DNA of 64,000 nt from assembly GCA_964057225.1 (NCBI GenBank), contig OZ059897.1, forward strand, positions 21,824,001 through 21,888,000, in the 5' to 3' direction. Both the position numbers and the translations under genes were made by a program. Within the stretch, counting starts at the first letter, position 1. Each line of letters starts with the position of its first letter. Of the stretch, positions 1 to 64,000 are shown one piece after another. Below the pieces are notes generated by a model that was given only the letters and a program-made list of their open reading frames with translations, was not told where the DNA came from and searched no databases. Origin of the DNA: Auanema rhodensis (taxonomy: Eukaryota > Animalia > Nematoda).

Positions 1-3000
1 GTATGTAATTCGCTTCACGTGAAAGATAAAGAGATGCGGTTTTTAAAATTAGATTCCCCATGTCCATATTAGTCTAAAAACAAATTTTTATTGATATTGG
101 TTCATGGTAACCATGACTTTGAAATTTACGTGAACTTAAATTTATGCTAATTAAATGTACACGTGATGTGCACTTGGTATGTAACTTGCTTCACGTGAAA
201 GATAAAGAGATGCGGCTTTCAAAATTAGATTCCCCATGTCCATATTAGTCTAAAAACAAATTTTTATTGATATTGGTGCATGGTAACCATGACTTTGAAA
301 TTTACGTGAACTTTAATTTATGCTAATTAAATGTACACGTGATGTGCACTTGGCATGTAACTCGCTTCACGTGAAAGATAAAGAGATGCGGTTTTCAAAA
401 TTAGATTCCCCATGTCCATATTAGTCTAAAAACAAATTTTTATTGATATTGGTGCATGGTAACCATGACTTTGAAACTTACGTGAACTTTAATTTATGCT
501 AATTAAATGTACACGTGATGTGCACTTGGTATGTAACTCGCTTCACGTGAAAGATAAAGAGATGCGGTTTTCAAAATTAGATTCCCCATGTCCATATTAG
601 TCTAAAAACAAATTTTTATTGATATTGGTGCATGGTAACCATGACTTTGATATTTACGTGAACTTTAATTTATGCTAATTAAATGTACACGTGATGTGCA
701 CTTGGTATGTAACTCGCTTCACGTGAAAGATAAAGAGATGCGGTTTTCAAAATTAGATTCCCCATGTCCATATTAGTCTAAAAACAAATTTTTATTGATA
801 TTGGTTCATGGTAACCATGACTTTGAAATTTACGTGAACTTCAATTTATGCTAATTAAATGTACACGTGATGTGCACTTGGTATGTAACTCGCTTCACGT
901 GAAAGATAAAGAGATGCGGTTTTCAAAATTAGATTCCCCATGTCCATATTAGTCTAAAAACAAATTTTTATTGATATTGGTGCATGTTAACCATGACTTT
1001 GAAATTTACGTGAACTTTAATTTATGCTAATTAAATGTACACGTGATGTGCACTTGGTATGTAATTCGCTTCACGTGAAAGATAAAGAGATGCGGTTTTT
1101 AAAATTAGATTCCCCATGTCCATATTAGTCTAAAAACAAATTTTTATTGATATTGGTTCATGGTAACCATGACTTTGAAATTTACGTGAACTTAAATTTA
1201 TGCTAATTAAATGTACACGTGATGTGCACTTGGTATGTAACTTGCTTCACGTGAAAGATAAAGAGATGCGGCTTTCAAAATTAGATTCCCCATGTCCATA
1301 TTAGTCTAAAAACAAATTTTTATTGATATTGGTGCATGGTAACCATGACTTTGAAATTTACGTGAACTTTAATTTATGCTAATTAAATGTACACGTGATG
1401 TGCACTTGGTATGTAACTCGCTTCACGTGAAAGATAAAGAGATGCGGTTTTCAAAATTAGATTCCCCATGTCCATATTAGTCTAAAAACAAATTTTTATT
1501 GATATTGGTGCATGGTAACCATGACTTTGAAATTTACGTGAACTTTAATTTATGCTAATTAAATGTACACGTGATGTGCACTTGGTATGTAACTCGCTTC
1601 ACGTGAAAGATAAAGAGATGCGGTTTTCATAATTAGATTCCCCATGTCCATATTAGTCTAAAAACAAATTTTTATTGATATTGGTTCATAGTAACCATGA
1701 CTTTGAAATTTACGCGAACTTTAATTTATGCTAATTAAATGTACACGTGATGTGCACTTGGTATGTAACTCGCTTCACGTGAAAGATAAAGAGATGCGGT
1801 TTTCAAAATTAGATTCCCCATGTCCATATTAGTATAAAAACAAATTTTTATTGATATTGGTGCATGGTAACCATGACTTTGAAATTTACGTGAACTTTAA
1901 TTTATGCTAATTAAATGTACACGTGATGTGCACTTGGTATGTAAATCGCTTCACGTGAAAGATAAAGAGATGCGGTTTTCATAATTAGATTCCCCATGTC
2001 CATATTAGTCTAAAAACAAATTTTTATTGATATTGGTTCATGGTAACCATGACTTTGAAATTTACGTGAACTTTAATTTATGCTAATTAAATGTACACGT
2101 GATGTGCACTTGGTATGTAACTCGCTTCACGTGAAAGATAAAGAGATGCGGTTTTCAAAATTAGATTCCCCATGTCCATATTAGTATAAAAACAAATTTT
2201 TATTGATATTGGTGCATGGTAACCATGACTTTGAAATTTACGTGAACTTTAATTTATGCTAATTAAATGTACACGTGATGTGCACTTGGTATGTAACTCG
2301 CTTCACGTGAAAGATAAAGAGATGCGGTTTTCAAAATTAGATTCTTCATGTCCATATTAGTCTAAAAACAAATTTTTATTGATATTGGTGCATGGTAACC
2401 ATGACTTTGAAATTTACGTGAACTTTAATTTATGCTAATTAAATGTACACGTGATGTGCACTTGGTAGGTAACTCGCTTCACGTGAAAGATAAAGAGATT
2501 CGGTTTTCAAAATTAGATTCCCCATGTCCATATTAGTCTAAAAACAAATTTTTATTGATATTGGTGCATGGTAACCATGACTTTGAAATTTACGTGAACT
2601 TTAATTTATGCTAATTAAATGTACACGTGATGTGCACTTGGTATGTAATTCGCTTCACGTGAAAGATAAAGAGATGCGGTTTTTAAAATTAGATTCCCCA
2701 TGTCCATATTAGTCTAAAAACAAATTTTTATTGATATTGGTTCATGGTAACCATGACTTTGAAATTTACGTGAACTTAAATTTATGCTAATTAAATGTAC
2801 ACGTGATGTGCACTTGGTATGTAACTCGCTTCACGTGAAAGATAAAGAGATGCGGTTTTCATAATTAGATTCCCCATGTCCATTTTAGTCTAAAAACAAA
2901 TTTTTATTGATATTGGTTCATGGTAACCATGACTTTGAAATTTACGTGAACTTTAATTTATGCTAATTAAATGTACACGTGATGTGCACTTGGTATGTAA

Positions 3001-3508
3001 CTCGCTTCACGTGAAAGATAAAGAGATGCGGTTTTCATAATTAGATTCCCCTTGTCCATATTAGTCTAAAAACAAATTTTTATTGATATTGGTTCATGGT
3101 AACCATGACTTTGAAATTTACGTGAACTTTAATTTATGCTAATTAAATGTACACGTGATGTGCACTTGGTATGTAACTCGCTTCACGTGAAAGATAAAGA
3201 GATGCGGTTTTCAAAATTAGATTCCCCATGTCCATATTAGTCTAAAAACAAATTTTTATTGATATTGGTGCATGGTAACCATGACTTTGAAATTTACGTG
3301 AACTTTAATTTATGCTAATTAAATGTACACGTGATGTGCACTTGGTATGTAACTCGCTTCACGTGAAAGATAAAGAGATGCGGTTTTCAAAATTAGATTC
3401 TTCATGTCCATATTAGTCTAAAAACAAATTTTTATTGATATCGGTGCATGGTAACCATGACTTTGAAATTTACGTGAACTTTAATTTATGCTAATTAAAT
3501 GTACACGT
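1..3508. repeat. 176-bp tandem satellite array, block 1 (~20 monomers)
   Basis: GTATGTAA.. recurs at 1, 177, ... and 2641 (=1+15x176). Consensus GTATGTAACTCGCTTCACGTGAAAGATAAAGAGATGCGGTTTTCAAAATTAGATTCCCCATGTCCATATTAGTCTAAAAACAAATTTTTATTGATATTGGT(G/T)CATGGTAACCATGACTTTGAAATTTACGTGAACTTTAATTTATGCTAATTAAATGTACACGTGATGTGCACTTG. Confidence 0.99.
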
Positions 3509-3522
3509 TTATGTACACGTTT
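3499..3522 (-). repeat. 12-bp tandem duplication at the LINE 3' junction, (AAACGTGTACAT)x2 on the minus strand
   Basis: The plus strand reads ATGTACACGTTT at 3499-3510 and again at 3511-3522. Ten of the 12 bases are satellite target sequence. An AATAAA overlaps it on the minus strand (plus TTTATT 3520-3525). Confidence 0.9.
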
Positions 3523-3712
3523 ATTGGTTTAATGTTCAATATTACAGGTTTAACGAAATGAGTAAATAGTTGTGTAGTAGGATGTATAAGAACCTTACAA
3601 TAGGAACAGGAAAAATAGGAAACATTATAAAACATAGTTAGGGAGAGAATGATCTGAGAATGAGTTGCAGTGAGCAGTTTCTTTCAAATTTTTCCAGTGA
3701 GAACAGGGGGTT

Positions 3713-3856
3713 TTGTTCAGCGAATTGCTGACCTCCGGTTGGTAGTTGTTGGGTACGGAGGTACTCATGATTCGAGCCGAGCCCGTTCTAACAATAGGAG
3801 GTAACTTGCATTCAATCCGTATGACTCATGTCTATAAGATTTGAAGCGAAGTAACA
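3713..3856 (-). ncRNA. Conserved structured cis-RNA element (predicted four-way junction) in the family A 3' UTR
   Basis: Aligns with 49322-49466 although the flanking UTR has diverged. Stems in plus coordinates: 3714-3717/3853-3856, 3718-3721/3727-3730, 3731-3736/3797-3802 and 3804-/-3852, with compensatory changes between families. Folded by hand. Confidence 0.7.
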
Positions 3857-3998
3857 AGAAGTGTAGAAGGGTTGGAAAAAAGAAATGAAACTGTCGCACT
3901 TAGTCATAATCAGAAAAACATTTAAAGAGAAAAAAACAAAAACGCGAAGAGTAATATGAAAAAAAAACAAAACAAAGAGATTATAACCAAGAATGAAC

Positions 3999-6557
3999 TT
4001 AACTACATAAAAATGTGGAAGGATCATGTTGTGAGCCTCGTAGGGCATTGTAGAGGTGTTTCTTGAAGCTTCCGATTTTTGTTTGTTGAATTAGGTTCTC
4101 AGGTAAGGAATTCCATGCCTTTATAGCTCTGTATTCGATGCCGTTTCTTGAAGTGTTTTTCCGAAGATTCGGAAAAACAACATTCCATTGGTGTCTACGT
4201 AGAGAGTGAGAAAAAAGTTTAATTTCAAAAATTCTAAATTCTGCCTCAGCTTTAATATGGTTAAAATAAAATAAAAGATCGGTTACCAGCCTTCTGGTTG
4301 ATAGATCATCGGCTTGAAGAGCGGTAAGCTGATCGGCGTAGCTAGAAAAAATTCCTGCCCTACAAAAAACTGCACGCAAAAACTTTTTCTGTACGTTTTC
4401 TATACGAGCTTTGTTTTTGTTATCCTGTGGTGACCATACGACTGATGCGTACTCAAGAATAGGACGAACATAGCAACAAAAAAGTCTAAACATTAAGACC
4501 GGGGATCTAGAATGAAAACAACGTAGGATAATGCGGCATTTTTGAGCTGCCAAGTTGCTAACATAGTTGATGTGACTACCAAATGATAAGTTTTGGTCTG
4601 TTAAAACTCCGAGGTCTTTATAGCTTGATGCTAGAGACAAAGGGAACTCACCGAAAGAAAACGTTTTTTCAATTTTTTGAGATGAGCTATCATCAGAAAA
4701 CACCATTATTTTAGTTTTGCTTGTGTTGACTCTCATTCCGTTGTTGTTACACCAATCATTAAGAGAATTGAGTGCATTTTGAAGACTTACCCGGTTAGTG
4801 CTGTACAGCTTGAGATCGTCAGCAAATAAAGTGGAATGAACGTCATCAGGGAGAAAAGATGTGATGTCGTTGATGTAAAAAAGAAAAAGAAGAGGGCCTA
4901 AAACAGTACCTTGGGGAACGCCACACAATAAATTGGTAGAGTTGGAGAGAGAATTATTGACCAAAACTGAGTAAGATCTGTTTGTGATGAAATTTTTGAG
5001 AAATGATAGAAGAGAGCCACGCACACCAATGGAGTGAAGTTTGTGGATGAGTATAGAGTGATTGATGAGGTCAAATGCTTTTGAGAAATCTATGAATGCA
5101 ACAAAAACTGGTAAGTTTTTGTCGATAGATGATCTCCAAGCAATATGACTGTTGATAATGGCTGAAACCGTATTACGCTTAGGAAGAAAAGCGTGTTGGT
5201 TAGAAGATATTGAACCGGTTGAAATGCCAAAGTTGAGTAGGGGAGAGCTTATAAGACGCTCAAAAACCTTGGAGAGACTAGGAGTAAGAGATATAGGACG
5301 ATAATTGGAAGGAGTAGAACGATTGCCGGATTTGAAGATTGGTCGAATCCAAGCTTTTTTCCAAGCAGGAGGACAGGATGAGGAAACGAGAAGATTGTGA
5401 AAAATGAAAGCCAGTGGGAGAGTGAGAGAGAAAGCGCATTGTTTGAGAAAGTAGTAAGGAATTCCGTCCGGAGAAGTTGAAACTCTAAGAGGAAGACGAG
5501 AAAGAACCTTGTAGACTTTGTCCGGAGAAATATCTATGAAGTCTATGGTAGAAGAAAAAGCAGGGGAAGGATTTATTTTTTTGAAAGAAGATCCTGGTTT
5601 GACAAAAAAAGTATCTGCGAAAACAGATGCTTTATCGCTGTCGGATGAGTACGTGTTGTTTTCACATTTAATGGTGGGGATATCTGAAGTGCATGCTCCA
5701 AGACGAGCTCTGCAAAATTGATAGAAAATTCTAGGGTTGTTGAGAGCTGCGGTTTTCTCTTCTTCAGAAGCAGATTTAAGTTTCAGAAGTCTATCAAGCT
5801 TGATAGTCAGTTTTTTGCGATGAAGTTCGTCTCGAGGGCAGATAGATGAACTAAGTCTGCTGATAAAACTAGAAAGACTAGCAATTTCTTTATCGATTTT
5901 GTTCTTTCGTTTTGGCTGCTTATAGGGAACAAACCTGTTAATGACAGAGTGAATAATTTCGATAAATTTTGTGTAGGAGTCCAGAGGAGTAAGAACGGAA
6001 AGTTCCGTAGCAAAGTCGATGCTGGCAAGGTGGTGGTTAATTATGTTGTAATCCGCCCGAAGAAAATTGAGTTGAGCAAAGTTTGGTAAAGAAGAATTGA
6101 TAGGTGAAACAACGGGAGGAAGAGACAAATCCGATCTGACAGAGTTGCTGAGTATAGAAAAAATGACAGAGTAGTGGTCGGAGTTACCTAAAGGGGAGGA
6201 ACGGACTATGTTACTGACCATAGTAGAATTATTTGTGATGATGTAGTCGAGAATATATTTTCCCCGGGTAGGAAAATTTACCAGCTGATCCGAACAGCTA
6301 TCTTTCAAAAATTGAAAAATAGATCCACTGGAGGGGGACGGGCGGGAAGATTCAGAAAGATCCCAGTTGATGTAGGGAAAATTTAAATCACCTGTGATGA
6401 GAAATGAACGGTTTTTTATATGGCCAGTAAGATCTGAAAGATAATGAGAAAAATCGGAATGAAGAGAAGAGGGAGAGCGGTAACAAACCGAAAATCTGTG
6501 TTGATAGAAGAGATGAGTATGTTGATGAATTGGACGGAAGAAGATTGAGAAGAACAA
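3999..6557 (-). CDS. LINE ORF2 main frame: C-terminal half of the APE endonuclease plus reverse transcriptase (CR1-like); true coding begins near 6490
   Basis: APE motifs CYRSP, ITGDLNFP, QLVNFPTRG..ILDYI and SDH. RT motifs NYRPISL..SLSKVFER, QHAF, FIDFSKAFD, GVPQGTVLGPLLFLFYIND, LFADDLK and KDLGV. CR1/L2-type C-terminus YVRPILEYASVVWSP..IENVQKKF..WNSLP. Confidence 0.95.
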   Translation of the reverse strand: MFFSIFFRPIHQHTHLFYQHRFSVCYRSPSSLHSDFSHYLSDLTGHIKNRSFLITGDLNFPYINWDLSESSRPSPSSGSIFQFLKDSCSDQLVNFPTRGKYILDYIITNNSTMVSNIVRSSPLGNSDHYSVIFSILSNSVRSDLSLPPVVSPINSSLPNFAQLNFLRADYNIINHHLASIDFATELSVLTPLDSYTKFIEIIHSVINRFVPYKQPKRKNKIDKEIASLSSFISRLSSSICPRDELHRKKLTIKLDRLLKLKSASEEEKTAALNNPRIFYQFCRARLGACTSDIPTIKCENNTYSSDSDKASVFADTFFVKPGSSFKKINPSPAFSSTIDFIDISPDKVYKVLSRLPLRVSTSPDGIPYYFLKQCAFSLTLPLAFIFHNLLVSSSCPPAWKKAWIRPIFKSGNRSTPSNYRPISLTPSLSKVFERLISSPLLNFGISTGSISSNQHAFLPKRNTVSAIINSHIAWRSSIDKNLPVFVAFIDFSKAFDLINHSILIHKLHSIGVRGSLLSFLKNFITNRSYSVLVNNSLSNSTNLLCGVPQGTVLGPLLFLFYINDITSFLPDDVHSTLFADDLKLYSTNRVSLQNALNSLNDWCNNNGMRVNTSKTKIMVFSDDSSSQKIEKTFSFGEFPLSLASSYKDLGVLTDQNLSFGSHINYVSNLAAQKCRIILRCFHSRSPVLMFRLFCCYVRPILEYASVVWSPQDNKNKARIENVQKKFLRAVFCRAGIFSSYADQLTALQADDLSTRRLVTDLLFYFNHIKAEAEFRIFEIKLFSHSLRRHQWNVVFPNLRKNTSRNGIEYRAIKAWNSLPENLIQQTKIGSFKKHLYNALRGSQHDPSTFLCS

Positions 6558-6886
6558 GAAAGTAAGGTAGAGTTAATAGATTTTTTGATGAAGATAAGAG
6601 TGCCGCCGCCACGGGCTGTACACTTGTCGGCTCTGAAAAGATTGTAATAGTTACCGAGCGGAATATGATTAGAGTTGAAATTGGGAAAAAGCCAGGATTC
6701 TGATATAGCAATGATATCAGGAGATGAAATACTATGGATAGTAGTAAGAAAATGAAATTTGTTGAGAATAGAGCGTGCATTATAACAATGAACAGAAAAA
6801 TTAACAGGGACACAGGAACTGGACGTAGTTGACGGTTGTGAAGCCTTAACGAAATAACCTGTTCGTATCAGACTCAGGTTGAGATG
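6482..6886 (-). pseudogene. N-terminal half of the APE endonuclease of ORF2, in a different frame (not in the ORF track)
   Basis: Manual translation of the frame open from 6886: ..VHCYNARSILNKFHFL..SPDIIAISESWLFPNF..GNYYNLFRADKCTARGGGTLIFIKKS..TDFRFV. These are the standard first APE motifs (N-x-R-S, D-I-I-x-x-x-E-x-W-L, R-x-D..R-G-G-G). This frame must shift near 6481-6495 to join VCYRSP in the main frame. Confidence 0.88.
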
Positions 6887-7901
6887 TTATATTAGAACCG
6901 CTTTTAGATCTGGTATGGTACTCGGAATTGGTTTTAGTACAGCGTGGGGGATTTTTCCTCTTTCTGGGGCTGATTGAAAATCTCTCAACCGTAGAAAGAG
7001 GTTTGGATCTACCTGCTGAACGGCTATTCCTACCAGATTTAGAAGGCGGACTGGATATTACAACAGTGTCGGACACAGACGGACAAGGAACGATAGGGTC
7101 ATTTTGGACCACAGGACAGAGACTGGAGACATTTTGAGAAGCATTAATGTTTGAGAGAACATGAATAGAGGGTGAAGTTGATTTACGAAGAACCTTGATA
7201 AGTTTAAGGTCGCGTACAAGGTAAATTGATTCATTATTGTCCAGATTTTTATTTTTAGCTTCCTCACGTAGTTTTTTTTCTATTTCTACCTCGAAAGGAA
7301 GATAGTCGCGGCGAATAAAAGTTTTTGACAAACAAGCAAAGCATTTCGCTTTGTTGGACTTAATGATATCAATAATTTTGTCACGTAAATCAACTGTTGA
7401 ACATGAAATTACAAGAGGACCAAGAGATTTAGATTTTAGAGTTGAACGGGTTATAGTAATTTGGTTGCTGTTAATGAGAGAAGTCAAAGTAGAGTCGTTA
7501 GATTTTTCAACGACAAGTTTTAGGAGAGAAGTGGGGTCCGAGGGTAGTTCGGATGAGTCGTGGGGAACACGAAACCACACCGCTCTATTCAAACGATAGG
7601 AAAACTTTGACTCCTCAGATCTAACTTTTTGAACCTGACACAGAACAGTAGAAGAGGATGATTGAGAGGTAGAAGTAACAATAGATTTTGATACATTAAG
7701 AAATTTCTTTTCTAAACCCTCAATACGTAACTTGAAATCGTCTTCGAGATTTTTAATACGCATTTCATTAACCGCAACATTGGTTTTAATGTTGTTCAGC
7801 TCGTTTTTAATTTCAGCAGAAAGTTGTGAAAAAGAATCACGAAGAGATTTGGAAAGAACATCAAGTGTTTCAGTAAAAAAATCTTTTGTTACAACTGACA
7901 T
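6846..7901 (-). CDS. LINE ORF1 protein (351 aa; coiled coil, RRM/CTD-like region, basic Ser-rich tail)
   Basis: Likely start ATG at 7901 (MSVVTKDFF). Heptad-rich N-terminus (LSKSLRDSFSQLSAEIKNELNNIKTNV..MRIKNLEDDFKLRIEGLEKK), then motifs typical of L1/CR1-type ORF1 (GPLVI..LRDKII, FIRRDY..E..LREEA..YLVRDLKL). Lies directly upstream of APE-RT. Confidence 0.85.
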   Translation of the reverse strand: MSVVTKDFFTETLDVLSKSLRDSFSQLSAEIKNELNNIKTNVAVNEMRIKNLEDDFKLRIEGLEKKFLNVSKSIVTSTSQSSSSTVLCQVQKVRSEESKFSYRLNRAVWFRVPHDSSELPSDPTSLLKLVVEKSNDSTLTSLINSNQITITRSTLKSKSLGPLVISCSTVDLRDKIIDIIKSNKAKCFACLSKTFIRRDYLPFEVEIEKKLREEAKNKNLDNNESIYLVRDLKLIKVLRKSTSPSIHVLSNINASQNVSSLCPVVQNDPIVPCPSVSDTVVISSPPSKSGRNSRSAGRSKPLSTVERFSISPRKRKNPPRCTKTNSEYHTRSKSGSNITSQPESDTNRLFR

Positions 7902-8084
7902 GATAATATTGAAAAAAAAAGTGAATGAAAATAGGAAAAATAGAGAGATAAAAACAAGTGAAAATGGAGAAAAGATAGGTGATACAAATGAGAAAGATAA
8001 GTAAAAAAGTGAGTAATGGACAAGAAAAAATAAATGAAAAAAAATTAGAATAAATGTATAAAAACAGGAAAAAGTAGCGTAAAG
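7902..8084 (-). other. Pyrimidine-rich 5' UTR of the family A element
   Basis: 183 nt between the satellite junction and the ORF1 ATG. Strongly T/C-rich on the sense strand. Confidence 0.65.
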
Positions 8085-10999
8085 CACGTGATGTGCACTT
8101 GGTATGTAACTTGCTTCACGTGAAAGATAAAGAGATGCGGTTTTCAAAATTAGATTCCCCATGTCCATATTAGTCTAAAAACAAATTTTTATTGATATTG
8201 GTGCATGGTAACCATGACTTTGAAATTTACGTCTACTTTAATTTATGCTAATTAAATGTACACGTGATGTGCACTTGGTATGTAACTCGCTTCACGTGAA
8301 AGATAAAGAGATGCGGTTTTCAAAATTAGATTCCCCATGTCCATATTAGTCTAAAAACAAATTTTTATTGATATTGGTGCATGGTAACCATGACTTTGAA
8401 ATTTACGTCTACTTTAATTTATGCTAATTAAATGTACACGTGATGTGCACTTGGTATGTAACTCGCTTCACGTGAAAGATAAAGAGATGCGGTTTTCAAA
8501 ATTAGATTCCCCATGTCCATATTAGTCTAAAAACAAATTTTTATTGATATTGGTGCATGGTAACCATGACTTTGAAATTTACGTGAACTTTAATTTATGC
8601 TAATTAAATGTACACGTGATGTGCACTTGGTATGTAATTCGCTTCACGTGAAAGATAAAGAGATGCGGTTTTTACAATTAGATTCCCCATGTCCATATTA
8701 GTCTAAAAACAAATTTTTATTGATATTGGTTCATGGTAACCATGACTTTGAAATTTACGTGAACTTAAATTTATGCTAATTAAATGTACACGTGATGTGC
8801 ACTTGGTATGTAACTTGCTTCACGTGAAAGATAAAGAGATGCGGCTTTCAAAATTAGATTCCCCATGTCCATATTAGTCTAAAAACAAATTTTTATTGAT
8901 ATTGGTGCATGGTAACCATGACTTTGAAATTTACGTGAACTTTAATTTATGCTAATTAAATGTACACGTGATGTGCACTTGGTATGTAACTCGCTTCACG
9001 TGAAAGATAAAGAGATGCGGTTTTCAAAATTAGATTCCCCATGTCCATATTAGTCTAAAAACAAATTTTTATTGATATTGGTGCATGGTAACCATGACTT
9101 TGAAATTTACGTGAACTTTAATTTATGCTAATTAAATGTACACGTGATGTGCACTTGGTATGTAACTCGCTTCACGTGAAAGATAAAGAGATGCGGTTTT
9201 CAAAATTAGATTTCCCATGTCCATATTAGTCTAAAAACAAATTTTTATTGATATTGGTTCATGGTAACCATGACTTTGAAATTTACGTGAACTTTAATTT
9301 ATGCTAATTAAATGTACACGTGATGTGCACTTGGTATGTAACTTGCTTCACGTGAAAGATAAAGAGATGCGGCTTTCAAAATTAGATTCCCCATGTCCAT
9401 ATTAGTCTAAAAACAAATTTTTATTGATATTGGTGCATGGTAACCATGACTTTGAAATTTACGTGAACTTTAATTTATGCTAATTAAATGTACACGTGAT
9501 GTGCACTTGGTATGTAACTCGCTTCACGTGAAAGATAAAGAGATGCGGTTTTCAAAATTAGATTCCCCATGTCCATATTAGTCTAAAAACAAATTTTTAT
9601 TGATATTGGTGCATGGTAACCATGACTTTGAAATTTACGTGAACTTTAATTTATGCTAATTAAATGTACACGTGATGTGCACTTGGTATGTAACTCGCTT
9701 CACGTGAAAGATAAAGAGATGCGGTTTTCAAAATTAGATTCCCCATGTCCATATTAGTCTAAAAACAAATTTTTATTGATATTGGTTCATGGTAACCATG
9801 ACTTTGAAATTTACGTGAACTTTAATTTATGCTAATTAAATGTACACGTGATGTGCACTCGGTATGTAACTCGCTTCACGTGAAAGATAAAGAGATGCGG
9901 TTTTCAAAATTAGATTCCCCATGTCCATATTAGTCTAAAAACAAATTTTTATTGATATTGGTGCATGGTAACCATGACTTTGAAATTTACGTGAACTTTA
10001 ATTTATGCTAATTAAATGTACACGTGATGTGCACTTGGTATGTAACTCGCTTCACGTGAAAGATAAAGAGATGCGGTTTTCAAAATTAGATTCCCCATGT
10101 CCATATTAGTCTAAAAACAAATTTTTATTGATATTGGTGCGTGGTAACCATGATTTTGAAATTTACGTGAACTTTAATTTATGCTAATTAAATATACACG
10201 TGATGTGCACTTGGTATGTAACTCGCTTCACGTGAAAGATAAAGAGATGCAGTTTTCAAAATTAGATTCCCCATGTCCATATTAGTCTAAAAACAAATTT
10301 TTATTGATATTGGTTCATGGTAACCATGACTTTGAAATTTACGTGAACTTAAATTTATGCTAATTAAATGTACACGTGATGTGCACTTGGTATGTAACTT
10401 GCTTCACGTGAAAGATAAAGAGATGCGGTTTTCAAAATTAGATTCCCCATGTCCATATTAGTCTAAAAACAAATTTTTATTGATATTGGTGCATGGTAAC
10501 CATGACTTTGAAATTTACGTGAACTTTAATTTATGCTAATTAAATGTACACGTGATGTGCACTTGGTATGTAACTCGCTTCACGTGAAAGATAAAGAGAT
10601 GCGGTTTTCAAAATTAGATTCCCCATGTCCATATTAGTCTAAAAACAAATTTTTATTGATATTGGTGCGTGGTAACCATGATTTTGAAATTTACGTGAAC
10701 TTTAATTTATGCTAATTAAATGTACACGTGATGTGCACTTGGTATGTAACTCGCTTCACGTGAAAGATAAAGAGATGCAGTTTTCAAAATTAGATTCCCC
10801 ATGTCCATATTAGTCTAAAAACAAATTTTTATTGATATTGGTTCATGGTAACCATGACTTTGAAATTTACGTGAACTTAAATTTATGCTAATTAAATGTA
10901 CACGTGATGTGCACTTGGTATGTAACTTGCTTCACGTGAAAGATAAAGAGATGCGGTTTTCAAAATTAGATTCCCCATGTCCATATTAGTCTAAAAACA

Positions 11000-13900
11000 A
11001 ATTTTTATTGATATTGGTGCATGGTAACCATGACTTTGAAATTTACGTGAACTTTAATTTATGCTAATTAAATGTACACGTGATGTGCACTTGGTATGTA
11101 ACTCGCTTCACGTGAAAGATAAAGAGATGCGGTTTTCAAAATTAGATTCCCCATGTCTATATTAGTCTAAAAACAAATTTTTATTGATATTGGTTCATGG
11201 TAACCATGACTTTGAAATTTACGTGAACTTTAATTTATGCTAATTAAATGTACACGTGATGTGCACTTGGTATGTAACTCGCTTCACGTGAAAGATAAAG
11301 AGATGCGGTTTTCAAAATTAGATTCCCCATGTCCATATTAGTCTAAAAACAAATTTTTATTGATATTGGTGCGTGGTAACCATGACTTTGAAATTTACGT
11401 GAACTTTAATTTATGCTAATTAAATGTACACGTGATGTGCACTTGGTATGTAACTCGCTTCACGTGAAAGAGAAAGAGATGCGGTTTTCAAAATTAGATT
11501 CCCCATGTCCATATTAGTCTAAAAACAAATTTTTATTGATATTGGTTCATGGTAACCATGACTTTGAAATTTACGTGAACTTTGATTTATGCTAATTAAA
11601 TGTACACGTGATGTGCACTTGGTATGTAACTCGCTTCACGTGAAAGAGAAAGAGATGCGGTTTTCAAAATTAGATTCCCCATGCCCATATTAGTCTAAAA
11701 ACAAATTTTTATTGATATTGGTGCATGGTAACCATGACTTTGAAATTTACGTGAACTTTAATTTATGCTAATTAAATGTACACGTGATGTGCACTTGGTA
11801 TGTAACTCGCTTCACGTGAAAGATAAAGAGATGCGGTTTTCAAAATTAGATTCCTCATGTCCATATTAGTCTAAAAACAAATTTTTATTGATATTGGTTC
11901 ATGGTAACCATGACTTTGAAGTTTACGTGAACTTTTATTTATGCTAATTAAATGTACACGTGATGTGCACTTGGTATGTAACTCGCTTCACGTGAAAGAT
12001 AAAGAGATGCGGTTTTCAAAATTAGATTCCCCATCTCCATATTAGTCTAAAAACAAATTTTTATTGATATTGGTGCATGGTAACCATGACTTTGAAATTT
12101 ACGTGAACTTTAATTTATGCTAATTAAATGTACACGTGATGTGCACTTGGTATGTAACTCGCTTCACGTGAAAGATAAAGAGATGCGGTTTTCAAAATTA
12201 GATTCCCCATGTCCATATTAGTCTAAAAACAAATTTTTATTGATATTGGTGCGTGGTAACCATGACTTTGAAATTTACGTGAACTTTAATTTATGCTAAT
12301 TAAATGTACACGTGATGTGCACTTGGTATGTAACTCGCTTCACGTGAAAGATAAAGAGATGCGGTTTTCAAAATTAGATTCCCCATGTCCATATTAGTCT
12401 AAAAACAAATTTTTATTGATATTGGTTCATGGTAACCATGACTTTGAAATTTACGTGAACTTAAATTTATGCTAATTAAATGTACACGTGATGTGCACTT
12501 GGTATGTAACTTGCTTCACGTGAAAGATAAAGAGATGCGGTTTTCAAAATTAGATTCCCCATGTCCATATTAGTCTAAAAACAAATTTATATTGATATTG
12601 GTGCATGGTAACCATGACTTTGAAATTTACGTGAACTTTAATTTATGCTAATTAAATGTACACGTGATGTGCACTTGGTATGTAACTCGCTTCACGTGAA
12701 AGATAAAGAGATGCGGTTTTCAAAATTAGATTCCCCATGTCCATATTAGTCTAAAAACAAATTTTTATTGATATTGGTGCATGGTAACCATGACTTTGAA
12801 ATTTACGTGAACTTTAATTTATGCTAATTAAATGTACACGTGATGTGCACTTGGTATGTAACTCGCTTCACGTAAAAGATAAAGAGATGCGGTTTTCAAA
12901 ATTAGATTCCCCATGTCTATATTAGTCTAAAAACAAATTTTTATTGATATTGGTTCATGGTAACCATGACTTTGAAATTTACGTGAACTTTAATTTATGC
13001 TAATTAAATGTACACGTGATGTGCACTTGGTATGTAACTCGCTTCACGTGAAAGATAAAGAGATGCGGTTTTCAAAATTAGATTCCCCATGTCCATATTA
13101 GTCTAAAAACAAATTTTTATTGATATTGGTGCGTGGTAACCATGACTTTGAAATTTACGTGAACTTTAATTTATGCTAATTAAATGTACACGTGATGTGC
13201 ACTTGGTATGTAACTCGCTTCACGTGAAAGAGAAAGAGATGCGGTTTTCAAAATTAGATTCCCCATGTCCATATTAGTCTAAAAACAAATTTTTATTGAT
13301 ATTGGTTCATGGTAACCATGACTTTGAAATTTACGTGAACTTTGATTTATGCTAATTAAATGTACACGTGATGTGCACTTGGTATGTAACTCGCTTCACG
13401 TGAAAGAGAAAGAGATGCGGTTTTCAAAATTAGATTCCCCATGCCCATATTAGTCTAAAAACAAATTTTTATTGATATTGGTGCATGGTAACCATGACTT
13501 TGAAATTTACGTGAACTTTAATTTATGCTAATTAAATGTACACGTGATGTGCACTTGGTATGTAACTCGCTTCACGTGAAAGATAAAGAGATGCGGTTTT
13601 CAAAATTAGATTCCTCATGTCCATATTAGTCTAAAAACAAATTTTTATTGATATTGGTTCATGGTAACCATGACTTTGAAGTTTACGTGAACTTTTATTT
13701 ATGCTAATTAAATGTACACGTGATGTGCACTTGGTATGTAACTCGCTTCACGTGAAAGATAAAGAGATGCGGTTTTCAAAATTAGATTCCCCATCTCCAT
13801 ATTAGTCTAAAAACAAATTTTTATTGATATTGGTGCATGGTAACCATGACTTTGAAATTTACGTGAACTTTAATTTATGCTAATTAAATGTACACGTGAT

Positions 13901-14700
13901 GTGCACTTGGTATGTAACTCGCTTCACGTGAAAGATAAAGAGATGCGGTTTTCAAAATTAGATTCCCCATGTCCATATTAGTCTAAAAACAAATTTTTAT
14001 TGATATTGGTGCGTGGTAACCATGACTTTGAAATTTACGTGAACTTTAATTTATGCTAATTAAATGTACACGTGATGTGCACTTGGTATGTAACTCGCTT
14101 CACGTGAAAGATAAAGAGATGCGGTTTCCAAAATTAGATTCCCCATGTCCATATTAGTCTAAAAACAAATTTTTATTGATATTGGTTCATGGTAACCATG
14201 ACTTTGAAATTTACGTGAACTTAAATTTATGCTAATTAAATGTACACGTGATGTGCACTTGGTATGTAACTTGCTTCACGTGAAAGATAAAGAGATGCGG
14301 TTTTCAAAATTAGATTCCCCATGTCCATATTAGTCTAAAAACAAATTTATATTGATATTGGTGCATGGTAACCATGACTTTGAAATTTACGTGAACTTTA
14401 ATTTATGCTAATTAAATGTACACGTGATGTGCACTTGGTATGTAACTCGCTTCACGTGAAAGATAAAGAGATGCGGTTTTCAAAATTAGATTCCCCATGT
14501 CCATATTAGTCTAAAAACAAATTTTTATTGATATTGGTGCATGGTAACCATGACTTTGAAATTTACGTGAATTTTAATTTATGCTAATTAAATGTACACG
14601 TGATGTGCACTTGGTATGTAACTCGCTTCACGTGAAAGATAAAGAGATGCGGTTTTCAAAATTAGATTCCCCATGTCTATATTAGTCTAAAAACAAATTT
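11000..14700. repeat. 10-monomer (1760-bp) higher-order repeat, about 2 copies
   Basis: Diagnostic variants recur at +1760: CCATGTCTAT at 11151/12911/14671, ATGCCCATAT at 11681/13441, ACAAATTTAT at 12581/14341. Boundaries approximate. Confidence 0.85.
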
Positions 14701-17049
14701 TTATTGATATTGGTTCATGGTAACCATGACTTTGAAATTTACGTGAACTTTAATTTATGCTAATTAAATGTACACGTGATGTGCACTTGGTATGTAACTC
14801 GCTTCACGTGAAAGATAAAGAGATGCGGTTTTCAAAATTAGATTCCCCATGTCCATATTAGTCTAAAAACAAATTTTTATTGATATTGGTGCATGGTAAC
14901 CATGACTTTGAAATTTACGTGAACTTTAATTTATGCTAATTAAATGTACACGTGATGTGCACTTGGTATGTAACTCGCTTCACGTGAAAGATAAAGAGAT
15001 GCGGTTTTCAAAATTAGATTCCCCATGTCCATATTAGTCTAAAAACAAATTTTTATTGATATTGGTGCATGGTAACCATGACTTTGAAATTTACGTGAAC
15101 TTTAATTTATGCTAATTAAATGTACACGTGATGTGCACTTGGTATGTAACTCGCTTCACGTGAAAGATAAAGAGATGCGGTTTTCAAAATTAGATTCCCC
15201 ATGTCCATATTAGTCTAAAAACAAATTTTTATTGATATTGGTTCATGGTAACCATGACTTTGAAATTTACGTGAACTTTAATTTATGCTAATTAAATGTA
15301 CACGTGATGTGCACTTGGTATGTAACTCGCTTCACGTGAAAGATAAAGAGATGCGGTTTTCAAAATTAGATTCCCCATGTCCATATTAGTCTAAAAACAA
15401 ATTTTTATTGATATTGGTGCATGGTAACCATGACTTTGAAATTTACGTGAACTTTAATTTATGCTAATTAAATGTACACGTGATGTGCACTTGGTATGTA
15501 ACTCGCTTCACGTGAAAGATAAAGAGATGCGGTTTTCAAAATTAGATTCCCCATGTCCATATTAGTCTAAAAACAAATTTTTATTGATATTGGTTCATGG
15601 TAACCATGACTTTGAAATTTACGTGAACTTTAATTTATGCTAATTAAATGTACACGTGATGTGCACTTGGTATGTAACTCGCTTCACGTGAAAGATAAAG
15701 AGATGCGGTTTTCAAAATTAGATTCCCCATGTCCATATTAGTCTAACAACAAATTTTTATTGATATTGGTGCATGGTAACCATGACTTTGAAATTTACGT
15801 GAACTTTAATTTATGCTAATTAAATGTACACGTGATGTGCACTTGGTATGTAACTCGCTTCACGTGGAAGATAAAGAGATGCGGTTTTCAAAATTAGATT
15901 CCCCATGTCCATATTAGTCTAAAAACAAATTTTTATTGATATTGGTTCATGGTAACCATGACTTTGAAATTTACGTGAATTTTAATTTATGCTAATTAAA
16001 TGTACACGTGATGTGCACTTGGTATGTAACTCGCTTCACGTGGAAGATAAAGAGATGCGGTTTTCAAAATTAGATTCCCCATGTCCATATTAGTCTAAAA
16101 ACAAATTTTTATTGATATTGGTTCATGGTAACCATGACTTTGAAATTTACGTGAACTTTAATTTATGCTAATTAAATGTACACGTGATGTGCACTTGGTA
16201 TGTAACTCGCTTCACGTGAAAGATAAAGAGATGCGGTTTTCAAAATTAGATTCCCCATGTCCATATTAGTCTAAAAACAAATTTTTATTGATATTGGTGC
16301 ATGGTAACCATGACTTTGAAATTTACGTGTACTTTAATTTATGCTAATTAAATGTACACGTGATGTGCACTTGGTATGTAACTCGCTTCACGTGAAAGAT
16401 AAAGAGATGCGGTTTTCAAAATTAGATTCCCCAAGACCATATTAGTCTAAAAACAAATTTTTATTGATATTGGTTCATGGTAACCATGACTTTGAAATTT
16501 ACGTGAACTTTAATTTATGCTAATTAAATGTACACGTGATGTGCACTTGGTATGTAACTCGCTTCACGTGAAAGATAAAGAGATGCGGTTTTCAAAATTA
16601 GATTCCCCATGTCCATATTAGTCTAAAAACAAATTTTTATTGATATTGGTTCATGGTAACCATGACTTTGAAATTTACGTGAACTTTGATTTATGCTAAT
16701 TAAATGTACACGTGATGTGCACTTGGTATGTAACTCGCTTCACGTGAAAGAGAAAGAGATGCGGTTTTCAAAATTAGATTCCCCATGCCCATATTAGTCT
16801 AAAAACAAATTTTTATTGATATTGGTGCATGGTAACCATGACTTTGAAATTTACGTGAACTTTAATTTATGCTAATTAAATGTACACGTGATGTGCACTT
16901 GGTATGTAACTCGCTTCACGTGAAAGATAAAGAGATGCGGTTTTCAAAATTAGATTCCTCATGTCCATATTAGTCTAAAAACAAATTTTTATTGATATTG
17001 GTTCATGGTAACCATGACTTTGAAGTTTACGTGAACTTTTATTTATGCT

Positions 17050-20000
17050 AATTAAATGTACACGTGATGTGCACTTGGTATGTAACTCGCTTCACGTGAA
17101 AGATAAAGAGATGCGGTTTTCAAAATTAGATTCCCCATCTCCATATTAGTCTAAAAACAAATTTTTATTGATATTGGTGCATGGTAACCATGACTTTGAA
17201 ATTTACGTGAACTTTAATTTATGCTAATTAAATGTACACGTGATGTGCACTTGGTATGTAACTCGCTTCATGTGAAAGATAAAGAGATGCGGTTATCAAA
17301 ATTAGATTCCCCATGTCCATATTAGTCTGAAAACAAATTTTTATTGATATTGGTTCATGGTAACCATGACTTTGAAATTTACGTGAACTTTAATTTATGC
17401 TAATTAAATGTACACGTGATGTGCACTTGGTATGTAACTCGCTTCACGTGGAAGATAAAGAGATGCGGTTTTCAAAATTAGATTCCCCATGTCCATATTA
17501 GTCTAAAAACAAATTTTTATTGATATTGGTTCATGGTAACCATGACTTTGAAGTTTACGTGAACTTTTATTTATGCTAATTAAATGTACACGTGATGTGC
17601 ACTTGGTATGTAACTCGCTTCACGTGAAAGATAAAGAGATGCGGTTTTCAAAATTAGATTCCCCATCTCCATATTAGTCTAAAAACAAATTTTTATTGAT
17701 ATTGGTGCATGGTAACCATGACTTTGAAATTTACGTGAACTTTAATTTATGCTAATTAAATGTACACGTGATGTGCACTTGGTATGTAACTCGCTTCATG
17801 TGAAAGATAAAGAGATGCGGTTATCAAAATTAGATTCCCCATGTCCATATTAGTCTGAAAACAAATTTTTATTGATATTGGTTCATGGTAACCATGACTT
17901 TGAAATTTACGTGAACTTTAATTTATGCTAATTAAATGTACACGTGATGTGCACTTGGTATGTAATTCGCTTCACGTGGAAGATAAAGAGATGCGGTTTT
18001 CAAAATTGGATTCCCCATGTCCATATTAGTCTAAAAACAAATTTTTATTGATATTGGTTCATGGTAACCATGACTTTGAAATTTACGTGAATTTTAATTT
18101 ATGCTAATTAAATGTACACGTGATGTGCACTTGGTATGTAACTCGCTTCACGTGGAAGATAAAGAGATGCGGTTTTCAAAATTAGATTCCCCATGTCCAT
18201 ATTAGTCTAAAAACAAATTTTTATTGATATTGGTTCATGGTAACCATGACTTTGAAATTTACGTGAACTTTAATTTATGCTAATTAAATGTACACGTGAT
18301 GTGCACTTGGTATGTAACTCGCTTCACGTGGAAGATAAAGAGATGCGGTTTTCAAAATTAGATTCCCCATGTCCATATTAGTCTAAAAACAAATTTTTAT
18401 TGATATTGGTGCATGGTAACCATGACTTTGAAATTTACGTGTACTTTAATTTATGCTAATTAAATGTACACGTGATGTGCACTTGGTATGTAACTCGCTT
18501 CACGTGAAAGATAAAGAGATGCGGTTTTCAAAATTAGATTCCCCATGTCCATATTAGTCTAAAAACAAATTTTTATTGATATTGGTTCATGGTAACCATG
18601 ACTTTGAAATTTACGTGAACTTTGATTTATGCTAATTAAATGTACACGTGATGTGCACTTGGTATGTAACTCGCTTCACGTGAAAGAGAAAGAGATGCGG
18701 TTTTCAAAATTAGATTCCCCATGTCCATATTAGTCTAAAAACAAATTTTTATTGATATTGGTGCATGGTAACCATGACTTTGAAATTTACGTGAACTTTA
18801 ATTTATGCTAATTAAATGTACACGTGATGTGCACTTGGTATGTAACTCGCTTCACGTGAAAGATAAAGAGATGCGGTTTTCAAAATTAGATTCCTCATGT
18901 CCATATTAGTCTAAAAACAAATTTTTATTGATATTGGTTCATGGTAACCATGACTTTGAAGTTTACGTGAACTTTTATTTATGCTAATTAAATGTACACG
19001 TGATGTGCACTTGGTATGTAACTCGCTTCACGTGAAAGATAAAGAGATGCGGTTTTCAAAATTAGATTCCCCATCTCCATATTAGTCTAAAAACAAATTT
19101 TTATTGATATTGGTGCATGGTAACCATGACTTTGAAATTTACGTGAACTTTAATTTATGCTAATTAAATGTACACGTGATGTGCACTTGGTATGTAACTC
19201 GCTTCATGTGAAAGATAAAGAGATGCGGTTATCAAAATTAGATTCCCCATGTCCATATTAGTCTGAAAACAAATTTTCATTGATATTGGTTCATGGTAAC
19301 CATGACTTTGAAATTTACGTGAACTTTAATTTATGCTAATTAAATGTACACGTGATGTGCACTTGGTATGTAACTCGCTTCACGTGAAAGATAAAGAGAT
19401 GCGGTTTTCAAAATTAGATTCCCCATGTCCATATTAGTCTAAAAACAAATTTTTATTGATATTGGTGCATGGTAACCATGACTTTGAAATTTACGTGAAC
19501 TTTAATTTATGCTAATTAAATGTACACGTGATGTGCACTTGGTATGTAACTCGCTTCACGTGAAAGATAAAGAGATGCGGTTTTCAAAATTAGATTCCCC
19601 ATGTCCATATTAGTCTAAAAACAAATTTTTATTGATATTGGTGCATGGTAACCATGACTTTGAAATTTACGTGAACTTTAATTTATGCTAATTAAATGTA
19701 CACGTGATGTGCACTTGGTATGTAACTCGCTTCACGTAAAAGATAAAGAGATGCGGTTTTCAAAATTAGATTCCCCATGTCCATATTAGTCTAAAAACAA
19801 ATTTTTATTGATATTGGTTCATGGTAACCATGACTTTGAAATTTACGTGAACTTTAATTTATGCTAATTAAATGTACACGTGATGTGCACTTGGTATGTA
19901 ACTCGCTTCACGTGAAAGATAAAGAGATGCGGTTTTCAAAATTAGATTCCCCATGTCCATATTAGTCTAAAAACAAATTTTTATTGATATTGGTGCATGG

Positions 20001-23000
20001 TAACCATGACTTTGAAATTTACGTGAACTTTAATTTATGCTAATTAAATGTACACGTGATGTGCACTTGGTATGTAACTCGCTTCACGTGAAAGATAAAG
20101 AGATGCGGTTTTCACAATTAGATTCCCCATCTCCATATTAGTCTAAAAACAAATTTTTATTGATATTGGTGCATGGTAACCATGACTTTGAAATTTACGT
20201 GAACTTTAATTTATGCTAATTAAATGTACACGTGATGTGCACTTTGTATGTAACTCGCTTCACGTGAAAGATAAAGAGATGCGGTTTTCAAAATTAGATT
20301 CCCCATGTCCATATTAGTCTAAAAACAAATTTTTATTGATATTGGTTCATGGTAACCATGACTTTGAAATTTACGTGAACTTTAATTTATGCTAATTAAA
20401 TGTACACGTGATGTGCACTTGGTATGTAACTCGCTTCACGTGAAAGATAAAGAGATGCGGTTTTCAAAATTAGATTCCCCATGTCCATATTAGTCTAAAA
20501 ACAAATTTTTATTGATATTGGTTCATGGTAACCATGACTTTGAAATTTACGTGAACTTTGATTTATGCTAATTAAATGTACACGTGATGTGCACTTGGTA
20601 TGTAACTCGTTTCACGTGAAAGATAAAGAGATGCGGTTTTCAAAATTAGATTCCCCATGTCCATATTAGTCTAAAAACAAATTTTTATTGATATTGGTGC
20701 ATGGTAACCATGACTTTGAAATTTACGTGTACTTTAATTTATGCTAATTAAATGTACACGTGATGTGCACTTGGTATGTAACTCGCTTCACGTGAAAGAT
20801 AAAGAGATGCGGTTTTCAAAATTAGATTCCCCAAGTCCATATTAGTCTAAAAACAAATTTTTATTGATATTGGTTCATGGTAACCATGACTTTGAAATTT
20901 ACGTGAACTTTAATTTATGCTAATTAAATGTACACGTGATGTGCACTTGGTATGTAACTCGCTTCACGTGAAAGATAAAGAGATGCGGTTTTCAAAATTA
21001 GATTCCCCATGTCCATATTAGTCTAAAAACAAATTTTTATTGATATTGGTTCATGGTAACCATGACTTTGAAATTTACGTGAACTTTGATTTATGCTAAT
21101 TAAATGTACACGTGATGTGCACTTGGTATGTAACTCGCTTCACGTGAAAGAGAAAGAGATGCGGTTTTCAAAATTAGATTCCCCATGTCCATATTAGTCT
21201 AAAAACAAATTTTTATTGATATTGGTGCATGGTAACCATGACTTTGAAATTTACGTGAACTTTAATTTATGCTAATTAAATGTACACGTGATGTGCACTT
21301 GGTATGTAACTCGCTTCACGTGAAAGATAAAGAGATGCGGTTTTCAAAATTAGATTCCTCATGTCCATATTAGTCTAAAAACAAATTTTTATTGATATTG
21401 GTTCATGGTAACCATGACTTTGAAGTTTACGTGAACTTTTATTTATGCTAATTAAATGTACACGTGATGTGCACTTGGTATGTAACTCGCTTCACGTGAA
21501 AGATAAAGAGATGCGGTTTTCAAAATTAGATTCCCCATCTCCATATTAGTCTAAAAACAAATTTTTATTGATATTGGTGCATGGTAACCATGACTTTGAA
21601 ATTTACGTGAACTTTAATTTATGCTAATTAAATGTACACGTGATGTGCACTTGGTATGTAACTCGCTTCATGTGAAAGATAAAGAGATGCGGTTATCAAA
21701 ATTAGATTCCCCATGTCCATATTAGTCTGAAAACAAATTTTTATTGATATTGGTTCATGGTAACCATGACTTTGAAATTTACGTGAACTTTAATTTATGC
21801 TAATTAAATGTACACGTGATGTGCACTTGGTATGTAACTCGCTTCACGTGGAAGATAAAGAGATGCGGTTTTCAAAATTAGATTCCCCATGTCCATATTA
21901 GTCTAAAAACAAATTTTTATTGATATTGGTTCATGGTAACCATGACTTTGAAGTTTACGTGAACTTTTATTTATGCTAATTAAATGTACACGTGATGTGC
22001 ACTTGGTATGTAACTCGCTTCACGTGAAAGATAAAGAGATGCGGTTTTCAAAATTAGATTCCCCATCTCCATATTAGTCTAAAAACAAATTTTTATTGAT
22101 ATTGGTGCATGGTAACCATGACTTTGAAATTTACGTGAACTTTAATTTATGCTAATTAAATGTACACGTGATGTGCACTTGGTATGTAACTCGCTTCATG
22201 TGAAAGATAAAGAGATGCGGTTATCAAAATTAGATTCCCCATGTCCATATTAGTCTGAAAACAAATTTTTATTGATATTGGTTCATGGTAACCATGACTT
22301 TGAAATTTACGTGAACTTTAATTTATGCTAATTAAATGTACACGTGATGTGCACTTGGTATGTAATTCGCTTCACGTGGAAGATAAAGAGATGCGGTTTT
22401 CAAAATTAGATTCCCCATGTCCATATTAGTCTAAAAACAAATTTTTATTGATATTGGTTCATGGTAACCATGACTTTGAAATTTACGTGAATTTTAATTT
22501 ATGCTAATTAAATGTACACGTGATGTGCACTTGGTATGTAACTCGCTTCACGTGGAAGATAAAGAGATGCGGTTTTCAAAATTAGATTCCCCATGTCCAT
22601 ATTAGTCTAAAAACAAATTTTTATTGATATTGGTTCATGGTAACCATGACTTTTAAATTTACGTGAACTTTAATTTATGCTAATTAAATGTACACGTGAT
22701 GTGCACTTGGTATGTAACTCGCTTCACGTGGAAGATAAAGAGATGCGGTTTTCAAAATTAGATTCCCCATGTCCATATTAGTCTAAAAACAAATTTTTAT
22801 TGATATTGGTTCATGGTAACCATGACTTTGAAATTTACGTGAACTTTAATTTATGCTAATTAAATGTACACGTGATGTGCACTTGGTATGTAACTCGCTT
22901 CACGTGAAAGATAAAGAGATGCGGTTTTCAAAATTAGATTCCCCATGTCCATATTAGTCTAAAAACAAATTTTTATTGATATTGGTGCATGGTAACCATG

Positions 23001-26000
23001 ACTTTGAAATTTACGTGTACTTTAATTTATGCTAATTAAATGTACACGTGATGTGCACTTGGTATGTAACTCGCTTCACGTGAAAGATAAAGAGATGCGG
23101 TTTTCAAAATTAGATTCCCCAAGTCCATATTAGTCTAAAAACAAATTTTTATTGATATTGGTTCATGGTAACCATGACTTTGAAATTTACGTGAACTTTA
23201 ATTTATGCTAATTAAATGTACACGTGATGTGCACTTGGTATGTAACTCGCTTCACGTGAAAGATAAAGAGATGCGGTTTTCAAAATTAGATTCCCCATGT
23301 CCATATTAGTCTAAAAACAAATTTTTATTGATATTGGTTCATGGTAACCATGACTTTGAAATTTACGTGAACTTTGATTTATGCTAATTAAATGTACACG
23401 TGATGTGCACTTGGTATGTAACTCGCTTCACGTGAAAGAGAAAGAGATGCGGTTTTCAAAATTAGATTCCCCATGTCCATATTAGTCTAAAAACAAATTT
23501 TTATTGATATTGGTGCATGGTAACCATGACTTTGAAATTTACGTGAACTTTAATTTATGCTAATTAAATGTACACGTGATGTGCACTTGGTATGTAACTC
23601 GCTTCACGTGAAAGATAAAGAGATGCGGTTTTCAAAATTAGATTCCTCATGTCCATATTAGTCTAAAAACAAATTTTTATTGATATTGGTTCATGGTAAC
23701 CATGACTTTGAAGTTTACGTGAACTTTTATTTATGCTAATTAAATGTACACGTGATGTGCACTTGGTATGTAACTCGCTTCACGTGAAAGATAAAGAGAT
23801 GCGGTTTTCAAAATTAGATTCCCCATCTCCATATTAGTCTAAAAACAAATTTTTATTGATATTGGTGCATGGTAACCATGACTTTGAAATTTACGTGAAC
23901 TTTAATTTATGCTAATTAAATGTACACGTGATGTGCACTTGGTATGTAACTCGCTTCATGTGAAAGATAAAGAGATGCGGTTATCAAAATTAGATTCCCC
24001 ATGTCCATATTAGTCTGAAAACAAATTTTTATTGATATTGGTTCATGGTAACCATGACTTTGAAATTTACGTGAACTTTAATTTATGCTAATTAAATGTA
24101 CACGTGATGTGCACTTGGTATGTAACTCGCTTCACGTGAAAGATAAAGAGATGCGGTTTTCAAAATTAGATTCCCCATGTCCATATTAGTCTAAAAACAA
24201 ATTTTTATTGATATTGGTGCATGGTAACCATGACTTTGAAATTTACGTGAACTTTAATTTATGCTAATTAAATGTACACGTGATGTGCACTTGGTATGTA
24301 ACTCGCTTCACGTGAAAGATAAAGAGATGCGGTTCTCAAAATTAGATTCCCCATGTCCATATTAGTCTAAAAACAAATTTTTATTGATATTGGTGCATGG
24401 TAACCATGAATTTGAAATTTACGTGAACTTTAATTTATGCTAATTAAATGTACACGTGATGTGCACTTGGTATGTAACTCGCTTCACGTGAAAGATAAAG
24501 AGATGCGGTTTTCAAAATTAGATTCCCCATGTCCATATTAGTCTAAAAACAAATTTTTATTGATATTGGTGCATGGTAACCATGACTTTGAAATTTACGT
24601 GAACTTTAATTTATGCTAATTAAATGTACACGTGATGTGCACTTGGTATGTAACTCGCTTCACGTGAAAGATAAAGAGATGCGGTTTTCAAAATTAGATT
24701 CCCCATCTCCATATTAGTCTAAAAACAAATTTTTATTGATATTGGTGCATGGTAACCATGACTTTGAAATTTACGTGAACTTTAATTTATGCTAATTAAA
24801 TGTACACGTGATGTGCACTTGGTATGTAACTCGCTTCATGTGAAAGATAAAGAGATGCGGTTATCAAAATTAGATTCCCCATGTCCATATTAGTCTGAAA
24901 ACAAATTTTTATTGATATTGGTTCATGGTAACCATGACTTTGAAATTTACGTGAACTTTAATTTATGCTAATTAAATGTACACGTGATGTGCACTTGGTA
25001 TGTAACTCGCTTCACGTGGAAGATAAAGAGATGCGGTTTTCAAAATTAGATTCCCCATGTCCATATTAGTCTAAAAACAAATTTTTATTGATATTGGTTC
25101 ATGGTAACCATGACTTTGAAGTTTACGTGAACTTTTATTTATGCTAATTAAATGTACACGTGATGTGCACTTGGTATGTAACTCGCTTCACGTGAAAGAT
25201 AAAGAGATGCGGTTTTTAAAATTAGATTCCCCATCTCCATATTAGTCTAAAAACAAATTTTTATTGATATTGGTGCATGGTAACCATGACTTTGAAATTT
25301 ACGTGAACTTTAATTTATGCTAATTAAATGTACACGTGATGTGCACTTGGTATGTAACTCGCTTCATGTGAAAGATAAAGAGATGCGGTTATCAAAATTA
25401 GATTCCCCATGTCCATATTAGTCTGAAAACAAATTTTTATTGATATTGGTTCATGGTAACCATGACTTTGAAATTTACGTGAACTTTAATTTATGCTAAT
25501 TAAATGTACACGTGATGTGCACTTGGTATGTAATTCGCTTCACGTGGAAGATAAAGAGATGCGGTTTTCAAAATTAGATTCCCCATGTCCATATTAGTCT
25601 AAAAACAAATTTTTATTGATATTGGTTCATGGTAACCATGACTTTGAAATTTACGTGAATTTTAATTTATGCTAATTAAATGTACACGTGATGTGCACTT
25701 GGTATGTAACTCGCTTCACGTGGAAGATAAAGAGATGCGGTTTTCAAAATTAGATTCCCCATGTCCATATTAGTCTAAAAACAAATTTTTATTGATATTG
25801 GTTCATGGTAACCATGACTTTGAAATTTACGTGAACTTTAATTTATGCTAATTAAATGTACACGTGATGTGCACTTGGTATGTAACTCGCTTCACGTGGA
25901 AGATAAAGAGATGCGGTTTTCAAAATTAGATTCCCCATGTCCATATTAGTCTAAAAACAAATTTTTATTGATATTGGTGCATGGTAACCATGACTTTGAA

Positions 26001-29000
26001 ATTTACGTGTACTTTAATTTATGCTAATTAAATGTACACGTGATGTGCACTTGGTATGTAACTCGCTTCACGTGAAAGATAAAGAGATGCGGTTTTCAAA
26101 ATTAGATTCCCCATGTCCATATTAGTCTAAAAACAAATTTTTATTGATATTGGTTCATGGTAACCATGACTTTGAAATTTACGTGAACTTTGATTTATGC
26201 TAATTAAATGTACACGTGATGTGCACTTGGTATGTAACTCGCTTCACGTGAAAGAGAAAGAGATGCGGTTTTCAAAATTAGATTCCCCATGTCCATATTA
26301 GTCTAAAAACAAATTTTTATTGATATTGGTGCATGGTAACCATGACTTTGAAATTTACGTGAACTTTAATTTATGCTAATTAAATGTACACGTGATGTGC
26401 ACTTGGTATGTAACTCGCTTCACGTGAAAGATAAAGAGATGCGGTTTTCAAAATTAGATTCCTCATGTCCATATTAGTCTAAAAACAAATTTTTATTGAT
26501 ATTGGTTCATGGTAACCATGACTTTGAAGTTTACGTGAACTTTTATTTATGCTAATTAAATGTACACGTGATGTGCACTTGGTATGTAACTCGCTTCACG
26601 TGAAAGATAAAGAGATGCGGTTTTCAAAATTAGATTCCCCATCTCCATATTAGTCTAAAAACAAATTTTTATTGATATTGGTGCATGGTAACCATGACTT
26701 TGAAATTTACGTGAACTTTAATTTATGCTAATTAAATGTACACGTGATGTGCACTTGGTATGTAACTCGCTTCATGTGAAAGATAAAGAGATGCGGTTAT
26801 CAAAATTAGATTCCCCATGTCCATATTAGTCTGAAAACAAATTTTCATTGATATTGGTTCATGGTAACCATGACTTTGAAATTTACGTGAACTTTAATTT
26901 ATGCTAATTAAATGTACACGTGATGTGCACTTGGTATGTAACTCGCTTCACGTGAAAGATAAAGAGATGCGGTTTTCAAAATTAGATTCCCCATGTCCAT
27001 ATTAGTCTAAAAACAAATTTTTATTGATATTGGTGCATGGTAACCATGACTTTGAAATTTACGTGAACTTTAATTTATGCTAATTAAATGTACACGTGAT
27101 GTGCACTTGGTATGTAACTCGCTTCACGTGAAAGATAAAGAGATGCGGTTTTCAAAATTAGATTCCCCATGTCCATATTAGTCTAAAAACAAATTTTTAT
27201 TGATATTGGTGCATGGTAACCATGACTTTGAAATTTACGTGAACTTTAATTTATGCTAATTAAATGTACACGTGATGTGCACTTGGTATGTAACTCGCTT
27301 CACGTAAAAGATAAAGAGATGCGGTTTTCAAAATTAGATTCCCCATGTCCATATTAGTCTAAAAACAAATTTTTATTGATATTGGTTCATGGTAACCATG
27401 ACTTTGAAATTTACGTGAACTTTAATTTATGCTAATTAAATGTACACGTGATGTGCACTTGGTATGTAACTCGCTTCACGTGAAAGATAAAGAGATGCGG
27501 TTTTCAAAATTAGATTCCCCATGTCCATATTAGTCTAAAAACAAATTTTTATTGATATTGGTGCATGGTAACCATGACTTTGAAATTTACGTGAACTTTA
27601 ATTTATGCTAATTAAATGTACACGTGATGTGCACTTGGTATGTAACTCGCTTCACGTGAAAGATAAAGAGATGCGGTTTTCACAATTAGATTCCCCATCT
27701 CCATATTAGTCTAAAAACAAATTTTTATTGATATTGGTGCATGGTAACCATGACTTTGAAATTTACGTGAACTTTAATTTATGCTAATTAAATGTACACG
27801 TGATGTGCACTTTGTATGTAACTCGCTTCACGTGAAAGATAAAGAGATGCGGTTTTCAAAATTAGATTCCCCATGTCCATATTAGTCTAAAAACAAATTT
27901 TTATTGATATTGGTTCATGGTAACCATGACTTTGAAATTTACGTGAACTTTAATTTATGCTAATTAAATGTACACGTGATGTGCACTTGGTATGTAACTC
28001 GCTTCACGTGAAAGATAAAGAGATGCGGTTTTCAAAATTAGATTCCCCATGTCCATATTAGTCTAAAAACAAATTTTTATTGATATTGGTTCATGGTAAC
28101 CATGACTTTGAAATTTACGTGAACTTTGATTTATGCTAATTAAATGTACACGTGATGTGCACTTGGTATGTAACTCGTTTCACGTGAAAGATAAAGAGAT
28201 GCGGTTTTCAAAATTAGATTCCCCATGTCCATATTAGTCTAAAAACAAATTTTTATTGATATTGGTGCATGGTAACCATGACTTTGAAATTTACGTGTAC
28301 TTTAATTTATGCTAATTAAATGTACACGTGATGTGCACTTGGTATGTAACTCGCTTCACGTGAAAGATAAAGAGATGCGGTTTTCAAAATTAGATTCCCC
28401 AAGTCCATATTAGTCTAAAAACAAATTTTTATTGATATTGGTTCATGGTAACCATGACTTTGAAATTTACGTGAACTTTAATTTATGCTAATTAAATGTA
28501 CACGTGATGTGCACTTGGTATGTAACTCGCTTCACGTGAAAGATAAAGAGATGCGGTTTTCAAAATTAGATTCCCCATGTCCATATTAGTCTAAAAACAA
28601 ATTTTTATTGATATTGGTTCATGGTAACCATGACTTTGAAATTTACGTGAACTTTGATTTATGCTAATTAAATGTACACGTGATGTGCACTTGGTATGTA
28701 ACTCGCTTCACGTGAAAGAGAAAGAGATGCGGTTTTCAAAATTAGATTCCCCATGTCCATATTAGTCTAAAAACAAATTTTTATTGATATTGGTGCATGG
28801 TAACCATGACTTTGAAATTTACGTGAACTTTAATTTATGCTAATTAAATGTACACGTGATGTGCACTTGGTATGTAACTCGCTTCACGTGAAAGATAAAG
28901 AGATGCGGTTTTCAAAATTAGATTCCTCATGTCCATATTAGTCTAAAAACAAATTTTTATTGATATTGGTTCATGGTAACCATGACTTTGAAGTTTACGT

Positions 29001-32000
29001 GAACTTTTATTTATGCTAATTAAATGTACACGTGATGTGCACTTGGTATGTAACTCGCTTCACGTGAAAGATAAAGAGATGCGGTTTTCAAAATTAGATT
29101 CCCCATCTCCATATTAGTCTAAAAACAAATTTTTATTGATATTGGTGCATGGTAACCATGACTTTGAAATTTACGTGAACTTTAATTTATGCTAATTAAA
29201 TGTACACGTGATGTGCACTTGGTATGTAACTCGCTTCATGTGAAAGATAAAGAGATGCGGTTATCAAAATTAGATTCCCCATGTCCATATTAGTCTGAAA
29301 ACAAATTTTTATTGATATTGGTTCATGGTAACCATGACTTTGAAATTTACGTGAACTTTAATTTATGCTAATTAAATGTACACGTGATGTGCACTTGGTA
29401 TGTAACTCGCTTCACGTGGAAGATAAAGAGATGCGGTTTTCAAAATTAGATTCCCCATGTCCATATTAGTCTAAAAACAAATTTTTATTGATATTGGTTC
29501 ATGGTAACCATGACTTTGAAGTTTACGTGAACTTTTATTTATGCTAATTAAATGTACACGTGATGTGCACTTGGTATGTAACTCGCTTCACGTGAAAGAT
29601 AAAGAGATGCGGTTTTCAAAATTAGATTCCCCATCTCCATATTAGTCTAAAAACAAATTTTTATTGATATTGGTGCATGGTAACCATGACTTTGAAATTT
29701 ACGTGAACTTTAATTTATGCTAATTAAATGTACACGTGATGTGCACTTGGTATGTAACTCGCTTCATGTGAAAGATAAAGAGATGCGGTTATCAAAATTA
29801 GATTCCCCATGTCCATATTAGTCTGAAAACAAATTTTTATTGATATTGGTTCATGGTAACCATGACTTTGAAATTTACGTGAACTTTAATTTATGCTAAT
29901 TAAATGTACACGTGATGTGCACTTGGTATGTAATTCGCTTCACGTGGAAGATAAAGAGATGCGGTTTTCAAAATTAGATTCCCCATGTCCATATTAGTCT
30001 AAAAACAAATTTTTATTGATATTGGTTCATGGTAACCATGACTTTGAAATTTACGTGAATTTTAATTTATGCTAATTAAATGTACACGTGATGTGCACTT
30101 GGTATGTAACTCGCTTCACGTGGAAGATAAAGAGATGCGGTTTTCAAAATTAGATTCCCCATGTCCATATTAGTCTAAAAACAAATTTTTATTGATATTG
30201 GTTCATGGTAACCATGACTTTTAAATTTACGTGAACTTTAATTTATGCTAATTAAATGTACACGTGATGTGCACTTGGTATGTAACTCGCTTCACGTGGA
30301 AGATAAAGAGATGCGGTTTTCAAAATTAGATTCCCCATGTCCATATTAGTCTAAAAACAAATTTTTATTGATATTGGTTCATGGTAACCATGACTTTGAA
30401 ATTTACGTGAACTTTAATTTATGCTAATTAAATGTACACGTGATGTGCACTTGGTATGTAACTCGCTTCACGTGAAAGATAAAGAGATGCGGTTTTCAAA
30501 ATTAGATTCCCCATGTCCATATTAGTCTAAAAACAAATTTTTATTGATATTGGTGCATGGTAACCATGACTTTGAAATTTACGTGTACTTTAATTTATGC
30601 TAATTAAATGTACACGTGATGTGCACTTGGTATGTAACTCGCTTCACGTGAAAGATAAAGAGATGCGGTTTTCAAAATTAGATTCCCCAAGTCCATATTA
30701 GTCTAAAAACAAATTTTTATTGATATTGGTTCATGGTAACCATGACTTTGAAATTTACGTGAACTTTAATTTATGCTAATTAAATGTACACGTGATGTGC
30801 ACTTGGTATGTAACTCGCTTCACGTGAAAGATAAAGAGATGCGGTTTTCAAAATTAGATTCCCCATGTCCATATTAGTCTAAAAACAAATTTTTATTGAT
30901 ATTGGTTCATGGTAACCATGACTTTGAAATTTACGTGAACTTTGATTTATGCTAATTAAATGTACACGTGATGTGCACTTGGTATGTAACTCGCTTCACG
31001 TGAAAGAGAAAGAGATGCGGTTTTCAAAATTAGATTCCCCATGTCCATATTAGTCTAAAAACAAATTTTTATTGATATTGGTGCATGGTAACCATGACTT
31101 TGAAATTTACGTGAACTTTAATTTATGCTAATTAAATGTACACGTGATGTGCACTTGGTATGTAACTCGCTTCACGTGAAAGATAAAGAGATGCGGTTTT
31201 CAAAATTAGATTCCTCATGTCCATATTAGTCTAAAAACAAATTTTTATTGATATTGGTTCATGGTAACCATGACTTTGAAGTTTACGTGAACTTTTATTT
31301 ATGCTAATTAAATGTACACGTGATGTGCACTTGGTATGTAACTCGCTTCACGTGAAAGATAAAGAGATGCGGTTTTCAAAATTAGATTCCCCATCTCCAT
31401 ATTAGTCTAAAAACAAATTTTTATTGATATTGGTGCATGGTAACCATGACTTTGAAATTTACGTGAACTTTAATTTATGCTAATTAAATGTACACGTGAT
31501 GTGCACTTGGTATGTAACTCGCTTCATGTGAAAGATAAAGAGATGCGGTTATCAAAATTAGATTCCCCATGTCCATATTAGTCTGAAAACAAATTTTTAT
31601 TGATATTGGTTCATGGTAACCATGACTTTGAAATTTACGTGAACTTTAATTTATGCTAATTAAATGTACACGTGATGTGCACTTGGTATGTAACTCGCTT
31701 CACGTGAAAGATAAAGAGATGCGGTTTTCAAAATTAGATTCCCCATGTCCATATTAGTCTAAAAACAAATTTTTATTGATATTGGTGCATGGTAACCATG
31801 ACTTTGAAATTTACGTGAACTTTAATTTATGCTAATTAAATGTACACGTGATGTGCACTTGGTATGTAACTCGCTTCACGTGAAAGATAAAGAGATGCGG
31901 TTCTCAAAATTAGATTCCCCATGTCCATATTAGTCTAAAAACAAATTTTTATTGATATTGGTGCATGGTAACCATGAATTTGAAATTTACGTGAACTTTA

Positions 32001-32190
32001 ATTTATGCTAATTAAATGTACACGTGATGTGCACTTGGTATGTAACTCGCTTCACGTGAAAGATAAAGAGATGCGGTTTTCAAAATTAGATTCCCCATGT
32101 CCATATTAGTCTAAAAACAAATTTTTATTGATATTGGTGCATGGTAACCATGACTTTGAAATTTACGTGAACTTTAATTTATGCTAATTA
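17050..32190. repeat. 43-monomer (7568-bp) tandem duplication
   Basis: Rare variants recur at +7568: CCCCATCT 17133/24701, ATTTTCAT 19273/26841, ACTTTGTAT 20241/27809, and the CATGAATT variant base at 24410/31978. Boundaries approximate. Confidence 0.88.
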
Positions 32191-35100
32191 AATGTACACG
32201 TGATGTGCACTTGGTATGTAACTCGCTTCACGTGAAAGATAAAGAGATGCGGTTTTCAAAATTAGATTCCCCATGTCCATATTAGTCTAAAAACAAATTT
32301 TTATTGATATTGGTTCATGGTAACCATGACTTTGAAATTTACGTGAACTTTAATTTATGCTAATTAAATGTACACGTGATGTGCACTTGGTATGTAACTC
32401 GCTTCACGTGAAAGATAAAGAGATGCGGTTTTCAAAATTAGATTCCCCATGTCCATATTAGTCTAAAAACAAATTTTTATTGATATTGGTGCATGGTAAC
32501 CATGACTTTGAAATTTACGTGAACTTTAATTTATGCTAATTAAATGTACACGTGATGTGCACTTGGTATGTAACTCGCTTCACGTGAAAGATAAAGAGAT
32601 GCGGTTTTCAAAATTAGATTCCCCATGTCCATATTAGTCTAAAAACAAATTTGTATTGATATTGGTGCATGGTAACCATGACTTTGAAATTTACGTGAAC
32701 TTTAATTTATGCTAATTAAATGTACACGTGATGTGCACTTGGTATGTAACTCGCTTCACGTGAAAGATAAAGAGATGCGGTTTTCAAAATTAGATTCCTC
32801 ATGTCCATATTAGTCTAAAAACAAATTTTTATTGATATTGGTGCATGGTAACCATGACTTTGAAATTTACGTGAACTTTAATTTATGCTAATTAAATGTA
32901 CACGTGATGTGCACTTGGTATGTAACTCGCTTCACGTGAAAGATAAAGAGATGCGGTTTTCAAAATTAGATTCCTCATGTCCATATTAGTCTAAAAACAA
33001 ATTTTTATTGATATTGGTTCATGGTAATCATGACTTTGAAGTTTACGTGAACTTTTATTTATGCTAATTAAATGTACACGTGATGTGCACTTGGTATGTA
33101 ACTCGCTTCACGTGAAAGATAAAGAGATGCGGTTTTCACAATTAGATTCCCCATCTCCATATTAGTCTAAAAACAAATTTTTATTGATATTGGTGCATGG
33201 TAACCATGACTTTGAAATTTACGTGAACTTTAATTTATGCTAATTAAATGTACACGTGATGTGCACTTTGTATGTAACTCGCTTCACGTGAAAGATAAAG
33301 AGATGCGGTTTTCAAAATTAGATTCCCCATGTCCATATTAGTCTAAAAACAAATTTTTATTGATATTGGTTCATGGTAACCATGACTTTGAAATTTACGT
33401 GAACTTTAATTTATGCTAATTAAATGTACACGTGATGTGCACTTGGTATGTAACTCGCTTCACGTGAAAGATAAAGAGATGCGGTTTCCAAAATTAGATT
33501 CCCCATGTCCATATTAGTCTAAAAACAAATTTTTATTGATATTGGTTCATGGTAACCATGACTTTGAAATTTACGTGAACTTTGATTTATGCTAATTAAA
33601 TGTACACGTGATGTGCACTTGGTATGTAACTCGCTTCACGTGAAAGATAAAGAGATGCAGTTTTCAAAATTAGATTCCCCATGTCCATATTAGTCTAAAA
33701 ACAAATTTTTATTGATATTGGTGCATGGTAACCATGACTTTGAAATTTACGTGAACTTTAATTTATGCTAATTAAATGTACACGTGATGTGCACTTGGTA
33801 TGTAACTCGCTTCACGTGAAAGATAAAGAAATGCGGTTTTCAAAATTAGATTCCTCATGTCCATATTAGTCTAAAAACAAATTTTTATTGATATTGGTGC
33901 ATGGTAACCATGACTTTGAAATTTACGTGAACTTTAATTTATGCTAATTAAATGTACACGTGATGTGCACTTGGTATGTAACTCGCTTCACGTGAAAGAT
34001 AAAGAGATGCGGTTTTCAAAATTAGATTCCTCATGTCCATATTAGTCTAAAAACAAATTTTTATTGATATTGGTTCATGGTAACCATGACTTTGAAGTTT
34101 ACGTGAACTTTTATTTATGCTAATTAAATGTACACGTGATGTGCACTTGGTATGTAACTCGCTTCACGTGAAAGATAAAGAGATGCGGTTTTCAAAATTA
34201 GATTCCCCATCTCCATATTAGTCTAAAAACAAATTTTCATTGATATTGGTGCATGGTAACCATGACTTTGAAATTTACGTGAACTTTAATTTATGCTAAT
34301 TAAATGTACACGTGATGTGCACTTGGTATGTAACTCGCTTCACGTGAAAGATAAAGAGATGCGGTTTTCAAAATTAGATTCCCCATGTCCATATTAGTCT
34401 AAAAACAAATTTTTATTGATATTGGTTCATGGTAACCATGACTTTGAAATTTACGTGAACTTTGATTTATGCTAATTAAATGTACACGTGATGTGCACTT
34501 GGTATGTAACTCGCTTCACGTGAAAGATAAAGAGATGCAGTTTTCAAAATTAGATTCCCCATGTCCATATTAGTCTAAAAACAAATTTGTATTGATATTG
34601 GTGCATGGTAACCATGACTTTGAAATTTACGTGAACTTTAATTTATGCTAATTAAATGTACACGTGATGTGCACTTGGTATGTAACTCGCTTCACGTGAA
34701 AGATAAAGAGATGCGGTTTTCAAAATTAGATTCCTCATGTCCATATTAGTCTAAAAACAAATTTTTATTGATATTGGTGCATGGTAACCATGACTTTGAA
34801 ATTTACGTGAACTTTAATTTATGCTAATTAAATGTACACGTGATGTGCACTTGGTATGTAACTCGCTTCACGTGAAAGATAAAGAGATGCGGTTTTCAAA
34901 ATTAGATTCCTCATGTCCATATTAGTCTAAAAACAAATTTTTATTGATATTGGTTCATGGTAACCATGACTTTGAAATTTACGTGAACTTTAATTTATGC
35001 TAATTAAATGTACACGTGATGTGCACTTGGTATGTAACTCGCTTCACGTGAAAGATAAAGAGATGCGGTTTTCAAAATTAGATTCCCCATGTCCATATTA

Positions 35101-38100
35101 GTCTGAAAACAAATTTTTATTGATATTGGTTCATGGTAACCATGACTTTGAAATTTACGTGAACTTTAATTTATGCTAATTAAATGTACACGTGATGTGC
35201 ACTTGGTATGTAACTCGCTTCATGTGAAAGATAAAGAGATGCGGTTATCAAAATTAGATTCCCCATGTCCATATTAGTCTGAAAACAAATTTTTATTGAT
35301 ATTGGTTCATGGTAACCATGACTTTGAAATTTACGTGAACTTTAATTTATGCTAATTAAATGTACACGTGATGTGCACTTGGTATGTAACTCGCTTCACG
35401 TGAAAGATAAAGAGATGCGGTTTTCAAAATTAGATTCCCCATGTCCATATTAGTCTAAAAACAAATTTTTATTGATATTGGTTCATGGTAACCATGACTT
35501 TGAAATTTACGTGAACTTTAATTTATGCTAATTAAATGTACACGTGATGTGCACTTGGTATGTAACTCGCTTCACGTGAAAGATAAAGAGATGCGGTTTT
35601 CAAAATTAGATTCCCCATGTCCATATTAGTCTAAAAACAAATTTTTATTGATATTGGTGCATGGTAACCATGACTTTGAAATTTACGTGAACTTTAATTT
35701 ATGCTAATTAAATGTACACGTGATGTGCACTTGGTATGTAACTCGCTTCACGTGAAAGATAAAGAGATGCGGTTTTCAAAATTAGATTCCCCATGTCCAT
35801 ATTAGTCTAAAAACAAATTTTTATTGATATTGGTGCATGGTAACCATGACTTTGAAATTTACGTGAACTTTAATTTATGCTAATTAAATGTACACGTGAT
35901 GTGCACTTGGTATGTAACTCGCTTCACGTGAAAGATAAAGAGATGCGGTTTTCAAAATTAGATTCCCCATGTCCATATTAGTCTAAAAACAAATTTTTAT
36001 TGATATTGGTTCATGGTAACCATGACTTTGAAATTTACGTGAACTTTAATTTATGCTAATTAAATGTACACGTGATGTGCACTTGGTATGTAACTCGCTT
36101 CACGTGAAAGATAAAGAGATGCGGTTTTCAAAATTAGATTCCCCATGTCCATATTAGTCTAAAAACAAATTTTTATTGATATTGGTGCATGGTAACCATG
36201 ACTTTGAAATTTACGTGAACTTTAATTTATGCTAATTAAATGTACACGTGATGTGCACTTGGTATGTAACTCGCTTCACGTGAAAGATAAAGAGATGCGG
36301 TTTTCAAAATTAGATTCCCCATGTCCATATTAGTCTAAAAACAAATTTGTATTGATATTGGTGCATGGTAACCATGACTTTGAAATTTACGTGAACTTTA
36401 ATTTATGCTAATTAAATGTACACGTGATGTGCACTTGGTATGTAACTCGCTTCACGTGAAAGATAAAGAGATGCGGTTTTCAAAATTAGATTCCTCATGT
36501 CCATATTAGTCTAAAAACAAATTTTTATTGATATTGGTGCATGGTAACCATGACTTTGAAATTTACGTGAACTTTAATTTATGCTAATTAAATGTACACG
36601 TGATGTGCACTTGGTATGTAACTCGCTTCACGTGAAAGATAAAGAGATGCGGTTTTCAAAATTAGATTCCTCATGTCCATATTAGTCTAAAAACAAATTT
36701 TTATTGATATTGGTTCATGGTAATCATGACTTTGAAGTTTACGTGAACTTTTATTTATGCTAATTAAATGTACACGTGATGTGCACTTGGTATGTAACTC
36801 GCTTCACGTGAAAGATAAAGAGATGCGGTTTTCACAATTAGATTCCCCATGTCCATATTAGTCTAAAAACAAATTTTTATTGATATTGGTTCATGGTAAC
36901 CATGACTTTGAAATTTACGTGAACTTTGATTTATGCTAATTAAATGTACACGTGATGTGCACTTGGTATGTAACTCGCTTCACGTGAAAGATAAAGAGAT
37001 GCAGTTTTCAAAATTAGATTCCCCATGTCCATATTAGTCTAAAAACAAATTTTTATTGATATTGGTGCATGGTAACCATGACTTTGAAATTTACGTGAAC
37101 TTTAATTTATGCTAATTAAATGTACACGTGATGTGCACTTGGTATGTAACTCGCTTCACGTGAAAGATAAAGAAATGCGGTTTTCAAAATTAGATTCCTC
37201 ATGTCCATATTAGTCTAAAAACAAATTTTTATTGATATTGGTGCATGGTAACCATGACTTTGAAATTTACGTGAACTTTAATTTATGCTAATTAAATGTA
37301 CACGTGATGTGCACTTGGTATGTAACTCGCTTCACGTGAAAGATAAAGAAATGCGGTTTTCAAAATTAGATTCCTCATGTCCATATTAGTCTAAAAACAA
37401 ATTTTTATTGATATTGGTTCATGGTAATCATGACTTTGAAGTTTACGTGAACTTTTATTTATGCTAATTAAATGTACACGTGATGTGCACTTGGTATGTA
37501 ACTCGCTTCACGTGAAAGATAAAGAGATGCGGTTTTCACAATTAGATTCCCCATCTCCATATTAGTCTAAAAACAAATTTTTATTGATATTGGTGCATGG
37601 TAACCATGACTTTGAAATTTACGTGAACTTTAATTTATGCTAATTAAATGTACACGTGATGTGCACTTTGTATGTAACTCGCTTCACGTGAAAGATAAAG
37701 AGATGCGGTTTTCAAAATTAGATTCCCCATGTCCATATTAGTCTAAAAACAAATTTTTATTGATATTGGTTCATGGTAACCATGACTTTGAAATTTACGT
37801 GAACTTTAATTTATGCTAATTAAATGTACACGTGATGTGCACTTGGTATGTAACTCGCTTCACGTGAAAGATAAAGAGATGCGGTTTTCAAAATTAGATT
37901 CCCCATGTCCATATTAGTCTAAAAACAAATTTTTATTGATATTGGTTCATGGTAACCATGACTTTGAAATTTACGTGAACTTTGATTTATGCTAATTAAA
38001 TGTACACGTGATGTGCACTTGGTATGTAACTCGCTTCACGTGAAAGATAAAGAGATGCAGTTTTCAAAATTAGATTCCCCATGTCCATATTAGTCTAAAA

Positions 38101-41100
38101 ACAAATTTTTATTGATATTGGTGCATGGTAACCATGACTTTGAAATTTACGTGAACTTTAATTTATGCTAATTAAATGTACACGTGATGTGCACTTGGTA
38201 TGTAACTCGCTTCACGTGAAAGATAAAGAAATGCGGTTTTCAAAATTAGATTCCTCATGTCCATATTAGTCTAAAAACAAATTTTTATTGATATTGGTGC
38301 ATGGTAACCATGACTTTGAAATTTACGTGAACTTTAATTTATGCTAATTAAATGTACACGTGATGTGCACTTGGTATGTAACTCGCTTCACGTGAAAGAT
38401 AAAGAGATGCGGTTTTCAAAATTAGATTCCTCATGTCCATATTAGTCTAAAAACAAATTTTTATTGATATTGGTTCATGGTAACCATGACTTTGAAGTTT
38501 ACGTGAACTTTTATTTATGCTAATTAAATGTACACGTGATGTGCACTTGGTATGTAACTCGCTTCACGTGAAAGATAAAGAGATGCGGTTTTCAAAATTA
38601 GATTCCCCATCTCCATATTAGTCTAAAAACAAATTTTCATTGATATTGGTGCATGGTAACCATGACTTTGAAATTTACGTGAACTTTAATTTATGCTAAT
38701 TAAATGTACACGTGATGTGCACTTGGTATGTAACTCGCTTCACGTGAAAGATAAAGAGATGCGGTTTTCAAAATTAGATTCCCCATGTCCATATTAGTCT
38801 AAAAACAAATTTTTATTGATATTGGTTCATGGTAACCATGACTTTGAAATTTACGTGAACTTTGATTTATGCTAATTAAATGTACACGTGATGTGCACTT
38901 GGTATGTAACTCGCTTCACGTGAAAGATAAAGAGATGCAGTTTTCAAAATTAGATTCCCCATGTCCATATTAGTCTAAAAACAAATTTGTATTGATATTG
39001 GTGCATGGTAACCATGACTTTGAAATTTACGTGAACTTTAATTTATGCTAATTAAATGTACACGTGATGTGCACTTGGTATGTAACTCGCTTCACGTGAA
39101 AGATAAAGAGATGCGGTTTTCAAAATTAGATTCCTCATGTCCATATTAGTCTAAAAACAAATTTTTATTGATATTGGTGCATGGTAACCATGACTTTGAA
39201 ATTTACGTGAACTTTAATTTATGCTAATTAAATGTACACGTGATGTGCACTTGGTATGTAACTCGCTTCACGTGAAAGATAAAGAGATGCGGTTTTCAAA
39301 ATTAGATTCCTCATGTCCATATTAGTCTAAAAACAAATTTTTATTGATATTGGTTCATGGTAACCATGACTTTGAAGTTTACGTGAACTTTTATTTATGC
39401 TAATTAAATGTACACGTGATGTGCACTTGGTATGTAACTCGCTTCACGTGAAAGATAAAGAGATGCGGTTTTCAAAATTAGATTCCTCATGTCCATATTA
39501 GTCTAAAAACAAATTTTTATTGATATTGGTGCATGGTAACCATGACTTTGAAATTTACGTGAACTTTAATTTATGCTAATTAAATGTACACGTGATGTGC
39601 ACTTGGTATGTAACTCGCTTCACGTGAAAGATAAAGAGATGCGGTTTACAAAATTAGATTCCCCATGTCCATATTAGTCTAAAAACAAATTTTTATTGAT
39701 ATTGGTGCATGGTAACCATGACTTTGAAATTTACGTGAACTTTAATTTATGCTAATTAAATGTACACGTGATGTGCACTTGGTATGTAACTCGCTTCACG
39801 TGAAAGATAAAGAGATGCGGTTTTCAAAATTAGATTCCTCATGTCCATATTAGTCTAAAAACAAATTTTTATTGATATTGGTGCATGGTAACCATGACTT
39901 TGAAATTTACGTGAACTTTAATTTATGCTAATTAAATGTACACGTGATGTGCACTTGGTATGTAACTCGCTTCACGTGAAAGATAAAGAGATGCGGTTTT
40001 CAAAATTAGATTCCCCATGTCCATATTAGTCTACAAACAAATTTTTATTGATATTGGTTCATGGTAACCATGACTTTGAAATTTACGTGAACTTTAATTT
40101 ATGCTAATTAAATGTACACGTGATGTGCACTTGGTATGTAACTCGCTTCACGTGAAAGATAAAGAGATGCGGTTTTCAAAATTAGATTCCCCATGTCCAT
40201 ATTAGTCTAAAAACAAATTTTTATTGATATTGGTGCATGGTAACCATGACTTTGAAATTTACGTGAACTTTAATTTATGCTAATTAAATGTACACGTGAT
40301 GTGCACTTGGTATGTAACTCGCTTCACGTGAAAGATAAAGAGATGCGGTTTTCAAAATTAGATTCCCCATGTCCATATTAGTCTAAAAACAAATTTTTAT
40401 CGTTATTGGTTCATGGTAACCATGACTTTGAAATTTACGTGAACTTTAATTTATGCTAATTAAATGTACACGTGATGTGCACTTGGTATGTAACTCGCTT
40501 CACGTGAAAGATAAAGAGATGCGGTTTTCAAAATTAGATTCCCCATGTCCATATTAGTCTAAAAACAAATTTTTATTGATATTGGTGCATGGTAACCATG
40601 ACTTTGAAATTTACGTGTACTTTAATTTATGCTAATTAAATGTACACGTGATGTGCACTTGGTATGTAACTCGCTTCACGTGAAAGATAAAGAGATGCGG
40701 TTTTCAAAATTAGATTCCCCAAGTCCATATTAGTCTAAAAACAAATTTTTATTGATATTGGTTCATGGTAACCATGACTTTGAAATTTACGTGAACTTTA
40801 ATTTATGCTAATTAAATGTACACGTGATGTGCACTTGGTATGTAACTCGCTTCACGTGAAAGATAAAGAGATGCGGTTTTCAAAATTAGATTCCCCATGT
40901 CCATATTAGTCTAAAAACAAATTTTTATTGATATTGGTTCATGGTAACCATGACTTTGAAATTTACGTGAACTTTAATTTATGCTAATTAAATGTACACG
41001 TGATGTGCACTTGGTATGTAACTCGCTTCACGTGAAAGATAAAGAGATGCGGTTTTCAAAATTAGATTCCTCATGTCCATATTAGTCTAAAAACAAATTT

Positions 41101-44100
41101 TTATTGATATTGGTGCATGGTAACCATGACTTTGAAATTTACGTGAACTTTAATTTATGCTAATTAAATGTACACGTGATGTGCACTTGGTATGTAACTC
41201 GCTTCACGTGAAAGATAAAGAGATGCGGTTTTCAAAATTAGATTCCCCATGTCCATATTAGTCTAAAAACAAATTTTTATTGATATTGGTGCATGGTAAC
41301 CATGACTTTGAAATTTACGTGAACTTTAATTTATGCTAATTAAATGTACACGTGATGTGCACTTGGTATGTAACTCGCTTCACATGAAAGATAAAGAGAT
41401 GCGGTTTTCAAAATTAGATTCCCCAAGTCCATATTAGTCTAAAAACAAATTTTTATTGATATTGGTTCATGGTAACCATGACTTTGAAATTTACGTGAAC
41501 TTTAATTTATGCTAATTAAATGTACACGTGATGTGCACTTGGTATGTAACTCGCTTCACGTGAAAGATAAAGAGATGCGGTTTTCAAAATTAGATTCCCC
41601 ATGTCCATATTAGTCTAAAAACAAATTTTTATTGATATTGGTTCATGGTAACCATGACTTTGAAATTTACGTGAACTTTAATTTATGCTAATTAAATGTA
41701 CACGTGATGTGCACTTGGTATGTAACTCGCTTCACGTGAAAGATAAAGAGATGCGGTTTTCAAAATTAGATTCCTCATGTCCATATTAGTCTAAAAACAA
41801 ATTTTTATTGATATTGGTGCATGGTAACCATGACTTTGAAATTTACGTGAACTTTAATTTATGCTAATTAAATGTACACGTGATGTGCACTTGGTATGTA
41901 ACTCGCTTCACGTGAAAGATAAAGAGATGCGGTTTTCAAAATTAGATTCCCCATGTCCATATTAGTCTAAAAACAAATTTTTATTGATATTGGTGCATGG
42001 TAACCATGACTTTGAAATTTACGTGAACTTTAATTTATGCTAATTAAATGTACACGTGATGTGCACTTGGTATGTAACTCGCTTCACATGAAAGATAAAG
42101 AGATGCGGTTTTCAAAATTAGATTCCCCAAGTCCATATTAGTCTAAAAACAAATTTTTATTGATATTGGTGCATGGTAACCATGACTTTGAAATTTACGT
42201 GAACTTTAATTTATGCTAATTAAATGTACACGTGATGTGCACTTGGTATGTAACTCGCTTCACGTGAAAGATAAAGAGATGCGGTTTTCAAAATTAGATT
42301 CCCCATGTCCATATTAGTCTAAAAACAAATTTTTATCGATATTGGTTCATGGTAACCATGACTTTGAAATTTACGTGAACTTTAATTTATGCTAATTAAA
42401 TGTACACGTGATGTGCACTTGGTATGTAACTCGCTTCACGTGAAAGATAAAGAGATGCGGTTTTCAAAATTAGATTCCCCATGTCCATATTAGTCTAAAA
42501 ACAAATTTTTATTGATATTGGTGCATGGTAACCATGACTTTGAAATTTACGTGTACATTAATTTATGCTAATTAAATGTACACGTGATGTGCACTTGGTA
42601 TGTAACTCGCTTCACGTGAAAGATAAAGAGATGCGGTTTTCAAAATTAGATTCCCCAAGTCCATATTAGTCTAAAAACAAATTTTTATTGATATTGGTTC
42701 ATGGTAACCATGACTTTGAAATTTACGTGAACTTTAATTTATGCTAATTAAATGTACACGTGATGTGCACTTGGTATGTAACTCGCTTCACGTGAAAGAT
42801 AAAGAGATGCGGTTTTCAAAATTAGATTCCCCATGTCCATATTAGTCTAAAAACAAATTTTTATTGATATTGGTTCATGGTAACCATGACTTTGAAATTT
42901 ACGTGAACTTTGATTTATGCTAATTAAATGTACACGTGATGTGCACTTGGTATGTAACTCGCTTCACGTGAAAGATAAAGAGATGCGGTTTTCAAAATTA
43001 GATTCCTCATGTCCATATTAGTCTAAAAACAAATTTTTATTGATATTGGTTCATGGTAACCATGACTTTGAAATTTACGTGAACTTTAATTTATGCTAAT
43101 TAAATGTACACGTGATGTGCACTTGGTATGTAACTCGCTTCACGTGAAAGATAAAGAGATGCGGTTTTCAAAATTAGATTCCTCATGTCCATATTAGTCT
43201 AAAAACAAATTTTTATTGATATTGGTTCATGGTAACCATGACTTTGAAATTTACGTGAACTTTGATTTATGCTAATTAAATGTACACGTGATGTGCACTT
43301 GGTATGTAACTCGCTTCACGTGAAAGATAAAGAGATGCGGTTTTCAAAATTAGATTCCCCAAGTCCATATTAGTCTAAAAACAAATTTTTATTGATATTG
43401 GTTCATGGTAACCATGACTTTGAAATTTACGTGAACTTTAATTTATGCTAATTAAATGTACACGTGATGTGCACTTGGTATGTAACTCGCTTCACGTGAA
43501 AGATAAAGAGATGCGGTTTTCAAAATTAGATTCCCCATGTCCATATTAGTCTAAAAACAAAATTTTATTGATATTGGTTCATGGTAACCATGACTTTGAA
43601 ATTTACGTGAACTTTGATTTATGCTAATTAAATGTACACGTGATGTGCACTTGGTATGTAACTCGCTTCACGTGAAAGATAAAGAGATGCGGTTTTCAAA
43701 ATTAGATTCCCCAAGTCCATATTAGTCTAAAAACAAATTTTTATTGATATTGGTTCATGGTAACCATGACTTTGAAATTTACGTGAACTTTAATTTATGC
43801 TAATTAAATGTACACGTGATGTGCACTTGGTATGTAACTCGCTTCACGTGAAAGATAAAGAGATGCGGTTTTCAAAATTAGATTCCCCATGTCCATATTA
43901 GTCTAAAAACAAATTTTTATTGATATTGGTTCATGGTAACCATGACTTTGAAATTTACGTGAACTTTGATTTATGCTAATTAAATGTACACGTGATGTGC
44001 ACTTGGTATGTAACTCGCTTCACGTGAAAGATAAAGAGATGCGGTTTTCAAAATTAGATTCCTCATGTCCATATTAGTCTAAAAACAAATTTTTATTGAT

Positions 44101-47100
44101 ATTGGTTCATGGTAACCATGACTTTGAAATTTACGTGAACTTTAATTTATGCTAATTAAATGTACACGTGATGTGCACTTGGTATGTAACTCGCTTCACG
44201 TGAAAGATAAAGAGATGCGGTTTTCAAAATTAGATTCCTCATGTCCATATTAGTCTAAAAACAAATTTTTATTGATATTGGTTCATGGTAACCATGACTT
44301 TGAAATTTACGTGAACTTTGATTTATGCTAATTAAATGTACACGTGATGTGCACTTGGTATGTAACTCGCTTCACGTGAAAGATAAAGAGATGCGGTTTT
44401 CAAAATTAGATTCCCCAAGTCCATATTAGTCTAAAAACAAATTTTTATTGATATTGGTTCATGGTAACCATGACTTTGAAATTTACGTGAACTTTAATTT
44501 ATGCTAATTAAATGTACACGTGATGTGCACTTGGTATGTAACTCGCTTCACGTGAAAGATAAAGAGATGCGGTTTTCAAAATTAGATTCCCCATGTCCAT
44601 ATTAGTCTAAAAACAAATTTTTATTGATATTGGTTCATGGTAACCATGACTTTGAAATTTACGTGAACTTTGATTTATGCTAATTAAATGTACACGTGAT
44701 GTGCACTTGGTATGTAACTCGCTTCACGTGAAAGATAAAGAGATGCGGTTTTCAAAATTAGATTCCTCATGTCCATATTAGTCTAAAAACAAATTTTTAT
44801 TGATATTGGTTCATGGTAACCATGACTTTGAAATTTACGTGAACTTTAATTTATGCTAATTAAATGTACACGTGATGTGCACTTGGTATGTAACTCGCTT
44901 CACGTGAAAGATAAAGAGATGCGGTTTTCAAAATTAGATTCCTCATGTCCATATTAGTCTAAAAACAAATTTTTATTGATATTGGTTCATGGTAACCATG
45001 ACTTTGAAATTTACGTGAACTTTAATTTATGCTAATTAAATGTACACGTGATGTGCACTTGGTATGTAACTCGCTTCACGTGAAAGATAAAGAGATGCGG
45101 TTTTCAAAATTAGATTCCCCATGTCCATATTAGTCTAAAAACAAATTTTTATTGATATTGGTGCATGGTAACCATGACTTTGAAATTTACGTGAACTTTA
45201 ATTTATGCTAATTAAATGTACACGTGATGTGCACTTGGTATGTAACCCGCTTCACGTGAAAGATAAAGAGATGCGGTTTTCAAAATTAGATTCCCCATGT
45301 CCATATTAGTCTAAAAACAAAATTTTATTGATATTGGTTCATGGTAACCATGACTTTGAAATTTACGTGAACTTTGATTTATGCTAATTAAATGTACACG
45401 TGATGTGCACTTGGTATGTAACTCGCTTCACGTGAAAGATAAAGAGATGCGGTTTTCAAAATTAGATTCCCCAAGTCCATATTAGTCTAAAAACAAATTT
45501 TTATTGATATTGGTTCATGGTAACCATGACTTTGAAATTTACGTGAACTTTAATTTATGCTAATTAAATGTACACGTGATGTGCACTTGGTATGTAACTC
45601 GCTTCACGTGAAAGATAAAGAGATGCGGTTTTCAAAATTAGATTCCCCATGTCCATATTAGTCTAAAAACAAATTTTTATTGATATTGGTTCATGGTAAC
45701 CATGACTTTGAAATTTACGTGAACTTTGATTTATGCTAATTAAATGTACACGTGATGTGCACTTGGTATGTAACTCGCTTCACGTGAAAGATAAAGAGAT
45801 GCGGTTTTCAAAATTAGATTCCTCATGTCCATATTAGTCTAAAAACAAATTTTTATTGATATTGGTTCATGGTAACCATGACTTTGAAATTTACGTGAAC
45901 TTTAATTTATGCTAATTAAATGTACACGTGATGTGCACTTGGTATGTAACTCGCTTCACGTGAAAGATAAAGAGATGCGGTTTTCAAAATTAGATTCCCC
46001 ATGTCCATATTAGTCTAAAAACAAATTTTTATTGATATTGGTTCATGGTAACCATGACTTTGAAATTTACGTGAACTTTGATTTATGCTAATTAAATGTA
46101 CACGTGATGTGCACTTGGTATGTAACTCGCTTCACGTGAAAGATAAAGAGATGCGGTTTTCAAAATTAGATTCCTCATGTCCATATTAGTCTAAAAACAA
46201 ATTTTTATTGATATTGGTTCATGGTAACCATGACTTTGAAATTTACGTGAACTTTAATTTATGCTAATTAAATGTACACGTGATGTGCACTTGGTATGTA
46301 ACTCGCTTCACGTGAAAGATAAAGAGATGCGGTTTTCAAAATTAGATTCCTCATGTCCATATTAGTCTAAAAACAAATTTTTATTGATATTGGTTCATGG
46401 TAACCATGACTTTGAAATTTACGTGAACTTTAATTTATGCTAATTAAATGTACACGTGATGTGCACTTGGTATGTAACTCGCTTCACGTGAAAGATAAAG
46501 AGATGCGGTTTTCAAAATTAGATTCCCCATGTCCATATTAGTCTAAAAACAAATTTTTATTGATATTGGTGCATGGTAACCATGACTTTGAAATTTACGT
46601 GAACTTTAATTTATGCTAATTAAATGTACACGTGATGTGCACTTGGTATGTAACCCGCTTCACGTGAAAGATAAAGAGATGCGGTTTTCAAAATTAGATT
46701 CCCCATGTCCATATTAGTCTAAAAACAAAATTTTATTGATATTGGTTCATGGTAACCATGACTTTGAAATTTACGTGAACTTTGATTTATGCTAATTAAA
46801 TGTACACGTGATGTGCACTTGGTATGTAACTCGCTTCACGTGAAAGATAAAGAGATGCGGTTTTCAAAATTAGATTCCCCAAGTCCATATTAGTCTAAAA
46901 ACAAATTTTTATTGATATTGGTTCATGGTAACCATGACTTTGAAATTTACGTGAACTTTAATTTATGCTAATTAAATGTACACGTGATGTGCACTTGGTA
47001 TGTAACTCGCTTCACGTGAAAGATAAAGAGATGCGGTTTTCAAAATTAGATTCCCCATGTCCATATTAGTCTAAAAACAAATTTTTATTGATATTGGTTC

Positions 47101-49321
47101 ATGGTAACCATGACTTTGAAATTTACGTGAACTTTGATTTATGCTAATTAAATGTACACGTGATGTGCACTTGGTATGTAACTCGCTTCACGTGAAAGAT
47201 AAAGAGATGCGGTTTTCAAAATTAGATTCCTCATGTCCATATTAGTCTAAAAACAAATTTTTATTGATATTGGTTCATGGTAACCATGACTTTGAAATTT
47301 ACGTGAACTTTAATTTATGCTAATTAAATGTACACGTGATGTGCACTTGGTATGTAACTCGCTTCACGTGAAAGATAAAGAGATGCGGTTTTCAAAATTA
47401 GATTCCTCATGTCCATATTAGTCTAAAAACAAATTTTTATTGATATTGGTTCATGGTAACCATGACTTTGAAATTTACGTGAACTTTAATTTATGCTAAT
47501 TAAATGTACACGTGATGTGCACTTGGTATGTAACTCGCTTCACGTGAAAGATAAAGAGATGCGGTTTTCAAAATTAGATTCCCCATGTCCATATTAGTCT
47601 AAAAACAAATTTTTATTGATATTGGTGCATGGTAACCATGACTTTGAAATTTACGTGAACTTTAATTTATGCTAATTAAATGTACACGTGATGTGCACTT
47701 GGTATGTAACCCGCTTCACGTGAAAGATAAAGAGATGCGGTTTTCAAAATTAGATTCCCCATGTCCATATTAGTCTAAAAACAAAATTTTATTGATATTG
47801 GTTCATGGTAACCATGACTTTGAAATTTACGTGAACTTTGATTTATGCTAATTAAATGTACACGTGATGTGCACTTGGTATGTAACTCGCTTCACGTGAA
47901 AGATAAAGAGATGCGGTTTTCAAAATTAGATTCCCCAAGTCCATATTAGTCTAAAAACAAATTTTTATTGATATTGGTTCATGGTAACCATGACTTTGAA
48001 ATTTACGTGAACTTTAATTTATGCTAATTAAATGTACACGTGATGTGCACTTGGTATGTAACTCGCTTCACGTGAAAGATAAAGAGATGCGGTTTTCAAA
48101 ATTAGATTCCCCATGTCCATATTAGTCTAAAAACAAATTTTTATTGATATTGGTTCATGGTAACCATGACTTTGAAATTTACGTGAACTTTGATTTATGC
48201 TAATTAAATGTACACGTGATGTGCACTTGGTATGTAACTCGCTTCACGTGAAAGATAAAGAGATGCGGTTTTCAAAATTAGATTCCTCATGTCCATATTA
48301 GTCTAAAAACAAATTTTTATTGATATTGGTTCATGGTAACCATGACTTTGAAATTTACGTGAACTTTAATTTATGCTAATTAAATGTACACGTGATGTGC
48401 ACTTGGTATGTAACTCGCTTCACGTGAAAGATAAAGAGATGCGGTTTTCAAAATTAGATTCCTCATGTCCATATTAGTCTAAAAACAAATTTTTATTGAT
48501 ATTGGTTCATGGTAACCATGACTTTGAAATTTACGTGAACTTTAATTTATGCTAATTAAATGTACACGTGATGTGCACTTGGTATGTAACTCGCTTCACG
48601 TGAAAGATAAAGAGATGCGGTTTTCAAAATTAGATTCCCCATGTCCATATTAGTCTAAAAACAAATTTTTATTGATATTGGTGCATGGTAACCATGACTT
48701 TGAAATTTACGTGAACTTTAATTTATGCTAATTAAATGTACACGTGATGTGCACTTGGTATGTAACCCGCTTCACGTGAAAGATAAAGAGATGCGGTTTT
48801 CAAAATTAGATTCCCCATGTCCATATTAGTCTAAAAACAAAATTTTATTGATATTGGTTCATGGTAACCATGACTTTGAAATTTACGTGAACTTTGATTT
48901 ATGCTAATTAAATGTACACGTGATGTGCACTTGGTATGTAACTCGCTTCACGTGAAAGATAAAGAGATGCGGTTTTCAAAATTAGATTCCCCATGTCCAT
49001 ATTAGTCTAAAAACAAAATTTTATTGATATTGGTTCATGGTAACCATGACTTTGAAATTTACGTGAACTTTGATTTATGCTAATTAAATGTACACGTTTG
49101 AACGGGTTTATTGTTCGAATCACAGGTTAAAAGCGGAAACAATGTTAATAAATAGAGAAAATTGTAGATATACAGAAGAACCTTACAATACAAACATACA
49201 TAATAATTGGCTAGATATATGTAAATAAACGAGTCGTGCATATTTCCTTTTATTATGATAGCGTACAGCACTACTGGTGTGTTAAAGTTTCGAAGTTCTA
49301 GTTAGGTAAAGGAGAGAAAAG

Positions 49322-49466
49322 TTGTTCAGTGTAGATCACTGACCTCTGTAGTATTCTGACAGGTGCGGTGGAACTCTTGACATGAGTCGAGCCCGTTCTG
49401 ACAGTAAGAGGTAACTAACGCTTGATCCATATGACTAATGTCTATAGGATTCGGAGCATAGTAACA
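49322..49466 (-). ncRNA. Conserved structured 3' UTR RNA element, family B copy 1
   Basis: Homologous to 3713-3856 with covarying stems (ACCUCU/AGAGGU versus ACCUCC/GGAGGU; CAGUG/CACUG versus CAGC/GCUG). Confidence 0.7.
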
Positions 49467-49583
49467 GGTCTCGGAGGTTAACTAGGAAACTGTCTAGCTA
49501 TAACATGCAGTGAGGCTAGCAGGCTAGTAATATGGAAAAAAATATACATGAGCAAGATTTCAAGTTACATTAATCAGAGCAGG

Positions 49584-49872
49584 TTAAAAATCATTTAAAA
49601 TAACAGATAGGTGTTTTCTGAAGCTGGAGGTGTTTCTCAGTTGAATGATGTTTTCAGGAAGAGCGTTCCAGATTTGAATAGCTCTGTATTCAATTCCAGT
49701 TCTAGTTTCGCTTCTCCAAAGATCAGGATATTCAACATTCCATAGATGCCTACGAAGTGAATGTGCGTAGTGCTTGATAGTAAAAAAATTAAGGCTGTTT
49801 TCTGGAATGTTTTTAGTTATCTGATTGTGATAGAAGACGAGATCAATTAACAGTCTTCTAAAAGATAGAGAT
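49584..49872 (-). pseudogene. ORF2 (RT) C-terminal fragment, family B
   Basis: LSFRRLLIDLVFY..HSLRRHLWNV..RTGIEYRAIQIWNALPENIIQ..SFRKHL aligns to family A LSTRRLVTDLLFY..HSLRRHQWNV..RNGIEYRAIKAWNSLPENLIQ..SFKKHL (about half identical). Confidence 0.93.
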
Positions 49873-52868
49873 ACGTGATGTGCACTTGGTATGTAACCCG
49901 CTTCACGTGAAAGATAAAGAGATGCGGTTTTCAAAATTAGATTCCCCATGTCCATATTAGTCTAAAAACAAATTTTTATTGATATTGGTGCATGGTAACC
50001 ATGACTTTGAAATTTACGTGAACTTTAATTTATGCTAATTAAATGTACACGTGATGTGCACTTGGTATGTAACTCGCTTCACGTGAAAGATAAAGAGATG
50101 CGGTTTTCAAAATTAGATTCCCCATGTCCATATTAGTCTAAAAACAAATTTTTATTGATATTGGTGCATGGTAACCATGACTTTAAAATTTACGTGAACT
50201 TTAATTTATGCTAATTAAATGTACACGTGATGTGCACTTGGTATGTAACTCGCTTCACGTGAAAGATAAAGAGATGCGGTTTTCAAAATTAGATTCCCCA
50301 TGTCCATATTAGTCTAAAAACAAATTTTTATTGATATTGGTTCATGGTAACCATGACTTTGAAATTTACGTGAACTTTAATTTATGCTAATTAAATGTAC
50401 ACGTGATGTGCACTTGGTATGTAACTCGCTTCACGTGAAAGATAAAGAGATGCGGTTTTCAAAATTAGATTCCCCAAGTCCATATTAGTCTAAAAACAAA
50501 TTTTTATTGATATTGGTTCATGGTAACCATGACTTTGAAATTTACGTGAACTTTAATTTATGCTAATTAAATGTACACGTGATGTGCACTTGGTATGTAA
50601 CTCGCTTCACGTGAAAGATAAAGAGATGCGGTTTTCAAAATTAGATTCCCCATGTCCATATTAGTCTAAAAACAAATTTTTATTGATATTGGTGCATGGT
50701 AACCATGACTTTGAAATTTACGTGAACTTTAATTTATGCTAATTAAATGTACACGTGATGTGCACTTGGTATGTAACTCGCTTCACGTGAAAGATAAAGA
50801 GATGCGGTTTTCAAAATTAGATTCCCCATGTCCATATTAGTCTAAAAACAAATTTTTATTGATATTGGTGCATGGTAACCATGACTTTGAAATTTACGTG
50901 AACTTTAATTTATGCTAATTAAATGTACACGTGATGTGCACTTGGTATGTAACTCGCTTCACGTGAAAGATAAAGAGATGCGGTTTTCAAAATTAGATTC
51001 CGCATGTCCATATTAGTCTAAAAACAAATTTTTATTGATATTGGTTCATGGTAACCATGACTTTGAAATTGACGTGAACTTTAATTTATGCTAATTAAAT
51101 GTACACGTGATGTGCACTTGGTATGTAACTCGCTTCAAGTGAAAGATAAAGAGATGCGGTTCTCAAAATTAGATTCCCCATGTCCATATTAGTCTAAAAA
51201 CAAATTTTTATTGATATTGGTGCATGGTAACCATGACTTTGAAATTTACGTGAACTTTGATTTATGCTAATTAAATGTACACGTGATGTGCACTTGGTAT
51301 GTAACTCGCTTCACGTGAAAGATAAAGAGATGCGGTTTTCAAAATTAGATTCCCCAAGTCCATATTAGTCTAAAAACAAATTTTTATTGATATTGGTTCA
51401 TGGTAACCATGACTTTGAAATTTACGTGAACTTTGATTTATGCTAATTAAATGTACACGTGATGTGCACTTGGTATGTAACTCGCTTCACGTGAAAGATA
51501 AAGAGATGCGGTTTTCAAAATTAGATTCCCCATGTCCATATTAGTCTAAAAACAAATTTTTATTGATATTGGTTCATGGTAACCATGACTTTGAAATTTA
51601 CGTGAACTTTGATTTATGCTAATTAAATGTACACGTGATGTGCACTTGGTATGTAACTCGCTTCACGTGAAAGATAAAGAGATGCGGTTTTCAAAATTAG
51701 ATTCCCCATGTCCATATTAGTCTAAAAACAAATTTTTATCGATATTGGTTCATGGTAACCATGACTTTGAAATTTACGTGAACTTTAATTTATGCTAATT
51801 AAATGTACACGTGATGTGCACTTGGTATGTAACTCGCTTCACGTGAAAGATAAAGAGATGCGGTTTTCACAATTAGGTTCCCCATGTCCATATTAGTCTA
51901 AAAACAAATTTTTATTGATATTGGTGCATGGTAACCATGACTTTGAAATTTACGTGAACTTTAATTTATGCTAATTAAATGTACACGTGATGTGCACTTG
52001 GTATGTAACTCGCTTCACGTGAAAGATAAAGAGATGCGGTTTTCAAAATTAGATTCCCCAAGTCCATATTAGTCTAAAAACAAATTTTTATTGATATTGG
52101 TTCATGGTAACCATGACTTTGAAATTTACGTGAACTTTAATTTATGCTAATTAAATGTACACGTGATGTGCACTTGGTATGTAACTCGCTTCACGTGAAA
52201 GATAAAGAGATGCGGTTTTCAAAATTAGATTCCCCATGTCCATATTAGTCTAAAAACAAATTTTTATTGATATTGGTTCATGGTAACCATGACTTTGAAA
52301 TTTACGTGAACTTTGATTTATGCTAATTAAATGTACACGTGATGTGCACTTGGTATGTAACTCGCTTCACGTGAAAGATAAAGAGATGCGGTTTTCAAAA
52401 TTAGATTCCCCATGTCCATATTAGTCTAAAAACAAATTTTTATCGATATTGGTTCATGGTAACCATGACTTTGAAATTTACGTGAACTTTAATTTATGCT
52501 AATTAAATGTACACGTGATGTGCACTTGGTATGTAACTCGCTTCACGTGAAAGATAAAGAGATGCGGCTTTCAAAATTAGATTCCCCATGTCCATATTAG
52601 TCTAAAAACAAATTTTTATCGATATTGGTTCATGGTAACCATGACTTTGAAATTTACGTGAACTTTAATTTATGCTAATTAAATGTACACGTGATGTGCA
52701 CTTGGTATGTAACTCGCTTCACGTGAAAGATAAAGAGATGCGGTTTTCAAAATTAGATTCCCCATGTCCATATTAGTCTAAAAACAAATTTTTATTGATA
52801 TTGGTTCATGGTAACCATGACTTTGAAATTTACGTGAACTTTAATTTATGCTAATTAAATGTACACGT
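49873..52868. repeat. 176-bp satellite, block 3 (17 monomers)
   Basis: 2996 bp = 17x176 + 4-bp duplication. Confidence 0.99.
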
Positions 52869-53092
52869 TTGAACGGGTTTATTGTTCGAATCACAGGTTA
52901 AAAGCGGAAACAATGTTAATAAATAGAGAAAATTGTAGATATACAGAAGAACCTTACAATACAAACATACATAATAATTGGCTAGATATATGTAAATAAA
53001 CGAGTCGTGCATATTTCCTTTTATTATGATAGCGTACAGCACTACTGGTGTGTTAAAGTTTCGAAGTTCTAGTTAGGTAAAGGAGAGAAAAG

Positions 53093-53237
53093 TTGTTCAG
53101 TGTAGATCACTGACCTCTGTAGTATTCTGACAGGTGCGGTGGAACTCTTGACATGAGTCGAGCCCGTTCTGACAGTAAGAGGTAACTAACGCTTGATCCA
53201 TATGACTAATGTCTATAGGATTCGGAGCATAGTAACA
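53093..53237 (-). ncRNA. Conserved structured 3' UTR RNA element, family B copy 2
   Basis: Copy of 49322-49466 at +3771. Confidence 0.7.
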
Positions 53238-53354
53238 GGTCTCGGAGGTTAACTAGGAAACTGTCTAGCTATAACATGCAGTGAGGCTAGCAGGCTAGTA
53301 ATATGGAAAAAAATATACATGAGCAAGATTTCAAGTTACATTAATCAGAGCAGG

Positions 53355-53643
53355 TTAAAAATCATTTAAAATAACAGATAGGTGTTTTCTGAAGCTGGAG
53401 GTGTTTCTCAGTTGAATGATGTTTTCAGGAAGAGCGTTCCAGATTTGAATAGCTCTGTATTCAATTCCAGTTCTAGTTTCGCTTCTCCAAAGATCAGGAT
53501 ATTCAACATTCCATAGATGCCTACGAAGTGAATGTGCGTAGTGCTTGATAGTAAAAAAATTAAGGCTGTTTTCTGGAATGTTTTTAGTTATCTGATTGTG
53601 ATAGAAGACGAGATCAATTAACAGTCTTCTAAAAGATAGAGAT
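53355..53643 (-). pseudogene. ORF2 (RT) C-terminal fragment, family B copy 2
   Basis: Translation identical to 49584-49872. Confidence 0.93.
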
Positions 53644-56600
53644 ACGTGATGTGCACTTGGTATGTAACCCGCTTCACGTGAAAGATAAAGAGATGCGGTT
53701 TTCAAAATTAGATTCCCCATGTCCATATTAGTCTAAAAACAAATTTTTATTGATATTGGTGCATGGTAACCATGACTTTGAAATTTACGTGAACTTTAAT
53801 TTATGCTAATTAAATGTACACGTGATGTGCACTTGGTATGTAACTCGCTTCACGTGAAAGATAAAGAGATGCGGTTTTCAAAATTAGATTCCCCATGTCC
53901 ATATTAGTCTAAAAACAAATTTTTATTGATATTGGTGCATGGTAACCATGACTTTAAAATTTACGTGAACTTTAATTTATGCTAATTAAATGTACACGTG
54001 ATGTGCACTTGGTATGTAACTCGCTTCACGTGAAAGATAAAGAGATGCGGTTTTCAAAATTAGATTCCCCATGTCCATATTAGTCTAAAAACAAATTTTT
54101 ATTGATATTGGTTCATGGTAACCATGACTTTGAAATTTACGTGAACTTTAATTTATGCTAATTAAATGTACACGTGATGTGCACTTGGTATGTAACTCGC
54201 TTCACGTGAAAGATAAAGAGATGCGGTTTTCAAAATTAGATTCCCCATGTCCATATTAGTCTAAAAACAAATTTTTATTGATATTGGTTCATGGTAACCA
54301 TGACTTTGAAATTTACGTGAACTTTAATTTATGCTAATTAAATGTACACGTGATGTGCACTTGGTATGTAACTCGCTTCACGTGAAAGATAAAGAGATGC
54401 GGTTTTCAAAATTAGATTCCCCATGTCCATATTAGTCTAAAAACAAATTTTTATTGATATTGGTGCATGGTAACCATGACTTTGAAATTTACGTGAACTT
54501 TAATTTATGCTAATTAAATGTACACGTGATGTGCACTTGGTATGTAACTCGCTTCACGTGAAAGATAAAGAGATGCGGTTTTCAAAATTAGATTCCCCAT
54601 GTCCATATTAGTCTAAAAACAAATTTTTATTGATATTGGTGCATGGTAACCATGACTTTGAAATTTACGTGAACTTTAATTTATGCTAATTAAATGTACA
54701 CGTGATGTGCACTTGGTATGTAACTCGCTTCACGTGAAAGATAAAGAGATGCGGTTTTCAAAATTAGATTCCGCATGTCCATATTAGTCTAAAAACAAAT
54801 TTTTATTGATATTGGTTCATGGTAACCATGACTTTGAAATTGACGTGAACTTTAATTTATGCTAATTAAATGTACACGTGATGTGCACTTGGTATGTAAC
54901 TCGCTTCAAGTGAAAGATAAAGAGATGCGGTTCTCAAAATTAGATTCCCCATGTCCATATTAGTCTAAAAACAAATTTTTATTGATATTGGTGCATGGTA
55001 ACCATGACTTTGAAATTTACGTGAACTTTGATTTATGCTAATTAAATGTACACGTGATGTGCACTTGGTATGTAACTCGCTTCACGTGAAAGATAAAGAG
55101 ATGCGGTTTTCAAAATTAGATTCCCCAAGTCCATATTAGTCTAAAAACAAATTTTTATTGATATTGGTTCATGGTAACCATGACTTTGAAATTTACGTGA
55201 ACTTTGATTTATGCTAATTAAATGTACACGTGATGTGCACTTGGTATGTAACTCGCTTCACGTGAAAGATAAAGAGATGCGGTTTTCAAAATTAGATTCC
55301 CCATGTCCATATTAGTCTAAAAACAAATTTTTATTGATATTGGTTCATGGTAACCATGACTTTGAAATTTACGTGAACTTTGATTTATGCTAATTAAATG
55401 TACACGTGATGTGCACTTGGTATGTAACTCGCTTCACGTGAAAGATAAAGAGATGCGGTTTTCAAAATTAGATTCCCCATGTCCATATTAGTCTAAAAAC
55501 AAATTTTTATCGATATTGGTTCATGGTAACCATGACTTTGAAATTTACGTGAACTTTAATTTATGCTAATTAAATGTACACGTGATGTGCACTTGGTATG
55601 TAACTCGCTTCACGTGAAAGATAAAGAGATGCGGTTTTCACAATTAGGTTCCCCATGTCCATATTAGTCTAAAAACAAATTTTTATTGATATTGGTGCAT
55701 GGTAACCATGACTTTGAAATTTACGTGAACTTTAATTTATGCTAATTAAATGTACACGTGATGTGCACTTGGTATGTAACTCGCTTCACGTGAAAGATAA
55801 AGAGATGCGGTTTTCAAAATTAGATTCCCCAAGTCCATATTAGTCTAAAAACAAATTTTTATTGATATTGGTTCATGGTAACCATGACTTTGAAATTTAC
55901 GTGAACTTTAATTTATGCTAATTAAATGTACACGTGATGTGCACTTGGTATGTAACTCGCTTCACGTGAAAGATAAAGAGATGCGGTTTTCAAAATTAGA
56001 TTCCCCATGTCCATATTAGTCTAAAAACAAATTTTTATTGATATTGGTTCATGGTAACCATGACTTTGAAATTTACGTGAACTTTGATTTATGCTAATTA
56101 AATGTACACGTGATGTGCACTTGGTATGTAACTCGCTTCACGTGAAAGATAAAGAGATGCGGTTTTCAAAATTAGATTCCCCATGTCCATATTAGTCTAA
56201 AAACAAATTTTTATTGATATTGGTGCATGGTAACCATGACTTTGAAATTTACGTGAACTTTGATTTATGCTAATTAAATGTACACGTGATGTGCACTTGG
56301 TATGTAACTCGCTTCACGTGAAAGATAAAGAGATGCGGTTTTCAAAATTAGATTCCCCATGTCCATATTAGTCTAAAAACAAATTTTTATTGATATTGGT
56401 GCATGGTAACCATGACTTTGAAATTTACGTGAACTTTGATTTATGCTAATTAAATGTACACGTGATGTGCACTTGGTATGTAACTCGCTTCACGTGAAAG
56501 ATAAAGAGATGCGGTTTTCAAAATTAGATTCCCCATGTCCATATTAGTCTAAAAACAAATTTTTATTGATATTGGTGCATGGTAACCATGACTTTGAAAT

Positions 56601-59600
56601 TTACGTGAACTTTAATTTATGCTAATTAAATGTACACGTGATGTGCACTTGGTATGTAACTCGCTTCACGTGAAAGATAAAGAGATGCGGTTTTCAAAAT
56701 TAGATTCCTCATGTCCATATTAGTCTAAAAACAAATTTTTATTGATATTGGTTCATGGTAACCATGACTTTGAAATTTACGTGAACTTTAATTTATGCTA
56801 ATTAAATGTACACGTGATGTGCACTTGGTATGTAACTCGTTTCACGTGAAAGATAAAGAGATGCGGTTTTCAAAATTAGATTCCCCATGTCCATATTAGT
56901 CTAAAAACAAATTTTTATTGATATTGGTTCATGGTAACCATGACTTTGAAATTTACGTGAACTTTAATTTATGCTAATTAAATGTACACGTGATGTGCAC
57001 TTGGTATGTAACTCGCTTCACGTGAAAGATAAAGAGATGCGGTTTTCAAAATTAGATTCCCCATGTCCATATTAGTCTAAAAACAAATTTTTATTGATAT
57101 TGGTGCATGGTAACCATGACTTTGAAATTTACGTGAACTTTAATTTATGCTAATTAAATGTACACGTGATGTGCACTTGGTATGTAACTCGCTTCACGTG
57201 AAAGATAAAGAGATGCGGTTCTCAAAATTAGATTCCGCATGTCCATATTAGTCTAAAAACATATTTTTTTATTGATATTGGTTCATGGTAACCATGACTT
57301 TGAAATTTACGTGAACTTTAATTTATGCTAATTAAATGTACACGTGATGTGCACTTGGTATGTAACTCGCTTCACGTATAAGATAAAGAGATGCGGTTTT
57401 CAAAATTAGATTCCCCATGTCCATATTGGTCTAAAAACAAATTTTTATTGATATTGGTGCATGGTAACCATGACTTTGAAATTTACGTGAACTTTAATTC
57501 ATGCTAATTAAATGTACACGTGATGTGCACTTGGTATGTAACTCGCTTCACGTGAAAGATAAAGAGATGCGGTTTTCAAAATTAGATTCCCCATGTCCAT
57601 ATTAGTCTAAAAACAAATTTTTATTGATATTGGTGCATGGTAACCATGACTTTGAAATTTACGTGAACTTTAATTTATGCTAATTAAATGTACACGTGAT
57701 GTGCACTTGGTATGTAACTCGCTTCACGTGAAAGATAAAGAGATGCGGTTTTCAAAATTAGATTCCCCATGTCCATATTAGTCTAAAAACAAATTTTTAT
57801 TGATATTGGTGCATGGTAACCATGACTTTGAAATTTACGTGAACTTTAATTTATGCTAATTAAATGTACACGTGATGTGCACTTGGTATGTAACTCGCTT
57901 CACGTGAAAGATAAAGAGATGCGGTTTTCAAAATTAGATTCCCCATGTCCATATTAGTCTAAAAACAAATTTTTATTGATATTGGTGCATGGTAACCATG
58001 ACTTTGAAATTTACGTGAACTTTAATTCATGCTAATTAAATGTACACGTGATGTGCACTTGGTATGTAACTCGCTTCACGTAAAAGATAAAGAGATGCGG
58101 TTTTCAAAATTAGATTCCCCATGTCCATATTAGTCTAAAAACAAATTTTTATTGATATTGGTGCATGGTAACCATGACTTTGAAATTTACGTGTACTTTA
58201 ATTTATGCTAATTAAATGTACACGTGATGTGCACTTGGTATGTAACTCGCTTCACGTGAAAGATAAAGAGATGCGGTTTTCAAAATTAGATTCCCCAAGT
58301 CCATATTAGTCTAAAAACAAATTTTTATTGATATTGGTTCATGGTAACCATGACTTTGAAATTTACGTGAACTTTAATTTATGCTAATTAAATGTACACG
58401 TGATGTGCACTTGGTATGTAACTCGCTTCACGTGAAAGATAAAGAGATGCGGTTTTCAAAATTAGATTCCCCATGTCCATATTAATCTAAAAACAAATTT
58501 TTATTGATATTGATTCATGGTAACCATGACTTTGAAATTTACGTGAACTTTGATTTATGCTAATTAAATGTACACGTGATGTGCACTTGGTATGTAACTC
58601 GCTTCACGTGAAAGATAAAGAGATGCGGTTTTCAAAATTAGATTCCCCATGTCCATATTAGTCTAAAAACAAATTTTTATTGATATTGGTGCATGGTAAC
58701 CATGACTTTGAAATTTACGTGAACTTTAATTTATGCTAATTAAATGTACACGTGATGTGCACTTGGTATGTAACTCGCTTCACGTGAAAGATAAAGAGAT
58801 GCGGTTTTCAAAATTAGATTCCCCATGTCCATATTAGTCTAAAAACAAATTTTTATTGATATTGGTTCATGGTAACCATGACTTTGAAATTTACGTGAAC
58901 TTTGATTTATGCTAATTAAATGTACACGTGATGTGCACTTGGTATGTAACTCGCTTCACGTGAAAGATAAAGAGATGCGGTTTTCAAAATTAGATTCCCC
59001 ATGTCCATATTAGTCTAAAAACAAATTTTTATTGATATTGGTGCATGGTAACCATAACTTTGAAATTTACGTGAACTTTAATTTATGCTAATTAAATGTA
59101 CACGTGATGTGCACTTGGTATGTAACTCGCTTCACGTGAAAGATAAAGAGATGCGGTTTTCAAAATTAGATTCCTCATGTCCATATTAGTCTAAAAACAA
59201 ATTTTTATTGATATTGGTTCATGGTAACCATGACTTTGAAATTTACGTGAACTTTAATTTATGCTAATTAAATGTACACGTGATGTGCACTTGGTATGTA
59301 AATCGCTTCACGTGAAAGATAAAGAGATGCGGTTTTCAAAATTAGATTCCACATCTCCATATTAGTCTAAAAACAAATTTTATTGATATTGGTGCATGGT
59401 AACCATGACTTTGAAATTTACGTGAACTTTAATTTATGCTAATTAAATGTACACGTGATGTGCACTTGGTATGTAACTCGCTTCACGTGAAAGATAAAGA
59501 GATGCGGTTTTCAAAATTAGATTCCCCATGTCCATATTAGTCTAAAAACAAATTTTTATTGATATTGGTGCATGGTAACCATGACTTTGAAATTTACGTG

Positions 59601-62600
59601 AACTTTAATTTATGCTAATTAAATGTACACGTGATGTGCACTTGGTATGTAACTCGCTTCACGTGAAAGATAAAGAGATGCGGTTTTCAAAATTAGATTC
59701 CCCAAGTCCATATTAGTCTAAAAACAAATTTTTATTGATATTGGTTCATGGTAACCATGACTTTGAAATTTACGTGAACTTTAATTTATGCTAATTAAAT
59801 GTACACGTGATGTGCACTTGGTATGTAACTCGCTTCACGTGAAAGATAAAGAGATGCGGTTTTCAAAATTAGATTCCCCATGTCCATATTAATCTAAAAA
59901 CAAATTTTTATTGATATTGATTCATGGTAACCATGACTTTGAAATTTACGTGAACTTTGATTTATGCTAATTAAATGTACACGTGATGTGCACTTGGTAT
60001 GTAACTCGCTTCACGTGAAAGATAAAGAGATGCGGTTTTCAAAATTAGATTCCCCATGTCCATATTAGTCTAAAAACAAATTTTTATTGATATTGGTGCA
60101 TGGTAACCATGACTTTGAAATTTACGTGAACTTTAATTTATGCTAATTAAATGTACACGTGATGTGCACTTGGTATGTAACTCGCTTCACGTGAAAGATA
60201 AAGAGATGCGGTTTTCAAAATTAGATTCCCCATGTCCATATTAGTCTAAAAACAAATTTTTATTGATATTGGTTCATGGTAACCATGACTTTGAAATTTA
60301 CGTGAACTTTGATTTATGCTAATTAAATGTACACGTGATGTGCACTTGGTATGTAACTCGCTTCACGTGAAAGATAAAGAGATGCGGTTTTCAAAATTAG
60401 ATTCCCCATGTCCATATTAGTCTAAAAACAAATTTTTATTGATATTGGTGCATGGTAACCATAACTTTGAAATTTACGTGAACTTTAATTTATGCTAATT
60501 AAATGTACACGTGATGTGCACTTGGTATGTAACTCGCTTCACGTGAAAGATAAAGAGATGCGGTTTTCAAAATTAGATTCCTCATGTCCATATTAGTCTA
60601 AAAACAAATTTTTATTGATATTGGTTCATGGTAACCATGACTTTGAAATTTACGTGAACTTTAATTTATGCTAATTAAATGTACACGTGATGTGCACTTG
60701 GTATGTAAATCGCTTCACGTGAAAGATAAAGAGATGCGGTTTTCAAAATTAGATTCCACATCTCCATATTAGTCTAAAAACAAATTTTATTGATATTGGT
60801 GCATGGTAACCATGACTTTGAAATTTACGTGAACTTTAATTTATGCTAATTAAATGTACACGTGATGTGCACTTGGTATGTAACTCGCTTCACGTGAAAG
60901 ATAAAGAGATGCGGTTTTCAAAATTAGATTCCCCATGTCCATATTAGTCTAAAAACAAATTTTTATTGATATTGGTGCATGGTAACCATGACTTTGAAAT
61001 TTACGTGAACTTTAATTTATGCTAATTAAATGTACACGTGATGTGCACTTGGTATGTAACTCGCTTCACGTGAAAGATAAAGAGATGCGGTTTTCAAAAT
61101 TAGATTCCCCATGTCCATATTAGTCTAAAAACAAATTTTTATTGATATTGGTGCATGGTAACCATGACTTTGAAATTTACGTGAACTTTAATTCATGCTA
61201 ATTAAATGTACACGTGATGTGCACTTGGTATGTAACTCGCTTCACGTAAAAGATAAAGAGATGCGGTTTTCAAAATTAGATTCCCCATGTCCATATTAGT
61301 CTAAAAACAAATTTTTATTGATATTGGTGCATGGTAACCATGACTTTGAAATTTACGTGTACTTTAATTTATGCTAATTAAATGTACACGTGATGTGCAC
61401 TTGGTATGTAACTCGCTTCACGTGAAAGATAAAGAGATGCGGTTTTCAAAATTAGATTCCCCAAGTCCATATTAGTCTAAAAACAAATTTTTATTGATAT
61501 TGGTTCATGGTAACCATGACTTTGAAATTTACGTGAACTTTAATTTATGCTAATTAAATGTACACGTGATGTGCACTTGGTATGTAACTCGCTTCACGTG
61601 AAAGATAAAGAGATGCGGTTTTCAAAATTAGATTCCCCATGTCCATATTAGTCTAAAAACAAATTTTTATTGATATTGGTTCATGGTAACCATGACTTTG
61701 AAATTTACGTGAACTTTAATTTATGCTAATTAAATGTACACGTGATGTGCACTTGGTATGTAAATCGCTTCACGTGAAAGATAAAGAGATGCGGTTTTCA
61801 AAATTAGATTCCACATCTCCATATTAGTCTAAAAACAAATTTTTATTGATATTGGTGCATGGTAACCATGACTTTGAAATTTACGTGAACTTTAATTTAT
61901 GCTAATTAAATGTACACGTGATGTGCACTTGGTATGTAACTCGCTTCATGTGAAAGATAAAGAGATGCGGTTTTCAAAATTAGGTTCCCCATGTCCATAT
62001 TAGTCTAAAAACAAATTTTTATTGATATTGGTTCATGGTAACCATGACTTTGAAATTTACGTGAACTTTAATTTATGCTAATTAAATGTACACGTGATGT
62101 GCACTTGGTATGTAACTCGCTTCACGTGAAAGATAAAGAGATGCGGTTTTCAAAATTAGATTCCCCATGTCCATATTAGTCTAAAAACAAATTTTTATTG
62201 ATATTGGTTCATGGTAACCATGACTTTGAAATTTACGTGAACTTTAATTTATGCTAATTAAATGTACACGTGATGTGCACTTGGTATGTAAATCGCTTCA
62301 CGTGAAAGATAAAGAGATGCGGTTTTCAAAATTAGATTCCACATCTCCATATTAGTCTAAAAACAAATTTTTATTGATATTGGTGCATGGTAACCATGAC
62401 TTTGAAATTTACGTGAACTTTAATTTATGCTAATTAAATGTACACGTGATGTGCACTTGGTATGTAACTCGCTTCATGTGAAAGATAAAGAGATGCGGTT
62501 TTCAAAATTAGGTTCCCCATGTCCATATTAGTCTAAAAACAAATTTTTATTGATATTGGTTCATGGTAACCATGACTTTGAAATTTACGTGAACTTTAAT

Positions 62601-64000
62601 TTATGCTAATTAAATGTACACGTGATGTGCACTTGGTATGTAACTCGCTTCACGTGAAAGATAAAGAGATGCGGTTTTCAAAATTAGATTCCCCATGTCC
62701 ATATTAGTCTAAAAACAAATTTTTATTGATATTGGTGCATGGTAACCATGACTTTGAAATTTACGTGAACTTTAATTCATGCTAATTAAATGTACACGTG
62801 ATGTGCACTTGGTATGTAACTCGCTTCACGTAAAAGATAAAGAGATGCGGTTTTCAAAATTAGATTCCCCATGTCCATATTAGTCTAAAAACAAATTTTT
62901 ATTGATATTGGTGCATGGTAACCATGACTTTGAAATTTACGTGTACTTTAATTTATGCTAATTAAATGTACACGTGATGTGCACTTGGTATGTAACTCGC
63001 TTCACGTGAAAGATAAAGAGATGCGGTTTTCAAAATTAGATTCCCCAAGTCCATATTAGTCTAAAAACAAATTTTTATTGATATTGGTTCATGGTAACCA
63101 TGACTTTGAAATTTACGTGAACTTTAATTTATGCTAATTAAATGTACACGTGATGTGCACTTGGTATGTAACTCGCTTCACGTGAAAGATAAAGAGATGC
63201 GGTTTTCAAAATTAGATTCCCCATGTCCATATTAGTCTAAAAACAAATTTTTATTGATATTGGTTCATGGTAACCATGACTTTGAAATTTACGTGAACTT
63301 TAATTTATGCTAATTAAATGTACACGTGATGTGCACTTGGTATGTAAATCGCTTCACGTGAAAGATAAAGAGATGCGGTTTTCAAAATTAGATTCCACAT
63401 CTCCATATTAGTCTAAAAACAAATTTTTATTGATATTGGTGCATGGTAACCATGACTTTGAAATTTACGTGTACTTTAATTTATGCTAATTAAATGTACA
63501 CGTGATGTGCACTTGGTATGTAACTCGCTTCACGTGAAAGATAGAGAGATGCGGTTTTCAAAATTAGATTCCCCAAGTCCATATTAGTCTAAAAACAAAT
63601 TTTTATTGATATTGGTTCATGGTAACCATGACTTTGAAATTTACGTGAACTTTAATTTATGCTAATTAAATGTACACGTGATGTGCACTTGGTATGTAAC
63701 TCGCTTCACGTGAAAGATAAAGAGATGCGGTTTTCAAAATTAGATTCCCCATGTCCATATTAGTCTAAAAACAAATTTTTATTGATATTGGTTCATGGTA
63801 ACCATGACTTTGAAATTTACGTGAACTTTAATTTATGCTAATTAAATGTACACGTGATGTGCACTTGGTATGTAAATCGCTTCACGTGAAAGATAAAGAG
63901 ATGCGGTTTTCAAAATTAGATTCCACATCTCCATATTAGTCTAAAAACAAATTTTTATTGATATTGGTGCATGGTAACCATGACTTTGAAATTTACGTGA
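53644..64000. repeat. 176-bp satellite, block 4 (~59 monomers, runs off the window)
   Basis: Same monomer. Includes rare indel monomers (+2 bp near 57261; -1 bp near 59380 and 60787) and a 1407-bp (8x176-1) duplication (ATTAATCTAA at 58481/59888). Confidence 0.99.

What the first reader, a model, noticed from the sequence alone, without database searches (positions are those of the whole stretch)
3499..53647. Two diverged CR1-like LINE families insert at the identical nucleotide of a 176-bp satellite: candidate satellite-specific retrotransposon lineage
Seen: family A (3' junction after 3508) and family B (after 49097 and 52868) both follow ...CTAATTAAATGTACACGT, both on the minus strand, and both begin with TT on the plus strand. 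Both resume in the satellite at (C)ACGTGATG with 4-5 bp duplications. The families share only about half their RT C-terminal residues and have different 5' ends, so these are at least two independent events. Under uniform insertion, the chance of a second event matching site and strand is about 1 in 352. The monomer has two other ACGT dyads that are not used. Established: sequence-specific APE LINEs are known mainly in the R1 clade (28S rDNA, SART/TRAS telomeric repeats) and the Tx1 clade (U2, tRNA and 5S arrays); CR1-type elements are generally regarded as non-specific. Inference: an old lineage with conserved specificity for this satellite, implying the target motif is as old as the split between the families and uses the array as a safe harbour.
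Basis: partly seen in the sequence, partly recalled or inferred. Interest (0 to 1): 0.92.

Follow-up and report, generated by a model that had tools for sequence, protein, structure and literature searches.

The report
LINE clade aimed at a germline-only satellite
This worm genome (almost certainly Auanema rhodense) holds at least eleven related jumping-gene families that insert at just two exact spots in one 176-bp repeat, a repeat the animal discards from all body cells, so they appear to have specialised on DNA where insertions cost the host little.

Summary

**The setting.** The window is a 176-bp satellite with three LINE insertions. A is 4576 bp. B1 and B2 are 775 bp each, and they are one event copied by a 3771-bp array duplication. 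The assembly size and a published FISH probe identify the satellite as AT-1 of Auanema rhodense. [quoted passage not shown] It makes up at least 11.6% of the assembly.

**Genome-wide pattern.** At least 11 LINE families form one clade. They share 45-86% amino-acid identity with A, and the nearest outside relative is 36% identical.
- Families A, B, C, D, F and K insert after ...TGTACACGT (site 1).
- Families G, H, I and J insert on the other strand after ...GCATAAATTA (site 2), 27 bp away.
- Of about 75 loci I examined, about 58 sit at one of these two sites, 3 elsewhere in AT-1, and 14 outside it.
- Different 5' truncation points give at least 15 independent events.

**Site choice.** RT and endonuclease trees agree with each other and require at least 3 switches between the two sites. 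An off-target copy carrying 7 nt of AT-1, and two junctions that duplicate the target, point to read-through RNA pairing with the nicked target.

**Limits.** CR1-group affinity is supported, but I could not test it against named reference elements. Other first-reader notes in this scan flagged the same LINE-in-satellite pattern in other windows of this genome.

The parts
1..3508 (+). AT-1 satellite array, 176-bp unit, 19.9 copies
   Evidence: TRF. The published AT-1 FISH probe is the reverse complement of the monomer stretch ATGTACACGTGATGTGCACTTGGTATGT.
3482..3508 (.). The 27-bp monomer segment bracketed by the two LINE nick sites. Site 1 is after 3508 on the plus strand. Site 2 is on the minus strand, opposite the 3481/3482 step. 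Site 2 is empty in this monomer.
   Evidence: Sequence. Site 2 was defined from families G, H, I and J elsewhere in the genome.
3504..3508 (+). Left copy of the 5-bp target-site duplication CACGT of insert A
3509..8084 (-). Family A LINE, 4576 bp. It has ORF1, ORF2 and a 3' UTR, and lacks the 5' tandem-repeat leader seen in a longer copy.
3509..3520 (-). Private 12-nt tail TTATGTACACGT, which is a second copy of the last 10 nt of the target plus TT
   Evidence: Contigs of three other runs show a 12-nt gap here.
3509..4001 (-). 3' UTR of A. A core at about 3700-3860 and the terminal CTGTRAT..GAACAATAAAC block are conserved across families.
3999..6572 (-). Open frame of ORF2: second half of the endonuclease, the RT and the C-terminal domain (857 codons plus the stop at 3999-4001)
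6419..6886 (-). First half of the ORF2 endonuclease in another frame. This copy has a private 1-nt deletion near 6490 that breaks the frame.
   Evidence: Other runs show 'A put in behind 6490'. The C4 copy has one open 962-codon frame.
6846..7901 (-). ORF1 (351 codons from the first internal ATG, plus the stop at 6846-6848). Coiled-coil N-terminus, no Pfam family, no CCHC motif.
8085..8089 (+). Right copy of the target-site duplication CACGT of insert A
8085..49097 (+). AT-1 array, 233 monomers
49098..49872 (-). Family B LINE, a 5'-truncated 775-bp copy (last 95 codons of ORF2 plus the 3' UTR). TSD ACGT at 49094-49097 and 49873-49876.
49098..52868 (.). First copy of a 3771-bp duplicated block (LINE B plus 17 monomers)
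52869..53643 (-). Second copy of the same family B insertion, made by array duplication rather than a new insertion event
53644..64000 (+). AT-1 array, 58.8 monomers

Best explanation
A diversified clade of endonuclease-bearing (APE-type), CR1-like LINEs has specialised on the AT-1 satellite, most likely of Auanema rhodense.

How insertion works (inferred from the junctions):
- The elements insert by target-primed reverse transcription at two fixed nicks that bracket one 27-bp stretch of the monomer.
- At site 1 the plus strand is cut after ...TGTACACGT. Families A, B, C, D, F and K use it.
- At site 2 the minus strand is cut after ...GCATAAATTA. Families G, H, I and J use it.
- The freed 3' end primes cDNA synthesis. 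A second nick 4-6 bp away gives the short target-site duplication.

How the site is chosen (inferred): donor copies are transcribed a few nucleotides into the flanking satellite. The RNA 3' end can therefore pair with the nicked target, which sets the register of priming. The protein probably adds a preference for the two nick sites. Neither contribution has been measured.

Consequence (inferred): AT-1 has about 120,000 copies and is discarded from somatic cells. Insertions there should cost the host little, and the elements stay confined to the germline.
For: Census:
- 119,642 intact target 25-mers give at least 21 Mb, or 11.6% of the assembly.
- There are 52 exact occupied site-1 junctions. 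Family F and variant-flank junctions add more.
- There are 9 + 22 exact site-2 junctions.
- 24 of 29 H/I 3' ends are at site 2.

Independence of events:
- Family A copies at site 1 end at different 5' points: 4576 bp, a longer copy, and inserts of 1816, 1429 and 955 bp.
- Family D has seven different extents.
- A 24-nt family J remnant at site 2 has a 5-bp TSD, AATTA.
- Contigs from four runs in three studies show the same junctions, including B- and D-type ends at site 1.

One clade: RT tree support is 100/99, and the endonuclease tree is congruent. The nearest outside proteins are 36% identical.

Read-through RNA:
- An off-target family C copy inside a 332-bp satellite carries 7 extra nt, ACGTGTA. 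These match the start of the AT-1 flank and are absent from the native monomers there.
- The window's A copy and one J copy duplicate 10-13 nt of the target at the junction.

The site is not set by the element's own tail: the last 5-8 nt differ between families that share a site.

Germline restriction: the published AT-1 probe matches the monomer across site 1, and AT-1 is lost from the soma from the 12-cell stage.
Against: - No biochemical or RNA evidence exists. No RNA run holds the element, so transcription, read-through and nicking specificity are inferred from junctions only.
- About 19% of examined loci are outside AT-1 and 3 are elsewhere in AT-1, so specificity is strong but not absolute.
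- Site use does not follow either protein tree. No residues track the site better than in random partitions: 13% of random partitions reached the observed count in the N-terminal half and 25% in the C-terminal half. A protein-encoded determinant is therefore unproven.
- Satellite arrays are hard to assemble, and some copies are array duplicates.
- The species identity rests on the assembly size and one probe sequence.
- CR1-group membership was not tested against named references.
Confidence: 0.87

Rival explanations
1. Site choice is wholly RNA-guided. The endonuclease nicks loosely at A/T-rich sites, and only the co-transcribed flank of the donor copy, by pairing with the target, decides where cDNA synthesis starts. 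The insertion site is then inherited through the donor's position, not through the protein.
For: - At least 3 site switches appear on both the RT and the endonuclease trees.
- No residues correlate with site beyond random partitions.
- An off-target copy carries 7 nt of transduced AT-1.
- Two junctions duplicate the target.
- Off-target flanks share little beyond ending in T, G or A.
Against: - The same two nucleotide positions were reached independently at least three times.
- The three off-site AT-1 insertions have not founded families. That points to an intrinsic preference for the two sites.
- A nick must still be made next to the pairing site.
Confidence: 0.2
2. A few chance insertions were copied many times by unequal crossing-over and exchange between arrays, as proposed for LINE copies with identical flanks in other satellite arrays.
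For: - B1 and B2 are such a duplicate.
- Contig C7 has 12 junctions at roughly 2-kb spacing, and several other pairs share extents.
- This reading is given for LINEs in bird centromere arrays in 10.64898/2026.09.17.752431.
Against: - At least 11 families with 45-86% identity use the two sites.
- Within a family, the 5' ends differ while the satellite resumes within 1-3 nt of the same phase.
- The copies lie on six chromosome-scale contigs and many small ones.
Confidence: 0.03
3. Insertion is random, but only copies at these two positions in AT-1 are retained, because other insertions are removed by selection or by array homogenisation.
For: Off-target copies are all 5'-truncated, and several lie in other satellites.
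Against: - Selection cannot plausibly tell apart positions a few bases away in a non-coding 176-bp repeat that is discarded from the soma.
- Family A copies are 98-100% identical, too young for such sorting.
Confidence: 0.03

Closest known systems
TRAS1 and SART1 (R1 clade, Bombyx telomeric repeats)
   Same: APE-type LINEs with nucleotide-precise insertion into a tandem repeat. Related families take opposite strands of the same repeat. The RNA 3' end contributes to accurate priming. The SART1 3' UTR and tail requirement is cited in PMC3747384. The rest is my own knowledge.
   Different: - The target here is a 176-bp satellite, not a 5-bp telomeric unit.
- There are no CCHC motifs in ORF1 or ORF2.
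- ORF2 resembles CR1-type elements end to end.
- The two sites were exchanged repeatedly within one clade.
R1 and R2 of 28S rDNA, where the co-transcribed or read-through target sequence helps set the junction
   Same: Multicopy tandem target, fixed nick site, and target sequence at the RNA 3' end helping the junction. The R2 3' UTR role is cited in PMC3747384. The R1Bm read-through is my own knowledge.
   Different: R2 has a restriction-like endonuclease and a single ORF. Here the endonuclease is APE-type and there are two ORFs. The target is non-coding DNA restricted to the germline.
Tx1-clade target-specific LINEs (Tx1, Keno, Mutsu, Kibi, Koshi)
   Same: APE-type LINEs aimed at repeated sequences. 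Together with R1, they are listed as the main APE-type target-specific groups (PMC4640811).
   Different: Those belong to the L1 group and target snRNA, 5S or tRNA genes, transposons or microsatellites. Nothing here shows Tx1-type features, and no CCHC motif was found.
YURE and Utopia (RLE-type) in U2-derived satellites of Ciona
   Same: A LINE with a preference for a satellite-type tandem repeat (PMC4640811).
   Different: Those have a restriction-like endonuclease, weak specificity, and a target derived from a gene. Here about 77% of examined loci are at two exact nucleotides.
Stringent-type CR1 and L2 LINEs (chicken CR1, eel UnaL2)
   Same: A conserved 3' UTR element, short 3' repeat units that vary in number as if by slippage, and no poly(A). 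UnaL2 TGTAA repeats and slippage are described in PMC3747384. Here the tails are (TAAA)n, (AAAC)n and CATTAAA units.
   Different: Those elements are dispersed and have no known site specificity.

Membership tests
Target-site-specific APE-type LINE (functional class) | Independent copies share the same insertion nucleotide and orientation | tested here: met
   Site 1 has 52 exact junctions and six families. Site 2 has 31 exact junctions and four families. The 5' truncation points differ between copies.
Target-site-specific APE-type LINE (functional class) | Most genomic copies lie in the target | tested here: met
   About 58 of about 75 examined loci are at the two sites, 3 elsewhere in AT-1, and 14 outside it. 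AT-1 is at least 11.6% of the assembly.
Target-site-specific APE-type LINE (functional class) | Hallmarks of target-primed reverse transcription: short target-site duplications and 5' truncation | tested here: met
   TSDs are CACGT, ACGT and ACACGT at site 1 and AATTA at site 2.
Target-site-specific APE-type LINE (functional class) | The endonuclease cuts the target sequence specifically in vitro | not testable with these tools
The catalytic-type motifs are present in all ten families aligned.
CR1 group of LINEs | ORF2 has APE plus RT, without RNase H or a C-terminal CCHC motif | tested here: met
   Pfam finds only Exo_endo_phos and RVT_1. A regular-expression search finds no CCHC.
CR1 group of LINEs | Collinear similarity to CR1-type ORF2 through the C-terminal domain | tested here: met
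   28% identity over 849 residues, E = 8e-92, to a Podarcis protein whose C-terminus reads VRPHLEY...WNLLP...FK. Its 90% cluster also holds an esterase-type ORF1. Calling that protein CR1-type rests on my own knowledge of the chicken CR1 motif.
CR1 group of LINEs | 3' end without poly(A), short repeat units, conserved 3' UTR element | tested here: met
CR1 group of LINEs | RT groups with named CR1, L2 or Daphne references rather than Jockey, I, R1 or Tx1 | not testable with these tools
   No named reference sequences could be fetched. The hits found were unnamed.
R1 clade | ORF1 with CCHC zinc knuckles and a Cys-His motif after the RT | tested here: not met
   No CCHC in ORF1 or ORF2. No Pfam zinc-knuckle hit.
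R2 / RLE-type site-specific LINEs | Single ORF with a C-terminal restriction-like endonuclease | tested here: not met
   Two ORFs and an N-terminal APE domain. The PDB R2 proteins match only the RT domain.

The most novel reading that the evidence does not exclude
The insertion site is carried by the RNA rather than encoded in the protein. Each copy transcribes a few bases of its own flank, and that flank guides the next insertion to the same place. Under this reading the site is inherited by position and can be re-set by one stray insertion, which would explain at least three switches between two sites without matching protein changes. This would be a natural LINE whose target is programmable through its template. 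It would live almost wholly in DNA that the animal deletes from its body cells, and it may help shape those megabase arrays.
Probability: 0.3. Interest if true: 0.92.

Novelty: new variant of a known kind. Interest (0 to 1): 0.85.

Why it matters
- **A new home for site specificity.** Site-specific APE-type LINEs are known mainly from the R1 and Tx1 clades (PMC4640811). A CR1-like clade with nucleotide-precise specificity would add an independent origin of targeting.
- **A new kind of target.** The target is a megabase satellite that is thrown away in every somatic cell (10.64898/2026.08.27.747507). This links programmed DNA elimination with transposon safe-harbour strategies in an animal.
- **A route to how LINEs choose sites.** The two-site system comes with repeated switches, many young copies, and junctions that record the RNA 3' end. 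Together these offer a natural experiment on how far the protein and how far the template RNA decide where a LINE inserts. That question also matters for retrotransposon-based gene insertion tools.
- **A dating tool.** The insertions give dated markers inside arrays that are otherwise featureless.

Tried and rejected
- **Endonuclease fold.** Single-sequence structure prediction of the endonuclease domain failed (mean pLDDT 32), so no fold comparison was made.
- **Naming the clade.** The PDB sequence search gave only distant L1 and R2 RT matches. The Atlas searches gave unnamed LINE clusters for ORF2 and only sub-threshold leads for ORF1, namely Baculo_FP and L1 ORF1-like. Neither names the clade.
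- **Closest outside relatives.** The contigs carrying them were too short or uninformative about targets.
- **R8 of Hydra.** I recalled it as a CR1-group site-specific element. The literature places it inside R2, so I dropped it.
- **Pattern controls.** Controls for the other ACGT dyads and for the opposite orientation first looked positive (362, 26 and 2 hits). They proved to be monomer variants, a deletion and an inverted satellite junction.
- **Site-correlated residues.** The search gave 11 and 7 columns, no more than random partitions give.
- **5' junctions of long copies.** Two attempts to catch the 5' junction of long site-2 copies missed it.
- **Elimination coordinates.** The paper's supplementary tables are not held, so the elimination status of off-target copies is untested.
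- **Tool limits.** Most of the census therefore rests on coordinates and short flanks. One over-loose pattern gave mostly noise.
Full report
**What is in the window**

The window is a 176-bp satellite, 97-98% homogeneous, interrupted three times.
- Insert A spans 3509-8084 (4576 bp).
- Inserts B1 and B2 span 49098-49872 and 52869-53643 (775 bp each).
- All three lie on the minus strand and follow ...CTAATTAAATGTACACGT.
- The satellite resumes at CACGTGATG after A, giving a 5-bp target-site duplication (TSD). It resumes at ACGTGATG after B, giving a 4-bp TSD.

Insert A carries two ORFs.
- ORF1 has 351 codons, no Pfam family and no CCHC motif.
- ORF2 has an APE-type endonuclease and an RVT_1 reverse transcriptase.
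- In this copy the endonuclease is split by a 1-nt deletion near 6490. Other runs and a copy on contig C4 do not share it.

B is the last 95 codons of a related ORF2 plus its 3' UTR. B1 and B2 are one event: a 3771-bp block (the LINE plus 17 monomers) is duplicated almost without mismatches.

**Which genome and which satellite**

The assembly has 180,911,798 bases. A 2026 preprint describes a 180.9-Mb germline assembly of Auanema rhodense, in which 61% of the DNA is lost from somatic cells from the 12-cell stage. Most of that DNA is megabase tandem repeats (10.64898/2026.08.27.747507).

The preprint's FISH probe for 'AT-1' is the reverse complement of this monomer across the LINE target site. 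AT-1 is the eliminated autosome-terminal repeat present on all autosomes. The preprint says only that many genes in eliminated DNA derive from transposons. It does not mention targeted LINEs.

I count 119,642 intact copies of a 25-mer spanning the target. That is at least 21 Mb, or 11.6% of the assembly.

**Genome-wide test of the observation**

The 3' UTR of A finds nine near-identical copies. Seven sit after ...TGTACACGT in the satellite and two lie outside it.

Using the whole of A as a query shows different 5' extents at that same site:
- the window copy, 4576 bp;
- a longer copy on C4 that continues into a 5' leader;
- inserts of 1816, 1429 and 955 bp.

After these the satellite resumes at phase 175, 0 or 3.

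A pattern search finds 52 exact occupied junctions on six chromosome-scale contigs and many small ones. A scan of conserved 3' ends together with short fetched flanks shows the same site and strand for families C, D, F and K as well.

Contigs from four public runs in three studies show the canonical A junction. They also show B-type and D-type ends at the same place.

Hits that looked like junctions at the other ACGT motifs, or in the opposite orientation, were satellite variants or rearrangements.

**A second site**

A protein census gives 87 RT-bearing matches. By amino-acid identity to A they fall into these families:

| Family | Identity to A (%) |
|---|---|
| C | 85-86 |
| D | 74 |
| B | 67-69 |
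| F | 67 |
| H | 66-67 |
| I | 65-66 |
| G | 65 |
| K | 47 |
| J | 45-47 |
| M | 47 |

Families G, H, I and J are inserted in the opposite orientation after ...GCATAAATTA.
- There are 9 exact junctions with (TTTA)n tails and 22 with GTCAAGG-type ends.
- 24 of 29 H/I 3' ends are there.
- A 24-nt remnant of J at this site has a 5-bp TSD, AATTA.

The two nicks are 27 bp apart on opposite strands, so the same 27-bp segment (window 3482-3508) lies just upstream of each nick.

Of about 75 loci whose flanks I read:
- about 58 are at one of the two sites;
- 3 are elsewhere in AT-1, all in reverse orientation near GACTAATATGGACAT;
- 14 are outside AT-1, several of them inside other satellites of 332, 164 and 399 bp.

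**Relationships**

On an RT tree all eleven families form one clade (support 100/99) on a long stem. The nearest outside proteins, from metagenome or Logan contigs, are only 36% identical.

The topology is (K,(J,M)) + (G,((D,(A,C)),(B,(F,(H,I))))). The endonuclease-region tree is congruent with it. Site use needs at least three changes on either tree: K versus J, F versus H/I, and G versus the rest.

Columns whose residues separate site-1 from site-2 families are no more frequent than under random partitions.

**How it most likely works**

Shown directly by sequence: fixed 3' junctions, short TSDs, variable 5' truncation, and short 3' repeat units that vary in number. The units are (TAAA)n, (AAAC)n and CATTAAA. 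These are the marks of target-primed reverse transcription.

Also shown:
- The last 5-8 nt differ between families that share a site, so the element's own tail does not define the site.
- An off-target family C copy inside a 332-bp satellite carries seven extra bases, ACGTGTA. They equal the start of the AT-1 flank and are absent from neighbouring monomers there.
- The window's A copy repeats the last 10 nt of the target plus two T, and this is private to the copy.
- One J copy repeats 13 nt of its target.

Inferred: transcripts of resident copies run 7-13 nt into the flank, just past a conserved AAUAAA-containing terminus. This tail pairs with the 3' end of the nicked target and fixes where cDNA synthesis starts.

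Also inferred: the protein has some intrinsic preference for the two nick sites, because the same two nucleotides were reached repeatedly while stray AT-1 insertions founded no family. How much each contributes is open, and I give the purely RNA-guided version as a rival at 0.2.

**Comparison with known systems**

- The behaviour resembles TRAS/SART and R1. Those are precise APE-type insertions into a tandem repeat, with related families on opposite strands and a role for the RNA 3' end.
- Membership of R1 or Tx1 is not supported by structure, since there are no CCHC motifs.
- ORF2 aligns end to end with a lizard CR1-type protein through the C-terminal VRPxLEY...WNxLP..FK region.
- The 3' UTR is of the conserved 'stringent' kind, with repeat tails and no poly(A) (background in PMC3747384).
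- R8 of Hydra, which I first recalled as a CR1 case, lies within R2.
- A formal phylogeny with named references could not be run, so 'CR1 group' is supported but not proven.

**Rivals**

Array amplification of a few events is real locally. Examples are B1/B2 and a run of 12 junctions on C7. The same reading is given for LINEs with identical flanks in other satellites. It cannot explain eleven diverged families or the different truncation points.

Retention bias is implausible for near-identical young copies in non-coding DNA that is discarded from the soma.

**Verdict**

The finding is real and stronger than stated. It is a species-wide, multi-family, two-site targeting system aimed at a germline-restricted satellite.

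It is a new variant of a known kind, site-specific LINEs. The clade affinity is unusual, the type of target is new, and the pattern of site switching makes the protein-versus-RNA question testable.

Other first-reader notes of this scan flagged the same LINE-in-satellite pattern in other windows of this genome. None showed a follow-up.

Noticed in passing
L058:4785-5000; L118:300-701; L119:240-701: The longest copies of families A, G and H carry a 5' leader beyond ORF1. It has a shared motif (..CCAGTCCGGCGTAAA..) followed by family-specific tandem repeats of 19-20 bp. This resembles the repeated 5' promoter units of some LINEs. The window's A copy is truncated just inside this leader.
   Followed up: partly
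window, monomer phases 160-175 and 0-15 (e.g. 3493-3508 plus 8085-8100): In the 322 in-register monomers of the window, the longest invariant run (32 nt, under 1% variation) spans site 1. By a rough estimate, a run this long has about a 3% chance given 36 variable positions. It may reflect a constraint or bound factor, or it may be chance.
   Followed up: partly
window 8085-8168 and 49873-49955: The reading frames of ORF1 (in A) and of the truncated ORF2 (in B) stay open across the 5' junction into the satellite and reach an ATG there (MDMGNLILK...). This is probably a side effect of the T-rich strand, but it would allow translation from satellite-initiated transcripts.
   Followed up: no
genome-wide, e.g. 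G000:C1:484830-506946 and C4:651445-668914: 791 monomers carry A, C or T instead of G at the base just after the site-1 nick (ACACGT|G). They often occur in local higher-order patterns. Whether such variants escape insertion was not tested.
   Followed up: no
G000:C7:480964-510320: Twelve occupied site-1 junctions lie at 1.4-5.7-kb spacing on one strand. A LINE fragment together with a few monomers seems to have become a higher-order repeat unit of the array.
   Followed up: no
L013/L014, L015, L016/L017 (G000:C5:10.94 Mb, C8:9.17 Mb, C3:11.20 Mb): Off-target family C copies lie inside other tandem repeats of 332, 164 and 399 bp near chromosome centres. These may be the central eliminated repeat blocks described for this species.
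   Followed up: partly
window, monomer phase 118 (period-352 TRF row): A G/T dimorphism (149 versus 173 monomers) at one position gives the array a 352-bp dimer periodicity.
   Followed up: no
G000:C6:21562483-21571447: Two family D copies face each other about 9 kb apart at site 1. One is complete to query position 4411 and the other to 4122. This is an inverted pair inside the array.
   Followed up: no
L062 (G000:C1:18175320-18175430): An AT-1 monomer is joined head to head to inverted AT-1 sequence at an ACGT motif. This is an array inversion breakpoint rather than a LINE end.
   Followed up: partly

What the first reader, a model, noticed from the sequence alone, without database searches (positions are those of the whole stretch)
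3713..3856. Covarying four-way-junction RNA conserved in the 3' UTRs of both LINE families
Seen on the sense (minus) strand in both families (family B 49322-49466). A closing stem UGUU/AACA encloses three almost abutting arms. Arm 1 is ACUU..AAGU (A) or ACUA..UAGU (B), with inner AUCU/GGAU or AUCC/GGAU and a tip GAC-N4-GUC. Arm 2 is ACCUCC/GGAGGU (A) or ACCUCU/AGAGGU (B), continuing as UUGUU/AACAA or CUGUC/GUCAG, then CGG/CCG, then RCUC-N7-GAGU. Arm 3 is CAGC-AAUUC-GCUG or CAGUG-AUCUA-CACUG. An invariant AGAACGGGCUCG lies in arm 2. Several compensatory changes and G-U wobbles fit the sense RNA, while the UTR around it barely aligns. Established: CR1/L2 elements use short 3' stem-loops for RT recognition, and several retrotransposons carry HDV-like or hammerhead ribozymes. 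Inference: this larger fold, about 200 nt upstream of the 3' end, matches no motif I recognise. It may be a new ribozyme or processing element for satellite read-through transcripts, or an ORF2p-binding or targeting scaffold.
Basis: partly seen in the sequence, partly recalled or inferred. Interest (0 to 1): 0.85.

Follow-up and report, generated by a model that had tools for sequence, protein, structure and literature searches.

The report
Four-armed RNA shared by retrotransposons
A roughly 145-letter RNA that folds into four arms sits behind the genes of many diverged LINE jumping genes in this genome and also in an unrelated LTR retrotransposon; matched letter changes keep the fold, so it is a working RNA part that no catalogue lists and whose job is untested.

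Summary
Energy folding gives it for each copy alone.

A covariance model finds the fold in at least 15 lineages of one LINE clade in this genome. It always lies 100-170 nt after the ORF2 stop, although ORF2 C-termini fall to 41-44% identity. With one sequence per lineage, 94% of cells pair and 28 of 45 pairs show compensatory changes, beyond all 500 shuffles and all slid controls. Loop cores such as AGAACGGGCUYG are invariant. Rfam has no match.

New here: the same module lies about 212 nt after the pol stop and about 250 nt before the 3' LTR of a ~9.75-kb gypsy-like LTR retrotransposon (at least 25 copies, open frames up to 2584 aa). The LINE tail is not recognisable beside it. The LINEs also carry a separate covarying 11-bp stem at their very 3' end, the more natural RT-priming signal.

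My best reading (0.42) is a modular protein-binding platform for a factor both element classes can use. A LINE-specific ORF2p/ORF1p binding site with the LTR copy as a captured passenger is close behind (0.35). A ribozyme is unlikely. No RNA data or cross-species copies were found.

The scan met this fold before in other windows of this genome (s1-404634, s1-421329).

The parts
3713..3856 (-). RNA module, LINE family A: P1 3853-3856 with 3714-3717; arm 1 3804-3852 (tip UAUAGACAUGAGUCAUA 3820-3836); arm 2 3731-3802 (core AGAACGGGCUCG 3778-3789, CCGUACC 3752-3758); arm 3 3718-3730
   Evidence: CM score 153 bits
49322..49466 (-). RNA module, LINE family B copy 1: P1 49463-49466 with 49323-49326; arm 1 49414-49462; arm 2 49342-49412; arm 3 49327-49341
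   Evidence: CM score 159 bits
53093..53237 (-). RNA module, LINE family B copy 2, same sequence as copy 1
3521..8084 (-). Full-length LINE family A inserted in the 176-bp satellite at CAC|GTG (limits approximate)
   Evidence: satellite limits from TRF; ORFs; flanks read
3999..6557 (-). ORF2 with apurinic-type endonuclease and reverse transcriptase domains. This copy is frameshifted: its N-terminal part lies in another frame at 6388-6813; sister copies have open frames of 962 aa
   Evidence: Pfam RVT_1 4.8e-34, Exo_endo_phos_2 1.7e-08
6846..8168 (-). ORF1, no Pfam family, with a stretch that looks like a coiled coil by eye. The first ~90 codons of the listed ORF are read from satellite and 5' UTR; the true start is probably the Met near 7901 (inference)
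3540..3602 (-). 3'-terminal domain of family A: 11-bp long-range stem UAUUGU(A)AGGUU (3591-3602) with AACCUGUAAUA (3540-3550), followed by UUGAAC..AAUAAAC and the target junction
49118..49190 (-). The same 3'-terminal stem in family B: 49179-49190 with 49118-49128
49098..49873 (-). 5'-truncated LINE family B copy 1 (ORF2 C-terminal ~100 codons plus 3' UTR)
52868..53644 (-). 5'-truncated LINE family B copy 2
8085..49097 (.). 176-bp satellite array that hosts the insertions (also 1-3508, 49873-52868, 53644-64000)

Best explanation
The module is a selectively maintained, cis-acting protein-binding domain of the sense transcript. Four helices (P1 and arms 1-3) hold two invariant surfaces in place. 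One is the bulged tip of arm 1, UAU-A-GAC-AUKA-GUC-AUA-Y. The other is the pair of internal loops of arm 2, CAG-AA-CGG-GCUYG ... CCG-YAC-CUG. Shown: the fold, its covariation, its fixed place 100-215 nt behind the last stop codon, and its presence in two mechanistically unrelated retroelement classes. Inferred: the partner is a trans-acting factor that both an endonuclease-type LINE and an LTR element can use. The likeliest candidate is a host RNA-handling protein that promotes nuclear export, stability, translation or localisation of intronless, long-3'-UTR retroelement RNA. In this reading, RT priming in the LINEs is served by the separate terminal 11-bp stem and the AAUAAAC or microsatellite tail. 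The module would have moved from a LINE RNA into the LTR element's pol-PPT spacer, for instance by template switching, and been kept there because it works in that setting too.
For: The fold is real and constrained. It is present in LINE lineages A, B, C, D, E, F, G, L, M, O, P and Q, and by coordinates in H, I and J, with ORF2 C-terminal identity to family A down to 41-44%. Twelve unpaired positions are invariant in all 33 distinct sequences, the LTR copy included. By contrast, stringent LINE ORF2 proteins recognise only their cognate tail (abstract of PMC4176376). LTR context: the module at L087:1501-1646(-) follows a YLDD reverse transcriptase and a pol C-terminus whose distant relatives carry rve and Integrase_H2C2. 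In at least 25 copies the pol C-terminus ends 210-218 nt before a full-length module hit, with open frames up to 2584 aa. A polypurine tract and a TG... LTR start 231 nt after it. LTR pairs ~9743 bp apart bracket it in seven elements, for example C1:7503233 and C1:7512976 around the module at C1:7512582. Only the module core is shared with LINE UTRs, and a profile of the LINE tail finds nothing downstream in the LTR element. The LTR version is 54-64% identical to every LINE version, as deep as the deepest LINE splits, yet keeps 40 of 45 pairs. A separate covarying terminal stem exists in the LINEs.
Against: Only one LTR family and one LINE clade carry the module; a generally useful host-factor site might be expected in more families. 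The LTR copy could come from an unsampled deep LINE lineage and be a neutral passenger, because the K copies are near-identical and say little about constraint inside the LTR lineage. No binding partner, no RNA evidence and no copy in another species were found. Only one LTR copy (L087, a degenerate one) could be read in full; the others are known by coordinates and a 38-nt stretch.
Confidence: 0.42

Rival explanations
1. LINE-specific RNP signal. The module is bound by the LINE's own ORF2p (the region between endonuclease and RT) or ORF1p, and is needed together with the terminal stem for cis-preferential target-primed reverse transcription, as the R2 3' UTR is. The LTR copy is a captured LINE fragment carried along without function.
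For: Every lineage of this LINE clade has it at a fixed place in the 3' UTR, while only one LTR family does. Structured 3' UTR domains that bind the element's protein are established for stringent LINEs (PMC4176376) and, from general knowledge, for R2. Other notes of this scan, unchecked, report LTR elements of this genome capturing foreign RNA. Two earlier follow-ups reached this reading.
Against: The loop cores do not vary although ORF2 diverges to 41-44% identity, whereas cognate recognition is usually lineage-specific. The module lies 175-290 nt from the 3' end, and a separate covarying stem sits at the end itself. The LTR version is a deep branch with an intact core and 40 of 45 pairs, and has no LINE tail beside it.
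Confidence: 0.35
2. A new self-cleaving ribozyme or RNA-processing signal in retroelement transcripts.
For: It is a multi-helix junction with invariant unpaired nucleotides and covarying helices, the general look of small ribozymes. No known family explains it.
Against: No ribozyme model matches at E<=10. Cleavage at this place would cut ORF2 from the LINE's priming end, and the LTR genome from its PPT and 3' LTR. The GUC in arm 1 is base-paired and covaries to GCC in lineage F. No RNA ends could be examined.
Confidence: 0.05
3. A different role for the structure: an antisense transcript, single-stranded cDNA during reverse transcription, or a decoy or shield against small-RNA silencing.
For: The antisense strand folds about as stably. 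The host is reported to be a nematode, where small-RNA silencing of transposons is prominent (general knowledge; host identity, unchecked).
Against: G.U cells outnumber A.C cells 70 to 26. The position and orientation are fixed relative to the coding strand in both element classes.
Confidence: 0.08

Closest known systems
3' tail stem-loop of stringent-type LINEs (UnaL2, ZfL2; L2/CR1 group), PMC4176376
   Same: A structured RNA in the LINE 3' UTR, acting in cis on the sense transcript, in elements with microsatellite-like tails.
   Different: The known signal is one short stem-loop directly at the tail and is recognised only by the cognate ORF2p. Here that description fits the separate 11-bp terminal stem. 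The four-way junction is larger (~145 nt), lies 175-290 nt upstream, has an invariant core across diverged lineages, and also occurs in an LTR element.
R2 retrotransposon 3' UTR domain bound by the R2 protein (general knowledge)
   Same: A large, multi-helix, covarying 3' UTR domain of a site-specific LINE.
   Different: R2 uses a restriction-like endonuclease, whereas these LINEs have an apurinic-type one. R2 UTRs keep structure with little sequence conservation, whereas here the loop sequences are invariant. R2's domain is not known from LTR elements.
Retroviral and retrotransposon export or expression elements between the last ORF and the 3' LTR (MPMV CTE, IAP RTE, MusD MTE; the NXF1-binding part of the human L1 3' UTR) (general knowledge; context in PMC10309623)
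   Same: In the LTR family, the module has the same place, between the pol stop and the PPT/3' LTR. It is a structured element that would act through a host factor, of a kind known from both LTR elements and a LINE.
   Different: No sequence or fold similarity was shown. No export function was tested. Each known element belongs to one element family and is not a shared homologous module.
Conserved central domains of SINE superfamilies (CORE, V, Deu, Nin-DC, Meta; PMC4758252)
   Same: A conserved module of unknown function shared by otherwise unrelated retroposon families, with variable flanks.
   Different: Those sit in short non-autonomous elements and are defined by sequence. This one is in autonomous LINEs and an LTR element, and is defined by a covarying fold.
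Ribozymes of retroelements (HDV-like in R2 and L1Tc 5' ends, hammerhead in Penelope-like elements and retrozymes)
   Same: A compact junction fold with an invariant core inside a retroelement transcript.
   Different: No model matches, and both the fold and the position are different.

Membership tests
Any Rfam 15 family | Covariance-model score at or above the gathering threshold, or at least a suggestive E-value | tested here: not met
   Whole window at gathering: 0 hits. 3500-4000 at E<=10: only a chance HIV_GSL3 hit outside the module. Loci with the N, Q, L and O versions at E<=1: only flanking tRNAs.
Stringent-type LINE 3' tail stem-loop | Stem-loop directly upstream of the tail repeats at the extreme 3' end | tested here: not met
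   The module ends 175-290 nt before the element end. The feature is met instead by the separate 11-bp terminal stem.
Stringent-type LINE 3' tail stem-loop | Bound specifically by the cognate ORF2 protein | not testable with these tools
   Needs binding or retrotransposition assays.
R2-type 3' UTR domain | Belongs to a LINE with a restriction-like endonuclease inserted in 28S rDNA | tested here: not met
   ORF2 has Exo_endo_phos_2/Exo_endo_phos. The target is a 176-bp satellite.
Self-cleaving ribozymes (HDV-like, hammerhead, hairpin, twister, twister-sister, pistol, hatchet) | Match to the family's fold and catalytic core | tested here: not met
   No such Rfam model hits at E<=10 or E<=1. Self-cleavage itself was not testable.
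CTE-like nuclear export element | Lies between the last ORF and the 3' LTR of an LTR element | tested here: met
   It lies ~212 nt after the pol stop and 231-249 nt before the LTR in family K/N.
CTE-like nuclear export element | Binds the host export receptor and rescues export of unspliced RNA | not testable with these tools
   Needs reporter and binding assays.
ENE-type triple-helix stability element | U-rich internal loop that clamps a downstream A-rich tract | tested here: not met
   By inspection of alignment A3, the internal loops are AA/YAC and GCUYG/WHCW, not U-rich.

The most novel reading that the evidence does not exclude
The module is an exchangeable RNA cassette that has moved between a LINE clade and an LTR retrotransposon and is kept in both. 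It would be kept because it recruits one conserved host factor, making it an invertebrate counterpart of retroviral transport or stability elements, but homologous across element classes.
Probability: 0.35. Interest if true: 0.8.

Novelty: new variant of a known kind. Interest (0 to 1): 0.62.

Why it matters
Structured cis-acting RNAs in retrotransposon UTRs are known, but each has belonged to one element family. A homologous, strongly covarying module shared by endonuclease-type LINEs and a gypsy-like LTR element would be different. It would show that such RNA parts can be traded between retroelement classes. It would also point to a common dependency, probably a host factor, that could be found by pull-down. 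The module has an invariant core and clear compensatory pairs, which makes mutational tests simple to design. It is also a ready seed for a new RNA family.

Tried and rejected
- **More genome copies:** I did not try to get the letters another way. These groups are placed by coordinates only, plus the 38-nt stretches that one search printed.
- **Cross-species LINEs:** contigs of the three nearest ORF2 relatives (35-36% identity) have no module.
- **Metagenomes:** a core-pattern scan gave 104 pattern hits (80 loci returned), and none of those 80 matches the covariance model.
- **LTR relatives:** the nearest relatives of the LTR family's pol C-terminus are only 35-38% identical, and their contigs have no module.
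- **RNA evidence:** no run holds the stretch as RNA, and contigs of two runs guessed to be RNA laid nothing. DNA contigs of coded organisms B and C hold near-identical A and C lineages and add no new covariation.
- **Capture as a 5'-truncated LINE insertion in the LTR element:** blastn shares only the module core, and a profile of the LINE tail finds nothing. A short UAUUGUA match at a similar distance was judged too weak.
- **Alternative arm 1 to arm 2 pairing (GUCA with UGAC):** rejected, because lineage F changes GUC to GCC without a matching change.
- **Midge telomeric 176-bp repeat:** the published primer sequences of the Chironomus riparius repeats, compared by eye, are not in this satellite.
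- **Similarity to tRNA, 5S or 7SL seen by eye:** not supported by Rfam.

Full report
**Setting.** The window is a 176-bp satellite array with three LINE insertions on the minus strand.
- A full-length family A element lies at about 3521-8084. It has ORF1, and an ORF2 with apurinic-type endonuclease and reverse transcriptase domains.
- Two identical 5'-truncated family B copies lie at 49098-49873 and 52868-53644.
- The closest ORF2 relatives in the protein collection are only 36% identical, and the one named hit is a lizard reverse transcriptase at 28%. "CR1/L2-like" is therefore an inference from the domains and the microsatellite-type tails, not a tested placement.
- Other notes of this scan call the host a nematode. 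I did not check that.

**The observation.**
- Each folds on its own into a closing stem plus three arms.
- The antisense strands fold about as well, so energy does not identify the strand.
- Rfam has nothing at gathering thresholds for the whole window or at E<=10 for 3500-4000.

**More sequences.** DNA searches of the window's own genome gave further lineages.
The slid and shuffled controls were far lower.
- A covariance model built from these (R1) found 150 scored hits in clear score tiers. The tiers correspond to lineages I call A-G plus H, I, J, K, L, M, N, O, P and Q.
- On 33 distinct sequences, 94.6% of cells pair and 29 of 45 pairs are compensatory.
- On one sequence per lineage (11 distinct), 94.1% pair and 28 of 45 are compensatory. 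All five measures are reached by none of 500 shuffles, including the two that the tool describes as rarely exceeded without structure.
- All helices except the invariant CGG/CCG show compensatory changes, including the closing stem: UGUU/AACA becomes CAUU/AAUG in N and AUUU/AGAU in Q.
- Twelve unpaired positions never change. They are the AUKA loop of arm 1, and the AA, GCU.G, C and AC positions of the arm 2 loops.
- G.U cells outnumber A.C cells 70 to 26, which fits the sense strand.
- The core pattern occurs 149 times in the genome and never in the reversed control.

**Context in LINEs.** In A, B, C, D, E, F, G, L, M, O, P and Q the ORF2 C-terminus ends 100-170 nt upstream of the module. By coordinates the same holds for H, I and J.
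- Identity of the last 300-400 ORF2 residues to family A falls to 41-44% in L, M and Q. The RNA core is therefore better conserved than the protein.
- Downstream, the UTRs are unalignable except for a terminal domain. This is an 11-bp long-range stem, UAUUGU(A)AGGUU with AACCUGUGAUA, that has compensatory changes in C, L, M, O, P and Q. It is followed by UUGAAC-AAUAAAC and, in some lineages, (CAAA)n or (AAAT)n.
- That stem at the very end fits what is known for stringent LINEs, whose ORF2p recognises a cognate stem-loop at the tail (PMC4176376). It is the more natural RT-priming signal.

**The unexpected context.** The N copy (L087) has no LINE ORF upstream.
- Instead it follows a YLDD reverse transcriptase (Pfam RVT_1) and a pol C-terminus with a GPY-type motif. 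Distant relatives of that C-terminus carry rve, Integrase_H2C2 and RT_RNaseH domains.
- This pol C-terminus occurs many times in the genome. In at least 25 copies it ends 210-218 nt before a full-length module hit of group K, with open frames up to 2584 aa.
- 231 nt after the module in L087 come a polypurine tract and a TG-initiated repeat.
- That repeat occurs in pairs about 9743 bp apart that bracket pol and module in seven elements.
- Group K/N is therefore a ~9.75-kb gypsy-like LTR retrotransposon that carries the module between the pol stop and the 3' LTR.
- It shares with LINE UTRs only the module core, and a profile of the LINE terminal domain finds nothing downstream.
- Its module is 54-64% identical to every LINE version, as distant as the deepest LINE lineages are from each other, yet it keeps 40 of 45 pairs and all invariant loop positions.

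**What it most likely is.** Shown: a constrained sense-strand fold, at a fixed distance behind the last stop codon, in two retroelement classes that replicate in different ways.

Inferred: the helices are scaffolding, and the invariant loops of arms 1 and 2 are a recognition surface for a protein.

An LTR element does not use target-primed reverse transcription. The loops stay the same while ORF2 diverges. The LINEs have a separate terminal signal. For these reasons I favour a factor usable by both classes, most simply a host protein acting on export, stability, translation or localisation (0.42).

The close rival (0.35) is a LINE-specific ORF2p/ORF1p site, with the LTR copy a captured passenger.
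- Only one LTR family has the module.
- Its copies are too alike to show constraint within that lineage.
- Unchecked notes of this scan say LTR elements here capture foreign RNAs.

A ribozyme (0.05) fits neither the Rfam results nor the position, where cleavage would be harmful to both element types.

**Limits.**
- No RNA data exist among the runs offered.
- No homologue was found outside this genome: relatives' contigs and a metagenome scan were negative. Eukaryotic genomes of related species could not be searched.
- Only one LTR copy was read in full.

**Earlier work in this scan.** Two earlier follow-ups on other windows of this genome described the same four-armed fold in LINE tails and read it as a part needed for copying (s1-404634, s1-421329). 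I agree on the fold. I add the breadth of lineages, the terminal stem and the LTR-element copy, which shifts the likely mechanism.

Noticed in passing
window 3540-3602 and 49118-49190 (minus strand): A second covarying RNA element at the extreme 3' end of the LINEs. It is an 11-bp long-range stem, UAUUGU(A)AGGUU with AACCUGUGAUA, that encloses 40-55 variable nt, with compensatory changes in lineages C, L, M, O, P and Q. It is probably the RT-priming stem.
   Followed up: partly
L084, L086, L088, L089, L090 (downstream of the module): The tails differ by lineage: (CAAA)n in L and M, (AAAT)n in O, P and Q. A-G, L and M join the satellite at CAC|GTG. P and Q sit in the satellite in the opposite orientation at another site (…AAAT|TTATGC). 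The O copy lies outside the satellite.
   Followed up: partly
window 3499-3524: AAACGUGUACAU is present twice at the 3' junction of family A. The LINE tail therefore ends in target-like sequence, as another note of the scan (s1-393817) says.
   Followed up: no
window 6388-6813 versus 3999-6557: The window's family A ORF2 is frameshifted: its open frame is 857 aa, against 962 aa in sister copies elsewhere in the genome. The listed ORF1 start at 8168 is read from satellite sequence.
   Followed up: partly
L087:14-841: Five tandem tRNA genes with a period of about 189 bp lie next to the 3' LTR of the LTR-element copy, so the element sits beside a tRNA gene array.
   Followed up: no
G000:C3:10704578-10714748 and G000:C4:2668488-2673038: Module copies of the D-like group H recur at spacings of about 3.3-3.5 kb and 1.35-1.7 kb. 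LINE 3' parts have themselves become tandem repeats there.
   Followed up: no
window 3750: The window's family A copy has C where sister copies have T. This makes an A.C mismatch in the 7-bp inner helix of arm 2.
   Followed up: yes
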